Positions 1 through 54,047 are shown, counted from the stretch's first letter. The stretch: 54,047 nt of DNA from Candidatus Zixiibacteriota bacterium (GCA_043819555.1 JBDREQ010000078.1:1-54047); one strand, 5' to 3'. A program made the numbers and translations. The notes: generated by a model from the letters alone, not told the origin.

Positions 1-3000
1 GAATTTTGCAACCAGATTCGGAATTCGTATTCGACTCCCTCCTCAAGTTCATCGACCGGGGCCTCGACCCCGGGCAGGCCGACATCAATATAAACCAGGC
101 CTATATCCACGGGTACGCAGGCATCATCCATACCATCACTATTGGCATCGCCGAGACAGACTGTGCCGGGTCCCTGCGGTGTTCCGCCCATGCCTGTACA
201 GGTCGCCGGATCAACTTCTGTACAGGTATTGTTTGGCAGACAGCAGGCTTCGGCATCCGGTCCCGGAGGATCGCCGGTGATGACAAAGGCAAGATTAAGT
301 GATTTATTGAAATCCGGCGGTTCAAACATTTCGTTCCAATTATTGTCAGTCCCCCAGACTGCATCATCGTTAAATGAATGAATCGATGATTTCCAGCCCC
401 ATTCTCCTCCGACCAGAATTACTGGATAAACCGTAAGCCAATAGATCGTTCCTTCTTCCTGAAGGAACCAATCGGCCTGATTCAGAGTGATATCATACCT
501 GATGTAACCCTGATGATGATCGGAAATAGTTAATGGCTCATAGGGTGAATACCACCCCTGCCAGGAACTCGAACTTATCGGAACTTCCCCAGGATTTATG
601 AATTTACTCCACAATTTTTGGCCGGGCCGACTATAAGACACTGTGTCTCCGGCAGGTACATCACTGTATATTTCTATCGTCCAACCTATGACAATTCCTT
701 CTATACCATTTTTCCAGGAACCCCAGAAATGGATATCCTTGACATATCCGGATTCACTGCACCGCCAGTCATCTCCAATTCTCATACCGGCAAAGTTAGG
801 GGCACGCACATCCCAGCCGGATTCATCCGGTAACTGCGGGTAGTGCATCTTATGGTTTGACCAGGTGGGCTGGCCGCAGGCGTCATCGGCGCCGTCGCCG
901 TTAAGGTCGCCAAGGCATTCAGAACCCTCGCCCTGCGGGACGCCTCCCATTGATTCGCAATTTTCAGTCGAAACTTCAACACAGCCGCCATCAGGTAAAC
1001 AACAGGCCTGGGGCTGAAATGCATTACAAGTGTTGGCATCGCAGGTCGTACCATCCCCCATAAAAGTGCCAGACATGAGTGATAAACAACTCCATCTATC
1101 AGTTGTAAGACAATTCCCATCGGACGCGCAACAGGCACCAAAATCATAGCAACTCGTCCCCGGTCCCTGGGGAGTACCTCCCAGTTCAAGACAACAAAGC
1201 GGATCCAGATCACCCGCGCAATCGTTGCCGGGTAATACGCATGCCTCAGGAGCCGTGCATTGCGTTCCGGCTCCCTGGAAAGTCCCCGCTGAATCCAATA
1301 TACATTCCAAAGCAGACATTTCTAAACATTGGCCGCTGGGCATACAGCAAGCTCCCGGGGTCTCTTCACACAAGTCGTCAGTCCCATTGTCATCGTAATC
1401 ACCCTGGCAGGTCGTCCCGAGCGGCTGTACTGTGCCGAATATACAGCTAAGCAAATCTTCAGTACACGCACCGTCGGGCAGACAGCAGGCCATCGGCGAA
1501 AAATCAGGTGTTGGATTAGATCCGGGGGTACATTGTACAGGCGGGTTACCAGCTAAATACAAGTACCTAATTAAATAAACAGCATCATTTTGGTCAATAC
1601 GTCCATCCCCATTCACGTCTGCGTTGGCAGGTGTCGAAGGCGGGGGTCCTTCTTTTACAAGATAATTCAGTAGGTATGAAACATCTTGTATATTTGGTCC
1701 AATCCCATCATCATTAATATCACCCGACATACAGGTTTCACTAGCTTCACCGGTGATGACGAAGGCGAAATCAATCGACTGAAGGGTATCAAAGGGATCG
1801 TTAAGCCTTTGCCAATCCCATCCCGTGTAACTGGACCTATATACAGCATTATCAAGAAAATGATCCTGGGAGGATTTCCATCCCCAAGCTCTTGGATAGG
1901 GTTCATTGGTAGCAGGAATAATTTCCAGCCAGTAAACAGTGCCGGAATCCTGGTGAAACCAATCAGCGGAATCGAGACAAATATTGTACTGATAGTAGTC
2001 GTACGCATTTCCTTCGATAATTTCTTCCGTATTGGGGTCATACCATTTTTGCGGTAATTGCGGGAAAAAATGAACGGCCTCAAAATCCACTACGCCTTTT
2101 GACCATAAAATATCACCAGGCATACTGAACCCGGATGGGGAGGAATCGGCGGGAATATCTGCATGTATTGTTAGTTGAAAACCATATATGAAATCTTCCA
2201 TTGCATACTTCCATGACCCCCAGAAATGGATATCTTTGACATCGCCTGTTTCGGAGCATTGCCAGTCATCAGCAAGAATTATTTCCCAGTCGTTCGCCCC
2301 TATCTCCCAGCCTGTCAAATCCGGAAGCTGTGGAAAATGCATTTTGTGAGGGTCTTCTTCTTCCCAGGAACAGGTAACTCCCTCACAATTAGAATTGGGT
2401 TCACCATAAACCATAAAAGCGAGCCACCCGGGGATGGGTGGAGGAGCAAAAAAATCGTGCCATTCATACCAGTTACCGGTGGAATAACCAAGACCCCACA
2501 TATATCCGTTAGGTACCGTTTCATCTCCACTCATTACAAAAGACGGGGTGCTTCCCTCTACACCCGACTGATACTCAATGCCGATAAAAAACGGACCATC
2601 CACACAGCAGGCTTTCGGGAAGTTAAACATGCCGGAATGGCCAGAAAACTCAGCCTCATTGGCTACCATTGAATACCGACATATTTCTTCGCCGGGTCCC
2701 TGCATAATGTCGGAGGGATTAACCATCTCACGAACAATAATATCGATAGAAACCGGCCATGTATTCGCGGTATCAGCAATAAGCGTAAAGGAGAAGGCAG
2801 TTATCTCAAATGGCCAGGGGGAATAATCGCAACCGACCACCAAATAATTTGGATCAGCTGGATTATAATAGGTATAGACTCCAGTTCCAGCTTGAGTATT
2901 GCCCGAATACCACGAGCTACTCCAATCCGCGTCATAATACAAGACACAATATCCATCCTTATCCGTTGGCGGTTGTGTTATTGATATTGGTTTCATGATT

Positions 3001-3098
3001 TTAATAGCCTGTCCTTTTTCTTCAGCTCCAACCATTTGCGCGACAGACAGCAGAAAAACGCAAATCAGCATTACAGCGTAGAATCTTTTAAACATCAT
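1..3098 (-). CDS. Large secreted Cys-rich multidomain surface protein, 3'-truncated by the window edge (>1030 aa): signal peptide, two copies of an HKMH(F/Y)PQLPD...DDW.CSE.G.VKDIHFWGSW domain, internal dockerin-like domain, ACC-type Cys repeats
   Basis: Absent from the ORF track because the frame has no stop inside the window. Manual translation from ATG 3098/3095 (GGGAGG RBS at 3101-3106) gives MMFKRFYAVMLICVFLLSVAQMVGA..., contains GDINDDG...ADVNGDGRIDQNDAVYLIRYLYLAGNPP (~1535-1725) and reaches ...YEFRIWLQN in the same frame at base 3. Confidence 0.88.
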   Translation of the reverse strand, partial: MMFKRFYAVMLICVFLLSVAQMVGAEEKGQAIKIMKPISITQPPTDKDGYCVLYYDADWSSSWYSGNTQAGTGVYTYYNPADPNYLVVGCDYSPWPFEITAFSFTLIADTANTWPVSIDIIVREMVNPSDIMQGPGEEICRYSMVANEAEFSGHSGMFNFPKACCVDGPFFIGIEYQSGVEGSTPSFVMSGDETVPNGYMWGLGYSTGNWYEWHDFFAPPPIPGWLAFMVYGEPNSNCEGVTCSWEEEDPHKMHFPQLPDLTGWEIGANDWEIILADDWQCSETGDVKDIHFWGSWKYAMEDFIYGFQLTIHADIPADSSPSGFSMPGDILWSKGVVDFEAVHFFPQLPQKWYDPNTEEIIEGNAYDYYQYNICLDSADWFHQDSGTVYWLEIIPATNEPYPRAWGWKSSQDHFLDNAVYRSSYTGWDWQRLNDPFDTLQSIDFAFVITGEASETCMSGDINDDGIGPNIQDVSYLLNYLVKEGPPPSTPANADVNGDGRIDQNDAVYLIRYLYLAGNPPVQCTPGSNPTPDFSPMACCLPDGACTEDLLSCIFGTVQPLGTTCQGDYDDNGTDDLCEETPGACCMPSGQCLEMSALECILDSAGTFQGAGTQCTAPEACVLPGNDCAGDLDPLCCLELGGTPQGPGTSCYDFGACCASDGNCLTTDRWSCLSLMSGTFMGDGTTCDANTCNAFQPQACCLPDGGCVEVSTENCESMGGVPQGEGSECLGDLNGDGADDACGQPTWSNHKMHYPQLPDESGWDVRAPNFAGMRIGDDWRCSESGYVKDIHFWGSWKNGIEGIVIGWTIEIYSDVPAGDTVSYSRPGQKLWSKFINPGEVPISSSSWQGWYSPYEPLTISDHHQGYIRYDITLNQADWFLQEEGTIYWLTVYPVILVGGEWGWKSSIHSFNDDAVWGTDNNWNEMFEPPDFNKSLNLAFVITGDPPGPDAEACCLPNNTCTEVDPATCTGMGGTPQGPGTVCLGDANSDGMDDACVPVDIGLVYIDVGLPGVEAPVDELEEGVEYEFRIWLQN

Positions 3099-3271
3099 AG
3101 CCTCCCCAGTGAGAGAAAGGGTTTTAGAACCGGCAGGTATGTCAAGCCCGTCGGCTGAATAATATTTTCAAAACCGATGCGGCCAAAGGTGATAATCTAA
3201 AGATGTTTTCAACGAGGTTCGGAAAGGAGGGTTTTGCCTTGACAATGGCAATTTCGCTCTTTTTATTGCGG

Positions 3272-3384
3272 ATGGGAAGGCTCACCGGTTTTTACGCCGC
3301 AAGAGCATTTCCAGCCACACCGGCTTTATGGGCAAGACTTTGTATAGAGAAGGCCCATATTGCAGTACTTTCCCATAAACCTGG
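3272..3384. ncRNA. Candidate structured RNA or leader (three-helix junction with an alternative pairing), no family recognised
   Basis: Helices ATGGGAAGG/CTTTCCCAT (3272-3280/3368-3376), CCGGT/ACCGG (3285-3289/3319-3323) and TATGGGC/GCCCATA (3327-3333/3353-3359). Alternative helix 3320-3332/3372-3384. Confidence 0.3.
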
Positions 3385-3391
3385 CGTTAAT

Positions 3392-3419
3392 ATTATACAA
3401 ATCGCAACCTCGTAATCAA
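3392..3419 (-). promoter_or_regulatory. Putative sigma-70 promoter upstream of the large secreted-protein gene
   Basis: TTGATT-N16-TATAAT on the minus strand. Confidence 0.45.
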
Positions 3420-3716
3420 TTGGCGGCATATTTTAGTTCCAAAAGGTTACAATCGAAAGCCCCGCGCGTACAGAGGGTAATCATAAGATTTAACCAATCT
3501 ATTTCATATTAACATAGTCATTCCAATATGTCAAGTAAAAAGTCTACTATAATTGTCCGGATTCATGTGATGTAGATATATCAGACCTTGTGAGACATAT
3601 TGTATTATTTTAATGAGAAAAAGTGTCTCTTATATTTGAATTACAAAATACGAAAGGTTTTGACGACGCACATTCAAGTCACTTGCCATAATCCAAAGGT
3701 ACAGTAACAAATCCAA

Positions 3717-4142
3717 TTATCTTGGTGCCGATGCCTGGCCAATCATCACACGCGCAACGCCATAAGCCACCGCGATGCTAAGGATCGATGCCTCAAGATC
3801 AAGCGGGTCGAAGGTATACCTCACATACGCAAGAAATCCGGGCTGCGGGAGCAGTTGCGCAAACTCCAACCCCAGTGCGATGCCCGTGGTGAGAAGGGTA
3901 ATCTGGAGGAGCGAGAAGCGGGAGAGCTTGCCTGTGCTGGAGAGAAGCAAGAAGAGAAGGCCAGGGGGCCCTAGGATGCTGGGGGCGATGTCAATCGCTA
4001 GGGAGACGGTGTGGGTAGGTACAAGACGGACGAGTTTGATCGGGATGATCATTAGTAGAAATACGGTACCAAGCCAACCTAGCGATCGTTTTCTGCGGAG
4101 GATTCGGTTAATGTCTTGGGGATGTTGGTCCTGGTGTATCAT
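3717..4142 (-). CDS. Small integral membrane protein (VanZ/DUF2809-like)
   Basis: About 4 hydrophobic segments and an LEFAQL...YTFDPLDL motif. ATG at 4142 preferred over the ORF-track start at 4160. Visibly GC-richer than its flanks. Confidence 0.6.
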   Translation of the reverse strand: MIHQDQHPQDINRILRRKRSLGWLGTVFLLMIIPIKLVRLVPTHTVSLAIDIAPSILGPPGLLFLLLSSTGKLSRFSLLQITLLTTGIALGLEFAQLLPQPGFLAYVRYTFDPLDLEASILSIAVAYGVARVMIGQASAPR

Positions 4143-4313
4143 GACAAGCCTTTGCTGCAAGTCTGCAGGGATTTCGCATCACTTCCGATTCCTTCTGCAT
4201 AATCCAACACAAATCTCTTGTATCTAACTGACCATCTACGATCCATAAAAATAATCTCCTTCTATCTCTAAATCCAATATACAACATGTCCAAGGAGGTA
4301 TGGCATTCTTATA

Positions 4314-4355
4314 GTCACAAATTTAAAAAAATCATGGACACAAAATGGTCACAAA
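4314..4355. repeat. Short direct repeats resembling integrase arm-type sites downstream of tRNA-Met
   Basis: GTCACAAA (4314-4321), TGGACACAAAA (4335-4345) and TGGTCACAAA (4346-4355). Confidence 0.4.
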
Positions 4356-4436
4356 CGAGAAGCCCTTAATGATAGTACCATTATACTGTTTATTAAGTGA
4401 TTGTCAAGCAATAAAATGATTTTTAAAAATAAAAAA

Positions 4437-4510
4437 TAGCGGAGCAGGGACTTGAACCCCGGACACGCGGATTATGATTCCGCTGCTCTAACCAGCTGAG
4501 CTACTCCGCC
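4437..4510 (-). tRNA. tRNA-Met(CAT), probably elongator; CCA not encoded
   Basis: Reverse complement GGCGGAGTAGCTCAGCTGGTTAGAGCAGCGGAATCATAATCCGCGTGTCCGGGGTTCAAGTCCCTGCTCCGCTA folds as a cloverleaf with CAT anticodon. It lacks the initiator C1:A72 mismatch and GGG/CCC anticodon stem. Ile2 is not fully excluded. Confidence 0.95.
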
Positions 4511-4526
4511 ATTTTTCAGGTTTGAT

Positions 4527-4554
4527 AATCTAATAAAATTTATCGGTCTGTCAA
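4527..4554 (-). promoter_or_regulatory. sigma-70 promoter of tRNA-Met
   Basis: TTGACA-N16-TAGATT immediately upstream of the tRNA. Confidence 0.6.
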
Positions 4555-4652
4555 TCCTTTTATTGAATATTAATTAACGATCACTTCGACTGATATTATT
4601 ATTGGGGATTTGGAGTTGGGCCATTTTCAACAATTCCAAAATCAGGATTTGG

Positions 4653-5621
4653 CTATTCTAGCCTAATATTATCAAAATAGAGCGTAAACGGTTGTGCGGG
4701 TCTAACGGCAAAGAAAACAATCGCGGCAATTGAGTTCATATCGAGCTTTCTATCTTGAGGACCATTTTGAATTTCTGACAATGGTATGACTATTGCGTTG
4801 TGCCCTGGATTTATTTCAATTAGTCGATTAAAGCGGTCAGAATAATTGCTATCGTGGCGATAATCTTCTATTCTTATAGCTATCCGAGATATTGAATCTA
4901 GTGGAGAGAATATTTCAAATTCTAGATAATTGTAAAAACTCCAATCCCGCACCGGCTCTAAAATTCCAAAACCGCTGTATTGATCTGGAATGAATTTGAC
5001 TTGGCAGACCTTATCACCGTCAACTTTCCCCCATTCTTCAGGCCCCGATACTCTGGAGATTTTGGCCTGATCAATTTCCCAAAACACTTCTTCCAGCGAT
5101 GAATCAAATTCGCATATTACCGGAAATGAATTATTTCTATATAGATATGCCCCACCCCATAAGGCGATAGGAGCAAGCGACAATACCACCATTAAAGATA
5201 ACAATACAAATAGTGCTTTGCGCAGATTTTTGATTGTCGCTGAAAAAAGGCTGACCGGTTTTGTATCGCGCCATAAGCAAAAGCCCAAAAAGATTATAAT
5301 TCCGGCTTCGTTACGAACTACATCCCAAATATCCGCGTCGCGAGGGCCAAACATCTGAATATATTCGGTCAGTATTCCAAGAAGACTGGAGATACCAAAG
5401 GCAATTGCATAATGGTGAAACGGATTTTTTAATTTCTGATGCAGAATATGCCTTGACAGACCCAATAATGACAGCGCCAGAAAACCAAAGGCAGGAATAT
5501 GAGCGGTATTGCTGATTGATTGCAGCAGGAAAGATTTTCCGGGCGGTTTGATAAATCCAAATGCTATAATGAAGAACAATATAATGACAAAATAAATTGT
5601 GCTGCGGTCCTTGGATTTCAT
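4653..5621 (-). CDS. VanZ-family membrane protein with C-terminal carbohydrate-binding-like domain
   Basis: N-terminal TM region with AHIPAFG...TEYIQ...RDADIWDVVRN, followed by a soluble beta-rich domain ending LYFDNIRLE. Confidence 0.75.
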   Translation of the reverse strand: MKSKDRSTIYFVIILFFIIAFGFIKPPGKSFLLQSISNTAHIPAFGFLALSLLGLSRHILHQKLKNPFHHYAIAFGISSLLGILTEYIQMFGPRDADIWDVVRNEAGIIIFLGFCLWRDTKPVSLFSATIKNLRKALFVLLSLMVVLSLAPIALWGGAYLYRNNSFPVICEFDSSLEEVFWEIDQAKISRVSGPEEWGKVDGDKVCQVKFIPDQYSGFGILEPVRDWSFYNYLEFEIFSPLDSISRIAIRIEDYRHDSNYSDRFNRLIEINPGHNAIVIPLSEIQNGPQDRKLDMNSIAAIVFFAVRPAQPFTLYFDNIRLE

Positions 5622-5727
5622 GCTCTATTTACTTTTCTGATTAAGTACTCAAATTTCAATCGCCTTTATAAGATAGTACAATGCTTACCGGCAACGAAAG
5701 ATAAAATAACGGCATTTGTTTTCAAGA

Positions 5728-5756
5728 TTGACTTAAGTAATCGCCGATTCTATAAT
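5728..5756 (+). promoter_or_regulatory. sigma-70 promoter of wecB
   Basis: TTGACT-N17-TATAAT. Confidence 0.65.
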
Positions 5757-5869
5757 GCGGTTGAAATAAGTATTAAGATACGCGAATGAATTGAAAGAAG
5801 TTGCAATGATTTTTAGCCGATATTAATTATGGGAACGTATCGTTTTGAAAAATGGAGAAATTGAGATAA

Positions 5870-6973
5870 ATGTTAAAAAAAATCATGCTGATAATCGGGG
5901 CTCGGCCCAATTTCATTAAAGCCGCTCCTCTTATGCGGGAATTAAGAACCCATACGGATAAATTTGTACCCTGCCTCATTCATACCGGACAACACTATGA
6001 TCACAATTTATCACAATTATTCTTCGAACAGCTGAAGATGGCCCAGCCTGATACTTATCTTGGTGTCGGCTCGGGCACCCATGCCCAACAGACAGCCAAA
6101 ATTATGATTGGACTGGAAGAAGAATTCGGGAAAAATCGACCTGATCTGGTTATAGTTTTCGGTGATGTCAACTCGACCCTGGCGGCATCGATCGTCGCGT
6201 CAAAAATGTGCCTCAAGCTGGCTCATGTTGAAGCCGGGCTGAGAAGTTTTGATAATGCTATGCCGGAAGAGATAAACCGCATTGTGACCGATCGCCTTTC
6301 GGATTTTCTCTTTATCACCGAAAAGTCAGGGCGCGAAAATCTCTTAAATGAGGGTGTTTCTGAGGATAAGATATTTTTTGTAGGAAATATCATGATTGAT
6401 TCTTTGGTCAATAACCTTGAATTGTCCCGAAAATCGAAAATTATTGAGCAGCTGCATATAACGCCAAATGAATATGCTGTTTTGACACTCCATCGCCCAG
6501 CCAATGTAGATGATAAGGACACACTTGACATATTATTGAAAGCCATTTGCAAAATCAGCCAAAAATTGCCGGTTATATTTCCTTGCCATCCCCGAACCAA
6601 AAACGCATTGATGAAATTTGGATTTGATTTTGAATCTAACAGTAATTTCAAAATCATTGATCCGGTCGGATACCTCGATTTTCTGGCTTTACAAGCCAAC
6701 GCCAAACTCGTTTTAACAGATTCCGGAGGAATTCAGGAAGAAACTACATATTTACAAATCCCCTGTATTACCATCCGGGAAAATACCGAGCGGCCGATTA
6801 CGGCAGAAGTTGGAACCAATATTCTGGCCGGATTGAAATATGATAATATCATTGAGGCGGCCAATAACGTCTTTAATGGAAAACATCCCAAAGGCCGAAT
6901 TCCCGACCTCTGGGATGGATGTACAGCCCAAAGAATTGTCACAACCCTTGAAGAAATATACGATAAGTATTAA
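5870..6973 (+). CDS. wecB: UDP-N-acetylglucosamine 2-epimerase (non-hydrolysing)
   Basis: GARPNFIK, HTGQHYD, HVEAGLRS, PEEINR and TDSGGIQEE motifs. Confidence 0.95.
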   Translation: MLKKIMLIIGARPNFIKAAPLMRELRTHTDKFVPCLIHTGQHYDHNLSQLFFEQLKMAQPDTYLGVGSGTHAQQTAKIMIGLEEEFGKNRPDLVIVFGDVNSTLAASIVASKMCLKLAHVEAGLRSFDNAMPEEINRIVTDRLSDFLFITEKSGRENLLNEGVSEDKIFFVGNIMIDSLVNNLELSRKSKIIEQLHITPNEYAVLTLHRPANVDDKDTLDILLKAICKISQKLPVIFPCHPRTKNALMKFGFDFESNSNFKIIDPVGYLDFLALQANAKLVLTDSGGIQEETTYLQIPCITIRENTERPITAEVGTNILAGLKYDNIIEAANNVFNGKHPKGRIPDLWDGCTAQRIVTTLEEIYDKY

Positions 6974-6987
6974 GGCCGGTGATACTC

Positions 6988-8823
6988 CTAATTAACGACT
7001 ACCAGCTTGCCTTTAAAATTTGTACCAGCCAAATACCACAAATAAACGCTCGAAGCCACTTCCGACCCTTCAATATTGGTTCCGTCCCAGAAAATATCCT
7101 GGCCGGTAATATTATCCCATGATTTTACCACATCGCCGGTTGGAGTCATCAAAACCAGTGTTCCTTCATCCTGAAATCCTGTAAATGTCGTCGTCGGGGT
7201 GAACGTCATGTCAAACGGATTGGGATAAAAATGCGGCTCGGCTGAGGCCATTGCCTGAGATTGAGAAGAATCAGGATTATTATTCCCCAGATCATCAATA
7301 CTATCGGGTGGAATGGTATCAATAATATTGCTGCCTTCCGGTATGAATATTTTTCCTTCGACGTTTCGAATGGTTGCCGAAGAAACAATCGGGCCAAGGG
7401 TCCCGTCAGCATATAGTTCTTGGAAACTGCCTCCAAGATTATAAGAAACTCCCGAGGGATTTCCATAATTAGAACCCCCTCGCATTCGATACAACATTAG
7501 TGAATTGGTATAATCCCGTCGATAAAGGTTGTAGTTCTGCCCTGCCGGATCGGTCCCGCTGGCGACGACATATCTCGGAGCGGTTGGTGTTCCGATATTA
7601 TATTCAATAGCCCCAAACCATTTAAAACTGGTATCGGCCATCATGAAATCATTGGGACGATGTTCTATAGTATTACCGCACAGCATAAAGAAAAATCTTT
7701 CCGGATTCGCGGCCATATAGTAAAATGTTAACCTTTCCATCTGGCATCTTTCTAAAGATCCCAGCGAAACCACTTCACTGGCGCCACCATCAAAAATGGT
7801 CAGCCAGACGACGGCATATCCGGTATCCCAGACGACAATTGAATCCATATAATCCCAGACAGAACTGCTCCATGTGTATATTATAGGCGAAGCGGCGTTT
7901 TCAAAGATAAATCCGCCCATGCCTGCTTTCCATGTACCATGCCATGGATCAGTCGCTGAAGTTATTGCGCCATAATTTGTCACATTGGCCAAATGCATTT
8001 TATTCGCGCCATACATCGCATCTTCAAAGTCTTTGAGCCATCCTGAGCCATCGGAAGTATTTATCCGTATCTGCTGAAGTTCATTCCTGGCCTGGAGCCA
8101 CGTGTATCCTTCCCAGCCTTTAATATCCGAAACGGTAGTACCTTCGATCCACTTCGTATCATCTCCGCCGGTATTACGAAACGGAAACATCATATGATTG
8201 GCGCCGGTATAAAAATGCGCTTCATCTTCCATTACACCATCCCATTCAGCGCCCATTTCATTTAGAGCTTTCCAGCGGAAATAAGCCGGCGTTCCTTCAT
8301 AACGAAAATCAGCGGCATAACGCTGTTCGGTCCAGCCGCAAAATCCTAATTTTTCGCCTCTATAGCTTCTTCGAATATCGGCGTTGCATCCCGGGCCTGA
8401 ACCATACACAACCGCGCTATCCCCAGAAACCCATAAATAGAGTGAATCGGCAATATATCCCGAATCCGCGCAAAATCCAGGGATCAGGGATACGTCTCCC
8501 GAGCGAATACTGCTCAGGGTTAAGTACTTTATTAGCTTAATATTCGGGTTTTCGCTTCTTAAAGTATTTCTCCATGATGCATTGCCCGGATTAATTACCA
8601 AATCATAATGCTGACCAATAAATGGCATTGCGGCAGTAGCCGAGCCAGAATATGTAATCGTTGCTGTACGAATGTGCTGATACCGGGTCCAATCGTTGGA
8701 TACCATCCACGTTTGTCCGTAAACTCCCGAAACACAAAACAGCGCAATTATGGCAATCAAGGCGATGTATGAATGATTTATCGACTCTCTATGGAACTTT
8801 TGCAAAGATGCAAAGCCAGTCAT
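6988..8823 (-). CDS. Secreted putative glycoside hydrolase (GHL15-like TIM barrel) with C-terminal T9SS-type/FlgD-Ig sorting domain
   Basis: Signal peptide, WDGVMED acidic motif, LYRRDYTNSLML segment and C-terminal YPNPF...WDGTN..G..VASSVY...GKLVVVN. ATG 8823 has a GGGAGA RBS (ORF-track start 8850). Confidence 0.65.
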   Translation of the reverse strand: MTGFASLQKFHRESINHSYIALIAIIALFCVSGVYGQTWMVSNDWTRYQHIRTATITYSGSATAAMPFIGQHYDLVINPGNASWRNTLRSENPNIKLIKYLTLSSIRSGDVSLIPGFCADSGYIADSLYLWVSGDSAVVYGSGPGCNADIRRSYRGEKLGFCGWTEQRYAADFRYEGTPAYFRWKALNEMGAEWDGVMEDEAHFYTGANHMMFPFRNTGGDDTKWIEGTTVSDIKGWEGYTWLQARNELQQIRINTSDGSGWLKDFEDAMYGANKMHLANVTNYGAITSATDPWHGTWKAGMGGFIFENAASPIIYTWSSSVWDYMDSIVVWDTGYAVVWLTIFDGGASEVVSLGSLERCQMERLTFYYMAANPERFFFMLCGNTIEHRPNDFMMADTSFKWFGAIEYNIGTPTAPRYVVASGTDPAGQNYNLYRRDYTNSLMLYRMRGGSNYGNPSGVSYNLGGSFQELYADGTLGPIVSSATIRNVEGKIFIPEGSNIIDTIPPDSIDDLGNNNPDSSQSQAMASAEPHFYPNPFDMTFTPTTTFTGFQDEGTLVLMTPTGDVVKSWDNITGQDIFWDGTNIEGSEVASSVYLWYLAGTNFKGKLVVVN

Positions 8824-8865
8824 AATGTTTCTCCCGATAAACGGTTTCATTACTCTGTTATACTA

Positions 8866-8881
8866 ATCAATATCCATGCCG
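8866..8881 (-). promoter_or_regulatory. sigma-54-like -24/-12 promoter
   Basis: CGGCATGGATATTGAT (GG-N10-GA), ~40 nt upstream of the ATG at 8823. Confidence 0.5.
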
Positions 8882-9037
8882 TTTGAAAAATATCCGACAT
8901 CTGTAACCTAAAGACTTGCAACAACTTAAAAACTATTAAATAGTTGATTAACCGCGGTACTGTATATCGGCAAAACAACTATTCTAATTAATTACGCCGA
9001 AACATTTTAACCCATTATACGGCAACAAACTAAAACT

Positions 9038-9065
9038 ATTGTAAGGAATTTAATCAAGGTGTCAA
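9038..9065 (-). promoter_or_regulatory. Putative sigma-70 promoter
   Basis: TTGACA-N16-TACAAT on the minus strand in the 8850-9146 gap. Confidence 0.5.
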
Positions 9066-9145
9066 CAAAAACCACAATTTACATAAAGTGATTTTTCTTT
9101 ATTTATGGCACTAAGAAATATCGGGGGGTTGTACTTTCTCAATAA

Positions 9146-10585
9146 TTAACTTTTCCTGAATACTGAGATAACTTCGCGCCATACTTCTCGGCAAAAAACA
9201 AATGTCCCCAAAATATAAATCGCACCACCGATGATAATTAGAAGTATTAATTGCAGGAAAAGGTTCATCTGAGTCGGGCCGAGTAAGAATTTCGCCAGAT
9301 AAACACCGCCATACATAATCCCACCCCAAAGGAAGGGCGCCGATAAAATACTTAAATAGTTTTTTATATTTAATCCCGCCGCAGGTAACACTTGAGATAA
9401 CATATATATAAACCAGATTGAATAAGCAATGATCCAGGCCATACTAACGCCTGTGAGTCCCCATTTAATTCCGATTAAAAATGAAGCCGGCATAATGATA
9501 CAGGCCACAAATAAGGTTTTGGCATTTATATCCGGCCGTCCGATGCCATTTATGGCGGGAGTCAAAGACACATTGAGCGCCCGGAGTGGAATAACCAGAC
9601 TGATCAATTGCAGAGGAATAATACTCGGAAACCATTTTTCCTTGAGAATAACCTGAACCATTTCGGGAGCGACGCAGGATATGCCGAAAAAAATCGGAAC
9701 GCCAACAAAACATATAGCACGGCCCGTCATTTTAACATAACGGGCAACCAATTCTTTATTATCCTGTATTTTTGAATAAGCCGGCAGTCCCACCTGGCTC
9801 ATCATAAGGCCGACTTTCTGGAGAGGCATTGTCGCGATATGCATGGCTACCGAATAATATCCCAAAATGTTTGAGCCAAGCAAACGACCGACAATGAAAA
9901 CATCGGCTTGAGTATAAATGTACCACAAAATTCTCTGTAGCGATATAAGTCCGCCAAATTTGGCTGCCCCGCCGAAACCTTTGAAATTAAAACTGGGCAT
10001 CTTAAAAAACGGATGGGCAATATTGATTCCGATGCTTTGAACCGCCGCTCTGACTAAACTCCCAATTACTAAGGCCCAAATGCCATAACCATTCCAGGCC
10101 ATGAAAAGAGTTGCGAGACCGCTTATCAATTCAGCAAAAATTGAGACAATTGAGATTGCTTTAAAATTCATATTACGCTGGAGAATCGAAGTGGGAATTA
10201 CGAAAAAGATCATGATTGGAAATTGTAAAGACAAAATCGGGATTATACTTGTCAGGCGGGGTTCATCGTATATAGACGCGATGATACCCGACCCTAAAAG
10301 CAAGACTAATAAAATTATTCCATTTAGGACAATCACTAATCCAAAAGTCTGCTTTAACATTTTTTCGGATAAATCTTTGATCTGAACAAGAGCAGCGCCC
10401 AATCCCATCTCATTGAGCATTAAACACAAAGCGACAAAAACCATCGCCATCGCCAGAAGGCCATAATCATCGGGATTCAGAAGGCGCATGACATAGATGG
10501 TAATCACCCAGTTGATTATCTGGGTCCCCAGCTTGGCGCCGGAGCTCCATTTTATTCCATGTATGACGCTTGCTTTAAGATCCAA
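9146..10585 (-). CDS. wzx: Polysaccharide flippase (Wzx, PST family)
   Basis: Multi-TM 479 aa protein with RLLNPDDYGLLAMA, D.FIVGRLLG...LGYYS.A and PAYSKIQ signatures. Confidence 0.9.
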   Translation of the reverse strand: MDLKASVIHGIKWSSGAKLGTQIINWVITIYVMRLLNPDDYGLLAMAMVFVALCLMLNEMGLGAALVQIKDLSEKMLKQTFGLVIVLNGIILLVLLLGSGIIASIYDEPRLTSIIPILSLQFPIMIFFVIPTSILQRNMNFKAISIVSIFAELISGLATLFMAWNGYGIWALVIGSLVRAAVQSIGINIAHPFFKMPSFNFKGFGGAAKFGGLISLQRILWYIYTQADVFIVGRLLGSNILGYYSVAMHIATMPLQKVGLMMSQVGLPAYSKIQDNKELVARYVKMTGRAICFVGVPIFFGISCVAPEMVQVILKEKWFPSIIPLQLISLVIPLRALNVSLTPAINGIGRPDINAKTLFVACIIMPASFLIGIKWGLTGVSMAWIIAYSIWFIYMLSQVLPAAGLNIKNYLSILSAPFLWGGIMYGGVYLAKFLLGPTQMNLFLQLILLIIIGGAIYILGTFVFCREVWREVISVFRKS

Positions 10586-10632
10586 TGGTTAACCTATAGA
10601 TAGAATGATGCTTTTGATTAATTTATAAAAGT

Positions 10633-11829
10633 TTAAGTGTTTATCAAATCCGAGATTTTTCGCATCTGATCGTCAAAAATCACATTCCAATCATGGCGAT
10701 TCAGGATGTCGGACACCATATCCGCGTCTGGTGAAAACTCCCCGGAGATGATTTTGCCGGCGCCATCAATAAACTGCTCATCATCCCGAGCAACCAAAAT
10801 CGCCCCCTCGAACGGTAAAATCTCGGGCATATCAATTGAAATCACCGGCAATCCCGCAGCCAGATATTCATATATTTTCAAAGGATTCACTTTTTCAGAA
10901 ATGCCAACTCGTTTGAAAGGATTAATGCCGCAGTCAAAACCCTTGAGATATCCAGGCAACTCCTCAAGTTTCTTTTTTCCGAGAAAATACACATTTCCTA
11001 TGGATTTAAGCATTTCAATATGGGGTCCCGGAACGGCGGGGCCAACAAGAGCGATATTATATTCGGGGTAACGCTCGGCGATTTTTCCAATCAATTCAAA
11101 ATCGATCCATTTTGAAAGTGCTCCAACAAATCCAATCCGGGGTCCGGGTATAGCCGACAGGTCATCCGGAATCTTAGTCTCATCAAGCAGCGCCCGTGAG
11201 AAATGGCTGACTTCCGCGCCATTCGGCGAGAAATACATTTTATCATTCAGATGTTTTCGATCTTCATATAATCCGCGCGCGGTAACGAAAACAATATCAG
11301 CCCGCGACGTCAGATCAAGATCCATCTCATGAACCACGCGAGCGGCTTCAGTCGTATAGCCGATTGTTTCCGAATGCTCATCGACGCAATCATAAACCAG
11401 GATGGATTCATCGAAGCTGCCCCTCATTCGTAAAAACGGAGAATGGGCATGAATTACCGGAGTATAGGTGAATAATACCGGCTTTTGGAATTTTAATTTG
11501 CGGGTATGCTTCCGTATTGAATTGACGTATCTCCTGAAATTTAAATCCCTCATAAACGCAAACCGAGCCAGCGGCAATCTTCCCGGAGGTTTCAATATCC
11601 ATAAGTTTTTCTCAATTTCCTGTATCAAATCGCTCCACTCGCCCTTGTTTCCCTCGGAAGCAAATGTGGTTTCGACCGGTTCCACATAAAGAACGCGATT
11701 GCCGGCCCGCGCCAGAATTGTCATTAACCTCTGTTTGCGAGTCCACATACCGGCATAGGGCATGCTCGAGACGCATATTATATCCTGATTTATCAGGGGT
11801 ACTTCACGGTTCGCGGATGAGTTCTTCAT
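10633..11829 (-). CDS. GT-B glycosyltransferase (GT4/TuaH-like)
   Basis: R.Q.LM, YDCVDEH and NPLKIYEYLAAGLPVIS motifs. ATG 11829 has a GAGGAG RBS. Confidence 0.9.
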   Translation of the reverse strand: MKNSSANREVPLINQDIICVSSMPYAGMWTRKQRLMTILARAGNRVLYVEPVETTFASEGNKGEWSDLIQEIEKNLWILKPPGRLPLARFAFMRDLNFRRYVNSIRKHTRKLKFQKPVLFTYTPVIHAHSPFLRMRGSFDESILVYDCVDEHSETIGYTTEAARVVHEMDLDLTSRADIVFVTARGLYEDRKHLNDKMYFSPNGAEVSHFSRALLDETKIPDDLSAIPGPRIGFVGALSKWIDFELIGKIAERYPEYNIALVGPAVPGPHIEMLKSIGNVYFLGKKKLEELPGYLKGFDCGINPFKRVGISEKVNPLKIYEYLAAGLPVISIDMPEILPFEGAILVARDDEQFIDGAGKIISGEFSPDADMVSDILNRHDWNVIFDDQMRKISDLINT

Positions 11830-12937
11830 ACAACTCCTCATATTTGCTTACCATTAATTTGAGAGACCAATTATCGATAATATTTTGCCTCGCCTTTAGT
11901 CCCATATCGGTTCGCAACTCTTGAGAATCTATTAGTTTTGCCAGAGAAATCACATAATTGTCCCGGTCTCCGGAATTTATTAAATATCCGTTTTCACCAT
12001 TGGTAATAATCGATGGGTTGCCTCCGACCGAGGTTGCCACGACCGGCAATCCGCATGACATCGCTTCCAGAATCGTCAAACTGATTCCTTCGCTTAGTGA
12101 ACTCAAAGTTGAAATGTCAGCCGCAGGAAGTATCCGTGGGACGTCATCGCGGTCTCCCAGAAATTTAATCTTATCGCTGAGGCCAAATAGCGATGTTTGT
12201 TGCTCCAAATCGTCGCGCAATGGTCCGTCGCCGATTATCATAAGCCTGGCCTGGGGATAATCTCTATTAATTTGTTTGAAGACATCAATAAGTAACCCAT
12301 GATTTTTGACCGGCGCCAGCCGGGCAACATTGGCGATAACGATTTCATCCTCAGTGTAACCTAATTCATTCCTGATATCAGCACGCTTGCCAATCGGCTG
12401 GAAGCGATCGGTGTCGATGCAATTATTGATGTTGATGATTTTCTTAGAGGGCAGACAAACCGTCTCGCTCAAATATCTTTGAAGAATAGCGCCAACAGCG
12501 ACAACTTTATCTGTCCACCGCATAGAATATTTATCCATCAATATTTTAAGTTTCTTATCGGGGAAAGTCCGCCCGTGTTCAGTATATATATGGCTTATAT
12601 CAGGAACGTGAGAACAGGCGATGGCGACTTTGAACCAGCAACCCGAATGAGAATGAATAATCTGACATCCGGATTGCTTTATAATCTTAATAAGTTGTGC
12701 CGGGTATAACATAGAAAATCCCGGCATCATCCTCCCGGCCAGTTTAGATTCAATGCCTATATCTGAGAGTTTTTTGGAAAGTGGACCAATTTTATCCAGG
12801 CAGAGAATCTTTATATTAAATCGATTTCTATTAACGCCCGAAGCTAAATTATAAATGATGTTTTCCATTCCGCCTGTTTCCGTTGACAGTACAACATGAA
12901 GTATGGAAATCGATTTTATATCTATGTTATCAGCCAT
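11804..12937 (-). CDS. GT4 glycosyltransferase
   Basis: GGME, TEHG, VARLAPVKNH and SLSEGISLTILEAMSCGLPVVAT motifs. Confidence 0.92.
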   Translation of the reverse strand: MADNIDIKSISILHVVLSTETGGMENIIYNLASGVNRNRFNIKILCLDKIGPLSKKLSDIGIESKLAGRMMPGFSMLYPAQLIKIIKQSGCQIIHSHSGCWFKVAIACSHVPDISHIYTEHGRTFPDKKLKILMDKYSMRWTDKVVAVGAILQRYLSETVCLPSKKIININNCIDTDRFQPIGKRADIRNELGYTEDEIVIANVARLAPVKNHGLLIDVFKQINRDYPQARLMIIGDGPLRDDLEQQTSLFGLSDKIKFLGDRDDVPRILPAADISTLSSLSEGISLTILEAMSCGLPVVATSVGGNPSIITNGENGYLINSGDRDNYVISLAKLIDSQELRTDMGLKARQNIIDNWSLKLMVSKYEELYEELIREP

Positions 12938-13033
12938 CAATCTCAAAATCCATTCTCAATAAACATTTTTCAAAGTTGTCATAATTATAATCTTTCATCG
13001 TTACTATCGGCAACGAGAATATTCCCGGATGTT

Positions 13034-14185
13034 TCATTCCCGGCTCTTTTCCCAAGCCGCTTTCTGGGTGCCTGTAATGTATTTTAACAGCCCCAAAATT
13101 GCGGCCAGATTTACGGCCGCAAAATAATACGGCACATAAAAAAGAAAATTAGTCAGACTTCGTCTTCCGACCCAACCGATTAAAGCCAAAAGATAGAACA
13201 CCGACTGTATCCCCAGCATCCATATATAAAAAGATATATCGGTATCTAATAGGCTAATATTGGACAGCAATAAGACTATCATAAATAAGCCCGACACCCA
13301 GCGGAGCAGTTTATGAGATATAAACATAAACGATAATTTCGGATAACTTACCGGATTGAGAAATAATCCCATGCGACGGATCATCAATTGAAATCCTCCG
13401 GCAATCATCCTGACTTTTCTATTGAATTCTCCGGAAACCGATGCAGCCGCGTCTTCATATCCAATCGCTTCCGGATCGTAAATCATGCGTTTTTTGCCAA
13501 GCAGACTTCGTGAAGCGAGAAACCAGTCGTCGGTAATTGTATCTGCCGGGATTTTATTAGCGTAGATACTTCTGATGGCATACATCGCCCCGTCAACGGT
13601 GATCATTGTCGCCCAGTTATTTTCGGCGGCATGAATTGCTTTCTCGTATTTCGAATAAATCGATTCTCCGGTAATCTCGCCCGCGGCGGATTTCAGGATA
13701 ACATTGCCGACAACCGCACCAATTGTCACATCACTGAAATTTCTAACCAGTTTTTTGACGGCATCCGGTTCAAACATCACATTGGCATCGGTCAATACAC
13801 ATATTTCGCCGGTACAGTTTTCAAAAGCGGTATTCAGCGCTGTCGCTTTGCCGCCCCGATTGGGATTAGCGATAAATTTCATTCTCGCATCGCTATAACC
13901 AGATACAATCTCATTTGTAGTGTCTCTCGATCCATCGGAAACAATTATAATCTCAAATTTATCAAATGGATAATCGCAGGACAGAGCGTTTTGGATTTTT
14001 TGCGCAATTATATTTTCTTCGTTGTAAGCGCATATTATCATGGAGATTTTCGGTAAGTTACCGGTTTGGAAATTTACCGTTCGTTTTGATCCTCCCAGAA
14101 CATATATCAAAACCGGATAACCAAAATAAACGTACAACAAAATTCCAAGGGATATCCAAAAGATGTAAAAAGCGGCTTGTTCCAT
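13034..14185 (-). CDS. GT2 glycosyltransferase with TM helices
   Basis: AYNEE, SDGS.D, GKATALN, TDAN and RK.R motifs. Probable start MEQAAF at 14185. Confidence 0.9.
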   Translation of the reverse strand: MEQAAFYIFWISLGILLYVYFGYPVLIYVLGGSKRTVNFQTGNLPKISMIICAYNEENIIAQKIQNALSCDYPFDKFEIIIVSDGSRDTTNEIVSGYSDARMKFIANPNRGGKATALNTAFENCTGEICVLTDANVMFEPDAVKKLVRNFSDVTIGAVVGNVILKSAAGEITGESIYSKYEKAIHAAENNWATMITVDGAMYAIRSIYANKIPADTITDDWFLASRSLLGKKRMIYDPEAIGYEDAAASVSGEFNRKVRMIAGGFQLMIRRMGLFLNPVSYPKLSFMFISHKLLRWVSGLFMIVLLLSNISLLDTDISFYIWMLGIQSVFYLLALIGWVGRRSLTNFLFYVPYYFAAVNLAAILGLLKYITGTQKAAWEKSRE

Positions 14186-14187
14186 AT

Positions 14188-16491
14188 TTATTCCAATATC
14201 CCCCGATAAATATCGAAATACCTTTCTGACCAGCAATCGACATCGTATTTAACTTTAAGTTTATCAAATGCCGCATCGGCGAATTGATGTCTCAACTGTT
14301 CATTGGCAATCAGTTTACTTAACGCATCAGCCAATTGGTCCGGAGCCGATGATTCGACCAAAAGCCCATCCCCATCGTCATCAATCAACGCCGTACTGCC
14401 CCCAACTGATGTGAGAACAAGAGGTATTCCCGAAGCCGCCGCTTCAAGAGCGGTCAAAGGAGTGCCTTCGGCCAGTGATGACAGACAGAAAATATCAATT
14501 GATTTGAAAAACGAACGCATATCATTCACATACCCGGGCACTAGAAGTTTATTGGCGACACCGTGTTCTTCGGCAGCCTTAAGTATCTTGTCCTTTTCTA
14601 GCCCCTCCCCGGCGATTACCAGGCAACATTTATTCAGAATATCTTCCGGTAATGCTGCCAGAGCCTTGACAAGATCAGGGTGAGCTTTTTCGGGAGATAA
14701 TCGCCCGGCGGTGCCTATTATAATTTTATCCGATGATAACCCCCAGCTTTCACGAAAATTCTTATCCGGCGGTTTTGAAAAATACTCAAAATCAATGGCA
14801 TTGGGAATCAGGGTCAGTTTATCTTCATCGATTCCCGAACTTGCTAAAGAATTAAAAACTCCATCCGAAACACAAATTACTTTATGGGTAAATCGTAATA
14901 CGAACCGATCCAACCTTTCGTTTCTTTTCAGTTTTTGATCGGCACTGGTGAAACCGTGTGAAGTTGCGACGATGGGGACACCGGTCAATTTAGACGCCAA
15001 AACTCCCACGATATCACTTTTGTATCCATGAGTATGAATAAGACTTATGTTATGCCGTTTTATAATTCGCATTAATGCCTTCACGTCCCGCATATCCCAG
15101 CGGCGATACATCGGAATCCGATCAACTATCGTATCCGTCGCGGCTATAGATTTCAAAAATTTGGTCCCGGTTCCGTCGGAGCCTCGTACAAACGAGGTGA
15201 CTCGCATCTCAAAGGGACAATGATTTTTACGGTCAATTAGATTCAATAAAACTTTTTCGGCTCCGGCTATTTCCATCGCGGCAATAACATGCATAATTGG
15301 GGGACGATCGGTCTTATTATATATTGGGTGAATAATCTTTTTGAATAAACTCTCTACTTTATCAGTCCGACTTGCCCATGAATTCTCGCGAGCGATACTG
15401 ATTTGTGATGACTTTGTTTCTACCGTCTTGCCCGATAATAGCTTTTCAATCCCCGATTCCATTTCATCGGTTGACTTGGTGATTGTCAAACCTTCGGCAT
15501 ATGGATAGACCGCAGGCAGATCGGTCGTTATCACCGGTTTACCGGAAGCCATATACTCAAGAAGTTTTAACGGATTAGCATTTATCGTAATTTCGGTGCG
15601 TTTGTAGGGTATGATGCAGACATCGAAATCCTTGAGATAGTTAGGCAACTTCAAATACGGTTTTGGCCCCAAGAGATGAACATTAGGGAGATTATCAATG
15701 AGAGAGGTATCAGTATCGCATGGACCGATAAGAACCAACGACCATTCCGGATGGCGAGTAAAAATATCCCGCAACATCTCAAAATCAAACCAATCCCGAA
15801 TCAATCCATAATAACCAATAATGGGTCCTTTTATATTCCGCAAATCATCCGGGATGTCCGAGTCAATTAATTTTTCTGTATTTGCGAAATGTTCAAAATC
15901 ACATCCGTGGGGCAGTTTATGAATTTGTGCGTTAAATCTTGATTTGGTTTCCACCAACCGATCGGAAACAACAAAAAGTAAATCGGATTGAACCAACAAC
16001 TGCCGTTCCAATGACGCAACTAATTCTTTATCGAACTGTGTGAATTCCGAAAACTCATCCCCAATATAATATACATTTGCTTTTTCACCCAGGGCATGAA
16101 GCATAATCGCCGCGGTCGGGCAGGACGACCATTGGATAAATGAGTCAATATTTTTCTTTTTTAAAAATCGTTTGATGTTGAACTTAAGAATTTGACGGTT
16201 CATCCATCGAATCAGAGAATACTTAAAGAGAGGAATAACCAACGGCGAGAGAACGTATATATTCGGTTCCACCTCTTTGACTCCGGAAAAGAACTTGCCA
16301 ATTTTTGAAAAAATCCGTCCGACATCACCTTTTGAAACAGTGGGAATGCGCAATCCGAGACTATCAACCCAAAGAATAGTATGATTGGACGACAGTTCCC
16401 GCATCAAATGCTGCGTCGATGACGGGAGCCGTCCCCAATCCTCGGCATAACATACAATGGCAATATTTTGGCAATTTTCGTTTTTGTTCAC
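14188..16491 (-). CDS. Bifunctional GT4-GT4 fusion glycosyltransferase
   Basis: N-half NPLKLLEYMASGKPVIT (TuaH-like), C-half IHTHGYKSD and SLAEGTPLTALEA. Probable GTG start 16491 (ORF-track start 16530). Confidence 0.88.
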   Translation of the reverse strand: MNKNENCQNIAIVCYAEDWGRLPSSTQHLMRELSSNHTILWVDSLGLRIPTVSKGDVGRIFSKIGKFFSGVKEVEPNIYVLSPLVIPLFKYSLIRWMNRQILKFNIKRFLKKKNIDSFIQWSSCPTAAIMLHALGEKANVYYIGDEFSEFTQFDKELVASLERQLLVQSDLLFVVSDRLVETKSRFNAQIHKLPHGCDFEHFANTEKLIDSDIPDDLRNIKGPIIGYYGLIRDWFDFEMLRDIFTRHPEWSLVLIGPCDTDTSLIDNLPNVHLLGPKPYLKLPNYLKDFDVCIIPYKRTEITINANPLKLLEYMASGKPVITTDLPAVYPYAEGLTITKSTDEMESGIEKLLSGKTVETKSSQISIARENSWASRTDKVESLFKKIIHPIYNKTDRPPIMHVIAAMEIAGAEKVLLNLIDRKNHCPFEMRVTSFVRGSDGTGTKFLKSIAATDTIVDRIPMYRRWDMRDVKALMRIIKRHNISLIHTHGYKSDIVGVLASKLTGVPIVATSHGFTSADQKLKRNERLDRFVLRFTHKVICVSDGVFNSLASSGIDEDKLTLIPNAIDFEYFSKPPDKNFRESWGLSSDKIIIGTAGRLSPEKAHPDLVKALAALPEDILNKCCLVIAGEGLEKDKILKAAEEHGVANKLLVPGYVNDMRSFFKSIDIFCLSSLAEGTPLTALEAAASGIPLVLTSVGGSTALIDDDGDGLLVESSAPDQLADALSKLIANEQLRHQFADAAFDKLKVKYDVDCWSERYFDIYRGILE

Positions 16492-16495
16492 AACC

Positions 16496-17026
16496 TCACC
16501 GCGACGATTTGATTGCCTTTTCCCTGTCACGCATGTCGATCTCTTCCTGAGTCAGCTGGCGTATAACTTTGGCCGGCACTCCGGCCGCAACGCTATACGG
16601 TGGAATACTCTTAGTCACCAGTGCATTGCACCCTATCTGGCTGTATTCGCCAATAGTAACACCCGGCATGACCGTTACGCAATGTCCCAGAAGAACTTTC
16701 CTTTTGATATGCACTGGAGCGACGATATGCGGTTCTCGCTGAGTATTATGCACAAAGATAGTACACCGCCAGCCAATCCCGACGCCCTCATCGATAGTAA
16801 CAAGTTCCGGGAAATTGTCTTCTATCCATGTCTCACGACATATATATGCAGGTTCATCGCCCATGGCGATATTTACCCCAATAAAACGATATATCCGGTT
16901 TCTCATTCTCCAGCCAAATACCCAGTCTCTGTTAAATTTGCTTATGATTTTAAATAACCAATCCCAACGCTCCAGTCTTTTGGGACGTTGTTTTCGGTAT
17001 TCGCTCATTATGTAATAATTTTCCAT
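16496..17026 (-). CDS. Hexapeptide-repeat O-acyltransferase
   Basis: VMPGVTIGEYSQIGCNALVTKSIPPYSVAAGVPAKVIR. Confidence 0.88.
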   Translation of the reverse strand: MENYYIMSEYRKQRPKRLERWDWLFKIISKFNRDWVFGWRMRNRIYRFIGVNIAMGDEPAYICRETWIEDNFPELVTIDEGVGIGWRCTIFVHNTQREPHIVAPVHIKRKVLLGHCVTVMPGVTIGEYSQIGCNALVTKSIPPYSVAAGVPAKVIRQLTQEEIDMRDREKAIKSSR

Positions 17027-17065
17027 AAAACCTCCGCATACTTTGCGTCGATTGCTTTTTTCTTG

Positions 17066-18235
17066 TTAATTCGCCGATTCCAAAAGGACAGCGATTTTAT
17101 CTATATCTTCGTCAGTAACTCCAAAATGAGTTGGCAATGTAATCAAAGCATTGGCCACTTTCGCGGCATTGGGACAATCACTATTATTGGTCATATCTGA
17201 CGATAGAGCAGGTATAGAGCTAACTGTTCCGGGATACAAACCTGAAATTCCAATCGCGTGGCCTTTTTTCAAAATCTTATCTCTTTTGACATTATCATAA
17301 ATTAAAATCGGCATCCTCAAATAGCATGGCTCCGCACCGGCAGGGATATCCGGCGAATCCACACCGCTAATACTTGATAAGGCAACCATGTATTTATTAG
17401 CGATTTTTATACGATCTTTATTAATCTGTTCAAGCCTTTCTATCATTATCTGTCCGCGGCGAGCCCTACTTTCAGGCATTTTGCAGATTGGGAAATCAGG
17501 ATCATAAATCGTCTCACCGATTTTGAGAAACGGTATGCCATCGGGTATCCAGTAATAACGCCGGTTGAATAATTTCTTATACGCTTTCAATTGCAGTCGA
17601 TCACTGACATTAGAATAGCTTTCTACCGACAGATTTGAAAATTGGAGTTTAAATTCCCTGAGTAATTCCTTATTCCTCACAATGGTTGCACCGCCGTGAA
17701 GAGTTGTTATGCATTTGCCTCGCCCAAAACTCAATACCGAGGCATCGCCAAAAGACCCAACCTTTCCTGATTTTACTTTCGCTCCCAAAGCTTGAGCGGC
17801 ATCATCAATCAGTATTACACCATTGTTTTTGCATATTTCTTCAACTCTCTCTATATATCCCGGCAGACCCAATAGATGTGTTACGATCACAGCACAGGTT
17901 TTTTCATTAATTGAATCTGAGAGGATTTCAGGATCAATACTCAGAGTATTTAATTCTATATCAATCGGTTTGACTTTCAAACCAGCTTTTATTATCGCTG
18001 ATGGTACCGACCAGCAAGTGTAGTCAGGTATGATTATTTCATTTCTATCTGGATAAATTTTCTTCAGTGACGCCAATAATAAAAACAAAGCCGCCCGGCC
18101 AGAATTAGTTAAAAACGTTTCACCACCCAATTTAGCGGAAATCATTCCGGCAAAATTAGATTCAACTGATGAGGCGTCCGCGTTTATAACAAGTTTGTCA
18201 ATCGGAACGCCTGTTGGAGGCAGTGTGTTAAACAT
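17066..18235 (-). CDS. DegT/DnrJ/EryC1/StrS-family PLP-dependent enzyme
   Basis: SGRAAL, IDDAAQALG, SFGRGK (PLP lysine) and LITLPTH. Confidence 0.88.
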   Translation of the reverse strand: MFNTLPPTGVPIDKLVINADASSVESNFAGMISAKLGGETFLTNSGRAALFLLLASLKKIYPDRNEIIIPDYTCWSVPSAIIKAGLKVKPIDIELNTLSIDPEILSDSINEKTCAVIVTHLLGLPGYIERVEEICKNNGVILIDDAAQALGAKVKSGKVGSFGDASVLSFGRGKCITTLHGGATIVRNKELLREFKLQFSNLSVESYSNVSDRLQLKAYKKLFNRRYYWIPDGIPFLKIGETIYDPDFPICKMPESRARRGQIMIERLEQINKDRIKIANKYMVALSSISGVDSPDIPAGAEPCYLRMPILIYDNVKRDKILKKGHAIGISGLYPGTVSSIPALSSDMTNNSDCPNAAKVANALITLPTHFGVTDEDIDKIAVLLESAN

Positions 18236-18241
18236 AATTCG

Positions 18242-19300
18242 TTATGGAAGCTTGGTTACGATTTTCGGGCCGATTAGATTTGCCAATGGCAATGGCATTT
18301 TTCGCCATAACCTAATAAGCATTTTAAATTTTGGGTTATGGGGGTTTAATTCCGGCAAAGAATCTTTGGCATAGAGATGATATTGCCAGACTTGCTCTTT
18401 GGGATTTTTTACCCATTGCTTTTTGAATCTAAATGTTCCGGCGCCTTCGCTACTGCGGCCAAAATCAAAAATCTTTGAGCCTCTTTCTATACATCGCTTG
18501 ATTATTTCCCAGTACATGAAATTGTTGGGGCAATATTTCAAATACTCCCGCCGGGCCGATGCTGACGGCACCGCTGAAAACTCTCGATAATGAAGAAGCA
18601 GGGCTGCGGCGATTGGTTCACCATTCATATCCACCAGAGCAATTTCCGACGTCTCACCAAAATACGCAAAGATTTCAGAAAACAGGCTCTTTGGCCAAAC
18701 CGGCGTCCCCAAATCTCTCATATTCCGGGCAAATATCTTGTAGAAATCATCCAACATATCGGTCGCACCAAATCTTACAATAAGGCCTGAATTTTCACCT
18801 TTTCTCACCTGATTGCGGGCTTTGGCATCGAATGATTGCCAGACTTCATCCTGACCCGCAGATAAATCAAGGTGAAATTCCCGCTTATCAAGCTTCTCTG
18901 TCAAATTGGGCAATCTTTGGCCGGCAGCCCGCATCTCCAGAAATTGACACCCAAGCTCTTGTGCATCTTTGCCGGCATTCGAAATTAATAACTCAGCAAT
19001 TTCCGTCGAATCGGCAACCGCTCCGCCATAATCCAGCCACGGAAGAGAAATCATATAGCGTCCGAAAAGCACACTCTTCAAATATATATTGGGAAAAATC
19101 CCAACGACTTTATTTTCGCATTCCGCCAAATAATAAAAGGGCGTTGCCCTGAACGAGTTTTGAAAAACAGCCCGCCATTCCCATCGGTGGCAAAATGTAC
19201 TGTGCGGATTTTGTTCGGCATATTCATTCCACCGTCGGCGATCATCAATTCCTGCCCGCCGAACAGTGGCCGTCTCTATGTTAACGGAACCGGCATTCAT
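18242..19300 (-). CDS. FemAB-like (double GNAT) protein of the type found in PEP-CTERM/exosortase loci
   Basis: ISLPWLDYGG, RNQVRKG, RNMRDLGTPV, FDFGRSS...GTFRFKKQW and WRKMPLPLANLIGP. Confidence 0.88.
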   Translation of the reverse strand: MNAGSVNIETATVRRAGIDDRRRWNEYAEQNPHSTFCHRWEWRAVFQNSFRATPFYYLAECENKVVGIFPNIYLKSVLFGRYMISLPWLDYGGAVADSTEIAELLISNAGKDAQELGCQFLEMRAAGQRLPNLTEKLDKREFHLDLSAGQDEVWQSFDAKARNQVRKGENSGLIVRFGATDMLDDFYKIFARNMRDLGTPVWPKSLFSEIFAYFGETSEIALVDMNGEPIAAALLLHYREFSAVPSASARREYLKYCPNNFMYWEIIKRCIERGSKIFDFGRSSEGAGTFRFKKQWVKNPKEQVWQYHLYAKDSLPELNPHNPKFKMLIRLWRKMPLPLANLIGPKIVTKLP

Positions 19301-20088
19301 TAATTATCACTGCCCATGATTTTACTATCGGTTTCGGTAATTATTTCACCATTGTCGGCGATTTTGAATTCATCTGAAATTGACTCTATCTTGCGCACGA
19401 CTTTGGCAGGATTGCCGGCTACAATCGACATCGGATGAACATCTTTGGATACAACCGAGTTAAGCGCTACAACGGATCCGCGTCCAACCGTCACTCCTTT
19501 TAGAATAACGGCATTAGCGCCTATCCAGACATCATCCTCGATTATTACCGGGGCAATATTCTCCTTTTCGACTGGTTTATTCTCCAGTCTGGCCTGCGGA
19601 TCGAGGGGATGATTATTATTGTCGTAAAACTGCGCCCCCATCGCTATCAAGACCCGATTGCCAATAGTTATTTTTTCGGCGCTGGAAAAAACTGTTGCAT
19701 ACCCAATGTATACATTATTGCCGATGATAATTTCTGGATTGTCATTGACCTTATACGAAACAATAAATGTTGCATTTCCAGATATTTTTACACTGTCTCC
19801 TACAGATACTGAGCCGTACCCAAGTATCAGCGGAAAATTGGACTCAAAATAAACGCCTTTTCCGACATGTTTGCAGCGGTAGCGAAACATCGGCTCATAA
19901 TAGAAAAACTGTTTGAATCTGCGCCACACAGTAATTCGGGCATTTCGTTCATGAAAATAAAAGGCACCAAAAAACCTGGAAAACGGCATTCTGATATTTC
20001 TGATTTTCAAGGCCAATTGATAAAGAAAGCGGTGATACCATTTTTCCTGGCGTCTGACACCGAGTAAAAAATTCTGTATTATGCTCAT
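19300..20088 (-). CDS. Hexapeptide-repeat O-acyltransferase
   Basis: IIEDDVWIGANAVILKGVTVG...VAGNPAKVV. Confidence 0.88.
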   Translation of the reverse strand: MSIIQNFLLGVRRQEKWYHRFLYQLALKIRNIRMPFSRFFGAFYFHERNARITVWRRFKQFFYYEPMFRYRCKHVGKGVYFESNFPLILGYGSVSVGDSVKISGNATFIVSYKVNDNPEIIIGNNVYIGYATVFSSAEKITIGNRVLIAMGAQFYDNNNHPLDPQARLENKPVEKENIAPVIIEDDVWIGANAVILKGVTVGRGSVVALNSVVSKDVHPMSIVAGNPAKVVRKIESISDEFKIADNGEIITETDSKIMGSDN

Positions 20089-20103
20089 GGTAAACTCAAC
20101 TTT

Positions 20104-21525
20104 TTAGGTTTTGCCCAAATTATTCTCTATCTTATTGTTATCGGTCATTCTTTCGATATTCTCATTGATTTTAACCAGCGAAGCCACCGAAGCAATCAGG
20201 AAATAAAGTATATAATTAAATGCCTGAGTCAAAAAGAAGGCCGCGACCCCAAAGCCAATTAAGCTGATCATAATTATGCTTTTGATTTTCCCAATACTCT
20301 CTTTGTGCTTATTATTTTCTCCAGGTTTCAATTTCCTCAATTGGAACAGACTATATAAGTACAGATACATAAAAATGGCTAATCCAATCAACCCGGTTTC
20401 ACCGCCGACCTGGATAAGCGTATTATGCGGCGCCATCCACTTGGCGGATCCATATCCAGCCGGTCGGAATGCATTTCCAAAGGCCGTTTCAAAACAACCG
20501 ACTCCAACCCCGGTGATCGGCCGAGCAATCATCATATTTATGCCTGCCTGCCACGCGTACAATCTTCCCATTGCTGAAGAATCCTGTTCATATGTCCCAA
20601 TCGTCGAATATCTATCTGAAAATTCCGAAGGCAGGAAGGCGAGGGCGATAATAATTACCCCCAGAAACATGATTATGCCCAGCGTCTTGCTTCTTAATTT
20701 CATTATCATCATAAATAGAACTACAGCCAATCCCAAAAATCCGCCGCGCGATTTGGTAACGATAGTCCCGACAATTAACAGCAGGATTAAACCTATCTGA
20801 ATCACTCGATAATGCTGTTTCCACCCGCGACCAATCATTAAATATCCAGTCAACGGGATGGCAGTGACGAGAACCAGGGCTATATCATTGGCATCGCCAA
20901 ACAATCCTTCACCAATTACCGACGCGGCGCGGGCGTTCCCCGTTAAAAATGATTGAATTGTTGAAAGGCACAAAACTATGATACTTGCCATAGCAATTAA
21001 TGATATTATTTTTAATTTCTTCAAATCCCTAACAATATTCACAAAAAGAAAATAAAACAGGATAATTTTTAGAAAATCCAGAGATATCTCCAATGAATGC
21101 TGTGGCCAGAAAGACAGGGGAATTGAGATAAATAGGGTTGCGGCAAAAGCAAACAGTAACATGGCCTGACGGCCGCCTAATTCGAAATCACGAGTTCTAA
21201 TTCGGGCAAAAATCAGAGCGATCAAGGTTGCTCCCCCAATAACTTTCGCCAGAGGGATAGCGGCCAGGGCTGGCATAAAATCGGCCGGGCGTATAAAACT
21301 TAAAATAACAAATATGACTAATCCCAAAAAGGGATACATGAAAATCATGGCTCCACCGATTATGGCTATCAAGACGGCTAGTACAATAATTTGATTTGCC
21401 AGGAGAAGTCCGACCCCGCCTGTAACTGAGAAAACAACGATTAAAAAATAAAGCCAGGCTTGCCTGGGAGCCGCCTGCATCTGCCGGTCGGGTAATTGAC
21501 TAAATGAATCTTTGGGAACCGCCAT
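20104..21525 (-). CDS. O-antigen ligase / Wzy-type polymerase family protein
   Basis: Multi-TM protein with GDANDIA, TKSRGGFLG, SAMGRLYAW, GVGVG and APHN motifs. Confidence 0.85.
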   Translation of the reverse strand: MAVPKDSFSQLPDRQMQAAPRQAWLYFLIVVFSVTGGVGLLLANQIIVLAVLIAIIGGAMIFMYPFLGLVIFVILSFIRPADFMPALAAIPLAKVIGGATLIALIFARIRTRDFELGGRQAMLLFAFAATLFISIPLSFWPQHSLEISLDFLKIILFYFLFVNIVRDLKKLKIISLIAMASIIVLCLSTIQSFLTGNARAASVIGEGLFGDANDIALVLVTAIPLTGYLMIGRGWKQHYRVIQIGLILLLIVGTIVTKSRGGFLGLAVVLFMMIMKLRSKTLGIIMFLGVIIIALAFLPSEFSDRYSTIGTYEQDSSAMGRLYAWQAGINMMIARPITGVGVGCFETAFGNAFRPAGYGSAKWMAPHNTLIQVGGETGLIGLAIFMYLYLYSLFQLRKLKPGENNKHKESIGKIKSIIMISLIGFGVAAFFLTQAFNYILYFLIASVASLVKINENIERMTDNNKIENNLGKT

Positions 21526-21607
21526 ATTTCCCAGCGAAATCCTTTCGAGTTTAATAACATCCCTGTTTCAAATGAAACTGCATTATACTAATAAAAAAGC
21601 GCCGAGC

Positions 21608-22792
21608 CTACAATTGTTTCCCTGATGCTTTTTGAAATTCCATGACAGCATCGGAAAAAAACTTGGCTGCCCAGTTTAAATATTCAAACTTCCCATATTG
21701 TCCATCGATGGGATAAGATCCTTTTATCCCTCCGCGCGTATTCAAATCTTCCGTAGTAACATTTTGAGTTGAACAAACGTAATTAAGCGCCCTTTTGGCG
21801 CCGTCAAGAAACGCTTTGCCTTTTCCCAATGATGAAAGCTTACTCCAGATAATTGACATCTGACATGTTCCGGTCAAACAACTGTAATCGGCAGCGGCGT
21901 TCCATTTATTATCAAAGCGCCCGGCCAGGTACCCATCATCATGAATTAGTTTCAATACTTCCCGGGCGGATTCAGCGGCGGCGGCGATATAATCATTCCG
22001 CGAGGCAGCCAGCCCGCATTCAAGAATGCCTCGAATTGTATATGCAATTGTATGCGTCAGCGGATTGTTATTATCAGTCAGACAATTATTTTCAAACCAT
22101 CCAATCTTATTTCTTTGAGTCAAAGCCCAGTCGATATTTTTCAGCGCTGCCTTAATGTAATTTTCATTTCCTGTGATCTCTCCACCCCGCATCATTGCCC
22201 AGGCGGTACGGACATTATAAGTGTTCAAACCATAAGTTGCCACTACCGAACCATGTTTTGTCCAGGTTCCGTTTTCATCCTGAGCCTCATATAGCCAATG
22301 GCAGGCGCGATCGACCGCATCCTTATACCTGACTTCTCCGCTTTCCTTATATGCGCTAACCCAGCCAAAAATGACCTGTCCGGTGTTGAAAATTGTCGGC
22401 TTTTTTGGCATTGTCGCGACCGTTCCCCCTGGAATCCCGCCTTCGGGGAATTGCTGTTCTAAAAGCCAATCAGCCGCTTTTAATGCTCGCCTCAGGATTT
22501 CCTCGTTTTTAGTTTGGTGATAAAAATCTATCAATGTTGGGATAATATATCCGGTCGTTTCGGGGTAAGACGGCGCCCACCCAGTGAGCAAATTGTAGGC
22601 GCGGGCGAAACCATCATCCGGGGTTGCATCCTGCGCTCTTGTGAGCCAACTTATCGCTTCAGCCAGGTGAGTATTGAGCTCCGTCGGCTTAGATTTAGAC
22701 AAGCCCAATCGATCTTTTAACATTAAACGATAGAGGCCGAATCGCCCTAAACCACTGTCTTGTCGGATATTTTCGTTTCCTGATTTATGCAT
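21608..22792 (-). CDS. (alpha/alpha)-toroid protein of unknown function in polysaccharide loci
   Basis: SYPETTGYIIPT, repeated WL...Q..G helical motifs, FNTGQV, THTIAY and NWAAKFF. Confidence 0.65.
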   Translation of the reverse strand: MHKSGNENIRQDSGLGRFGLYRLMLKDRLGLSKSKPTELNTHLAEAISWLTRAQDATPDDGFARAYNLLTGWAPSYPETTGYIIPTLIDFYHQTKNEEILRRALKAADWLLEQQFPEGGIPGGTVATMPKKPTIFNTGQVIFGWVSAYKESGEVRYKDAVDRACHWLYEAQDENGTWTKHGSVVATYGLNTYNVRTAWAMMRGGEITGNENYIKAALKNIDWALTQRNKIGWFENNCLTDNNNPLTHTIAYTIRGILECGLAASRNDYIAAAAESAREVLKLIHDDGYLAGRFDNKWNAAADYSCLTGTCQMSIIWSKLSSLGKGKAFLDGAKRALNYVCSTQNVTTEDLNTRGGIKGSYPIDGQYGKFEYLNWAAKFFSDAVMEFQKASGKQL

Positions 22793-23739
22793 CTAAGCAG
22801 TTCCTCAAATAATTCCTTCCGCCATTTCCACTCGGTAAAACTATGATTGCTGTCTTTTATTATTTTCTTGAACCAGCTTTTTCTATACTTCTCAAGTATC
22901 TGTACTCCCCGATCATTTTCGAAATATGTCTCAAATTCATTCTTCAATGGATCATTATCAGCGAATACGAAATATGCCTTGCGCCCGCCTTTGAAATATT
23001 TTTCAAATTGTATCAGCAAATCATCATTAAAATTGAACTTTTTTTCTTCCTTGGATGATTCGGAAGCGCTCGAGTTTTTACGTTTTGAAAATTTCGATTT
23101 TAAAACCTGGCCGATTGCGCTGAAATCTGATTTAAAACTTAAAAGCCTCAGCCAGGCCCGGGGCGAAAATATTTTTTTCAAATATGATTCATACATAAAT
23201 TTCAGGTGCCACTCACTCATCTCCCCGGCACGTTCCTGGCGAGCCAAATTGGAATCAAGCGCAACTGGCAGATTCAATAATATGACAGAAACAACTTCAT
23301 CCGATTTTACCGCGGTATAGAGCGATGTATTTGAACCTCCGCACAGCCCGGACAGAATAAACGATTTGCACCCGGCCCTCTCCTTCAATACTTCTATCGC
23401 ATTTAGCGCGTCTTCAGTAAAAAGGCCGGTTTGGATAAATCCGTTAATATCTGCATGCAGCTCGTTGACTTTACCAGTCGGTGATAGATGTCCCTGAGAA
23501 TCGCCGCACCCATGATAATCAAATCGGATAGCCGGATATCCATGCCCGGCTAAAAAATCAGCCATTATGACATTTAGACGGCCATAGCCGATGCGGTTTT
23601 TTAGTCCGGCCGAACACAAGACAATACCAGTTTTTTGGCGATCGTTTTCATCCGGCAAATGAATCATACCATTTATCTGATTATCACCTGATGTAAACCG
23701 GATTACTTCCCGCTTGATATTTTGAGTTTTATCCGGCAT
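22747..23739 (-). CDS. alpha/beta hydrolase, exosortase-associated 'hydrolase 1' type
   Basis: RFDYHGCGDSQG, elbow GLCGG and C-terminal SNHSF. Confidence 0.8.
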   Translation of the reverse strand: MPDKTQNIKREVIRFTSGDNQINGMIHLPDENDRQKTGIVLCSAGLKNRIGYGRLNVIMADFLAGHGYPAIRFDYHGCGDSQGHLSPTGKVNELHADINGFIQTGLFTEDALNAIEVLKERAGCKSFILSGLCGGSNTSLYTAVKSDEVVSVILLNLPVALDSNLARQERAGEMSEWHLKFMYESYLKKIFSPRAWLRLLSFKSDFSAIGQVLKSKFSKRKNSSASESSKEEKKFNFNDDLLIQFEKYFKGGRKAYFVFADNDPLKNEFETYFENDRGVQILEKYRKSWFKKIIKDSNHSFTEWKWRKELFEELLRCINQETKISDKTVV

Positions 23740-24580
23740 TAGAGTTTAAAAACTCCATCGATTTCAAAATTGGTTCTTCCGGCCAGGCCGTATATCGGGG
23801 AATCAATTTCCAGAATTGATCGCATTTTGTTATTGCCGACGTTAATCCGTTGGTATTTAAATCAAGACTATCAATGAACTCATTCCATTTCTTTTCAACC
23901 CTTTGAGGTTTGGAGTCGAGTTCAAGCAGACAAAGCGCTCCTTGAAAATCCCTCAAATCCTTGGCTATATCCTCCTCGGCTATGTATGAATACCAGTTCA
24001 GAGTCAAATCGTACCCATCAATATTTACAGATTCCCCGGCCTGCATTTTTTCTATTAGTGCTTTTCGATTGGTCACGACTTTTCGATGTACCAAAAGTTG
24101 AGTCGTCAAATTGGTTCGTAACAGAGTATCGGCATGCTGAGCACCGTTAATAATTGGCGCCCACAATATCATAAATTCAGGTTTTAGTTCAATGGCCGCA
24201 TGAGCGGCCAGATTACAACCGTAACGCATTCCAAATAATCCAATACGCTCCACACCTTTTTTATCTTTTAACTCTTGGTAACAGTTTTCAATATCTTTAA
24301 GAGCATCTTCGAGAGTAAAATCGGAAAACATCCCGACTGACTCGCCCTGACCGCGAAAATCAAAACAAAGAACATTATATCCTTCTTGCGCCAAAAAAAT
24401 GGCCCAGTTGGCCAGAACCCGCCGGGAATCCTGTTTTTCCTCGAAAATCGGATCACAAAACAAAATCCCGATTCCGTTTCGATTCGATTCATGCGGCTGA
24501 TAATGAGAAATAAATAAATTGTTGCCGTCAACTGATTTGAAATATCGATCAGGCAAAATTGAATTATCCTGCTTGAACAA
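23729..24580 (-). CDS. alpha/beta hydrolase-fold protein, exosortase-associated 'hydrolase 2' type
   Basis: P.FEE...SRR, FDFRGQGES.G, elbow GMRYG, LWAP..NG and IDGY motifs. Overlaps hydrolase 1. Confidence 0.8.
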   Translation of the reverse strand: MFKQDNSILPDRYFKSVDGNNLFISHYQPHESNRNGIGILFCDPIFEEKQDSRRVLANWAIFLAQEGYNVLCFDFRGQGESVGMFSDFTLEDALKDIENCYQELKDKKGVERIGLFGMRYGCNLAAHAAIELKPEFMILWAPIINGAQHADTLLRTNLTTQLLVHRKVVTNRKALIEKMQAGESVNIDGYDLTLNWYSYIAEEDIAKDLRDFQGALCLLELDSKPQRVEKKWNEFIDSLDLNTNGLTSAITKCDQFWKLIPRYTAWPEEPILKSMEFLNSNAG

Positions 24581-24609
24581 AAATCACCTCAAATTTGACT
24601 TTGAAATTT

Positions 24610-25929
24610 TCAACTTTCGATGATCCTGATATTTTTATTTTCACGATTCCCTCCACATTCACGGGCCGTGTATTCCAAAAACTTATAAAACGGCCCGTCT
24701 TGATTATCAGGATCATTTAATTGGATATATCGGCTGTTTGGGGCATGTTCTTTGGTCACTGGCAAAAGAACTTTTTGGGCGGCAATATAATCGGCGGCAA
24801 CGGGATCAGTCGATGCTATTAGCGCCTTTGGTCGGGCTGATAGTGCTTTGACAATTCTACTGCCATATCCTACCCAATCGGCGGTAATAATATTCAAATC
24901 CGGTTTCCTGACATTTTGAATCCAGTGCCCCAGGGCACCTCCCGTATAATGAAATTCGACCAGATCGGTCTCTTTTAAAAACCTGTTCATCAAATCCCTG
25001 GCCCGCCAATGGAAATTGGCAGTACGCCGAAATCTTTCCCAAAACGCTGAAGTCAGCCCGACATAATGAGTATTAAAAGTATCGTTCGGCTGAGGCGCCG
25101 GATACCCGCACGACATATCGACCACGCCCATGAGGTTTTTCACCGAAGCGGTTACGCCGCAATAAGCTCCATGATGATTGATTGAAGACATATTTATAAA
25201 TTTCACCGGTTGCTTGGTATATCTGCTGTTTTCAAAGGCTCCATTTTTCAAATCAATCGTAATGCCACTATACGAAGATGTCATAATCGGATATGTCATG
25301 ATGCATTTATTGCCGTTTTCAGCCAGATAATAATTGTTTTTGTCCCAAGCATACCCATCTCCCTCTTCCGGCCCGGAAACGACACCGGCGCCGAATGCGT
25401 CGCCCTGCATCGGGGACGGATTACTACCGCCGTCATGCCAATGATATTTAGTGACATTTCTATATCCGGCATCTTGAAAATACTCGACAAGCTGATTCAG
25501 ATTAAAACGGCCATTCGGCACTCGAGTAGTCCAACCGCGGGAATTGTCTTCCTGGAATTGGTGATTGTCGGCAATTATTATCTCGCCTTTGAAATTGGGA
25601 ATATCCAGCATGATCTGTATTAAGGCGGCCATGCTGTCGGTATTGGTCATCCCCTGAAGCCACCATTGAGAATTCGGCTTGATGATGATAATATCATCAC
25701 GTCCGATAATGTTTTCAATACCACCCATTAAATCGATCAGATTGCCGACGTTCTCTTCCGGGGTTCCGCTTTTTACCAGATAAACATCAGATGGCCCCGG
25801 TGCTAATACTCCTTCACTTAATGGCCCCAAACTACCTGACGCCAAGGCTGTTCCTCTTTTTTTAAATACAAATAATCCGGCCATAGCAATAACTAAATCA
25901 TTGATGAATTGTCTGCGGTTCATCCCCAT
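24610..25929 (-). CDS. Tat-exported DUF362-like protein
   Basis: NRRQFI twin-arginine signal, IIIKPN, GVTASVKNLMG and ASTDPVAAD. Confidence 0.75.
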   Translation of the reverse strand: MGMNRRQFINDLVIAMAGLFVFKKRGTALASGSLGPLSEGVLAPGPSDVYLVKSGTPEENVGNLIDLMGGIENIIGRDDIIIIKPNSQWWLQGMTNTDSMAALIQIMLDIPNFKGEIIIADNHQFQEDNSRGWTTRVPNGRFNLNQLVEYFQDAGYRNVTKYHWHDGGSNPSPMQGDAFGAGVVSGPEEGDGYAWDKNNYYLAENGNKCIMTYPIMTSSYSGITIDLKNGAFENSRYTKQPVKFINMSSINHHGAYCGVTASVKNLMGVVDMSCGYPAPQPNDTFNTHYVGLTSAFWERFRRTANFHWRARDLMNRFLKETDLVEFHYTGGALGHWIQNVRKPDLNIITADWVGYGSRIVKALSARPKALIASTDPVAADYIAAQKVLLPVTKEHAPNSRYIQLNDPDNQDGPFYKFLEYTARECGGNRENKNIRIIES

Positions 25930-26058
25930 GAAAAAATTCTCACAGTTTATTAATAATGTCCCGGTTACTCGATAAACATTAATAAATACGGCTGTGAAAT
26001 CAATTACAATTAATCATAATTTGATCAATTATTGGCTGATGAACTTCCCTGAGAAAAT

Positions 26059-27408
26059 TCATTTGCCGTCCTTATATTGGTTAATTAAATCAAGAACTTC
26101 CTGCTCGGTCGCCTGACCATTGCGAAATTGCAATATTTTCCGGTCGATATCAGAACGAGTTACGCTGGGACTATTAAAATCATAACCCTGGACAACCATC
26201 TGGGCTTCATCTATTGTACCCCAGTCAACTTCAGCCAGATAATTGTTCATAAACTTTCTCAGTGGTCCAGCCAGGTTATCTGGATTATTATAAGTCGGAA
26301 ATGACCCTCCCAGAGGATAGACAATATGCTTTGAGGCCCAATAATCCAGGGCTACCGGATCGGTTGATGCCAGGACCGTTTTGGTTTGAACCGGATCAGG
26401 AGCCTGGCGTCCATTATGGCCGCACCATTCAGCAGTGGTGACATGCAAATCGGCCCGTTTAATATTTTTGACATGCATTCCAATGGCGCCGCCTCCCGCT
26501 GGGAATCCCAGACGATGAATATCAGAGTATTGTCCATAAAAGGAACCCGGTAATTCCACTAATCCGTAATAATTTTTTACCGCTCCCGTGACACCGGCAT
26601 AGGTGCTATGAAAGTTCAGGGCTGACATCATAATATAAAAACAATTAGTCGATATATACTGCCCGCCCTGCCAGCAACCGTTTTTGATATCGACGGTAAT
26701 CCCTGAATGAGCCGAAGTAAATATGGGATAACTCATAATCGTCGAGGCATATCCAAGATTCTGGCCGAATTCCCATCCGCTATCAGGTACGAAATATTCA
26801 AGATCGGTTCTTCTAACATATCCGTCGCCATCCGCCGGTCCACTGACTTCGCTGCCGCCTCGACCAATATCCAGTAAATGATACTTACTGATATTAATTT
26901 CTCCGCCATGATCATGAATGGCAGGATATAGGCCCCGGTTATTCCTGTAATAATTCAAAAGCGTATTGACGTTCATGGCGCCGTTATGAGTCATGTCGCT
27001 CGTATTCCACAAATTATCAGTAGTGGAATCAGGATTTGATTTATGAATATTTTCGGCCAAAATGATCTCACCGGTAAAACCGGAAATACCTAATATGGCA
27101 TCAATAAGCCCCTTCAGACAATCGGTATTGGTCCCCCCCTGCAATAACTGTTGGCAATTAATCTTAATAACGACGACATCATCACCGCCAATAAAATTGC
27201 CAATTCCGCCCATGATATCAAAAAGCTTTTCGACATTTTGCGCCGGGGTTCCATTTTTGGCATAAAAAACATTCGAGGTTTTTTTGCTTTCTGACGGATT
27301 CCATTGAATCAGATTCTCAAAAGGTGCATTGGCAACCGCCATGACACCGCCGGCAAAATACCCTGCCTTCCGCAGGAATTCCCGCCTTGTGAGTTTATCT
27401 TCAGCCAT
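26059..27408 (-). CDS. Tat-exported DUF362-like protein (paralog of the neighbour)
   Basis: TRREFL twin-arginine signal, VVIKIN, GVTGAVKNYYG and ASTDPVALD. Confidence 0.75.
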   Translation of the reverse strand: MAEDKLTRREFLRKAGYFAGGVMAVANAPFENLIQWNPSESKKTSNVFYAKNGTPAQNVEKLFDIMGGIGNFIGGDDVVVIKINCQQLLQGGTNTDCLKGLIDAILGISGFTGEIILAENIHKSNPDSTTDNLWNTSDMTHNGAMNVNTLLNYYRNNRGLYPAIHDHGGEINISKYHLLDIGRGGSEVSGPADGDGYVRRTDLEYFVPDSGWEFGQNLGYASTIMSYPIFTSAHSGITVDIKNGCWQGGQYISTNCFYIMMSALNFHSTYAGVTGAVKNYYGLVELPGSFYGQYSDIHRLGFPAGGGAIGMHVKNIKRADLHVTTAEWCGHNGRQAPDPVQTKTVLASTDPVALDYWASKHIVYPLGGSFPTYNNPDNLAGPLRKFMNNYLAEVDWGTIDEAQMVVQGYDFNSPSVTRSDIDRKILQFRNGQATEQEVLDLINQYKDGK

Positions 27409-27448
27409 AATCAATTCGACCTGCTGGAATTAAATGTATATGAATATA

Positions 27449-28180
27449 TTAACCACCACAACATGGCTTTTGACCGTCCTTAAAAACGTAATTAACCATA
27501 AAAACAGCGTCGCCGATATTGCACCTGCCGTCACAATTCAAATCTCCGTCGGCGATCGGGTCGGGCAATGGGCCAAACTTGAAAACCATATTTATTAAAA
27601 ACACAATATCGCCGGCATCAGCGCTGTCGTCGCGGTTGACATCGCCGCATAAATACTGAACATTAATATCGGCAGCGCTTCCAACCGCAAAAAAACTCGA
27701 TGTCGAGGAATACATTACCGCGGAATGAATTGGAAATTGATATTCCCCGGATTGAATGCTTATTACTTTCAGGACTATTCGAACAGTATCCCCAGTGTCG
27801 AGAACATTATTATATACCAATTGGCTGTCGGGATCATCCAAAACGAAAAAATGGGTCGTATATCCAACGGCAATCTCACCGATCGCGCTTTCTATGTATC
27901 GGTGCGTGATATTAAGTGAATTTATGGTTACATCCGTCGAGATAATTTCAAACTCGGGTGGCAAAGTTTCCGAAATATAAAGTCCCATTAATGAAAAAGA
28001 CTCATTATTTGTAATCTCTCGCGTAATCGTCAACGTATCGCCAAGTCGAAACTGGCTGTCGTCCAATGAGTAAGTGCAGTTGATATTAGACCCGGACGGG
28101 TAAATACTATCCTGACCAAAACTAAAACGAACCGGAATTAATGACAAAGTCAAAACAATTATCAAAATTAATTTTCTCAT
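27449..28180 (-). CDS. Secreted protein with Ig-like domain and C-terminal dockerin type I-like domain
   Basis: Signal peptide MRKLILII..., C-terminal CGDVNRDDSADAGDIVFLINMVFK...GDLNCDGRCNIGDAVFMVNYVFK. Confidence 0.85.
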   Translation of the reverse strand: MRKLILIIVLTLSLIPVRFSFGQDSIYPSGSNINCTYSLDDSQFRLGDTLTITREITNNESFSLMGLYISETLPPEFEIISTDVTINSLNITHRYIESAIGEIAVGYTTHFFVLDDPDSQLVYNNVLDTGDTVRIVLKVISIQSGEYQFPIHSAVMYSSTSSFFAVGSAADINVQYLCGDVNRDDSADAGDIVFLINMVFKFGPLPDPIADGDLNCDGRCNIGDAVFMVNYVFKDGQKPCCGG

Positions 28181-28312
28181 ACTATCCCAAATCAAAAACT
28201 GCGGTTTTCGTCCCCTGTTTTGCAGACTATTATAAGATGTGACTCAAACACATATACGTCAAGGATAAAGATTTTTTTTGATTAGAATAAGGCAGATTGA
28301 AGATAGATATGG

Positions 28313-28341
28313 GGGACCAATATCGCGCTGATATTGATCCC
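28313..28341 (-). terminator. Stem-loop directly after the FN3/CTD gene
   Basis: GGGATCAATATC-AGCGC-GATATTGGTCCC (12 bp with one G-U). No clear U-tract. Confidence 0.4.
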
Positions 28342-28346
28342 TGTTA

Positions 28347-29408
28347 TTATTTTAAAAGAATCATTCTCTTTGAATCGGCAAACTCCTCAGTGGCTATCGT
28401 GTAAAAATATACTCCCGATGAGACTTGATTGCCGTTTCTGTCACGACCGTCCCACTCTGCCGTATAAACACCCTCATTTTGAAACTCATCGACCAAAACC
28501 GCCGTCTGCTGCCCCAGAATATTAAATACAGTGATGGTTACTTGTGTTTCTACCGGAAGAGTATATTCAAATCGGGTATAGGGATTGAATGGATTAGGAT
28601 AATTTTGAGATAATCCAAAACTGGTCGGCAATCCGTCATCGTCATTATTCTGGACAAATTCAAATCCCGCTTCACCGTGATCGATATTTGATATATCCGA
28701 TTCATTATTGGATTCATCGATTGAAACCACAGCCACCCAATACTCCTGCGCTTCGATTAATCCGGTTAAGGTCACTGTCTGCGGTTCTCCCGATTCGACA
28801 GGAGCTGGCGGAGTATTCCATAAATCAGCCAATTGCCAGTTTTCAGCAGTCAAAGTATCGGTAGAATAGGCAATAATATATCGATTAGTCAGGCCTATAT
28901 TCCAGTCGTCTCCCGGAGCCGTCCAGCTCAGGATTAATTCGCCAAAGCTGCCGGTTTCAACCTGCAAATCGGCGATAGGATCGGGAGCCAGAGTATCGAC
29001 AGTAGCTGTAGTTATAGTCAGGACATTGGACAATCCCGACCAGTTAGGAACTTCATCAGCCGCCTTTATAGCGATATAATACTGAATGCCTGAGGCTAGT
29101 CCGGTAATGGCAAATGATTCAGTCGTGTTGGCAACCTTTGGATTTGGCTCATTTTGTACCTGAGTTGCCGTAGCCCAATTGGCATCTGTAATCGGCAATG
29201 TGGAATACCTGATATCGTATCGGTTGGCATAGCCAAACCGCCCATCATCCCCCGGGGCCGTCCATGATACAAGAGCGGCGTTATCCGTTACGGTAGCGGA
29301 TAATAGTTGAGAATTGAGTAGAAGTATCGCTGCTGTCAGAAACAAAAGGGATAGGAAAACTGAATTCGTTACGTCGCAATAATTGAGTTTACAAATCCTG
29401 GCACTCAT
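28347..29408 (-). CDS. Secreted protein with 2 FN3-like repeats and T9SS type-A/FlgD-Ig C-terminal domain
   Basis: Two WTAPGDD...Y.I.YST repeats and C-terminal LSQNYPNPFNP...WDGRD..G..VSSGVYFY...KRMILLK. Confidence 0.9.
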   Translation of the reverse strand: MSARICKLNYCDVTNSVFLSLLFLTAAILLLNSQLLSATVTDNAALVSWTAPGDDGRFGYANRYDIRYSTLPITDANWATATQVQNEPNPKVANTTESFAITGLASGIQYYIAIKAADEVPNWSGLSNVLTITTATVDTLAPDPIADLQVETGSFGELILSWTAPGDDWNIGLTNRYIIAYSTDTLTAENWQLADLWNTPPAPVESGEPQTVTLTGLIEAQEYWVAVVSIDESNNESDISNIDHGEAGFEFVQNNDDDGLPTSFGLSQNYPNPFNPYTRFEYTLPVETQVTITVFNILGQQTAVLVDEFQNEGVYTAEWDGRDRNGNQVSSGVYFYTIATEEFADSKRMILLK

Positions 29409-29455
29409 TTTTGACTCCCATTTAGGTCTTCAGTCGCATGTCCGAAAGGATTACA

Positions 29456-29471
29456 TACAAAATCCGGGCCG
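29456..29471 (-). promoter_or_regulatory. sigma-54-like -24/-12 promoter
   Basis: CGGCCCGGATTTTGTA (GG-N10-GT), ~48 nt upstream of the ATG. Confidence 0.5.
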
Positions 29472-29621
29472 AATAAATGGTAATCTGAAGCCGCTTGAGT
29501 TACATGAGGTTACGGTCGGTAAAATGAAAATATGAGGGATTTATCCCATATGCAAAATGCGCATTAATTGAAACTTGAATGAATTTTATACAGGAATGAT
29601 ATTTATATGGAAGAGCAAAAA

Positions 29622-31607
29622 CTATCGGGACGATTCATCGCGCCAGATAGAAAATGAATCCCGGTTTATTAGCGGAGAATCATTAAATTCATCAATATAT
29701 TGCCTATATAAAATATGAAATGACAGAATCGCCACAAATGACATGTTATCTTTGAACGATAAGTGAGTATCCGAGAATCTTGAGCATTTTTTTCTCAATT
29801 TGGATACTGCCTCAGGATTAAATACGCCAACCGTTTTCAAATAACTCTCAGACAGCATTTCATTGACATATTCCGGTGAATCGGGCTGAACAAAACAGTT
29901 GGAATCGGGCGCCATATAAGGCTGTTTCACCCGCTTAGTGATAGATTCGGGGAGAACATCAGCCATAGCCTTTTTGAGAACATATTTTTCATTCAGGCCG
30001 CTAATTTTGTAACCGGGAGGAATCTGCGCTGCAAATTCGACAAAATTATGATCCAGAAACGGAAAACGCCCCTCAACCGAGTTGGCCGCCGCCACTCGAT
30101 CCCCCTGGGACGACAGCAGGTAACCGGACAACAATGACTTCGCTTCCAAAAATTGTGCACGTACCAGATGATGCCAGCCCAAATAATTGTCGGGCAGGTT
30201 ATTGCCATAAGCTAAAACGGCATCATACCCGGCAATACTATCGCGAATATCTTTGGTAAAGAAATCTTTAATTTTCGAGGTCGTATTAATCCTTGGAATG
30301 TGAGAAAAATAATATTCGCTGGTTTTATCAAGTCCTGATTTATAGAACGTCTCAAGATAAAATTGAGCTCTCGCCCCCGAAACCGGCAGAGTCGGGTAAA
30401 GTTTTTTGAGTAATTTGGGTCGCTTTTTCGAATCAGGATTTCTTGACCAGAATTCTCGAATAATCGTTTCTTTGAAAATATCGTACCCGCCCAGGATTTC
30501 ATCCGAACCTTCTCCGGTTAGAACTACTTTGAAATCATTCTCCCGAACCAGTGCCGACAGCAAATACAGCGGCGTTGGAGCGGTTCTGATAATCGGCCGT
30601 TCAGCATGCCAAATAACTTTAGGGAAAGCTTTGGCAATTGATTTATAATCGCAGGTTACGACGTGGTGACTGGTTCCCAGATATTTGGCCATCTTTTTTT
30701 GATGGGTCGATTCATCGAAGGCTTTATCCTCAAAAGCCACTGAAAAAGTTTCCAGCCGGGTTTTATCAATTTGGCGTATTAATGCCGTCGCCGCCGATGA
30801 ATCCAATCCGCCCGATAAATAGGCCCCGACCGGGACATCGGCCCGCAATCGAAGCCGAACGGATTCAGTCAATTTTTCCTTTAATTCTTCGGCATATGAT
30901 TCAACCGGGCGTGAATAATCAAATTCGCCGGGAAAATCCATTTGCCAATAGCGGCCATGGTTAATTTTCCCATCTTTTATCTCCAACCATGTTCCCGCCT
31001 CGAGTTCATTGATGTTTTCAAACGGCGTTCGCGGCGGGGCTGAAGTCCACCAGGCAAAAGTTTCATCAAGGGCTTTATAATCAATTCGTCGAGGTATCGA
31101 CCACTCACAAAAAATCGCTTTCATTTCCGAGGCGAAATACAGCCGGCCATTATCAATTGTGTAAAATACCGGTCGAATGCCCAGCCTGTCACGGGAGATG
31201 AATATGGATTTTTTCGATTTATCATAAATCGCAAAGGCAAACTGGCCGTTAAACCGATTCAGACATTCTTTTCCCCACTCTTCATAAGCATGGACGATTA
31301 CTTCGGTATCCGACTTGGTTTTGAATATATGCCCCAGCGACTCCAGTTCGGGGCGAAGCTCGACATAATTGTATATTTCGCCGTTGAAGGTTATCCAGAC
31401 ATTTTCATCCTCATTGGATAGCGGCTGCGAACCGGTCGACAAATCGATGATGGATAAGCGCGCCTGGCCCAATCCGCAGCGATTATCAAAATAAGCGCCA
31501 AATTCATCCGGGCCGCGATGACGAAGAATAGAGACCATTCTTATTATTAAATCATAATCGGGAGGTGTGCTTTGATTGATTTGAAAATACCCGGCGATAC
31601 CACACAT
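29622..31607 (-). CDS. asnB: Asparagine synthase (glutamine-hydrolysing) family amidotransferase
   Basis: N-terminal MCGIAG, HRGPD, NGEIYN, LSGGLDSS, LTGEGSDE and RFPFLD. Confidence 0.95.
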   Translation of the reverse strand: MCGIAGYFQINQSTPPDYDLIIRMVSILRHRGPDEFGAYFDNRCGLGQARLSIIDLSTGSQPLSNEDENVWITFNGEIYNYVELRPELESLGHIFKTKSDTEVIVHAYEEWGKECLNRFNGQFAFAIYDKSKKSIFISRDRLGIRPVFYTIDNGRLYFASEMKAIFCEWSIPRRIDYKALDETFAWWTSAPPRTPFENINELEAGTWLEIKDGKINHGRYWQMDFPGEFDYSRPVESYAEELKEKLTESVRLRLRADVPVGAYLSGGLDSSAATALIRQIDKTRLETFSVAFEDKAFDESTHQKKMAKYLGTSHHVVTCDYKSIAKAFPKVIWHAERPIIRTAPTPLYLLSALVRENDFKVVLTGEGSDEILGGYDIFKETIIREFWSRNPDSKKRPKLLKKLYPTLPVSGARAQFYLETFYKSGLDKTSEYYFSHIPRINTTSKIKDFFTKDIRDSIAGYDAVLAYGNNLPDNYLGWHHLVRAQFLEAKSLLSGYLLSSQGDRVAAANSVEGRFPFLDHNFVEFAAQIPPGYKISGLNEKYVLKKAMADVLPESITKRVKQPYMAPDSNCFVQPDSPEYVNEMLSESYLKTVGVFNPEAVSKLRKKCSRFSDTHLSFKDNMSFVAILSFHILYRQYIDEFNDSPLINRDSFSIWRDESSR

Positions 31608-31682
31608 AATTGATAATTCTTTTTATCAAATTCGCCCCAAAAGAATAAATGCTCCCCCCGGGCGAGTAGAATGAGAACGAAT

Positions 31683-31937
31683 TTATGCCGCCGTTTTGGC
31701 GGCCACAAATTCGGCGATTTTGTTTATTGAATCGAGATTATCCGGGACTAATTCCTCATCCTCGACTTTGATTGAGAAATTCTCCTCCAGATAAAGCACT
31801 AATTCCAAAATTCCGGTCGAATCAATAGTCCCTGATTCCAAAAGTGAATCATCGTTTCCGATCTTTAAATCTTCATCAAAAATAAACTGCTCGGAGATGA
31901 AATCCGCCACCTTTTTGCTAATATCCTGCTTTTCCAT
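31683..31937 (-). CDS. Acyl carrier protein
   Basis: 84 aa acidic protein with GTIDSTGILELV (phosphopantetheine Ser) and ELVPDNLDSI. Confidence 0.92.
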   Translation of the reverse strand: MEKQDISKKVADFISEQFIFDEDLKIGNDDSLLESGTIDSTGILELVLYLEENFSIKVEDEELVPDNLDSINKIAEFVAAKTAA

Positions 31938-32077
31938 AATCTTCCATTTAATCCGGTTAATTATACTCCCTTACGTCCGAATATCAAAAATGTATGGAGT
32001 CTTTTATAAAAATTCAATATATATGTTATATCGAGACGTAAGGCAATTTAATTAACTGAATTTTGCGGGGTTTGATT

Positions 32078-33046
32078 ATGGCGTTTCATAAAGATGTTTT
32101 GAGAATAGATGCCGAAAAGGAAGCCGAATTCATTGCTAAAACGATAAAGCGGCAGGTACGGCAGGATCTAAAACGAGGCGGTGTCGTTGTCGGCATCTCC
32201 GGAGGAATTGATTCTTCGGTGGTGGCGGCCCTATGCGTCAAGGCTCTGGGGCCGGAAAAAGTCCTGGGAATTATGCTCCCCGAAAAAGAATCGAGCCCCG
32301 ACAGTAAAAATCTGGCTCAGGTTCTGGCCGACGGTTTGGGAATCGAATCGATTGTTGTGAATATCGCTCCGGCTTTGGAAGGTTTCGAATGTTACCGAAA
32401 ACGGGACGATGCCCTGAAACGAGTTTTTCCCGAATACAGCGAAAGATATAACGTCAAAATAACCAATGCCGCCCGCCCTCTCGAAAAAGCCTCGTTCAAT
32501 TTTTTCAACGCCACGATAATAGCTCCCGATGGAACCGAACAAACCAAACGGTTGCCGCGCGATGAATATTTACAAATCGTCGCTGCCTCCAATTATAAGC
32601 AGCGCACCCGCATGTCGCATCTGTACTATCAAGCCGAGCGCCTCAATTATGCCGTTGCCGGTACCGGTCAGAAAGACGAACACGAACTTGGGTTTTTTGT
32701 CAAATATGGCGATGGCGGAGCCGATTTCAAGCCAATTGCACACCTGTATAAAATGCAGGTTTATATGCTGGCCGAAGCTCTCCCCGTCCCGGAAGAGATT
32801 CGTCAGCGCCGACCGACAACAGATACCTACACCGCTGAAGTCACTCATGAAGAATTTTTCTACGGGATGCCGTTTGAGATAATGGATCCCTGCTGGTACG
32901 GACTCGAAAACGATTATCCTCCGGAAGATGTCGCAAAGGCGTTGGGATTGACAACTGAGCAGGTTGAACGGGTTTACAAAGACATCCAGCAAAAAATGCG
33001 CGGCACTCGTTACCTGCGCATGCCCCCGATTCACGTTGATGATTGA
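32078..33046 (+). CDS. nadE: NH3-dependent NAD+ synthetase-family protein (ACP-cluster-associated)
   Basis: GISGGIDSSV, NYKQRTRM, GFFVKYGDGG and PIAHLYK.QVY. ATG 32078 preferred. Confidence 0.85.
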   Translation: MAFHKDVLRIDAEKEAEFIAKTIKRQVRQDLKRGGVVVGISGGIDSSVVAALCVKALGPEKVLGIMLPEKESSPDSKNLAQVLADGLGIESIVVNIAPALEGFECYRKRDDALKRVFPEYSERYNVKITNAARPLEKASFNFFNATIIAPDGTEQTKRLPRDEYLQIVAASNYKQRTRMSHLYYQAERLNYAVAGTGQKDEHELGFFVKYGDGGADFKPIAHLYKMQVYMLAEALPVPEEIRQRRPTTDTYTAEVTHEEFFYGMPFEIMDPCWYGLENDYPPEDVAKALGLTTEQVERVYKDIQQKMRGTRYLRMPPIHVDD

Positions 33047-33209
33047 ATATTGCAAATCTTTCAGTATGGAAAACGACCAGCCCAAAAACTAATTAATTGA
33101 TGGGTGCATAAATCTCATACTCGATTATTTTGTTTTCAATGTTTTTTCATAAGCAATCGTCTTGTATTCATTCATGCAGCCAGGCTATCGTTTTTTAATG
33201 GAGTGATCC

Positions 33210-34142
33210 ATGAAATTCATCTCTCACAAATTTGTTTTTCTTGTGATAATATTGACGTTATCGATCCCAATCATGACGCAGGCGTCGTCTATAGTCGGTC
33301 AGTTTCCTTTCAAGGTTGACCGCAATAGAACAATATTGCCGGTAAGGATCGGGGAATCGGATACTCTCGATGTTATCCTTGACAGCGGGATGGGTTTTGC
33401 CGGATTTTATTTTTTCCACAGGGAATTAAAAGATCAACTGGGATTGAATACTTTGCGAGAAGTTATTGTTCCCGGGGCGGGAAGCGGCGAAGGTTCCAAA
33501 GCATGGCAGGTTGACTCGGCTACTATTCATATTGGAAGTATGGATTTTGATAACCAAATGGTTATAATTTCCAGGAGTGAATATACTCAGACTTTTCCCA
33601 CTGACGGTGTTGCGGGATGGACTTTATTAGGGCCATACGCTGTTGAAATTGACTATAATAAATTGATTATGACCCTACATGATCCTCAAAAATTGTCCCT
33701 GGATTCGAATTGGACAACTCTGGATATGACACTAAACAAAAAAAACGTTCCTTTTATTGACGTTGCCATAAGTATTGCCGGGGAAGATGATATTCCCATT
33801 TCCTGCTATATAGATTTTGCGGCCGGTGAAGCTATTGAATTGATGGAGAAACAAAGTATGAAATTCGGGTATCCCGATAGCTTAACAAAATCATATTTGG
33901 GTACTGGGCTCAGCGGGGATATTTATGGCAGTTATGGGAGAATTGCCAGTCTTACTATTGCCAATCATAAATTATCTAATGTAAAGGCCGCTTATGCCAG
34001 TGAAGAGGTTCGCTCCAAAATGGAAGGCGCAGATGGTATTATCGGCAATGATGCCCTAAGGCGATTTAATCTAATTTTTGACTATAATAATTTGAAATTA
34101 TATCTGAAACCAAATAGCCATTTTGATGAGCCTTTTGAGTAA
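33210..34142 (+). CDS. Secreted two-lobed retropepsin-like aspartyl protease family protein
   Basis: Signal peptide, ILDSG...DGVAG and YIDFAA...DGIIG...FDY repeats. Confidence 0.8.
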   Translation: MKFISHKFVFLVIILTLSIPIMTQASSIVGQFPFKVDRNRTILPVRIGESDTLDVILDSGMGFAGFYFFHRELKDQLGLNTLREVIVPGAGSGEGSKAWQVDSATIHIGSMDFDNQMVIISRSEYTQTFPTDGVAGWTLLGPYAVEIDYNKLIMTLHDPQKLSLDSNWTTLDMTLNKKNVPFIDVAISIAGEDDIPISCYIDFAAGEAIELMEKQSMKFGYPDSLTKSYLGTGLSGDIYGSYGRIASLTIANHKLSNVKAAYASEEVRSKMEGADGIIGNDALRRFNLIFDYNNLKLYLKPNSHFDEPFE

Positions 34143-34163
34143 ATAAAATATACCCTACAAGAT

Positions 34164-34273
34164 TGTCCATAATATGAACAGTTCGAGTGGCATCACAAAG
34201 GATAGTCGCATAGGGAGTTATCGCAAACATGGGCAGATAATTCCAAAATACTGTTGCATTCCTTAACAGTATT
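34164..34273. promoter_or_regulatory. Two palindromic TGT-N11-ACA sites, putative enhancer-binding-protein sites for the PEP-CTERM promoter
   Basis: TGTCCATAATATGAACA (34164-34180) and AATACTGTT-N9-AACAGTATT (34247-34273), 60-170 bp upstream of the sigma-54 site. Confidence 0.45.
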
Positions 34274-34331
34274 ATGACATATTTCCTGATATTCAATTCG
34301 TATCCCGTTGAATCACAAAGCAATACTATAT

Positions 34332-34347
34332 TGGCACTATTTTTGCT
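34332..34347 (+). promoter_or_regulatory. sigma-54 promoter of the PEP-CTERM genes
   Basis: TGGCACTATTTTTGCT matches the consensus TGGCAC-N5-TTGC. Confidence 0.8.
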
Positions 34348-34392
34348 TAGTAAATTGTTGCACTAAAGCAATTAAGGATTGGGGAGGATTCA

Positions 34393-34988
34393 ATGCGAAA
34401 TATTCTGGTTTTTCTGGTTCTAATACTAATTTCAGGCCCCGCCTTCGGCCAAAGTCTTTTCAATATTCAACAATCATATATACAACACCTTGATGAAGAT
34501 AGTTATCGGCTAAGAATTGAAGTAGACTGGAATGATGATGTGTTGCTGCCACCATCATCATATTATCCTCCCGATTTCAGTGTCGGGCCAGGCCATCCCC
34601 GGTTGAGATACTTCGATTTGTCGACATCGCTTCCCAATACTTATAATTACTATCATGACTTCAACGAATTTCTAATCCATAAATCCCGTCAAATACTATT
34701 CGATGGGAAGGTATCATTTATAGGGGAACAGGGGGCCTAAGAAATGAATTCGGATTTGATTTTGTCTGGGAATCTCCAACACTTAAAACTATGGACTTTA
34801 CATTCTCCGCAACTATTGAGTGGTGGAGCGGAATCACGGAACCGAGTGGCCCATATTATGGACATTTTATGGGCGAAGAAACAAACTCGGGCAATTTTTC
34901 AGCTTACGTTATTCCCGAACCGGCAACAATGTTGCTCCTTGGAATTGGGCTTGCCGGAGTTGGAATAGTAAGAAGGTTGCTTAAATAG
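34393..34988 (+). pseudogene. PEP-CTERM sorting-domain protein 1, frameshifted near 34680
   Basis: Signal-peptide half (34393-34740) and C-terminal half (open from 34683, ...NEFGFDF...VIPEPATMLLLGIGLAGVGIVRRLLK) lie in different frames. Together they align with the downstream paralog. Confidence 0.75.
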
Positions 34989-35031
34989 GTTGCCAATAGT
35001 ATATTCAAAAAAAGCATTGAGGAAAATTAAA

Positions 35032-35616
35032 TTGAAGAAATTTACATTTTTTATTGCATGTATTATTATAGCAGGCCCAACAGTTGGTCAGGGCTTTTTC
35101 AATATTCAAAAATCGTACATCCAACAACTCGATGCAGATAGTTATCGCTTGCGAATAGAAGTGGATTGGGAAGAGGAAACGCTCCCGGCACCATCTGAAC
35201 CTCACTTTTCATATGCTTCGCCGGGATTGCCACAATTTCAATACTTCGAACTATCGTCACCACAGAATACATATAATTTTTATAATAATTACAATGATTA
35301 TTGAGTTTCTTCAAGCCAAACATATACAATATGGGCTCCACATACATATCATAATTTTGGAATCCTTGGAAACGAGTTTGGATTTGACTTTGATGTATCA
35401 GCCACATTATTTGAATCAATGAATTTTTCTTACACAGCCGATATTTATTGGGTGAGTGGGATAACTACTGTTAGCGGAGAAATGTATGGGCTGAACCTGG
35501 CCAGCATGAATTATTCAGGTAATTTTGCGGCTAATGTTATACCCGAACCCACAACATTTATTCTTCTTGGTCTTGGATTAGCAGGCACCGGAATAGTAAG
35601 AAAACTAAGACGATGA
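35032..35616 (+). pseudogene. PEP-CTERM sorting-domain protein 2 with one in-frame TGA (35302-35304)
   Basis: TTG start after GAGG: MKKFTFFIACIIIAGP...NYNDY*VSSSQ...NEFGFDF...VIPEPTTFILLGLGLAGTGIVRKLRR in a single frame. Confidence 0.75.
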
Positions 35617-35686
35617 TTCAATCAAGATTGAATCTTATCCATAGTGTTAGATATCTTGCGTATTTGTAGAATCAAGAATATAAAAT

Positions 35687-37270
35687 TCAGATCTCCTTTA
35701 ATGCCTGTTTATTGACTTTGCCTGATTGATATTTGGGAAGAGTATCCAAAAATTCGACAAATTTCGGAACCTTGTGCATGGCCAGATGAGTTTTGCAAAA
35801 ATCCTGAATTTCTTTGGTTTCAATAGTCTGATTCTCTTTAATGACTATAAATGCTTTGATCGCCTCACCGAGAATGTCGTCTGAGATGCCCACTATTGCC
35901 GTTTCTAAAATCGCCGGATGTTCAAGGAGCTTTTCTTCAATCTCGCGGGCGCTGACCCGATTCCCGCCGACTTTGAGAATCTCTTTTTTACGCGAAACGA
36001 CGTATATCAACCCGTTTTCATCCCGCCGGGCCAGATCACCGGTAAAGAGTTTTCCATCCTTCAAAACTTCGGCCTGCTCTTCGGGCTGGTTGCGGTAGCC
36101 CATCATAACGCAGTCGCCGGAAACGACGATTTCGCCGACTTTCCCATTCGGAACCTCTTCCCCATTTTCACCAATAATATCAATCGTAATTCCCGGAACC
36201 GGAATACCGATTGAGCCGATGTTTTCATCAAGCATATCCGGAGGCAAATAAGTGACTCTCGGCGATGCCTCGGTCTGGCCATACATAATAAATATCTGCT
36301 TGTCCGGGAATGCGTCCATGACTTTTCGGATTACTTCCGGCGCCATTGCTCCCCCGGCCTGAGTCAGATATCTTAATGACGGAAACTTATTGGAATAGAA
36401 ATTGGGATTGTTCAATAGTATCATGAAATTCGAAGGCACACCCGAAAAACCGGTTACTTTTTCACTGGCCATCGTCTCCAAAATTACCTGAGGAAAGGCA
36501 AACCGATTATCGATTACAACTCTTCCACCGGCCAAAATATGAGTCAGCAGAAGCGAGTTGCCATAAATATAATAAAATGGCAGAATGACAATTATCGAAT
36601 CATCCGGACTTAATTCAAGATATTCTACTGTCGCCAAAGTATTGGACATTAAATTACGATGCGACAACATAACGCCTTTAGGCGTGCCGGTGCTCCCAGA
36701 AGTATAAAAGACCGCAGCCAATTCATGGGGCGTATCCCCGATAGCAGTATGAGTCAGATTGTCAACCGGCAATTGCTTTTCTATATCACGGATAAACGCT
36801 TCAAAATTGATTTTTTTATCAGAAATTTCCAGAATCTCAGAAAGAAATTCGGTCCGTTTACCCAATGAAGATAAATCCATTTTGCGGTCAGAAATTATAA
36901 GATCAACCGGAGAATCGGAATCAATGATCTGATTGATATGCCGTGTATACTTTTTCTGGATAAAAAGCCCTTTAGCTCCGCAATCTTTAAGGATAAATTT
37001 GAATTTATCCGGCTTTAGCGATGTGTCCAGCGGGACAGGTATCAAACCAGCGGCGATAATGGAAAAAAACGCCTGAATATACTCAACCGAATTTTCAAAA
37101 AGAACGCCAACGCATGATCCGTGCGGAATTTTCGAACTCTTTAGGAATTCCGAAAGGGTTACAACTGTCTCAATGAGATTTCGGTAGGAAATGTCTTTAT
37201 CACCATGCGTGACCGCAATTTTATCAGGCGATGTCGCTCCGCCTCGTCTGAGAATATCAATAAGTTTCAT
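35687..37270 (-). CDS. ANL-superfamily AMP-dependent acyl/aminoacyl ligase
   Basis: YTSGSTGTPKGVMLSH, MYGQTEA, TGDL and LPKYQSGKV motifs. Confidence 0.92.
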   Translation of the reverse strand: MKLIDILRRGGATSPDKIAVTHGDKDISYRNLIETVVTLSEFLKSSKIPHGSCVGVLFENSVEYIQAFFSIIAAGLIPVPLDTSLKPDKFKFILKDCGAKGLFIQKKYTRHINQIIDSDSPVDLIISDRKMDLSSLGKRTEFLSEILEISDKKINFEAFIRDIEKQLPVDNLTHTAIGDTPHELAAVFYTSGSTGTPKGVMLSHRNLMSNTLATVEYLELSPDDSIIVILPFYYIYGNSLLLTHILAGGRVVIDNRFAFPQVILETMASEKVTGFSGVPSNFMILLNNPNFYSNKFPSLRYLTQAGGAMAPEVIRKVMDAFPDKQIFIMYGQTEASPRVTYLPPDMLDENIGSIGIPVPGITIDIIGENGEEVPNGKVGEIVVSGDCVMMGYRNQPEEQAEVLKDGKLFTGDLARRDENGLIYVVSRKKEILKVGGNRVSAREIEEKLLEHPAILETAIVGISDDILGEAIKAFIVIKENQTIETKEIQDFCKTHLAMHKVPKFVEFLDTLPKYQSGKVNKQALKEI

Positions 37271-37367
37271 GATTTATCTATCGGTTAAATATCCTGTACG
37301 ATTCATATGTTTGATATATATACTCTCCCGAACGAAAAATCATCAACAATCTCCGATAATAAATTTT

Positions 37368-37396
37368 AAAAAGAAAAACCTCCCTGAAGAGGGAGG
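37368..37396 (-). terminator. Rho-independent terminator after the FN3-repeat gene
   Basis: CCTCCCT-CTTC-AGGGAGG followed by TTTTTCTTTTT on the minus strand. Confidence 0.75.
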
Positions 37397-37431
37397 CTTT
37401 CCCGCGATAGAAGAACAAAATATGAGAGGTG

Positions 37432-38673
37432 TTAAACAGCCTGCCGGAACAGATTGACCTGAAAACCTGTTTCCGGCCTGTGATAAACCGCGAAGACATT
37501 ACCCAGATGCTGGGGGGGAGTATTACTATAACGATGATAATTACTGTTCTCAAAAAACCAACTTAAATCTATAATTGATGCCGGAGGCGTAATATCAATG
37601 GTTGTCCCTGTTGCAACATTGGACAATCCTGACCAGTTGGGAACTTCATCGGCCGTCTTAATCGCAAAATAGTATTGCGTATCGGAATTAAGTCCGGTCA
37701 CGGTATATGATTCGCTCGAACCGGAAACTTGCGGTAACGGTTCTCCGGTAACCTGAGTCGCCGCATCCCAGTTGACATCGGTAATTACTGAAAGAGAATA
37801 GCGAATATCATATTGAGTGGCTGTACCGCTATTGCCATCATCTCCCGGAGCGGTCCATGTCAATAATGCCGTAGTGCCTGTGACGGATTGAACGGTTAAA
37901 TTAGCGACCGCAGAGGGCGCCGCCGACTCCAGATCAGTGGTAGTACTTACAATATTGGAAAGCTGTGACCAGTTTGGAGTATCATCGGCCGCTTTAATCG
38001 CGAAATAATACTGGGTATTAGGAAGCAGACCGGTTACCGTAAATGATTCATTTGACCCGGCGACCTGCGGAGAAGGCTCTCCTAAAGCCTGGGTGGCCGC
38101 ATTCCAATTGGCGTCGGTAATCAATGATGTTGAGAACCTGATATCATAAACTGAAGCCGTCCCGACATCATCATCCGCGCCGGGAGCCGTCCAGTTTAAC
38201 GTTACCGAAGCTGACGTTTTAGTATCGATGGATAAGCCGGCAATGCGAGCCGGAGGAGTGTCTGCATCCAATGTAGTCACCGATATAATATTGGATAATC
38301 CCGACCAGTTAGGCATTTCATCAGAAGTTTTAATCGCAATATAATATGTTGTTGATGGAGTCAGCCCCATAATTGTAAATGACTCCGAAGTACCGGCGAT
38401 TTGAGGCGAGGATTCGCCCGTAACCTGATTGGCGCTATTCCAGTTGCCGGCATTAATCATCGATGTCGAGTATCTAATATCATATTCAGAGGCGGTTCCC
38501 GAAGAGCCATCGTCACCGGGAGCAGTCCAGTAGACAGTAATTGTCGTTTGTGTAGCATCGGCGGCAAGGATATGACTATGCGCAACTAATAACATGATTG
38601 TTAATAATATGGCCGTTATCAGGCTGAAATATCCCCTCAATTGTTGGTCTCTATTAAGTACCAAAATCCGCAT
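37432..38673 (-). CDS. Secreted protein with three FN3-like repeats and a ~40 aa C-terminal tail (no T9SS CTD)
   Basis: Three WTAPG.D...YDIR(Y/F)S...NW..A.Q..GE..PQ..G..ES...GL...T.YY.AIK..D..PNWS.LSN repeats. Confidence 0.9.
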   Translation of the reverse strand: MRILVLNRDQQLRGYFSLITAILLTIMLLVAHSHILAADATQTTITVYWTAPGDDGSSGTASEYDIRYSTSMINAGNWNSANQVTGESSPQIAGTSESFTIMGLTPSTTYYIAIKTSDEMPNWSGLSNIISVTTLDADTPPARIAGLSIDTKTSASVTLNWTAPGADDDVGTASVYDIRFSTSLITDANWNAATQALGEPSPQVAGSNESFTVTGLLPNTQYYFAIKAADDTPNWSQLSNIVSTTTDLESAAPSAVANLTVQSVTGTTALLTWTAPGDDGNSGTATQYDIRYSLSVITDVNWDAATQVTGEPLPQVSGSSESYTVTGLNSDTQYYFAIKTADEVPNWSGLSNVATGTTIDITPPASIIDLSWFFENSNYHRYSNTPPQHLGNVFAVYHRPETGFQVNLFRQAV

Positions 38674-38720
38674 ACTGCTCCTTTATTCAATTTTGGGATT
38701 CTTATGTGCACTTCACGTAT

Positions 38721-38736
38721 ATCAAATTCCGGGCCA
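38721..38736 (-). promoter_or_regulatory. sigma-54-like -24/-12 promoter
   Basis: TGGCCCGGAATTTGAT (GG-N10-GA), ~48 nt upstream of the ATG. Confidence 0.55.
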
Positions 38737-39215
38737 AACGGAGAGGCGATTCGTAATTAATAAATCAGTAATGAGTTAGAAGTTATCCCAAAATATTCTG
38801 AGCGGAAAAATCCTCAAAATATATGTTTCATGTCTAAACATTCGTCAAAACTTGAACAGCAAAGTGAAACATCCAGCATCTTATTATTAATTTTAACAGA
38901 TTTCAAAAATAGATTTGTCAATCTACAATATTTGCCAAAAGACGACTTGTAAATCCATGTAAAGTTTTTGTTGACAATAATTTAACTAATTGATTTATTT
39001 CATGTAGTTTATTTGTTTAAGACTACTTGGTGCAGGTATTTGAGTACAGGCTCGTATCACCTTGTATTTCAGGGTGATACAATAGGTGCAAATTTAAATA
39101 TGGTGGAGGTTGTTGGTCATAAAGGACTTATGGATTCAAACAATCTAAGTAATTGTTCTTTTTCCCTTGAAAAACTACCCGTTTCAGTCTTTACCAGGAT
39201 AGGCGATAATCTAAA

Positions 39216-40142
39216 ATGAGACGTTCTATTGGTAGATGTAGTAAATTGATTATTTTTATTTGGCTTTCCACGAATTGCGCGGCGTGGAGCTCTGACAACG
39301 GTCTGGCTGCCGCCGGATTTTTGACAATTGGCGTCGATGCGCGTTCAACGGCTCTGGGTGGTGCATTGACATCGGCGTCGGAAGACGCAACCGCATCATA
39401 CTGGAATCCAGCCGGCCTTACCAAAGTCAATTCCATTCAATTGATCTGCTCTCACCAGAACTGGTATCAGGATATTTCATTTGAATACGCGGCCGCCGCT
39501 TTGCCGTTAAACGATGAGATGACGCTGTCGGTCAGTTTCGCCTATTTATCCTACGGTGAAATTTCCGGTTATGATATTTCCGGCATTCCTACGGGAGATA
39601 TTAATTCAACCTATGATTTCGCGGGCGGGATTTCTCTGGGGTACCGGATTTGGGATGACTTATCTTTTGGTTTGACGGCCAGGCATATCATCATATCCCT
39701 GGGGGGAATAAAAGCAACGGCAAATTCCTTGGATTTCGGTTTCCAGCTTAACACTCAAATAGGATCAATCGGAATAACGGCGGCCAATATTGGGACTGAT
39801 TTAGTATTTCGCGAAAAACAAAATAAATTGCCGGCCCTTGTTCGCGCCGGTTTTTCAATTAAGCCTTCTGGGCTGAACCTGATTCTGGTCTCGGAAGTTG
39901 AATTTCCGTTATATAATCTGGTTAAGTATAAAAATGGTGTTGAATTTTCATTTTCGGATGATTATTTCCTCCGGGCGGGATATGGTTTCTCGCAAGACAA
40001 TACTGCGGGGAATATGACGGGTGATTATTCTCTGGGAGGCGGTTTAAGAGTAGGAACAACTCATATTGATTATTCGTTTTCCCCCGGGGTTTCAATTACA
40101 TCGGAGTATCTCCACCAGTTTACTGTGCGTTTTCAATTATAA
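39216..40142 (+). CDS. PorV/PorQ-family outer-membrane beta-barrel
   Basis: FLTIGVDARSTALGGA...YWNPAGL signature, alternating beta strands, C-terminal HQFTVRFQL. Confidence 0.85.
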   Translation: MRRSIGRCSKLIIFIWLSTNCAAWSSDNGLAAAGFLTIGVDARSTALGGALTSASEDATASYWNPAGLTKVNSIQLICSHQNWYQDISFEYAAAALPLNDEMTLSVSFAYLSYGEISGYDISGIPTGDINSTYDFAGGISLGYRIWDDLSFGLTARHIIISLGGIKATANSLDFGFQLNTQIGSIGITAANIGTDLVFREKQNKLPALVRAGFSIKPSGLNLILVSEVEFPLYNLVKYKNGVEFSFSDDYFLRAGYGFSQDNTAGNMTGDYSLGGGLRVGTTHIDYSFSPGVSITSEYLHQFTVRFQL

Positions 40143-40309
40143 AATCCCGAATTTTCTCGACATAACCAACTGGCTCGGCGTATAACAGATGAATATCAGG
40201 ATTTTTATAACTTGACCTGTAGGCTGAAAGGGATTACATAAAGTTAATAATCGCATAAATCGGCCGATTTTTAAAATGTTAGCGGCGCAAAACCTGGATG
40301 GGATAAAAT

Positions 40310-41830
40310 ATGAATATCGAGGACAAAGACGGAATAATCGATTTCAAAGAGATCTTTTCAATTCTGGGAAGAAGAAAATGGCTCATCATTCTCCCCTTTA
40401 TTCTTGTGACAACAATTGTTTTTAGTTTTTCATTTCTGCTTGAAAAGAGATATGAATCTTCTACCATGGTTGTTATCGATGAAACCCTTTATCTCTCGCA
40501 GGAACTGCAGCAATTTGTTCCGGGGCAGGACCCCGGCGGCTTCGCCGCCGTCCAGAGACGGCAGGACAAGTTGATATCGATTCGCAATGAGATTATCTCT
40601 ACCGGATATCTGTCACGTTTAATCAATGAACTGAATCTTTATCAGGACGAAGAAGTTATTTTGGAAGCCCAGAAAATGAACGTATCCAATCCTGATGTTA
40701 GTGTGCAGAATCTTGTTTATCGCATTCTCATTGAGGATTTGCGAGAAAATATTAGAGTCGCTTTTAATGGCCAAAACATAGTTGAGATTAGCGCCGAGTC
40801 TAATTCTCCTGAACTGGCGATGAATATCGCTACCCGGTTGGCGGAAATTTTTAAGGACGAGCAGTTAAATCGAGAACTTAGCGGAGTTCGAGGAGCCCTT
40901 GATTTTACTGACGAACAGCTGGCTATCTATCGGAAGAATCTTATCACGGCGGAGAATCTCAAGGCTGATTTCGAGACCGAGTACTTGCAGAATAAACTTG
41001 ATGAATCAGTCACAGCCGATACAAATATCAGAGCGATAATGGCTGATATCGACAATATCGGGCTCATCATAGATGAAAATATCAGAAACCAAACCCGCGT
41101 TCGTACAGCCCTTAGCAAATATAAGAAATCAGAACTGGTATTAGAGCATGGGGATGAATTTAATAATCTCAAAAATGAGATTTTTGATAATTCCAGCCGC
41201 TGGGCCAATTTTATGTCCAAATATATCTGGTCGGACCCCAAAGTATTAAACGCTAAACTGGCCATAAACCGCAAGCTTCGCGAAGTTGATGATTTGATTA
41301 TCAAGGCTGTGGATGATCAATTTTCGGACGTGCCGATTGAAGACAAAGCCAGCTTGAAGGAGTTCTTTTATCTCCAATTTCAGGAAACGGTTTCGAGGCG
41401 GAAACTCAATAATCTCGAAGTTTCGCTTTCGACTTTGCGCAATCGTATTGCCCGCGAACCTGAATATGAGATTCAGCTTAGCAATCATACTAATGATGTG
41501 CAATCGGCTCGGGATATATATGAAACTTTTAAAAATCAACTGACCGGTTCGGAAATATCACAATCGATAATGCGCGGCGGCGCGGAGTCAAGATATCGCG
41601 TCATGGAACCAGCTTCAATGCCATTGAAACCGATCAAGCCCAATCGTCTCAAATTATCTCTGATGGGAATGGCGCTGGGCTTAATCATTGGAGGCGCCGC
41701 GGCTATACTTTCCGAATTGTTCGACCATTCATTCAGAAAAATCGAAGACGTGGAAGAAACCCTTAAAGCCCCGGTTTTAGCCAGCATTCCTAATATCCCG
41801 GCGATTAGAGGAAAAGTAAAAATCGGTTAA
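40310..41830 (+). CDS. Polysaccharide co-polymerase / chain-length determinant (Wzz/GumC-like, no fused kinase)
   Basis: N-terminal TM after RRKWLII, long coiled-coil region, MEPASMPLKPIKPNR + second TM, and DHSFR..EDVE..L..PVLASIP. Confidence 0.88.
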   Translation: MNIEDKDGIIDFKEIFSILGRRKWLIILPFILVTTIVFSFSFLLEKRYESSTMVVIDETLYLSQELQQFVPGQDPGGFAAVQRRQDKLISIRNEIISTGYLSRLINELNLYQDEEVILEAQKMNVSNPDVSVQNLVYRILIEDLRENIRVAFNGQNIVEISAESNSPELAMNIATRLAEIFKDEQLNRELSGVRGALDFTDEQLAIYRKNLITAENLKADFETEYLQNKLDESVTADTNIRAIMADIDNIGLIIDENIRNQTRVRTALSKYKKSELVLEHGDEFNNLKNEIFDNSSRWANFMSKYIWSDPKVLNAKLAINRKLREVDDLIIKAVDDQFSDVPIEDKASLKEFFYLQFQETVSRRKLNNLEVSLSTLRNRIAREPEYEIQLSNHTNDVQSARDIYETFKNQLTGSEISQSIMRGGAESRYRVMEPASMPLKPIKPNRLKLSLMGMALGLIIGGAAAILSELFDHSFRKIEDVEETLKAPVLASIPNIPAIRGKVKIG

Positions 41831-41886
41831 TTATCTATGTCGGTAATTATTTCCGCCTATTCAAGCATGCGATTCAGGAACGGATC

Positions 41887-42537
41887 ATGAATGCTTATAT
41901 TTTCCTGAATGGTCATTATCATAAGAACGATTCTGCTCTTGCAAGGAAAATCCTGAGGAACAACAGGGGCAGGAGAAAGATTATTGCAGTCGATGGCGGA
42001 ATCGCATTTCTGCAAAAAATGAATATCAAACCCGATATCTGGTTAAGCGACCTTGATTCGGCACCCCGAATTAAAAAAGGTTTCCTGAAAAACGTCGAAA
42101 TTGAAATCTATCCGGCGGAAAAAAGTAAAACCGATAGCGAATTGGCTCTTGATTGTTGCCTGAAAAATAAAATTGCCTCGATTACGATTTTTGGCTGGTA
42201 CGATAGGATTTATGAAACTGATCATTTACTGGGTAATCTGCTTCTGGCTATGAGTGGCAAATTTATAAAATCCGCGATGAGTATTAAGTTCATTGATAGC
42301 AGGCAGCAAGTATATGCCTTATACGATGATACAACAGTAATTTCCGGATATAAAAATTGGGGATTATCGATTATTCCAATATCCAGCCGAGTAATATTGA
42401 CCGTAATAGGTGTCAAATATGGCGCCAAAAATAAGCTGCTCAGATTGGGTCAAACCATGTCATTGCGTAACGAGATAACGTCAAATCGCGCCTCGGTTTC
42501 GATTAAGGGCAAAGCGCTGGTGATAATCAGAGAGTAA
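41887..42537 (+). CDS. thiN: Thiamine diphosphokinase (divergent)
   Basis: IAVDGG, DLDS, EKSKTDSELAL, DHLLGN and SLRNE. Confidence 0.8.
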   Translation: MNAYIFLNGHYHKNDSALARKILRNNRGRRKIIAVDGGIAFLQKMNIKPDIWLSDLDSAPRIKKGFLKNVEIEIYPAEKSKTDSELALDCCLKNKIASITIFGWYDRIYETDHLLGNLLLAMSGKFIKSAMSIKFIDSRQQVYALYDDTTVISGYKNWGLSIIPISSRVILTVIGVKYGAKNKLLRLGQTMSLRNEITSNRASVSIKGKALVIIRE

Positions 42538-42642
42538 GGAATTAATCGATTTTTATGAATTATTATCTTGTCCTCGAAATATCATTATCGTAAAATATTA
42601 AGGAGAAGCTTTGGAAGGAGCAAGGGAGCGCGACTCTCGCCC

Positions 42643-43629
42643 ATGATAATCAAATCTGCCGGAAAAACTGATATTGGCCTGGTCAGAAAATTAAACGAGG
42701 ATTCTATCCGGCTGGCCCCTTCGCATAACCTTTTCATCGTGTGTGATGGTATGGGCGGTCATAGCGCCGGAGAGGTCGCCTCGGCCACCGCTTGCGATAT
42801 CGTCCGAAGCCTATACTGTCATCATTATGCTGGTCTTCTTAAGGATGACCGCCTCAAATTGCCTCGGATCTTCCCTCCCTCAACTGATGTCATTACCAAG
42901 GCGGTAAGAATTGCCAACCATTGGATTCATAAAAAGGCGTCCGATAATTCCGAGCTGGCCGGGATGGGAACAACAATTGTCGCCGTAGCAATCGAAGAAG
43001 ATATTATTACCATCCTCCATGTCGGAGACAGCCGCATATATAAATTCGCCAATAAAAAGCTGACCCCTTTAACAATTGATCACAGCTGGGCCGCTGAACT
43101 GGAGCAGAATGAAAAAATATCGGCAGAAGAAGCCAAAAATCTCGTCAATCGTAATGTCATCACTCGTGCTCTCGGCGTCAAGGCATCGGTTGATATTGAT
43201 GTCGCCGTGCGCAAAATAACTGAAAACGAAATTTATATTTTATGCAGTGACGGCTTGTGCGGATTCGTTGATGACGGCGATATTCGCGATGTAACGGTGG
43301 CGTGCAATGAAGATATCAATAAAATCTGCGATAATCTGGTTCAGCTTGCCAATGACCGAGGCGGTTCGGATAATGTCAGCGTCGCGGCAATTAGTGTGGC
43401 CGGTAAAGTCGATTCATCCCAACTGCCTGAACTCGATACTGTTACCGTTAGCGGTGAGTCTGTAGACTACTACGAAGTCGAAGAGGAATGGGCGGCAATC
43501 GCTGCTGAAACTTCAATTGAAAATGAAGAAACCGATGCTATATCCAATAAAAAAGGCTTTTCGTATTTGTCCGTAGTTTTTATAATAATTCTATTAACCG
43601 CGATTTTTTATATAATCTTCAAGAATTGA
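42643..43629 (+). CDS. PP2C-type Ser/Thr phosphatase (Stp1/PrpC family) with C-terminal TM
   Basis: TDIGLVRKLNED, CDGMGGH, MGTT, HVGDSRIY, LCSDGL and GGSDNVS. Confidence 0.92.
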   Translation: MIIKSAGKTDIGLVRKLNEDSIRLAPSHNLFIVCDGMGGHSAGEVASATACDIVRSLYCHHYAGLLKDDRLKLPRIFPPSTDVITKAVRIANHWIHKKASDNSELAGMGTTIVAVAIEEDIITILHVGDSRIYKFANKKLTPLTIDHSWAAELEQNEKISAEEAKNLVNRNVITRALGVKASVDIDVAVRKITENEIYILCSDGLCGFVDDGDIRDVTVACNEDINKICDNLVQLANDRGGSDNVSVAAISVAGKVDSSQLPELDTVTVSGESVDYYEVEEEWAAIAAETSIENEETDAISNKKGFSYLSVVFIIILLTAIFYIIFKN

Positions 43630-43660
43630 TTTTCTCCAATTGTCATTTTACCGTTTTTGT

Positions 43661-43688
43661 TTGACAATTTCGTTCCGATTTGTATATT
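43661..43688 (+). promoter_or_regulatory. sigma-70 promoter of tRNA-Arg
   Basis: TTGACA-N16-TATATT. Confidence 0.6.
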
Positions 43689-43713
43689 AAACGCCGGTAA
43701 ATTCAGTTTTTAT

Positions 43714-43787
43714 GCGCCCATAGCTCAATTGGATAGAGCGTCTGGCTACGGACCAGAAGGTTGGGGGTTCAAATCCTCCTGGGCGTA
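43714..43787 (+). tRNA. tRNA-Arg(ACG); CCA not encoded
   Basis: GCGCCCATAGCTCAATTGGATAGAGCGTCTGGCTACGGACCAGAAGGTTGGGGGTTCAAATCCTCCTGGGCGTA cloverleaf with ACG anticodon. Confidence 0.96.
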
Positions 43788-44009
43788 TTTTTTTATATAT
43801 CTTTTTTGAATTTTTCCGCTCCCCCGCCAATAGAAGTAATCTAACCGCTATAATAGCGTATTTATCCTCATTTATGATACGAATCAAAAATAAAATATCT
43901 CATCCCTTGAGGGCTGCAAGAAACGCAATGAAATCAACTTGGCGGCCGGCCAACATTGTTTTATAATATCAGTCTAAGAAATTTAGGCTGTTAAAGAGAG
44001 GATGAAGTC

Positions 44010-46139
44010 ATGAGCAACAATTCTCGAATTACATCGCAAATATTTGCCTTTGCGATTATTGTATTAATTATCGCCGGGTTTATTGGATGCGGCAAAACCG
44101 AGTTTAAACCTCCGGTTGCGCAAAAAATTCCCAATAAACTCATCTACCATAATGATACCATCATTGACAATTATTTCTGGCTTAGGGAGCGAGATAATGA
44201 GGAAGTCCTTAATTATCTAAAAGCAGAAAACGCTTATACCGATTCGATTATGAAGCATACTGAGCCGCTTCAGGAGCAACTTTTCGAAGAGATAAAAAGC
44301 CGCATCAAAGAAACCGATCTGACCGTTCCGGTTAAAAGAGATTCGTTTTATTATTATTCGCGCACGGAGGAAGGCAAGCAATATAATGTCTATTGCCGCA
44401 GGCTCCATTCTCTGGATGCCTCGGAAGAGATTATCCTCGACGTAAATCAATTAGCCGAAGGGTATGCCACTTACTATCTGGGTGATAATTCCATAAGTCC
44501 GGATCATTCGTTGCTTGCTTATACAGTAGACACTACGGGAAGAGAACAATATACAATTTATGTCAAGAATCTGGAATCAGGAGAAATTCTACCGGATACT
44601 ATCCATGCTACCGATGGCACGGCGGTCTGGGCTAATGATAATAAAACCATCTTCTACGCCACCCTTGATGATATCGAACGCCCGTTTAAACTTTTCCGGC
44701 ATGTCCTTGGAATAAAAACCAAAAACGACGTTCTGGTTTATCATGAAAAAGATAAGGCTTTTGATTTATTTATCAATAAGTCATCAGATAAAAAGTACTT
44801 ATTAATGGTTCTCGAAGCAATTGGCTCAACAGAATATCAATTCCTGCGAGCCGATCGTCCAACCGGGAAATTTCAAATTTTCAAAAGCCGGACTGCCGAG
44901 GTTGAATACAAAATCGATCATCGCGATAATTCCTTTTATATCCTGACCAACGAGAATGCCATTAATTTTAAATTAATGACAACTCCGGATAATAAAATAT
45001 CCTCTTCCAATTGGAGCGAAGTAATCGGGCATCGAGATTCAACTCTCTTAACCGGTTTTAGCTTATTTCAGAATTATCTGGTATTGTACGAGAAAGAAAA
45101 TGCCCTGCGCCAAATCCGGATTATAAACTCTTCTGACAATATATCGCATTATATTGAATTTCCCGAACCGATTTATACCGTTTATGGCACCGGCAATTAC
45201 GAATTCGATACCGACCTTTTGCGTGTCAGCTATTCTTCGATGATAACTCCCCGTACGATTTTCGATTATAATATGAAATCGCACGAAATGACTTTGAAAA
45301 AACAGGAAGAGATCGTCGGCGGATATGATAAATCAGAATACGTCACGGAACGATTATATGCCGAAGCCCACGACGGCATCAAAGTCCCCATTACATTAGT
45401 GTACAAAAAAGGCGTGATCGATAATGGTCCGGCGCCTCTGTATCTGTCCGGGTATGGCTCTTACGGCTTTGGGAGCAATCCAAATTTCAGCAAAACCCGC
45501 CTGGCTTTATTAAATCGAGGCGTCGTGTATGCATCGGCTCATATTCGGGGGGGCGATGATATGGGGCGCTGGTGGTATGAAGATGGTAAATACCTCAAGA
45601 AGAAAAACACTTTTACGGATTTTATCGCCTGCGCCGAACATCTAATTTCCGAAGGATATACATCATCTGAAAAATTATTTATCAGCGGCGGCAGTGCGGG
45701 CGGGCTGCTTATTGGCGCAGTAGTAAACATGCGTCCGGAATTGTTCAAAGCGGCCATAGCAAACGTGCCCTTCGTTGATGTTATTAACACTATGATGGAC
45801 CCAACCATCCCGCTGACAGTGAACGAATATACCGAGTGGGGAAATCCCAATGAAATCGAATATTATGAGTATATGAAATCATACTCGCCATATGATAATG
45901 TTTCTGCCCAGGCTTACCCTAATATGCTTATTACCGCCGGACTTTATGATCCTCGGGTTCAATACTGGGAACCGGCCAAATGGACGGCCAAATTGCGAGC
46001 GGCTAAAACAGACAACAACATCATTATATTAAAAACGAATATGAAATCCGGTCACAGTGGATATTCCGGCCGCTATGATCGTATTCGCGATATAGCTTTT
46101 GAATATGCATATATATTGGATATTCTGGGAATGAATTAA
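44010..46139 (+). CDS. ptrB: Oligopeptidase B (S9A), predicted lipoprotein
   Basis: DNYFWLR, GYGSYG, HIRGG, GGSAGGLL, EWGNP, DPRVQYWEPAKW and SGH. Lipobox-like FIGC after a hydrophobic stretch. Confidence 0.92.
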   Translation: MSNNSRITSQIFAFAIIVLIIAGFIGCGKTEFKPPVAQKIPNKLIYHNDTIIDNYFWLRERDNEEVLNYLKAENAYTDSIMKHTEPLQEQLFEEIKSRIKETDLTVPVKRDSFYYYSRTEEGKQYNVYCRRLHSLDASEEIILDVNQLAEGYATYYLGDNSISPDHSLLAYTVDTTGREQYTIYVKNLESGEILPDTIHATDGTAVWANDNKTIFYATLDDIERPFKLFRHVLGIKTKNDVLVYHEKDKAFDLFINKSSDKKYLLMVLEAIGSTEYQFLRADRPTGKFQIFKSRTAEVEYKIDHRDNSFYILTNENAINFKLMTTPDNKISSSNWSEVIGHRDSTLLTGFSLFQNYLVLYEKENALRQIRIINSSDNISHYIEFPEPIYTVYGTGNYEFDTDLLRVSYSSMITPRTIFDYNMKSHEMTLKKQEEIVGGYDKSEYVTERLYAEAHDGIKVPITLVYKKGVIDNGPAPLYLSGYGSYGFGSNPNFSKTRLALLNRGVVYASAHIRGGDDMGRWWYEDGKYLKKKNTFTDFIACAEHLISEGYTSSEKLFISGGSAGGLLIGAVVNMRPELFKAAIANVPFVDVINTMMDPTIPLTVNEYTEWGNPNEIEYYEYMKSYSPYDNVSAQAYPNMLITAGLYDPRVQYWEPAKWTAKLRAAKTDNNIIILKTNMKSGHSGYSGRYDRIRDIAFEYAYILDILGMN

Positions 46140-46146
46140 TAAGCGC

Positions 46147-46178
46147 GCACAAGGGGTAGTCTCAACTACCCCTTGTGC
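46147..46178. terminator. Perfect 14-bp hairpin between convergent genes
   Basis: GCACAAGGGGTAGT-CTCA-ACTACCCCTTGTGC. No U-tract. Confidence 0.5.
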
Positions 46179-46912
46179 ATGATAAACATATTTCTGCCGG
46201 TTCCCTCGACCCCCAAATCTTTTTCGACATCATACATTTCAATATCTTTAAAACCGATTATTTCTAGCATAGCGATAACTTCATCCGGCGGATAATACCT
46301 CTGCGTTAATTGTAAATCGGTTCGCCGCCAAACGTCTTCAATTAATCTGAATAGCGTCGAATCAATGGTCGCAATTTTGCTATCTTCGTTGTAGAGAAAC
46401 TTAATGATAAAAGCGCAATCATCCTCAACCTTGCCATGAGATTCACCCTTCCAGGATTTAATATATCCATCAAGATTATTGAGATCAAACAGAAAATACC
46501 CCCCCGGTTTTATTGCATCATAGGCATTGGTAAACACCCGGCCCAATTCGTCGGCCGACATTATATGATTGAGGCTATCGCAAGTCGATGTCGCGGCGTC
46601 AAAAACCGGTTTGAGATTAAATTCGCGCGCATCTGCAATCTCAAAATTACTGGTAGGTGAATTTTCACGGGCATACTGAATCATCTCCTCCGAGCCATCT
46701 ATACCGGTTACGACAAAACCTTTTTCGCTCATCATTTTGGCCAAATGGCCGTTGCCGCAGCATAAGTCGAGAATGCTATCTCCTGGCTTTAGTTTTGAAA
46801 GCAGGTGATCTTCAATTGTACCGAATATTTGATTAATCAATCTTTCCGACCAAAATCGATTATAGAACCAGGCAAAGTCATTGTACTCAATGTAGCGATT
46901 TATTTCATTCAT
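46166..46912 (-). CDS. Class I SAM-dependent methyltransferase
   Basis: ILDLCCGNG, GIDGS, DSLNH and KPGGYFLFD. ATG 46912 has a GAGGAG RBS. Confidence 0.9.
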   Translation of the reverse strand: MNEINRYIEYNDFAWFYNRFWSERLINQIFGTIEDHLLSKLKPGDSILDLCCGNGHLAKMMSEKGFVVTGIDGSEEMIQYARENSPTSNFEIADAREFNLKPVFDAATSTCDSLNHIMSADELGRVFTNAYDAIKPGGYFLFDLNNLDGYIKSWKGESHGKVEDDCAFIIKFLYNEDSKIATIDSTLFRLIEDVWRRTDLQLTQRYYPPDEVIAMLEIIGFKDIEMYDVEKDLGVEGTGRNMFIMHKG

Positions 46913-47038
46913 CCCTGTCTCCTCTGCAAAGTTATCGAAGCCAATGTATTCCTGGCTCACAAAATTGTCAACTGTTTATCACGCTTGCCAAAATTATTCG
47001 ATTATAGTACTTTATTCTGGCAATAAGGCTAGTATTTT

Positions 47039-48379
47039 ATGCTGCTAACTTTACATTATATATCTTTCATAACCACGATATTGTTTTTTTTATTGTTCGC
47101 TGTCACTTCCGTCCGCGAAAAAAGAACACGAGCGGCAATCATCAGTCTTATTTTTGTAATCATTTCAATAATAGCCGGAATTTATATTGTGAGTTTGTCC
47201 GAAGCAAATTCTCTGAGTTTTTATGTTTTTCCAGTTTCTATACTACTTTTTTTTCTGGCATTCTTTATACCAACCGGATCCGGCCGAAAAATACGAATTT
47301 CGGATAATGCCGAAAAAATTGATGAACGCGATACGATGTTTGCCCGTGCCGAATATAAACCCGGAACGACTAAATACGATTCATATTACAAACGGCGTTC
47401 CGAATTAAAAGCTATCGATGATAGCCTGCGTAAACTTCCCGGCTTATTATCTCCAGATAGTAAATATTTTGACGCCATCCGAGCCAAATATATAAAATCA
47501 GTTTTTGAGACAATTGCATCAATGACAGCCAGCGTTGACGGTGATATTTCAAAAACTATAATGAACGAATCTCCTGAACAGTTCACCAATACAATAAAGG
47601 AATTGGTAAAGCAATTGGGCGCAGTTGAAGTCGGCGTTGCGAAATTGCGCCAGCGATTTGTTTACTCACATGTCGGACGCGGCCCGGAACCGTACGGCTC
47701 TGAGATAATAAATGAACACCAAAATGTAATCGCATTCTCGGTTGAAATGAAGTATGAAAAAGTCGAAGAGGCTCCCCGAATAGGCATCACAGAAGAAACC
47801 GCACGGGGATATCTTAGGGCGGCCATGATTTCAATTTCTCTGGCGCGGCACATCAGGGCAATGGGTTTTCCGGCCCGAGCCCATATCTCCGACAGTAATT
47901 ATCAAATTTTGCTGCCGCCGGTTGCCTACGATGCCGGGATTGGCGAACTGGGCCGTCATGGTTATATCATTTCGCCGACTTATGGATCACGGATCCGACT
48001 TGGAGCTGTCACAACCGATCTGCCATTAGTAATCGATAAACCTATTAATTTCGGCGTTCAGGATTTTTGCGACCAATGCAATAGATGCGCTATAAATTGC
48101 CCTTCGGCAGCGATTCCCGAAGGCGGTCCGGAAAATGTTCGCGGAGTTCAAAAATGGCAACTAAACATTGAAGCCTGCTTTAAATACTGGTGTTCCCGTG
48201 GCACCGATTGTGGCCTGTGTATGAAAGTGTGCCCCTATTCTCACCCCCCCTCATTGATACACAATCTTGTCCGGATTGGCATTAGAAACTCTGCTATCGC
48301 CCGCCGAATTTCTGCATACGGTGAGGATTTGTTCTACGGTAAAAAAATTCCTACTAAGCTAACGGTTTTTGATGATTAG
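47039..48379 (+). CDS. Reductive-dehalogenase-like corrinoid/2x[4Fe-4S] protein with three N-terminal TM helices
   Basis: DERDTMFAR, GA..VGVA, AGIGELGRHG, GSRIRL..VTTDLPL..DKP, FCDQCNRCAINCP and C-X10-CGLCMKVCPY. Confidence 0.8.
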   Translation: MLLTLHYISFITTILFFLLFAVTSVREKRTRAAIISLIFVIISIIAGIYIVSLSEANSLSFYVFPVSILLFFLAFFIPTGSGRKIRISDNAEKIDERDTMFARAEYKPGTTKYDSYYKRRSELKAIDDSLRKLPGLLSPDSKYFDAIRAKYIKSVFETIASMTASVDGDISKTIMNESPEQFTNTIKELVKQLGAVEVGVAKLRQRFVYSHVGRGPEPYGSEIINEHQNVIAFSVEMKYEKVEEAPRIGITEETARGYLRAAMISISLARHIRAMGFPARAHISDSNYQILLPPVAYDAGIGELGRHGYIISPTYGSRIRLGAVTTDLPLVIDKPINFGVQDFCDQCNRCAINCPSAAIPEGGPENVRGVQKWQLNIEACFKYWCSRGTDCGLCMKVCPYSHPPSLIHNLVRIGIRNSAIARRISAYGEDLFYGKKIPTKLTVFDD

Positions 48380-48431
48380 TATTATTCAAAATAACCAATA
48401 CAAAGGCAATTATTAAGCAGAGGAGATATTC

Positions 48432-49220
48432 GTGAAACAAACTATCATTCAAGTCGATTCATTCACCGAAAAACCCTTCGCGGGAAACCCTGCCGGCGTT
48501 TGCCTACTCGATGGTCCGGCTGAAGAAGGCTGGATGCAATCGGTAGCCAATGAGATGAATCTATCCGAAACCGCTTTTCTCTACAAAAAGGGAGACGATT
48601 ATAATCTGCGTTGGTTTACTCCCGCTATCGAAGTTAAAATGTGCGGACATGCCACCCTGGCGGCGGCATATGTTTTATTCAATGATAATCATGTCTCTTT
48701 CGACAGGCGAATCACGTTTCATACGTTAAGCGGACAGCTCTACGCCTCGCTCAACGGTGAGTGGATTGAACTGAATTTCCCGGTCAGAATCTCCAAAGAA
48801 GAACCTGTTCCGGTTGGTTTCGAAGAAGCATTGGGATTCAAACCTTCATATTTCGCCGAAGCCGGTGAAGATTGTCTGGCCGTATGCGATTCCGAAGAGA
48901 CAATTCGAAACCTCTCCCCGAATATTTCGGCAATAGAAAAACTTTCCATTCGCGGACTTATTGTCACCGCCCGAGGCAGTGGCGAATATGACTTCATATC
49001 CCGCTTTTTCGCACCTGCGGTAGGAATTCCGGAAGACCCGGTTACCGGTTCGGCTCATTGTACCCTGGCTCCTTATTGGATGAATGTATTGGGGAAAAAG
49101 GAAATGATTGGTTATCAGGCCTCGCCTCGTGGAGGCGCGGTTCGCGTCCGGGTAGAAGACGACCGTGTAGTTTTGGCAGGCAAGGCTGTTATTGTTATCA
49201 GAGGCGAGCTATATACCTGA
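48432..49220 (+). CDS. PhzF-family isomerase/epimerase
   Basis: FAGNPAGV, NLSETAF, RWFTP..EV.MCGHATLA and EDPVTGSAHC. Confidence 0.93.
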   Translation: MKQTIIQVDSFTEKPFAGNPAGVCLLDGPAEEGWMQSVANEMNLSETAFLYKKGDDYNLRWFTPAIEVKMCGHATLAAAYVLFNDNHVSFDRRITFHTLSGQLYASLNGEWIELNFPVRISKEEPVPVGFEEALGFKPSYFAEAGEDCLAVCDSEETIRNLSPNISAIEKLSIRGLIVTARGSGEYDFISRFFAPAVGIPEDPVTGSAHCTLAPYWMNVLGKKEMIGYQASPRGGAVRVRVEDDRVVLAGKAVIVIRGELYT

Positions 49221-49341
49221 CATACTTATGAAATACTCAATAAGAGTACCGTCATGGCTATGGGAATTTTAAGTACATCGATAACAACTGTTTAGATTGC
49301 CCGCTGCAAAATCATTCAATTAGGTTATGCAAAGGCAATAA

Positions 49342-49722
49342 TTAACCGATTAGTTCTTTCACTTTCTTAAGAAGCGCATCCCGGTCAACCGGTTTATCAA
49401 AATAACCCTGCGGCGGATTTACTTTTTTGGAACGCTCCAAAAAACGCTTAAAATCACTGGAAACTCCGGTTATCATGATGACCGGAATATTTGCCGTTGC
49501 CGGCGTTTCCTGCAGGTTTCTTATGGCCTTGATTCCGGATTCATTATCCATACTTATATCGAGCGTGATAAGTGAAACATTTTCGGTTTTGGCCAGTTCG
49601 AAACCTTTTTGCCCGTCTTCGGCCGTAATGGTATCGTAATCGTTATCTTCAAAATAGGCAATCAGCAAATCTCTCTGATCGGCTTCATCCTCAATAATCA
49701 GAATTTTCTTTTTCTCCGACAT
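49342..49722 (-). CDS. Single-domain response regulator
   Basis: ILIIEDE, LITLDISM, MITG and DKP. No output domain. Confidence 0.92.
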   Translation of the reverse strand: MSEKKKILIIEDEADQRDLLIAYFEDNDYDTITAEDGQKGFELAKTENVSLITLDISMDNESGIKAIRNLQETPATANIPVIMITGVSSDFKRFLERSKKVNPPQGYFDKPVDRDALLKKVKELIG

Positions 49723-49822
49723 TTCAATATCCTCCCAGATATCTATTATACACTATATCACGCCATCAATCAATATCTTTGTACTGTTTTTAAGGTTGGT
49801 CAAAATTTAAGAGTTTAGTACA

Positions 49823-51259
49823 TTAGTTTTCATCAGGTTTATCGCTCGCGGCAGATTCGCTATGTTCCCGAGGCATGGCAATTGAGATTTTTGTGCCCAC
49901 CCCCGGCTCCGATTTTATCTCGATTTTACTTCCATGAGATTGGGCGATTTTATGGGCAATAAAGAGTCCCAATCCGGTTCCCCCCGAGCCTTTGGATGAA
50001 AAAAACAGCGTAAAAGCCTTATCGCGAGTTTCCTGATCCATACCAATACCGTTATCGGAAATCTCAAATCCGATTTGTTCAGAGTCGCCTTTTATGATGA
50101 TCCTTACTTCATGATTCTCTTTTTGTTTATCCATCCGGCAGGCGTCAAATGAATTATCCACCAGATTTATAAGCATTGAGCGAATGGCCTTGTGGTCGGC
50201 TTTCAATAAATTATTATCAAGATCAACTTCTTTGGAAAAATCGATTTTCAGGCTCTCGGCTTTGGGCTTCATAACCGAATAAATCTCATCGATAACTTCA
50301 CCGACATTTAGATTTATCCACTCGGGTTCGCGATCCTTGGCATAATACAAAATATCCAGTACGGTGCTGCGTATGCGGTCGACGTTGCGCAACACCATCT
50401 CCCAACCTTTATCTATTCGGCCTCGATCTTCTTTCTGCATGCCGGTATTGACCAAATAAATTCCGCCGTCCATACCGTTGAGCAATCCTTTAAGATCGTG
50501 AGAAATAGTGCTGATTATCATCCCGACCGAAGAGAGCTTGGTTTGCAGCTCCCGAATCTGTGTGATATCGGTGGACATCTCGATAACGTTTTCAATATCG
50601 CCATCATCATTATAAATAGGCGCCGTCATTACCATAACATTCATTTGCCTGCCGTCGCGGGCGACAACTACCTCTTCATGAAGCTGAACTTCGCCGCTAT
50701 CGAATGTCTTAAGAACAGCACAGGGATGACAGGCTTTATCCCGATGCTTGTAAACCTCATAACATTTACAGCCATAAAAAGTACCGAATGCTTCACGATG
50801 CAGGCGATTGGCTTCAACGATGCGAAGGTTTCGATCCTGTATGGATATAAAACAGGGGACTTCCTCAAAAAGCAGGCGGTATTTTTCCTGACTGTTTTTC
50901 AGTTGTTTATGAAGCATTTTTATATCGGTGATATTGGTTGACATTTCCATCACTGAAGTAATTTTGCCCTCAGCATCATGTATGGGGGTAGTGTAAACAA
51001 TTACAGAGACCTTCCGGCCGTCAAGGGTCTTTACCAATTCCTCGCTGCGGTGCCGGTTGCCATCCAGAAATGTTCTCTCAACCGGACAGTCCTCGCATTT
51101 TTCCGGACGTTTCTTATAAATCTGATAGCAATAACGACCCTCATAATCGCCAAAATTCTTAACGAAGTTTTCATTGGCTTCAACAATTTTAAAATTGCGA
51201 TCCTGAATCGTGAGATAGCAGGGCATCGCCTTAAAATAGGTCTTATACAGATTATCCAA
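49823..51259 (-). CDS. Cytoplasmic sensor histidine kinase with two Cys-motif PAS domains
   Basis: CY-X8-C-X2-C in each PAS, H-box SHDLKG, NLVDNS, DNGIGM and GTGLGL. No TM segment. Confidence 0.92.
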   Translation of the reverse strand: MDNLYKTYFKAMPCYLTIQDRNFKIVEANENFVKNFGDYEGRYCYQIYKKRPEKCEDCPVERTFLDGNRHRSEELVKTLDGRKVSVIVYTTPIHDAEGKITSVMEMSTNITDIKMLHKQLKNSQEKYRLLFEEVPCFISIQDRNLRIVEANRLHREAFGTFYGCKCYEVYKHRDKACHPCAVLKTFDSGEVQLHEEVVVARDGRQMNVMVMTAPIYNDDGDIENVIEMSTDITQIRELQTKLSSVGMIISTISHDLKGLLNGMDGGIYLVNTGMQKEDRGRIDKGWEMVLRNVDRIRSTVLDILYYAKDREPEWINLNVGEVIDEIYSVMKPKAESLKIDFSKEVDLDNNLLKADHKAIRSMLINLVDNSFDACRMDKQKENHEVRIIIKGDSEQIGFEISDNGIGMDQETRDKAFTLFFSSKGSGGTGLGLFIAHKIAQSHGSKIEIKSEPGVGTKISIAMPREHSESAASDKPDEN

Positions 51260-51298
51260 ACCAACTTCTCGATTCCAAGGGCCGTTATAACCGATTAT

Positions 51299-53038
51299 CT
51301 ATTTGTGCACAGCATCTAATATCTTACGAATATTAAAGAGCAGAGCCTCCTCCGTAATCGGTTTGTCAACATAACCATCCGGCGGGTTCACTGTTCGTTC
51401 GTAAATCAAACGACGCAATTCCGGTTTACCGGTAATAATGCAAATCTTTATGCCCGCTAATTCAGGATCTTTGCGAATCGATTCAAAAACATCAGAACCT
51501 GATTGCCCGGGCATACTCAAATCCAATGTAATCAAATCAGGCTTTTCACGACGTGCTGTCTCAAGCGCTTCTTCACCGGTATAAGCCTTTATTACTTCGG
51601 CACCGTTATCTTCAAGGAGCGTTGATGCAAATGTAACAAAATCCGGCTCGTCGTCAACAACAAGAATCGTAAATCCGGCCAGTTTTCCAGTGGCAACCAC
51701 TTCTTCCGGAGGCAAAACAACTGGCTCTTCAACTTTTTCGATCACCAGAGCATTGGCCACCAGATTAACCAGCTGGGTGACTTTCATATCAAGTTTGTAA
51801 TGCTTGATACAATCAGCCAATCCATCAACGCAGTTGTGACACGAAGTAACGACGTACTTAGCTCCAGTTGCCGCCATTTGTTCAGCCTTGATCTTAGCCG
51901 ATTTCAAACGCCTTGGGGTATATTCTGACATTGACATTGCCCCGCCGCCGCCGGTACAACAATAATTTTCAGCCCGGTTAGGATGCATTTCCCGGAAATC
52001 CTCGCAGACCAGATTCAGAAGTTCGCGAGGTTCTTCAAACAACCCGCAGCTTCTGGCATTATTGCACGAATCATGAAAAGTCACCGGTCCGGGATTTTTA
52101 GATTTATCGACTTTGATTTTACCCTCTTTTATATATCTCAGCATAGTTAATACCGAGCTTTCCATTACATAATTAACATCGCGTTTGGCCCAATTGGGGC
52201 CTTCGCATCGTGTCGATCGATAACCATGACCGCATTCTGAAATTACCAGCTTCTTCCCCTCAAGTTCTTCGACCTTTTCATAAAGGCGTCGGGCGACGGC
52301 TCCGCCCAAATCATCATCGCCAGAAAAAAGACCGAAGTTAGTCATATCCCAGCCATCTGACGGCATTGTCCAGTTTTCACCGGCCTCATTGAATATAAGA
52401 GCGGCATCGCTAATTGTGCGCGGATCATATTTGACTTCACGAGGATTAATTGAGTAAACAACATCAGCGTTCTTTTTATCAATCGGAATTCCGGGGTAAG
52501 ATTCGCCGTGTTCCACTTGCAACTCTTCGGTCAGCCATTCCAGAGTATCAATATAATCCTCTTTGAGGACCCCCATCTGATTGCCCAGTTCCCATTGGTC
52601 TTTACTTACTACGGCTACGCCCTCAGGCATAATCCCGACTGACACCAATAACCCTCGAGCCATACGGTTGAACGTAGCGTAATCGACGCCCATGGGACAA
52701 TTAATAGTGCACCGCCGGCAATTGGTGCATTTACCAAAAACAGTATCCTTTAGCTCTTCCAAATCATCATCAGTGTAAACCGATTTAGCGTGGGCCCACC
52801 AAGGCACTACCCGCCCGGTCCAATCAAAATGTCTCTTAAATAATGAACGAATTTTATCGGCTTTATAAGCGGGAGCATAAGTGGGATCGCCGGGATTGGC
52901 CAGAACATAATGGCAGGCGTCTGTGCAATTACCGCAATGAACGCATGCGACCAGCGAACTGACTATCTGACGATTGAGTTTCTTGCCCATTCGCTCCAAA
53001 ACCTTTTGCGCATTGTGTGATCTATTTTTATCGGACAT
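51299..53038 (-). CDS. TmcB/HdrD-like Fe-S (CCG-domain) protein fused to a C-terminal receiver domain
   Basis: CVHCGNCTDAC, CTNCRRCTINCP, ECGH, HDSC...CCTGGG...SCHNC, then ILVVDDE...LITLDLSMP...DKP. Confidence 0.85.
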   Translation of the reverse strand: MSDKNRSHNAQKVLERMGKKLNRQIVSSLVACVHCGNCTDACHYVLANPGDPTYAPAYKADKIRSLFKRHFDWTGRVVPWWAHAKSVYTDDDLEELKDTVFGKCTNCRRCTINCPMGVDYATFNRMARGLLVSVGIMPEGVAVVSKDQWELGNQMGVLKEDYIDTLEWLTEELQVEHGESYPGIPIDKKNADVVYSINPREVKYDPRTISDAALIFNEAGENWTMPSDGWDMTNFGLFSGDDDLGGAVARRLYEKVEELEGKKLVISECGHGYRSTRCEGPNWAKRDVNYVMESSVLTMLRYIKEGKIKVDKSKNPGPVTFHDSCNNARSCGLFEEPRELLNLVCEDFREMHPNRAENYCCTGGGGAMSMSEYTPRRLKSAKIKAEQMAATGAKYVVTSCHNCVDGLADCIKHYKLDMKVTQLVNLVANALVIEKVEEPVVLPPEEVVATGKLAGFTILVVDDEPDFVTFASTLLEDNGAEVIKAYTGEEALETARREKPDLITLDLSMPGQSGSDVFESIRKDPELAGIKICIITGKPELRRLIYERTVNPPDGYVDKPITEEALLFNIRKILDAVHK

Positions 53039-53087
53039 ATCAATCTCCATTTTTCAATATCAAAAAATAATCTACTTTACTCCTTGC

Positions 53088-53759
53088 TTATGAAGGATGC
53101 TCCATCGGATATACTCCCCGACGGCCCAGGGTTTTGCCAAGATAGTAGCGAGTAAACGGATAATACAGATAATGCGAAATCTTGGAAAAGGGAACATAAA
53201 CCAGGAAAAATGCGGTCTGGTAAAAGTAAATCATCATCAAAGTTTCGCCGCCTGTAATATTATTGGGTACGGCCAAAAAGGCAAATGCAAACCAGACCGT
53301 TAAAAACCACAGCGAAAAATGATCATCCGGAGATGAAATGGCCCGCATGTAATTGCTTCCAAGTCGCCGAATAATCCTCATTAATCCCACGATAAATGCC
53401 GCTCCGATAATTGTTTGAATTGCGGGAACAACTCTCGCAATGGTCAAAATATTCGGTAAATACGGAATAATAAACGACAGCATGATAGCTGCCGTAACAC
53501 CCAGGTGGAAAATAACAAATTGAAAATATAAAAAGAGCTTGGTGCGTGTACTTTCCATCGCCCATGGCATGGCAACGTTGGCCCATGAGTATATTATACT
53601 CTTGCGCGGCTTTAACATGCCAACACCGGTCGGCGCCTGCCGCTCTTTACCCGCCATGAAACGGGTCAGCCATATTAGCCGTGTAATATAAACCAGCGCC
53701 ATGAAGACCAGTGCTATTTCCTGCAGGGTATGCTCGGCAAAATGTAATTGACTGCTCAT
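53088..53759 (-). CDS. TmcC/NarI-like membrane cytochrome b subunit
   Basis: About 5 TM helices with PWAMESTR, FHLGV, R.ISSPDD and PFSKISHY motifs. Adjacent to the TmcB-like gene. Confidence 0.8.
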   Translation of the reverse strand: MSSQLHFAEHTLQEIALVFMALVYITRLIWLTRFMAGKERQAPTGVGMLKPRKSIIYSWANVAMPWAMESTRTKLFLYFQFVIFHLGVTAAIMLSFIIPYLPNILTIARVVPAIQTIIGAAFIVGLMRIIRRLGSNYMRAISSPDDHFSLWFLTVWFAFAFLAVPNNITGGETLMMIYFYQTAFFLVYVPFSKISHYLYYPFTRYYLGKTLGRRGVYPMEHPS

Positions 53760-53768
53760 ATTGATTCC

Positions 53769-54047
53769 CTACCCTCCTATCTTCTTAAACTGACTCTGGA
53801 ACGCCAGATATTCACGGTTATCATTGGCGCAAACAACTATATCTTTGATTCTTGGATTATTCGATAAATATTCTTTTATCGTCTTAAGAGTTATCTCAAC
53901 ACTGACATCTAGAGGAACGCCATAAAATCCCGCTCCCATTGGAGGAAAAGCAATGCTTTTTATCCCTTTTTCTTCCGCGGCATGGAGAGTGTTGGCAATC
54001 GTTTGTTCCAATTTTTTATTTAGACTTTCTTCCTGAAAACGAGGGCC
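53769..54047 (-). CDS. Macrodomain (ADP-ribose-binding) protein, 5'-truncated by the window edge
   Basis: Frame open to the edge: GPRFQEE...KSIAFPPMGAGFYGVP. Confidence 0.85.
   Translation of the reverse strand, partial: GPRFQEESLNKKLEQTIANTLHAAEEKGIKSIAFPPMGAGFYGVPLDVSVEITLKTIKEYLSNNPRIKDIVVCANDNREYLAFQSQFKKIGG

Follow-up and report, generated by a model that had tools for sequence, protein, structure and literature searches.

FN3 proteins with an open first domain and a spare first strand: a candidate strand-complementation system in a Zixibacteria exopolysaccharide locus

Genes and upstream elements at the locus

Three genes, here termed P1, P2 and P3, are carried on the minus strand of a 54,047-nucleotide stretch of DNA (the window) from an uncultured Zixibacteria genome of 3.35 Mb that is 97% complete, and are placed inside a sugar-coat (exopolysaccharide) gene cluster. 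In a profile search for markers of exopolysaccharide loci, the FemAB-type model TIGR03019 scored 350 against a cut-off of 260, and in the search for XrtA/PEP-CTERM-type markers the ligase, amidotransferase, hydrolase 1 and 2, O-ligase and chain-length models gave matches under their own cut-offs. The exosortase is present as a single copy on a separate contig (C63). The same genome encodes RpoN, as well as SprA and PorU (profile search of the contigs), and holds more than 40 matches to the T9SS C-terminal sorting domain (CTD); dockerin proteins occur both in the window and elsewhere in the genome. Adjoining P1, in divergent orientation, is a gene for an outer-membrane barrel of the PorV/PorQ family (39216..40142, plus strand; NF033709, 154.4 bits against a cut-off of 90).

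P1 (37432..38673) is a protein of 413 aa that, from its translation, Pfam matches and orthologs, consists of a signal peptide, three FN3 domains, an orphan first strand and a tail, and is a candidate acceptor-plus-donor subunit. The Pfam fn3 model (PF00041, cut-off 25) matches it in three stretches with 106.5 bits. An AGGAG sits 6 nt ahead of the ATG at 38673, and this start is therefore favoured over M27, the start chosen by the gene caller (P0004). The signal peptide (residues 1-37, 38563..38673) is recognised by a hydrophobic stretch and an A-x-A-like site kept in orthologs, with the inferred cleavage after ...HILA; cleavage sites were placed by the -3/-1 rule and by the junction conserved among orthologs, where ...xA is followed by A(D/E/T)ATPT. 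Domain 1 (38269..38562) is an FN3 without a first (A) strand, and on the AF2 and complex models is a candidate acceptor. Domains 2 and 3 (37597..38268) are complete by Pfam, motif reading and AF2, each having its own first strand (DTPPARIAGL at residues 138-147 and SAAPSAVANL at residues 250-259). They are followed by the orphan first strand DITPPASIIDLS (DITPPASIIDL, residues 360-371, 37561..37596), which has no FN3 body behind it and which conservation and the complex model mark as a candidate donor, and by a C-terminal tail of 42 aa (37435..37560) with an AF2 pLDDT below 50. The tail ending ...R(K/P)ET(D/G)xx(I/V)(S/N)L... is common to nine orthologs, from the closest genera only, and is missing from a class of proteins of ~380 aa. 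The P1 gene is not broken: its other reading frames contain no FN3 continuation and a terminator-like hairpin with a T run, read by eye, lies 3' of the stop codon. Sequence and profile searches of P1 found neither a CTD (TIGR04183 or PF18962) nor a lipobox, nor any other known means of crossing the outer membrane, and its translation has no PEP-CTERM tail.

P2 (28347..29408, 353 aa), as defined by translation, Pfam and TIGR models, has a signal peptide, an FN3 without strand A, a second FN3 and a T9SS sorting domain, and is a candidate for an anchored acceptor. Its fn3 score is 47.3 bits in two stretches (PF00041, cut-off 25), and the internal repeat opens with the first strand DTLAPDPIADL (residues 138-148). 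For domain 1 (29004..29294), the probable mature start is TVTDNAALVSW, and the same A-less start is seen in the CTD-class paralogs P0034, P0046, P0066 and P0111. The sorting domain (28350..28601) scores above cut-off with both TIGR04183 (36.6 against 23) and PF18962 (28.5 against 27), in agreement with the description of P2 as a CTD protein in an earlier note on this DNA, and was also picked up by the CTD match of the PorU model (C78:28383-28613). In the N-terminal FN3 of P1 and of P2, the hydrophobic signal region runs straight into the B strand (...HSHILAADATQTTITVYWTAPG and ...QLLSATVTDNAALVSWTAPG, respectively). That note had described internal repeats that open with a first strand and N-terminal repeats that lack one; both descriptions hold in the translations of P1 and P2, the second also in the AF2 model of P1. 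In donor-strand-complemented pili the subunit fold is short of one strand and has an open groove; domain 1 lacks strand A in all 22 aligned proteins and in the AF2 model. The FN3 fold (PF00041) is a seven-strand sandwich with strand A in each domain; this strand is missing from domain 1 of P1 in the AF2 model, and the Pfam match to domain 1 of P2 begins at profile position 7.

The translation of P3 (6988..8850, 620 aa) reads as a secreted glycoside-hydrolase-like part, a linker with the first-strand motif and a CTD-like domain. By motif reading, the motif DTIPPDSIDDLG (residues 511-522, 7285..7320) is a body-less copy between the catalytic part and the CTD-like domain, so that the orphan copies described for P1 and P3 are both in place. 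The CTD-like domain (6991..7218) is 31% identical over 78 aa to the sorting domain of P2 (E = 3e-6, single comparison), and this identity is the sole evidence for a CTD, as the TIGR04183 and PF18962 search found no sorting-domain family on P3 at cut-off; in addition, the C-terminal portion of the PorZ model (NF052228) matches it weakly (E = 1.6e-6), at a score far under the whole-protein cut-off. No Pfam family matches P3, with 0 families for P0003 even at E up to 5. Language-model features class P3 as GHL15-like (score 0.96, 28 of 30 hits), and with the GHL15 model itself (PF14885) only the homolog P0130 scores, at 21.7 bits under a cut-off of 27. A Foldseek search with the P3 model (mean pLDDT 60) returned glycoside-hydrolase TIM barrels at low TM values, 0.15-0.43 normalised to either length. 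The motif is identical in P0125, the ortholog in G001. In the homolog P0128 a complete FN3 begins with the P3-type motif as its first strand, and in P0130, a non-FN3 enzyme, no further element lies between the motif and the stop. The proposal that P3 forms a tip or cap fared poorly, given the protein's own CTD-like domain after the motif, the low-confidence linker in which the motif lies (AF2 pLDDT below 50) and the full FN3 that the motif heads in P0128, the sort of outcome that the earlier note had named as counting against its proposal.

Upstream of each of the three genes is a sigma-54-like element, as had been suggested. In the case of P1, the element TGGCCCGGAATTTGAT lies 48 nt upstream (38721..38736), and the orthologs in G001, G002 and G011 retain it in their upstream regions; for P2, genome motif search and ortholog comparison place CGGCCCGGATTTTGTA at the same distance of 48 nt (29456..29471). 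A looser version, CGGCATGGATATTGAT, precedes P3 (8866..8881), with CGGCATGGATTTTGAT in the G001 ortholog; the elements of all three genes are thus kept in orthologous upstream regions. The 13-mer GGCCCGGAWTTTG is found just twice in the genome, once ahead of P1 and once ahead of P2. When set against the sigma-54 consensus (GG at -24, GC at -12, spacing TGGCAC-N5-TTGC), the three elements fit in the GG and the spacing, with the -12 position reading TTGA or TTGT rather than TTGC. Across the window as a whole, there is no enrichment of the consensus at up to two mismatches (42 seen versus 38 expected). From these upstream sequences, P1, P2 and P3 look co-regulated, and such co-regulation within an exosortase-type exopolysaccharide locus would fit a role in a matrix or surface fibre.

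Models of the open domain and the orphan strand

The register of the repeats can be read from the sequence. The conserved L of an internal first strand is 14 residues ahead of the B-strand W; in P1, the mature N-terminus is 11 residues ahead of W, which corresponds to the end of the conserved part of the orphan (...IIDLS). The AF2 monomer model of P1 is in keeping with the expectation of the earlier note, in that domain 1 has no A strand (pLDDT ~90), only the B strand at mature residues 8-13, and the orphan peptide is not inserted in cis. The A strands of domains 2 and 3 are formed at mature residues 108-115 and 220-227. In all five monomer models the orphan is unplaced, with confidence falling from 82 to 51. 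The fact that AF2 folds domain 1 at this confidence in the absence of the strand suggests that the domain may be stable alone.

For the complex model, domain 1 of P1 was paired with domain 3 plus the tail, alongside three controls, and scored 0.75 as compared with 0.02 for the best of the three; the mark applied is one reached by 116 of 157 solved complexes and by 2 of 215 mismatched pairs. Between runs, 81% or more of the contacts agreed, and partner pLDDT was at least 76. The interface on the partner consists of mature residues 322-336 only, that is, the region of the orphan strand, and the residues of domain 1 that touch it are 8-13, 75-81 and 85-93, with W12 contacting I330 and L333. The modelled strand is antiparallel to B and parallel to G, as is a native first strand, and thus occupies the vacant A slot of domain 1 in native register, as had been anticipated. 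The high score could stem from the FN3 fold being familiar to the model; it speaks for the fit of the strand rather than for binding.

Conservation of the pairing and alternative readings

Every one of the 22 aligned proteins (P1 included; 56-82% identical to P1) has both the A-less N-terminus and the orphan strand, bearing out the expectation that related genomes would combine the two. Within the orphan strand, the D and the second P are invariant in the 22 sequences, and the first P and the L are at least 90% conserved. By mean top-residue frequency, the orphan (0.75) is close to the FN3 bodies (0.75-0.78) and above the internal first strands (0.61 and 0.59), which are under weaker constraint; the 12 residues that follow the orphan reach 0.20. 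Nor is the motif pattern due to chance, because three of the four strict occurrences among 8733 stop-to-stop frames of at least 80 aa in the 3.35-Mb genome fall in P1 and P3.

A wider survey covered 119 homologs, sorted by a rough regex script. The script filed 51 as having a signal peptide, an A-less start and a CTD, and 21 as having a signal peptide, an A-less start and an orphan strand before the end; three misfiled proteins (P0050, P0104 and P0120) were added by eye to the latter class. Another 20 were filed as starting with a full first strand; three of these (P0049, P0071 and P0099) also scored as orphan-ended and were judged by eye to be regex errors. The number of FN3 domains in donors varies, being one (L018, and L121 of G022), two (G006, G010 and P0089) or three. 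In six related genomes and at the further MAG locus L018, an A-less CTD protein is encoded beside the donor or elsewhere in its locus (the location of the CTD protein in G022 was left out). Against strand donation, starts without strand A, or with half of it, abound in this FN3 subfamily, and are also found on FN3-dockerin proteins (C33; G036). Among the loci inspected in G016, G025, G028 and G036 there were no donors, though A-less starts occur. The family can also start with a complete first strand, as evidenced by the first FN3 of a lipoprotein paralog on C29, which serves as a control from within this genome.

One alternative is that the orphan strand, together with the tail in the 413-aa class, is a docking or sorting element for some other partner, and that the A-less domain is an unrelated habit of the family. 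The leading candidate for such a partner is the PorV/PorQ-family barrel encoded next to P1. In the PorU-PorV and PorZ-PorQ sub-complexes, a barrel of this family holds a surface protein, with PorU and PorZ using a retained CTD; P1 would be held on the outer membrane as PorQ holds PorZ, although P1 has no CTD and the likeness is one of gene neighbourhood only. The barrel gene keeps its divergent place by P1 in G001, G002 and G011 despite identities down to 39-41%, the tail is conserved in the same genera as this adjacency, and P1 has no known export signal of its own. However, the ~380-aa, two-FN3 and one-FN3 donors keep the strand but not the tail, the stretches fetched around the donors of G006 and G010 gave no PorV/PorQ-like ORF match, and in G034 the PorV/PorQ-like gene is ~8 kb from the donor. 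Moreover, the orphan has the sequence of an FN3 first strand, and the model puts it in an FN3 slot. Docking to another partner, such as the barrel, is an unlikely reading.

The earlier note had also raised the possibility that the orphan is just a truncated fourth repeat. As to its origin this appears correct: printed sequences compared by eye pair the P1 orphan with the strand that opens the fourth FN3 in CTD paralogs (TADNIAPNPITDL...), and by this alignment the orphan strand is of truncated-repeat origin and has since been kept under selection. That it is a mere remnant is another matter. On such a reading, P1 derives from a CTD-bearing four-FN3 paralog cut after the first strand of repeat 4, the strand is a spacer or cap that binds nothing, and the P3 motif is the stump of a lost FN3, of the kind that the motif heads in P0128; cutting the repeats out of phase would leave strand A missing at the start and alone at the end, with no need of a function. 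A neutral stump should decay like its flank, yet conservation stands at 0.75 as opposed to 0.20 in the next 12 residues, with the D and P invariant. The orphan is also more conserved than internal first strands that have a structural job, and the same ending is found on one-, two- and three-FN3 proteins and on the non-FN3 enzyme P0130. An idle leftover is accordingly rather improbable. A closed three-domain ring, in which the C-terminal strand folds back into its own domain 1, has in its favour the one donor and one acceptor per chain and the many members with exactly three FN3 domains, but is very improbable given that the strand is unplaced in all five monomer models, that the inter-domain linkers are ~5 residues and that donors with one or two FN3 domains exist, for which a ring is sterically unlikely.

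Strand complementation and its relation to known systems

The best reading, drawn wholly from sequence analysis and structure models and given about an even chance, is that the P1 family works by strand complementation in trans. The acceptor and donor logic of the earlier note agrees with the conserved pairing, the constraint on the orphan and the complex model. P1 and its relatives would be secreted FN3 rods, with an open first domain, a variable number of FN3 domains and a spare first strand. Signal peptidase would cut the leader and leave domain 1 without strand A, exposing the core tryptophan and one edge of the B strand, and the C-terminus would offer an additional, body-less copy of exactly the missing strand. 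In trans, this strand would then enter the open domain 1 of a second molecule, restoring normal FN3 topology. If the receiver is another P1, head-to-tail chains would result; if it is a CTD-bearing protein of the P2 class, fixed to the surface by type IX secretion, the outcome would be anchoring or capping. The sequences and models show the architecture, its conservation, the proximity of donor and acceptor genes and, in a model, a domain that takes up the strand; binding, its stoichiometry (a polymer or 1:1), the surface exposure of P1 and any role for P3 are what we infer from them.

Type V pili, found in bacteria with type IX secretion, are built from lipoproteins of the FimA fold that are cut by gingipain-type proteases. 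The protease takes off the N-terminal strand, and the groove so created is filled by the C-terminal strand of the next subunit. In the type V pili of Bacteroidia (FimA/Mfa1), which also have tip subunits, the chain is closed at the base by an anchor subunit (FimB/Mfa2; PMC8512630). An N-terminal opening, a C-terminal donor strand and an anchor subunit are features that these pili would share with P1, for which they are proposed. The P1 leader, however, has no cysteine or lipobox, there is no FimA match among the 12 Pfam families listed, the subunits are ordinary FN3, the opening step would be plain loss of the signal peptide, and a protein with a T9SS CTD is proposed for the base.

In chaperone-usher pili (Pap/Fim, Caf1), the subunit is an Ig-like sandwich short of one strand, which the neighbouring subunit supplies, and shaft, tip and terminator are separate subunits. 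Here it is the C-terminal G strand that is missing and an N-terminal extension that takes its place; a PapD chaperone and an usher are needed. The polarity of P1 is opposite, since P1 misses the first strand and has its donor at the C-terminus, and its genome (97% complete) gave 0 matches to the PapD-like chaperone (PF00345) or the usher (PF00577) in a search with positive E. coli controls. Archaeal cannulae are reportedly donor-strand polymers of the chaperone-free or minimal-machinery kind. The assembly of TasA fibres in Bacillus subtilis is driven by donor-strand exchange (PMC9674648), and in the Pam pili of CPR bacteria the donated strand and its binding site are the best-conserved parts (PMC13278184). 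All three resemble the P1 proposal in that donor strands build a polymer of the cell surface or biofilm matrix with minimal machinery or no chaperone, but differ from it in their folds and in an N-terminal or linker donor. A further difference is that none of the three is known to be made of 'WTAPGDD'-type FN3 repeats that end in an orphan first strand at the C-terminus, or to be tied to T9SS or to an exosortase-type exopolysaccharide locus.

In cohesin-dockerin systems, two folded domains bind each other, providing a modular plug-and-socket display on an anchored scaffold. The proposal for P1 is likewise of a plug and a socket, but with one fold completed by a strand. Tentatively, and with less assurance than for complementation as such, Zixibacteria and their neighbours may build FN3 fibres or display chains by chaperone-free strand complementation that is primed by signal peptidase, with T9SS CTD acceptors as anchors and enzymes bearing the same strand (P3 and P0130) possibly hung on free acceptors. 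If true, this would be donor-strand assembly in a new form, with a single beta strand as the plug of a plug-and-socket system.

Domain architecture of the FN3 proteins

The P1 gene (37432-38673, minus strand) encodes a protein of 413 aa that consists of a signal peptide, three fibronectin type III (FN3) domains, the sequence DITPPASIIDLS and a 42-residue tail, and that matches the Pfam fn3 model over three stretches (106.5 bits). P2 (28347-29408, minus strand; 353 aa) consists of a signal peptide, two FN3 domains and a C-terminal sorting domain (CTD) of the type IX secretion system (T9SS), the latter scoring 36.6 bits with TIGR04183 (cut-off 23) and 28.5 bits with PF18962 (cut-off 27). As reported in the earlier note, whose motifs are all present at their positions, the internal FN3 repeats start with a first (A) strand of the form (D)xxPPxxIxxL that the first repeats of P1 and P2 lack. 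In both proteins, the hydrophobic leader runs into the following sequence, ADATQTTITVYW in P1 and TVTDNAALVSW in P2, with no first strand between. Here, a first strand that has no FN3 body behind it, as at the end of P1, is termed an orphan strand; proteins that end in one are called donors, and those with an A-less first FN3 are called acceptors. In the 8733 long frames of the genome, the strict first-strand motif has four occurrences, and P1 and the glycoside-hydrolase-like protein P3 account for three of these.

The orphan strand is not the remnant of a frameshifted fourth repeat, as both other reading frames past it are stop-ridden and hold nothing FN3-like; together with a hairpin and T run seen by eye after the stop codon, this indicates that the P1 gene is intact. 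A PEP-CTERM or other sortase-type tail on P1 was likewise rejected by eye, the tail having neither a hydrophobic helix nor a basic cluster. In the region 38595-38673 (minus strand), the public call for P1 (P0004, 387 aa) starts at M27, within the hydrophobic leader, and the longer P1 with a proper signal peptide is favoured by the orthologs and by an AGGAG 6 nucleotides before the ATG at 38673. The start of P3 is similarly doubtful, with a public call from M10.

Conservation and distribution of the orphan strand

The plan of P1 is shared by nine orthologs of about 413 aa and by twelve proteins of 364-389 aa from other lineages. In all of these, the leader ends in ...xA, followed by a mature start of A(D/E/T)ATPT..ITxxW, and the sequence D-x-(T/I/V)-P-P-(A/S)-x-(I/V)-x-D-L comes past the third FN3. 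Proteins of the closest genera continue beyond the orphan strand with a tail ending in ...ISLSGQLSA or ...VNLFRQxx, and the others stop within 3-15 residues. Invariant positions in a 22-row alignment are D323 and P327, and conservation reaches at least 90% at P326 and L333. The mean top-residue frequency in this alignment is 0.75 for the orphan strand, similar to that of the FN3 bodies (0.75-0.78), as against 0.61 and 0.59 for the internal first strands of domains 2 and 3 and 0.20 for the 12 residues past the orphan strand. This pattern argues that the orphan strand is under purifying selection, and more strongly so than first strands with a known structural job. In printed sequences compared by eye, the counterpart of the orphan strand in 580-aa CTD paralogs is the strand that opens their fourth FN3, and the orphan strand would most simply originate from a truncated paralog.

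When 119 homologs were sorted by a rough, regex-based script, 51 had a signal peptide, an A-less start and a CTD, and 21 had a signal peptide, an A-less start, the orphan strand and then the end of the protein, to which three (P0050, P0104 and P0120) can be added by eye. A full first strand at the start was scored for 20, including three (P0049, P0071 and P0099) that were also scored as orphan-ended and that are, by eye, regex errors. The remaining homologs are cut by contig ends or carry other domains.

In related genomes, donor genes were found close to genes for CTD proteins. G001, G002 and G011 all retain the order Wzz, a divergent PorV/PorQ-like gene, P1, AMP ligase and, further on, amidotransferase and a P2-class gene. 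In the case of G006, a two-FN3 donor adjoins a 583-aa CTD protein, in G010 a two-FN3 donor is flanked by two CTD proteins, and in a further Zixibacteriota MAG (locus L018) a one-FN3 donor is followed by a one-FN3 CTD acceptor. For G022, a one-FN3 donor emerged only from a second, more sensitive search, the first having returned none. No donor was present among the loci inspected for G016, G025, G028 and G036 (10 of the 30 loci of the second search), and for donors in other phyla the script found only L018 among 52 loci, with a strict regex that may miss others.

Counting against the pairing of donors and acceptors, some dockerin proteins and some proteins with other C-terminal domains also have A-less or half-A starts. 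For instance, a protein on contig C33 (approximately 35081-35368, minus strand) comprises a single FN3 without its first strand and a dockerin. A paralog on contig C29 (7710-8978, plus strand) is a lipoprotein whose two FN3 domains are both complete, including the A strand of domain 1, and whose C-terminal domain is cohesin-like by eye. Two other dockerin proteins are encoded in the window, a secreted protein with DUF7901 and a dockerin (3-3098, minus strand) and a 248-aa protein adjoining P2 (27449-28195, minus strand). The dockerin proteins and the cohesin-like domain suggest that the organism may possess a second, cohesin-dockerin style display system.

The hydrolase-like protein, upstream elements and genomic setting

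P3 (6988-8850, minus strand; 620 aa) was suggested in the earlier note to cap an FN3 filament as its tip. Its catalytic part matches no Pfam or NCBIfam family, and a comparison with PDB sequences returned one chance-level match (E = 0.15). A language-model search placed residues 45-505 near GHL15 clusters (score 0.96, 28 of 30 matches), and Foldseek returned low-TM matches that are all glycoside-hydrolase barrels but that give only a fold class, because the underlying AF2 model is modest to poor (mean pLDDT 60). The P2 sorting domain shares 31% identity with the last ~80 residues of P3. The description of P3 as a glycoside-hydrolase-like protein with a CTD-like end is thus fair but soft. With regard to the cap, the first-strand motif of P3 is identical in the G001 ortholog, and in the homologous protein P0130 no further element follows a similar motif before the stop, a donor-like position. 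In P0128 the motif begins a complete FN3, from the P3 homologs P0127 and P0129 it is absent, and in P3 itself it lies in a low-confidence linker directly before the protein's own CTD-like domain. P3 may be a donor, but the remnant of a lost FN3 would account for the motif equally well.

A sigma-54-like promoter had also been proposed for P1, P2 and P3. The shared element came to light only by aligning upstream regions, as a scan of the window for the sigma-54 consensus with up to two mismatches gave no enrichment (42 seen versus 38 expected). The 13-mer GGCCCGGAWTTTG occurs only twice in the genome, 48 nucleotides upstream of P1 and of P2. The looser YGGYMY-N5-TTG occurs 11 times in the window, and four of its five intergenic matches lie 16-48 nucleotides upstream of a correctly oriented gene, namely P1, P2, P3 and the orf at 34393-34740. 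The elements are kept upstream of orthologs, and RpoN is present in the genome. However, the -12 part reads TTGA or TTGT instead of TTGC, and 'sigma-54-like' is therefore the right wording. The best sigma-54 site in the window is a perfect consensus, TGGCACTATTTTTGC, in the region 34332-34740 (plus strand); 46 nucleotides downstream lies the orf at 34393-34740, which encodes a small secreted protein (115 aa, with a signal peptide) with no family match, and which, given this site, may share a regulon with P1, P2 and P3.

The genome, of which the window is contig C78, is 3.35 Mb in size and 97% complete, and the sources of the nearest protein homologs assign it to Zixibacteria. An exopolysaccharide gene cluster spans 5870-41830, and encodes a Wzx-type flippase, several glycosyltransferases, a Wzy/O-ligase-like protein, a chain-length determinant, an asparagine-synthase-type amidotransferase, an AMP-forming ligase, two alpha/beta hydrolases and a FemAB-type protein. 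By NCBIfam, most of these genes are related to the XrtA/PEP-CTERM system set, the FemAB model being the only one of that set above its cut-off (350 bits versus 260). The single exosortase of the genome is on another contig (C63:45700-46458). At locus L101 of G006 (contig C30, 440-2060, minus strand), an ORF carrying exosortase-like motifs (YSHG, EACSGLRS) and an EpsI-like ORF, both assigned by eye, directly adjoin the two-FN3 donor gene. Also inside the cluster, and conserved in G001, are two tandem DUF362-domain proteins (439 and 451 aa; 24610-27414, minus strand) and a prenyltransferase/terpene-cyclase-like protein (21608-22792). The T9SS is represented in the genome by SprA, PorU and more than 40 CTD matches.

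Modelled strand complementation and its implications

An AF2 monomer of mature P1, built from the 22-row alignment, has three confident FN3 domains (mean pLDDT 85.5) and a disordered tail. Domain 1 has no A strand in this model. The orphan strand is unplaced in cis, with confidence falling from 82 to 51, and closure of P1 into a ring in cis is not predicted.

When domain 1 (mature residues 1-99) was modelled with domain 3 plus the tail (212-376), the complex scored 0.75, versus 0.02 for the best of three controls. Among solved complexes, 116 of 157 reach this mark, compared with 2 of 215 mismatched pairs, but the FN3 fold is familiar and may be completed from model memory, so that the pass shows fit and not binding. 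At least 81% of contacts are shared between runs, the pLDDT of the partner is 76 or higher, and the partner contacts domain 1 only through residues 322-336, the orphan strand. In the model, I330 and L333 pack against the core residue W12, and the strand is antiparallel to strand B (8-13) and parallel to strand G (85-93), a modelled position and direction that are those of the native FN3 first strand.

Architecture, register match, conservation, gene pairing and the presence of the T9SS are the observed basis for what is the most likely mechanism of assembly. We infer that removal of the leader would open domain 1 of P1, that the spare strand of another molecule would close it, that P1 would chain head to tail, and that the free donor end would plug into P2, fixed to the surface by the T9SS. 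P1, which has no CTD, would perhaps cross the outer membrane bound to P2 or via the neighbouring PorV/PorQ-family barrel. For complementation by a strand in trans, we consider the case evenly balanced, and a true filament with base and tip is doubtful. The observations in the earlier note are confirmed, and its interpretation is supported in part.

The gene for this outer-membrane barrel (39216-40142, plus strand; 154 bits) is divergent to P1, an adjacency kept in three related genomes even though in two of them the barrel shares only 39-41% identity, and its product could be an anchor or export partner of P1. Its identification as FilD was dropped, the match being weak (E = 1.7e-4), and the open-access literature returned nothing relevant on FilD, pilus and FadL.

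A handful of dedicated pilin folds are known to assemble by donor strands. The mechanism nearest to that proposed for P1 is the type V pilus, where an N-terminal strand is removed and a C-terminal strand is donated, but P1 lacks both a lipobox and the FimA fold. In chaperone-usher pili the polarity is opposite to that proposed here, and the PapD chaperone and usher that they require were not found in the genome (97% complete). The type V pilus has an anchor subunit at its base (PMC8512630). TasA fibres (PMC9674648) and CPR Pam pili (PMC13278184) show that donor-strand polymers with minimal machinery are encountered again and again, and archaeal cannulae (PMC12518558) offer a further comparison. 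The donated strand of Pam pili is described as their most conserved part (PMC13278184), a likeness to the orphan strand. No description of an FN3-based donor-strand system, and nothing on Zixibacteria and fibronectin type III, was found in the open-access literature.

If the proposal is true, a very common extracellular domain would have been made self-linking by deletion of a strand at one end and its addition at the other, with no chaperone or usher in sight. The arrangement would provide protein engineering with a peptide tag of very small size together with its acceptor. It would also link type IX secretion to the building of a matrix or fibre inside an exopolysaccharide locus, and allow a first functional approach to the numerous FN3-CTD proteins of uncultured bacteria in the FCB group.
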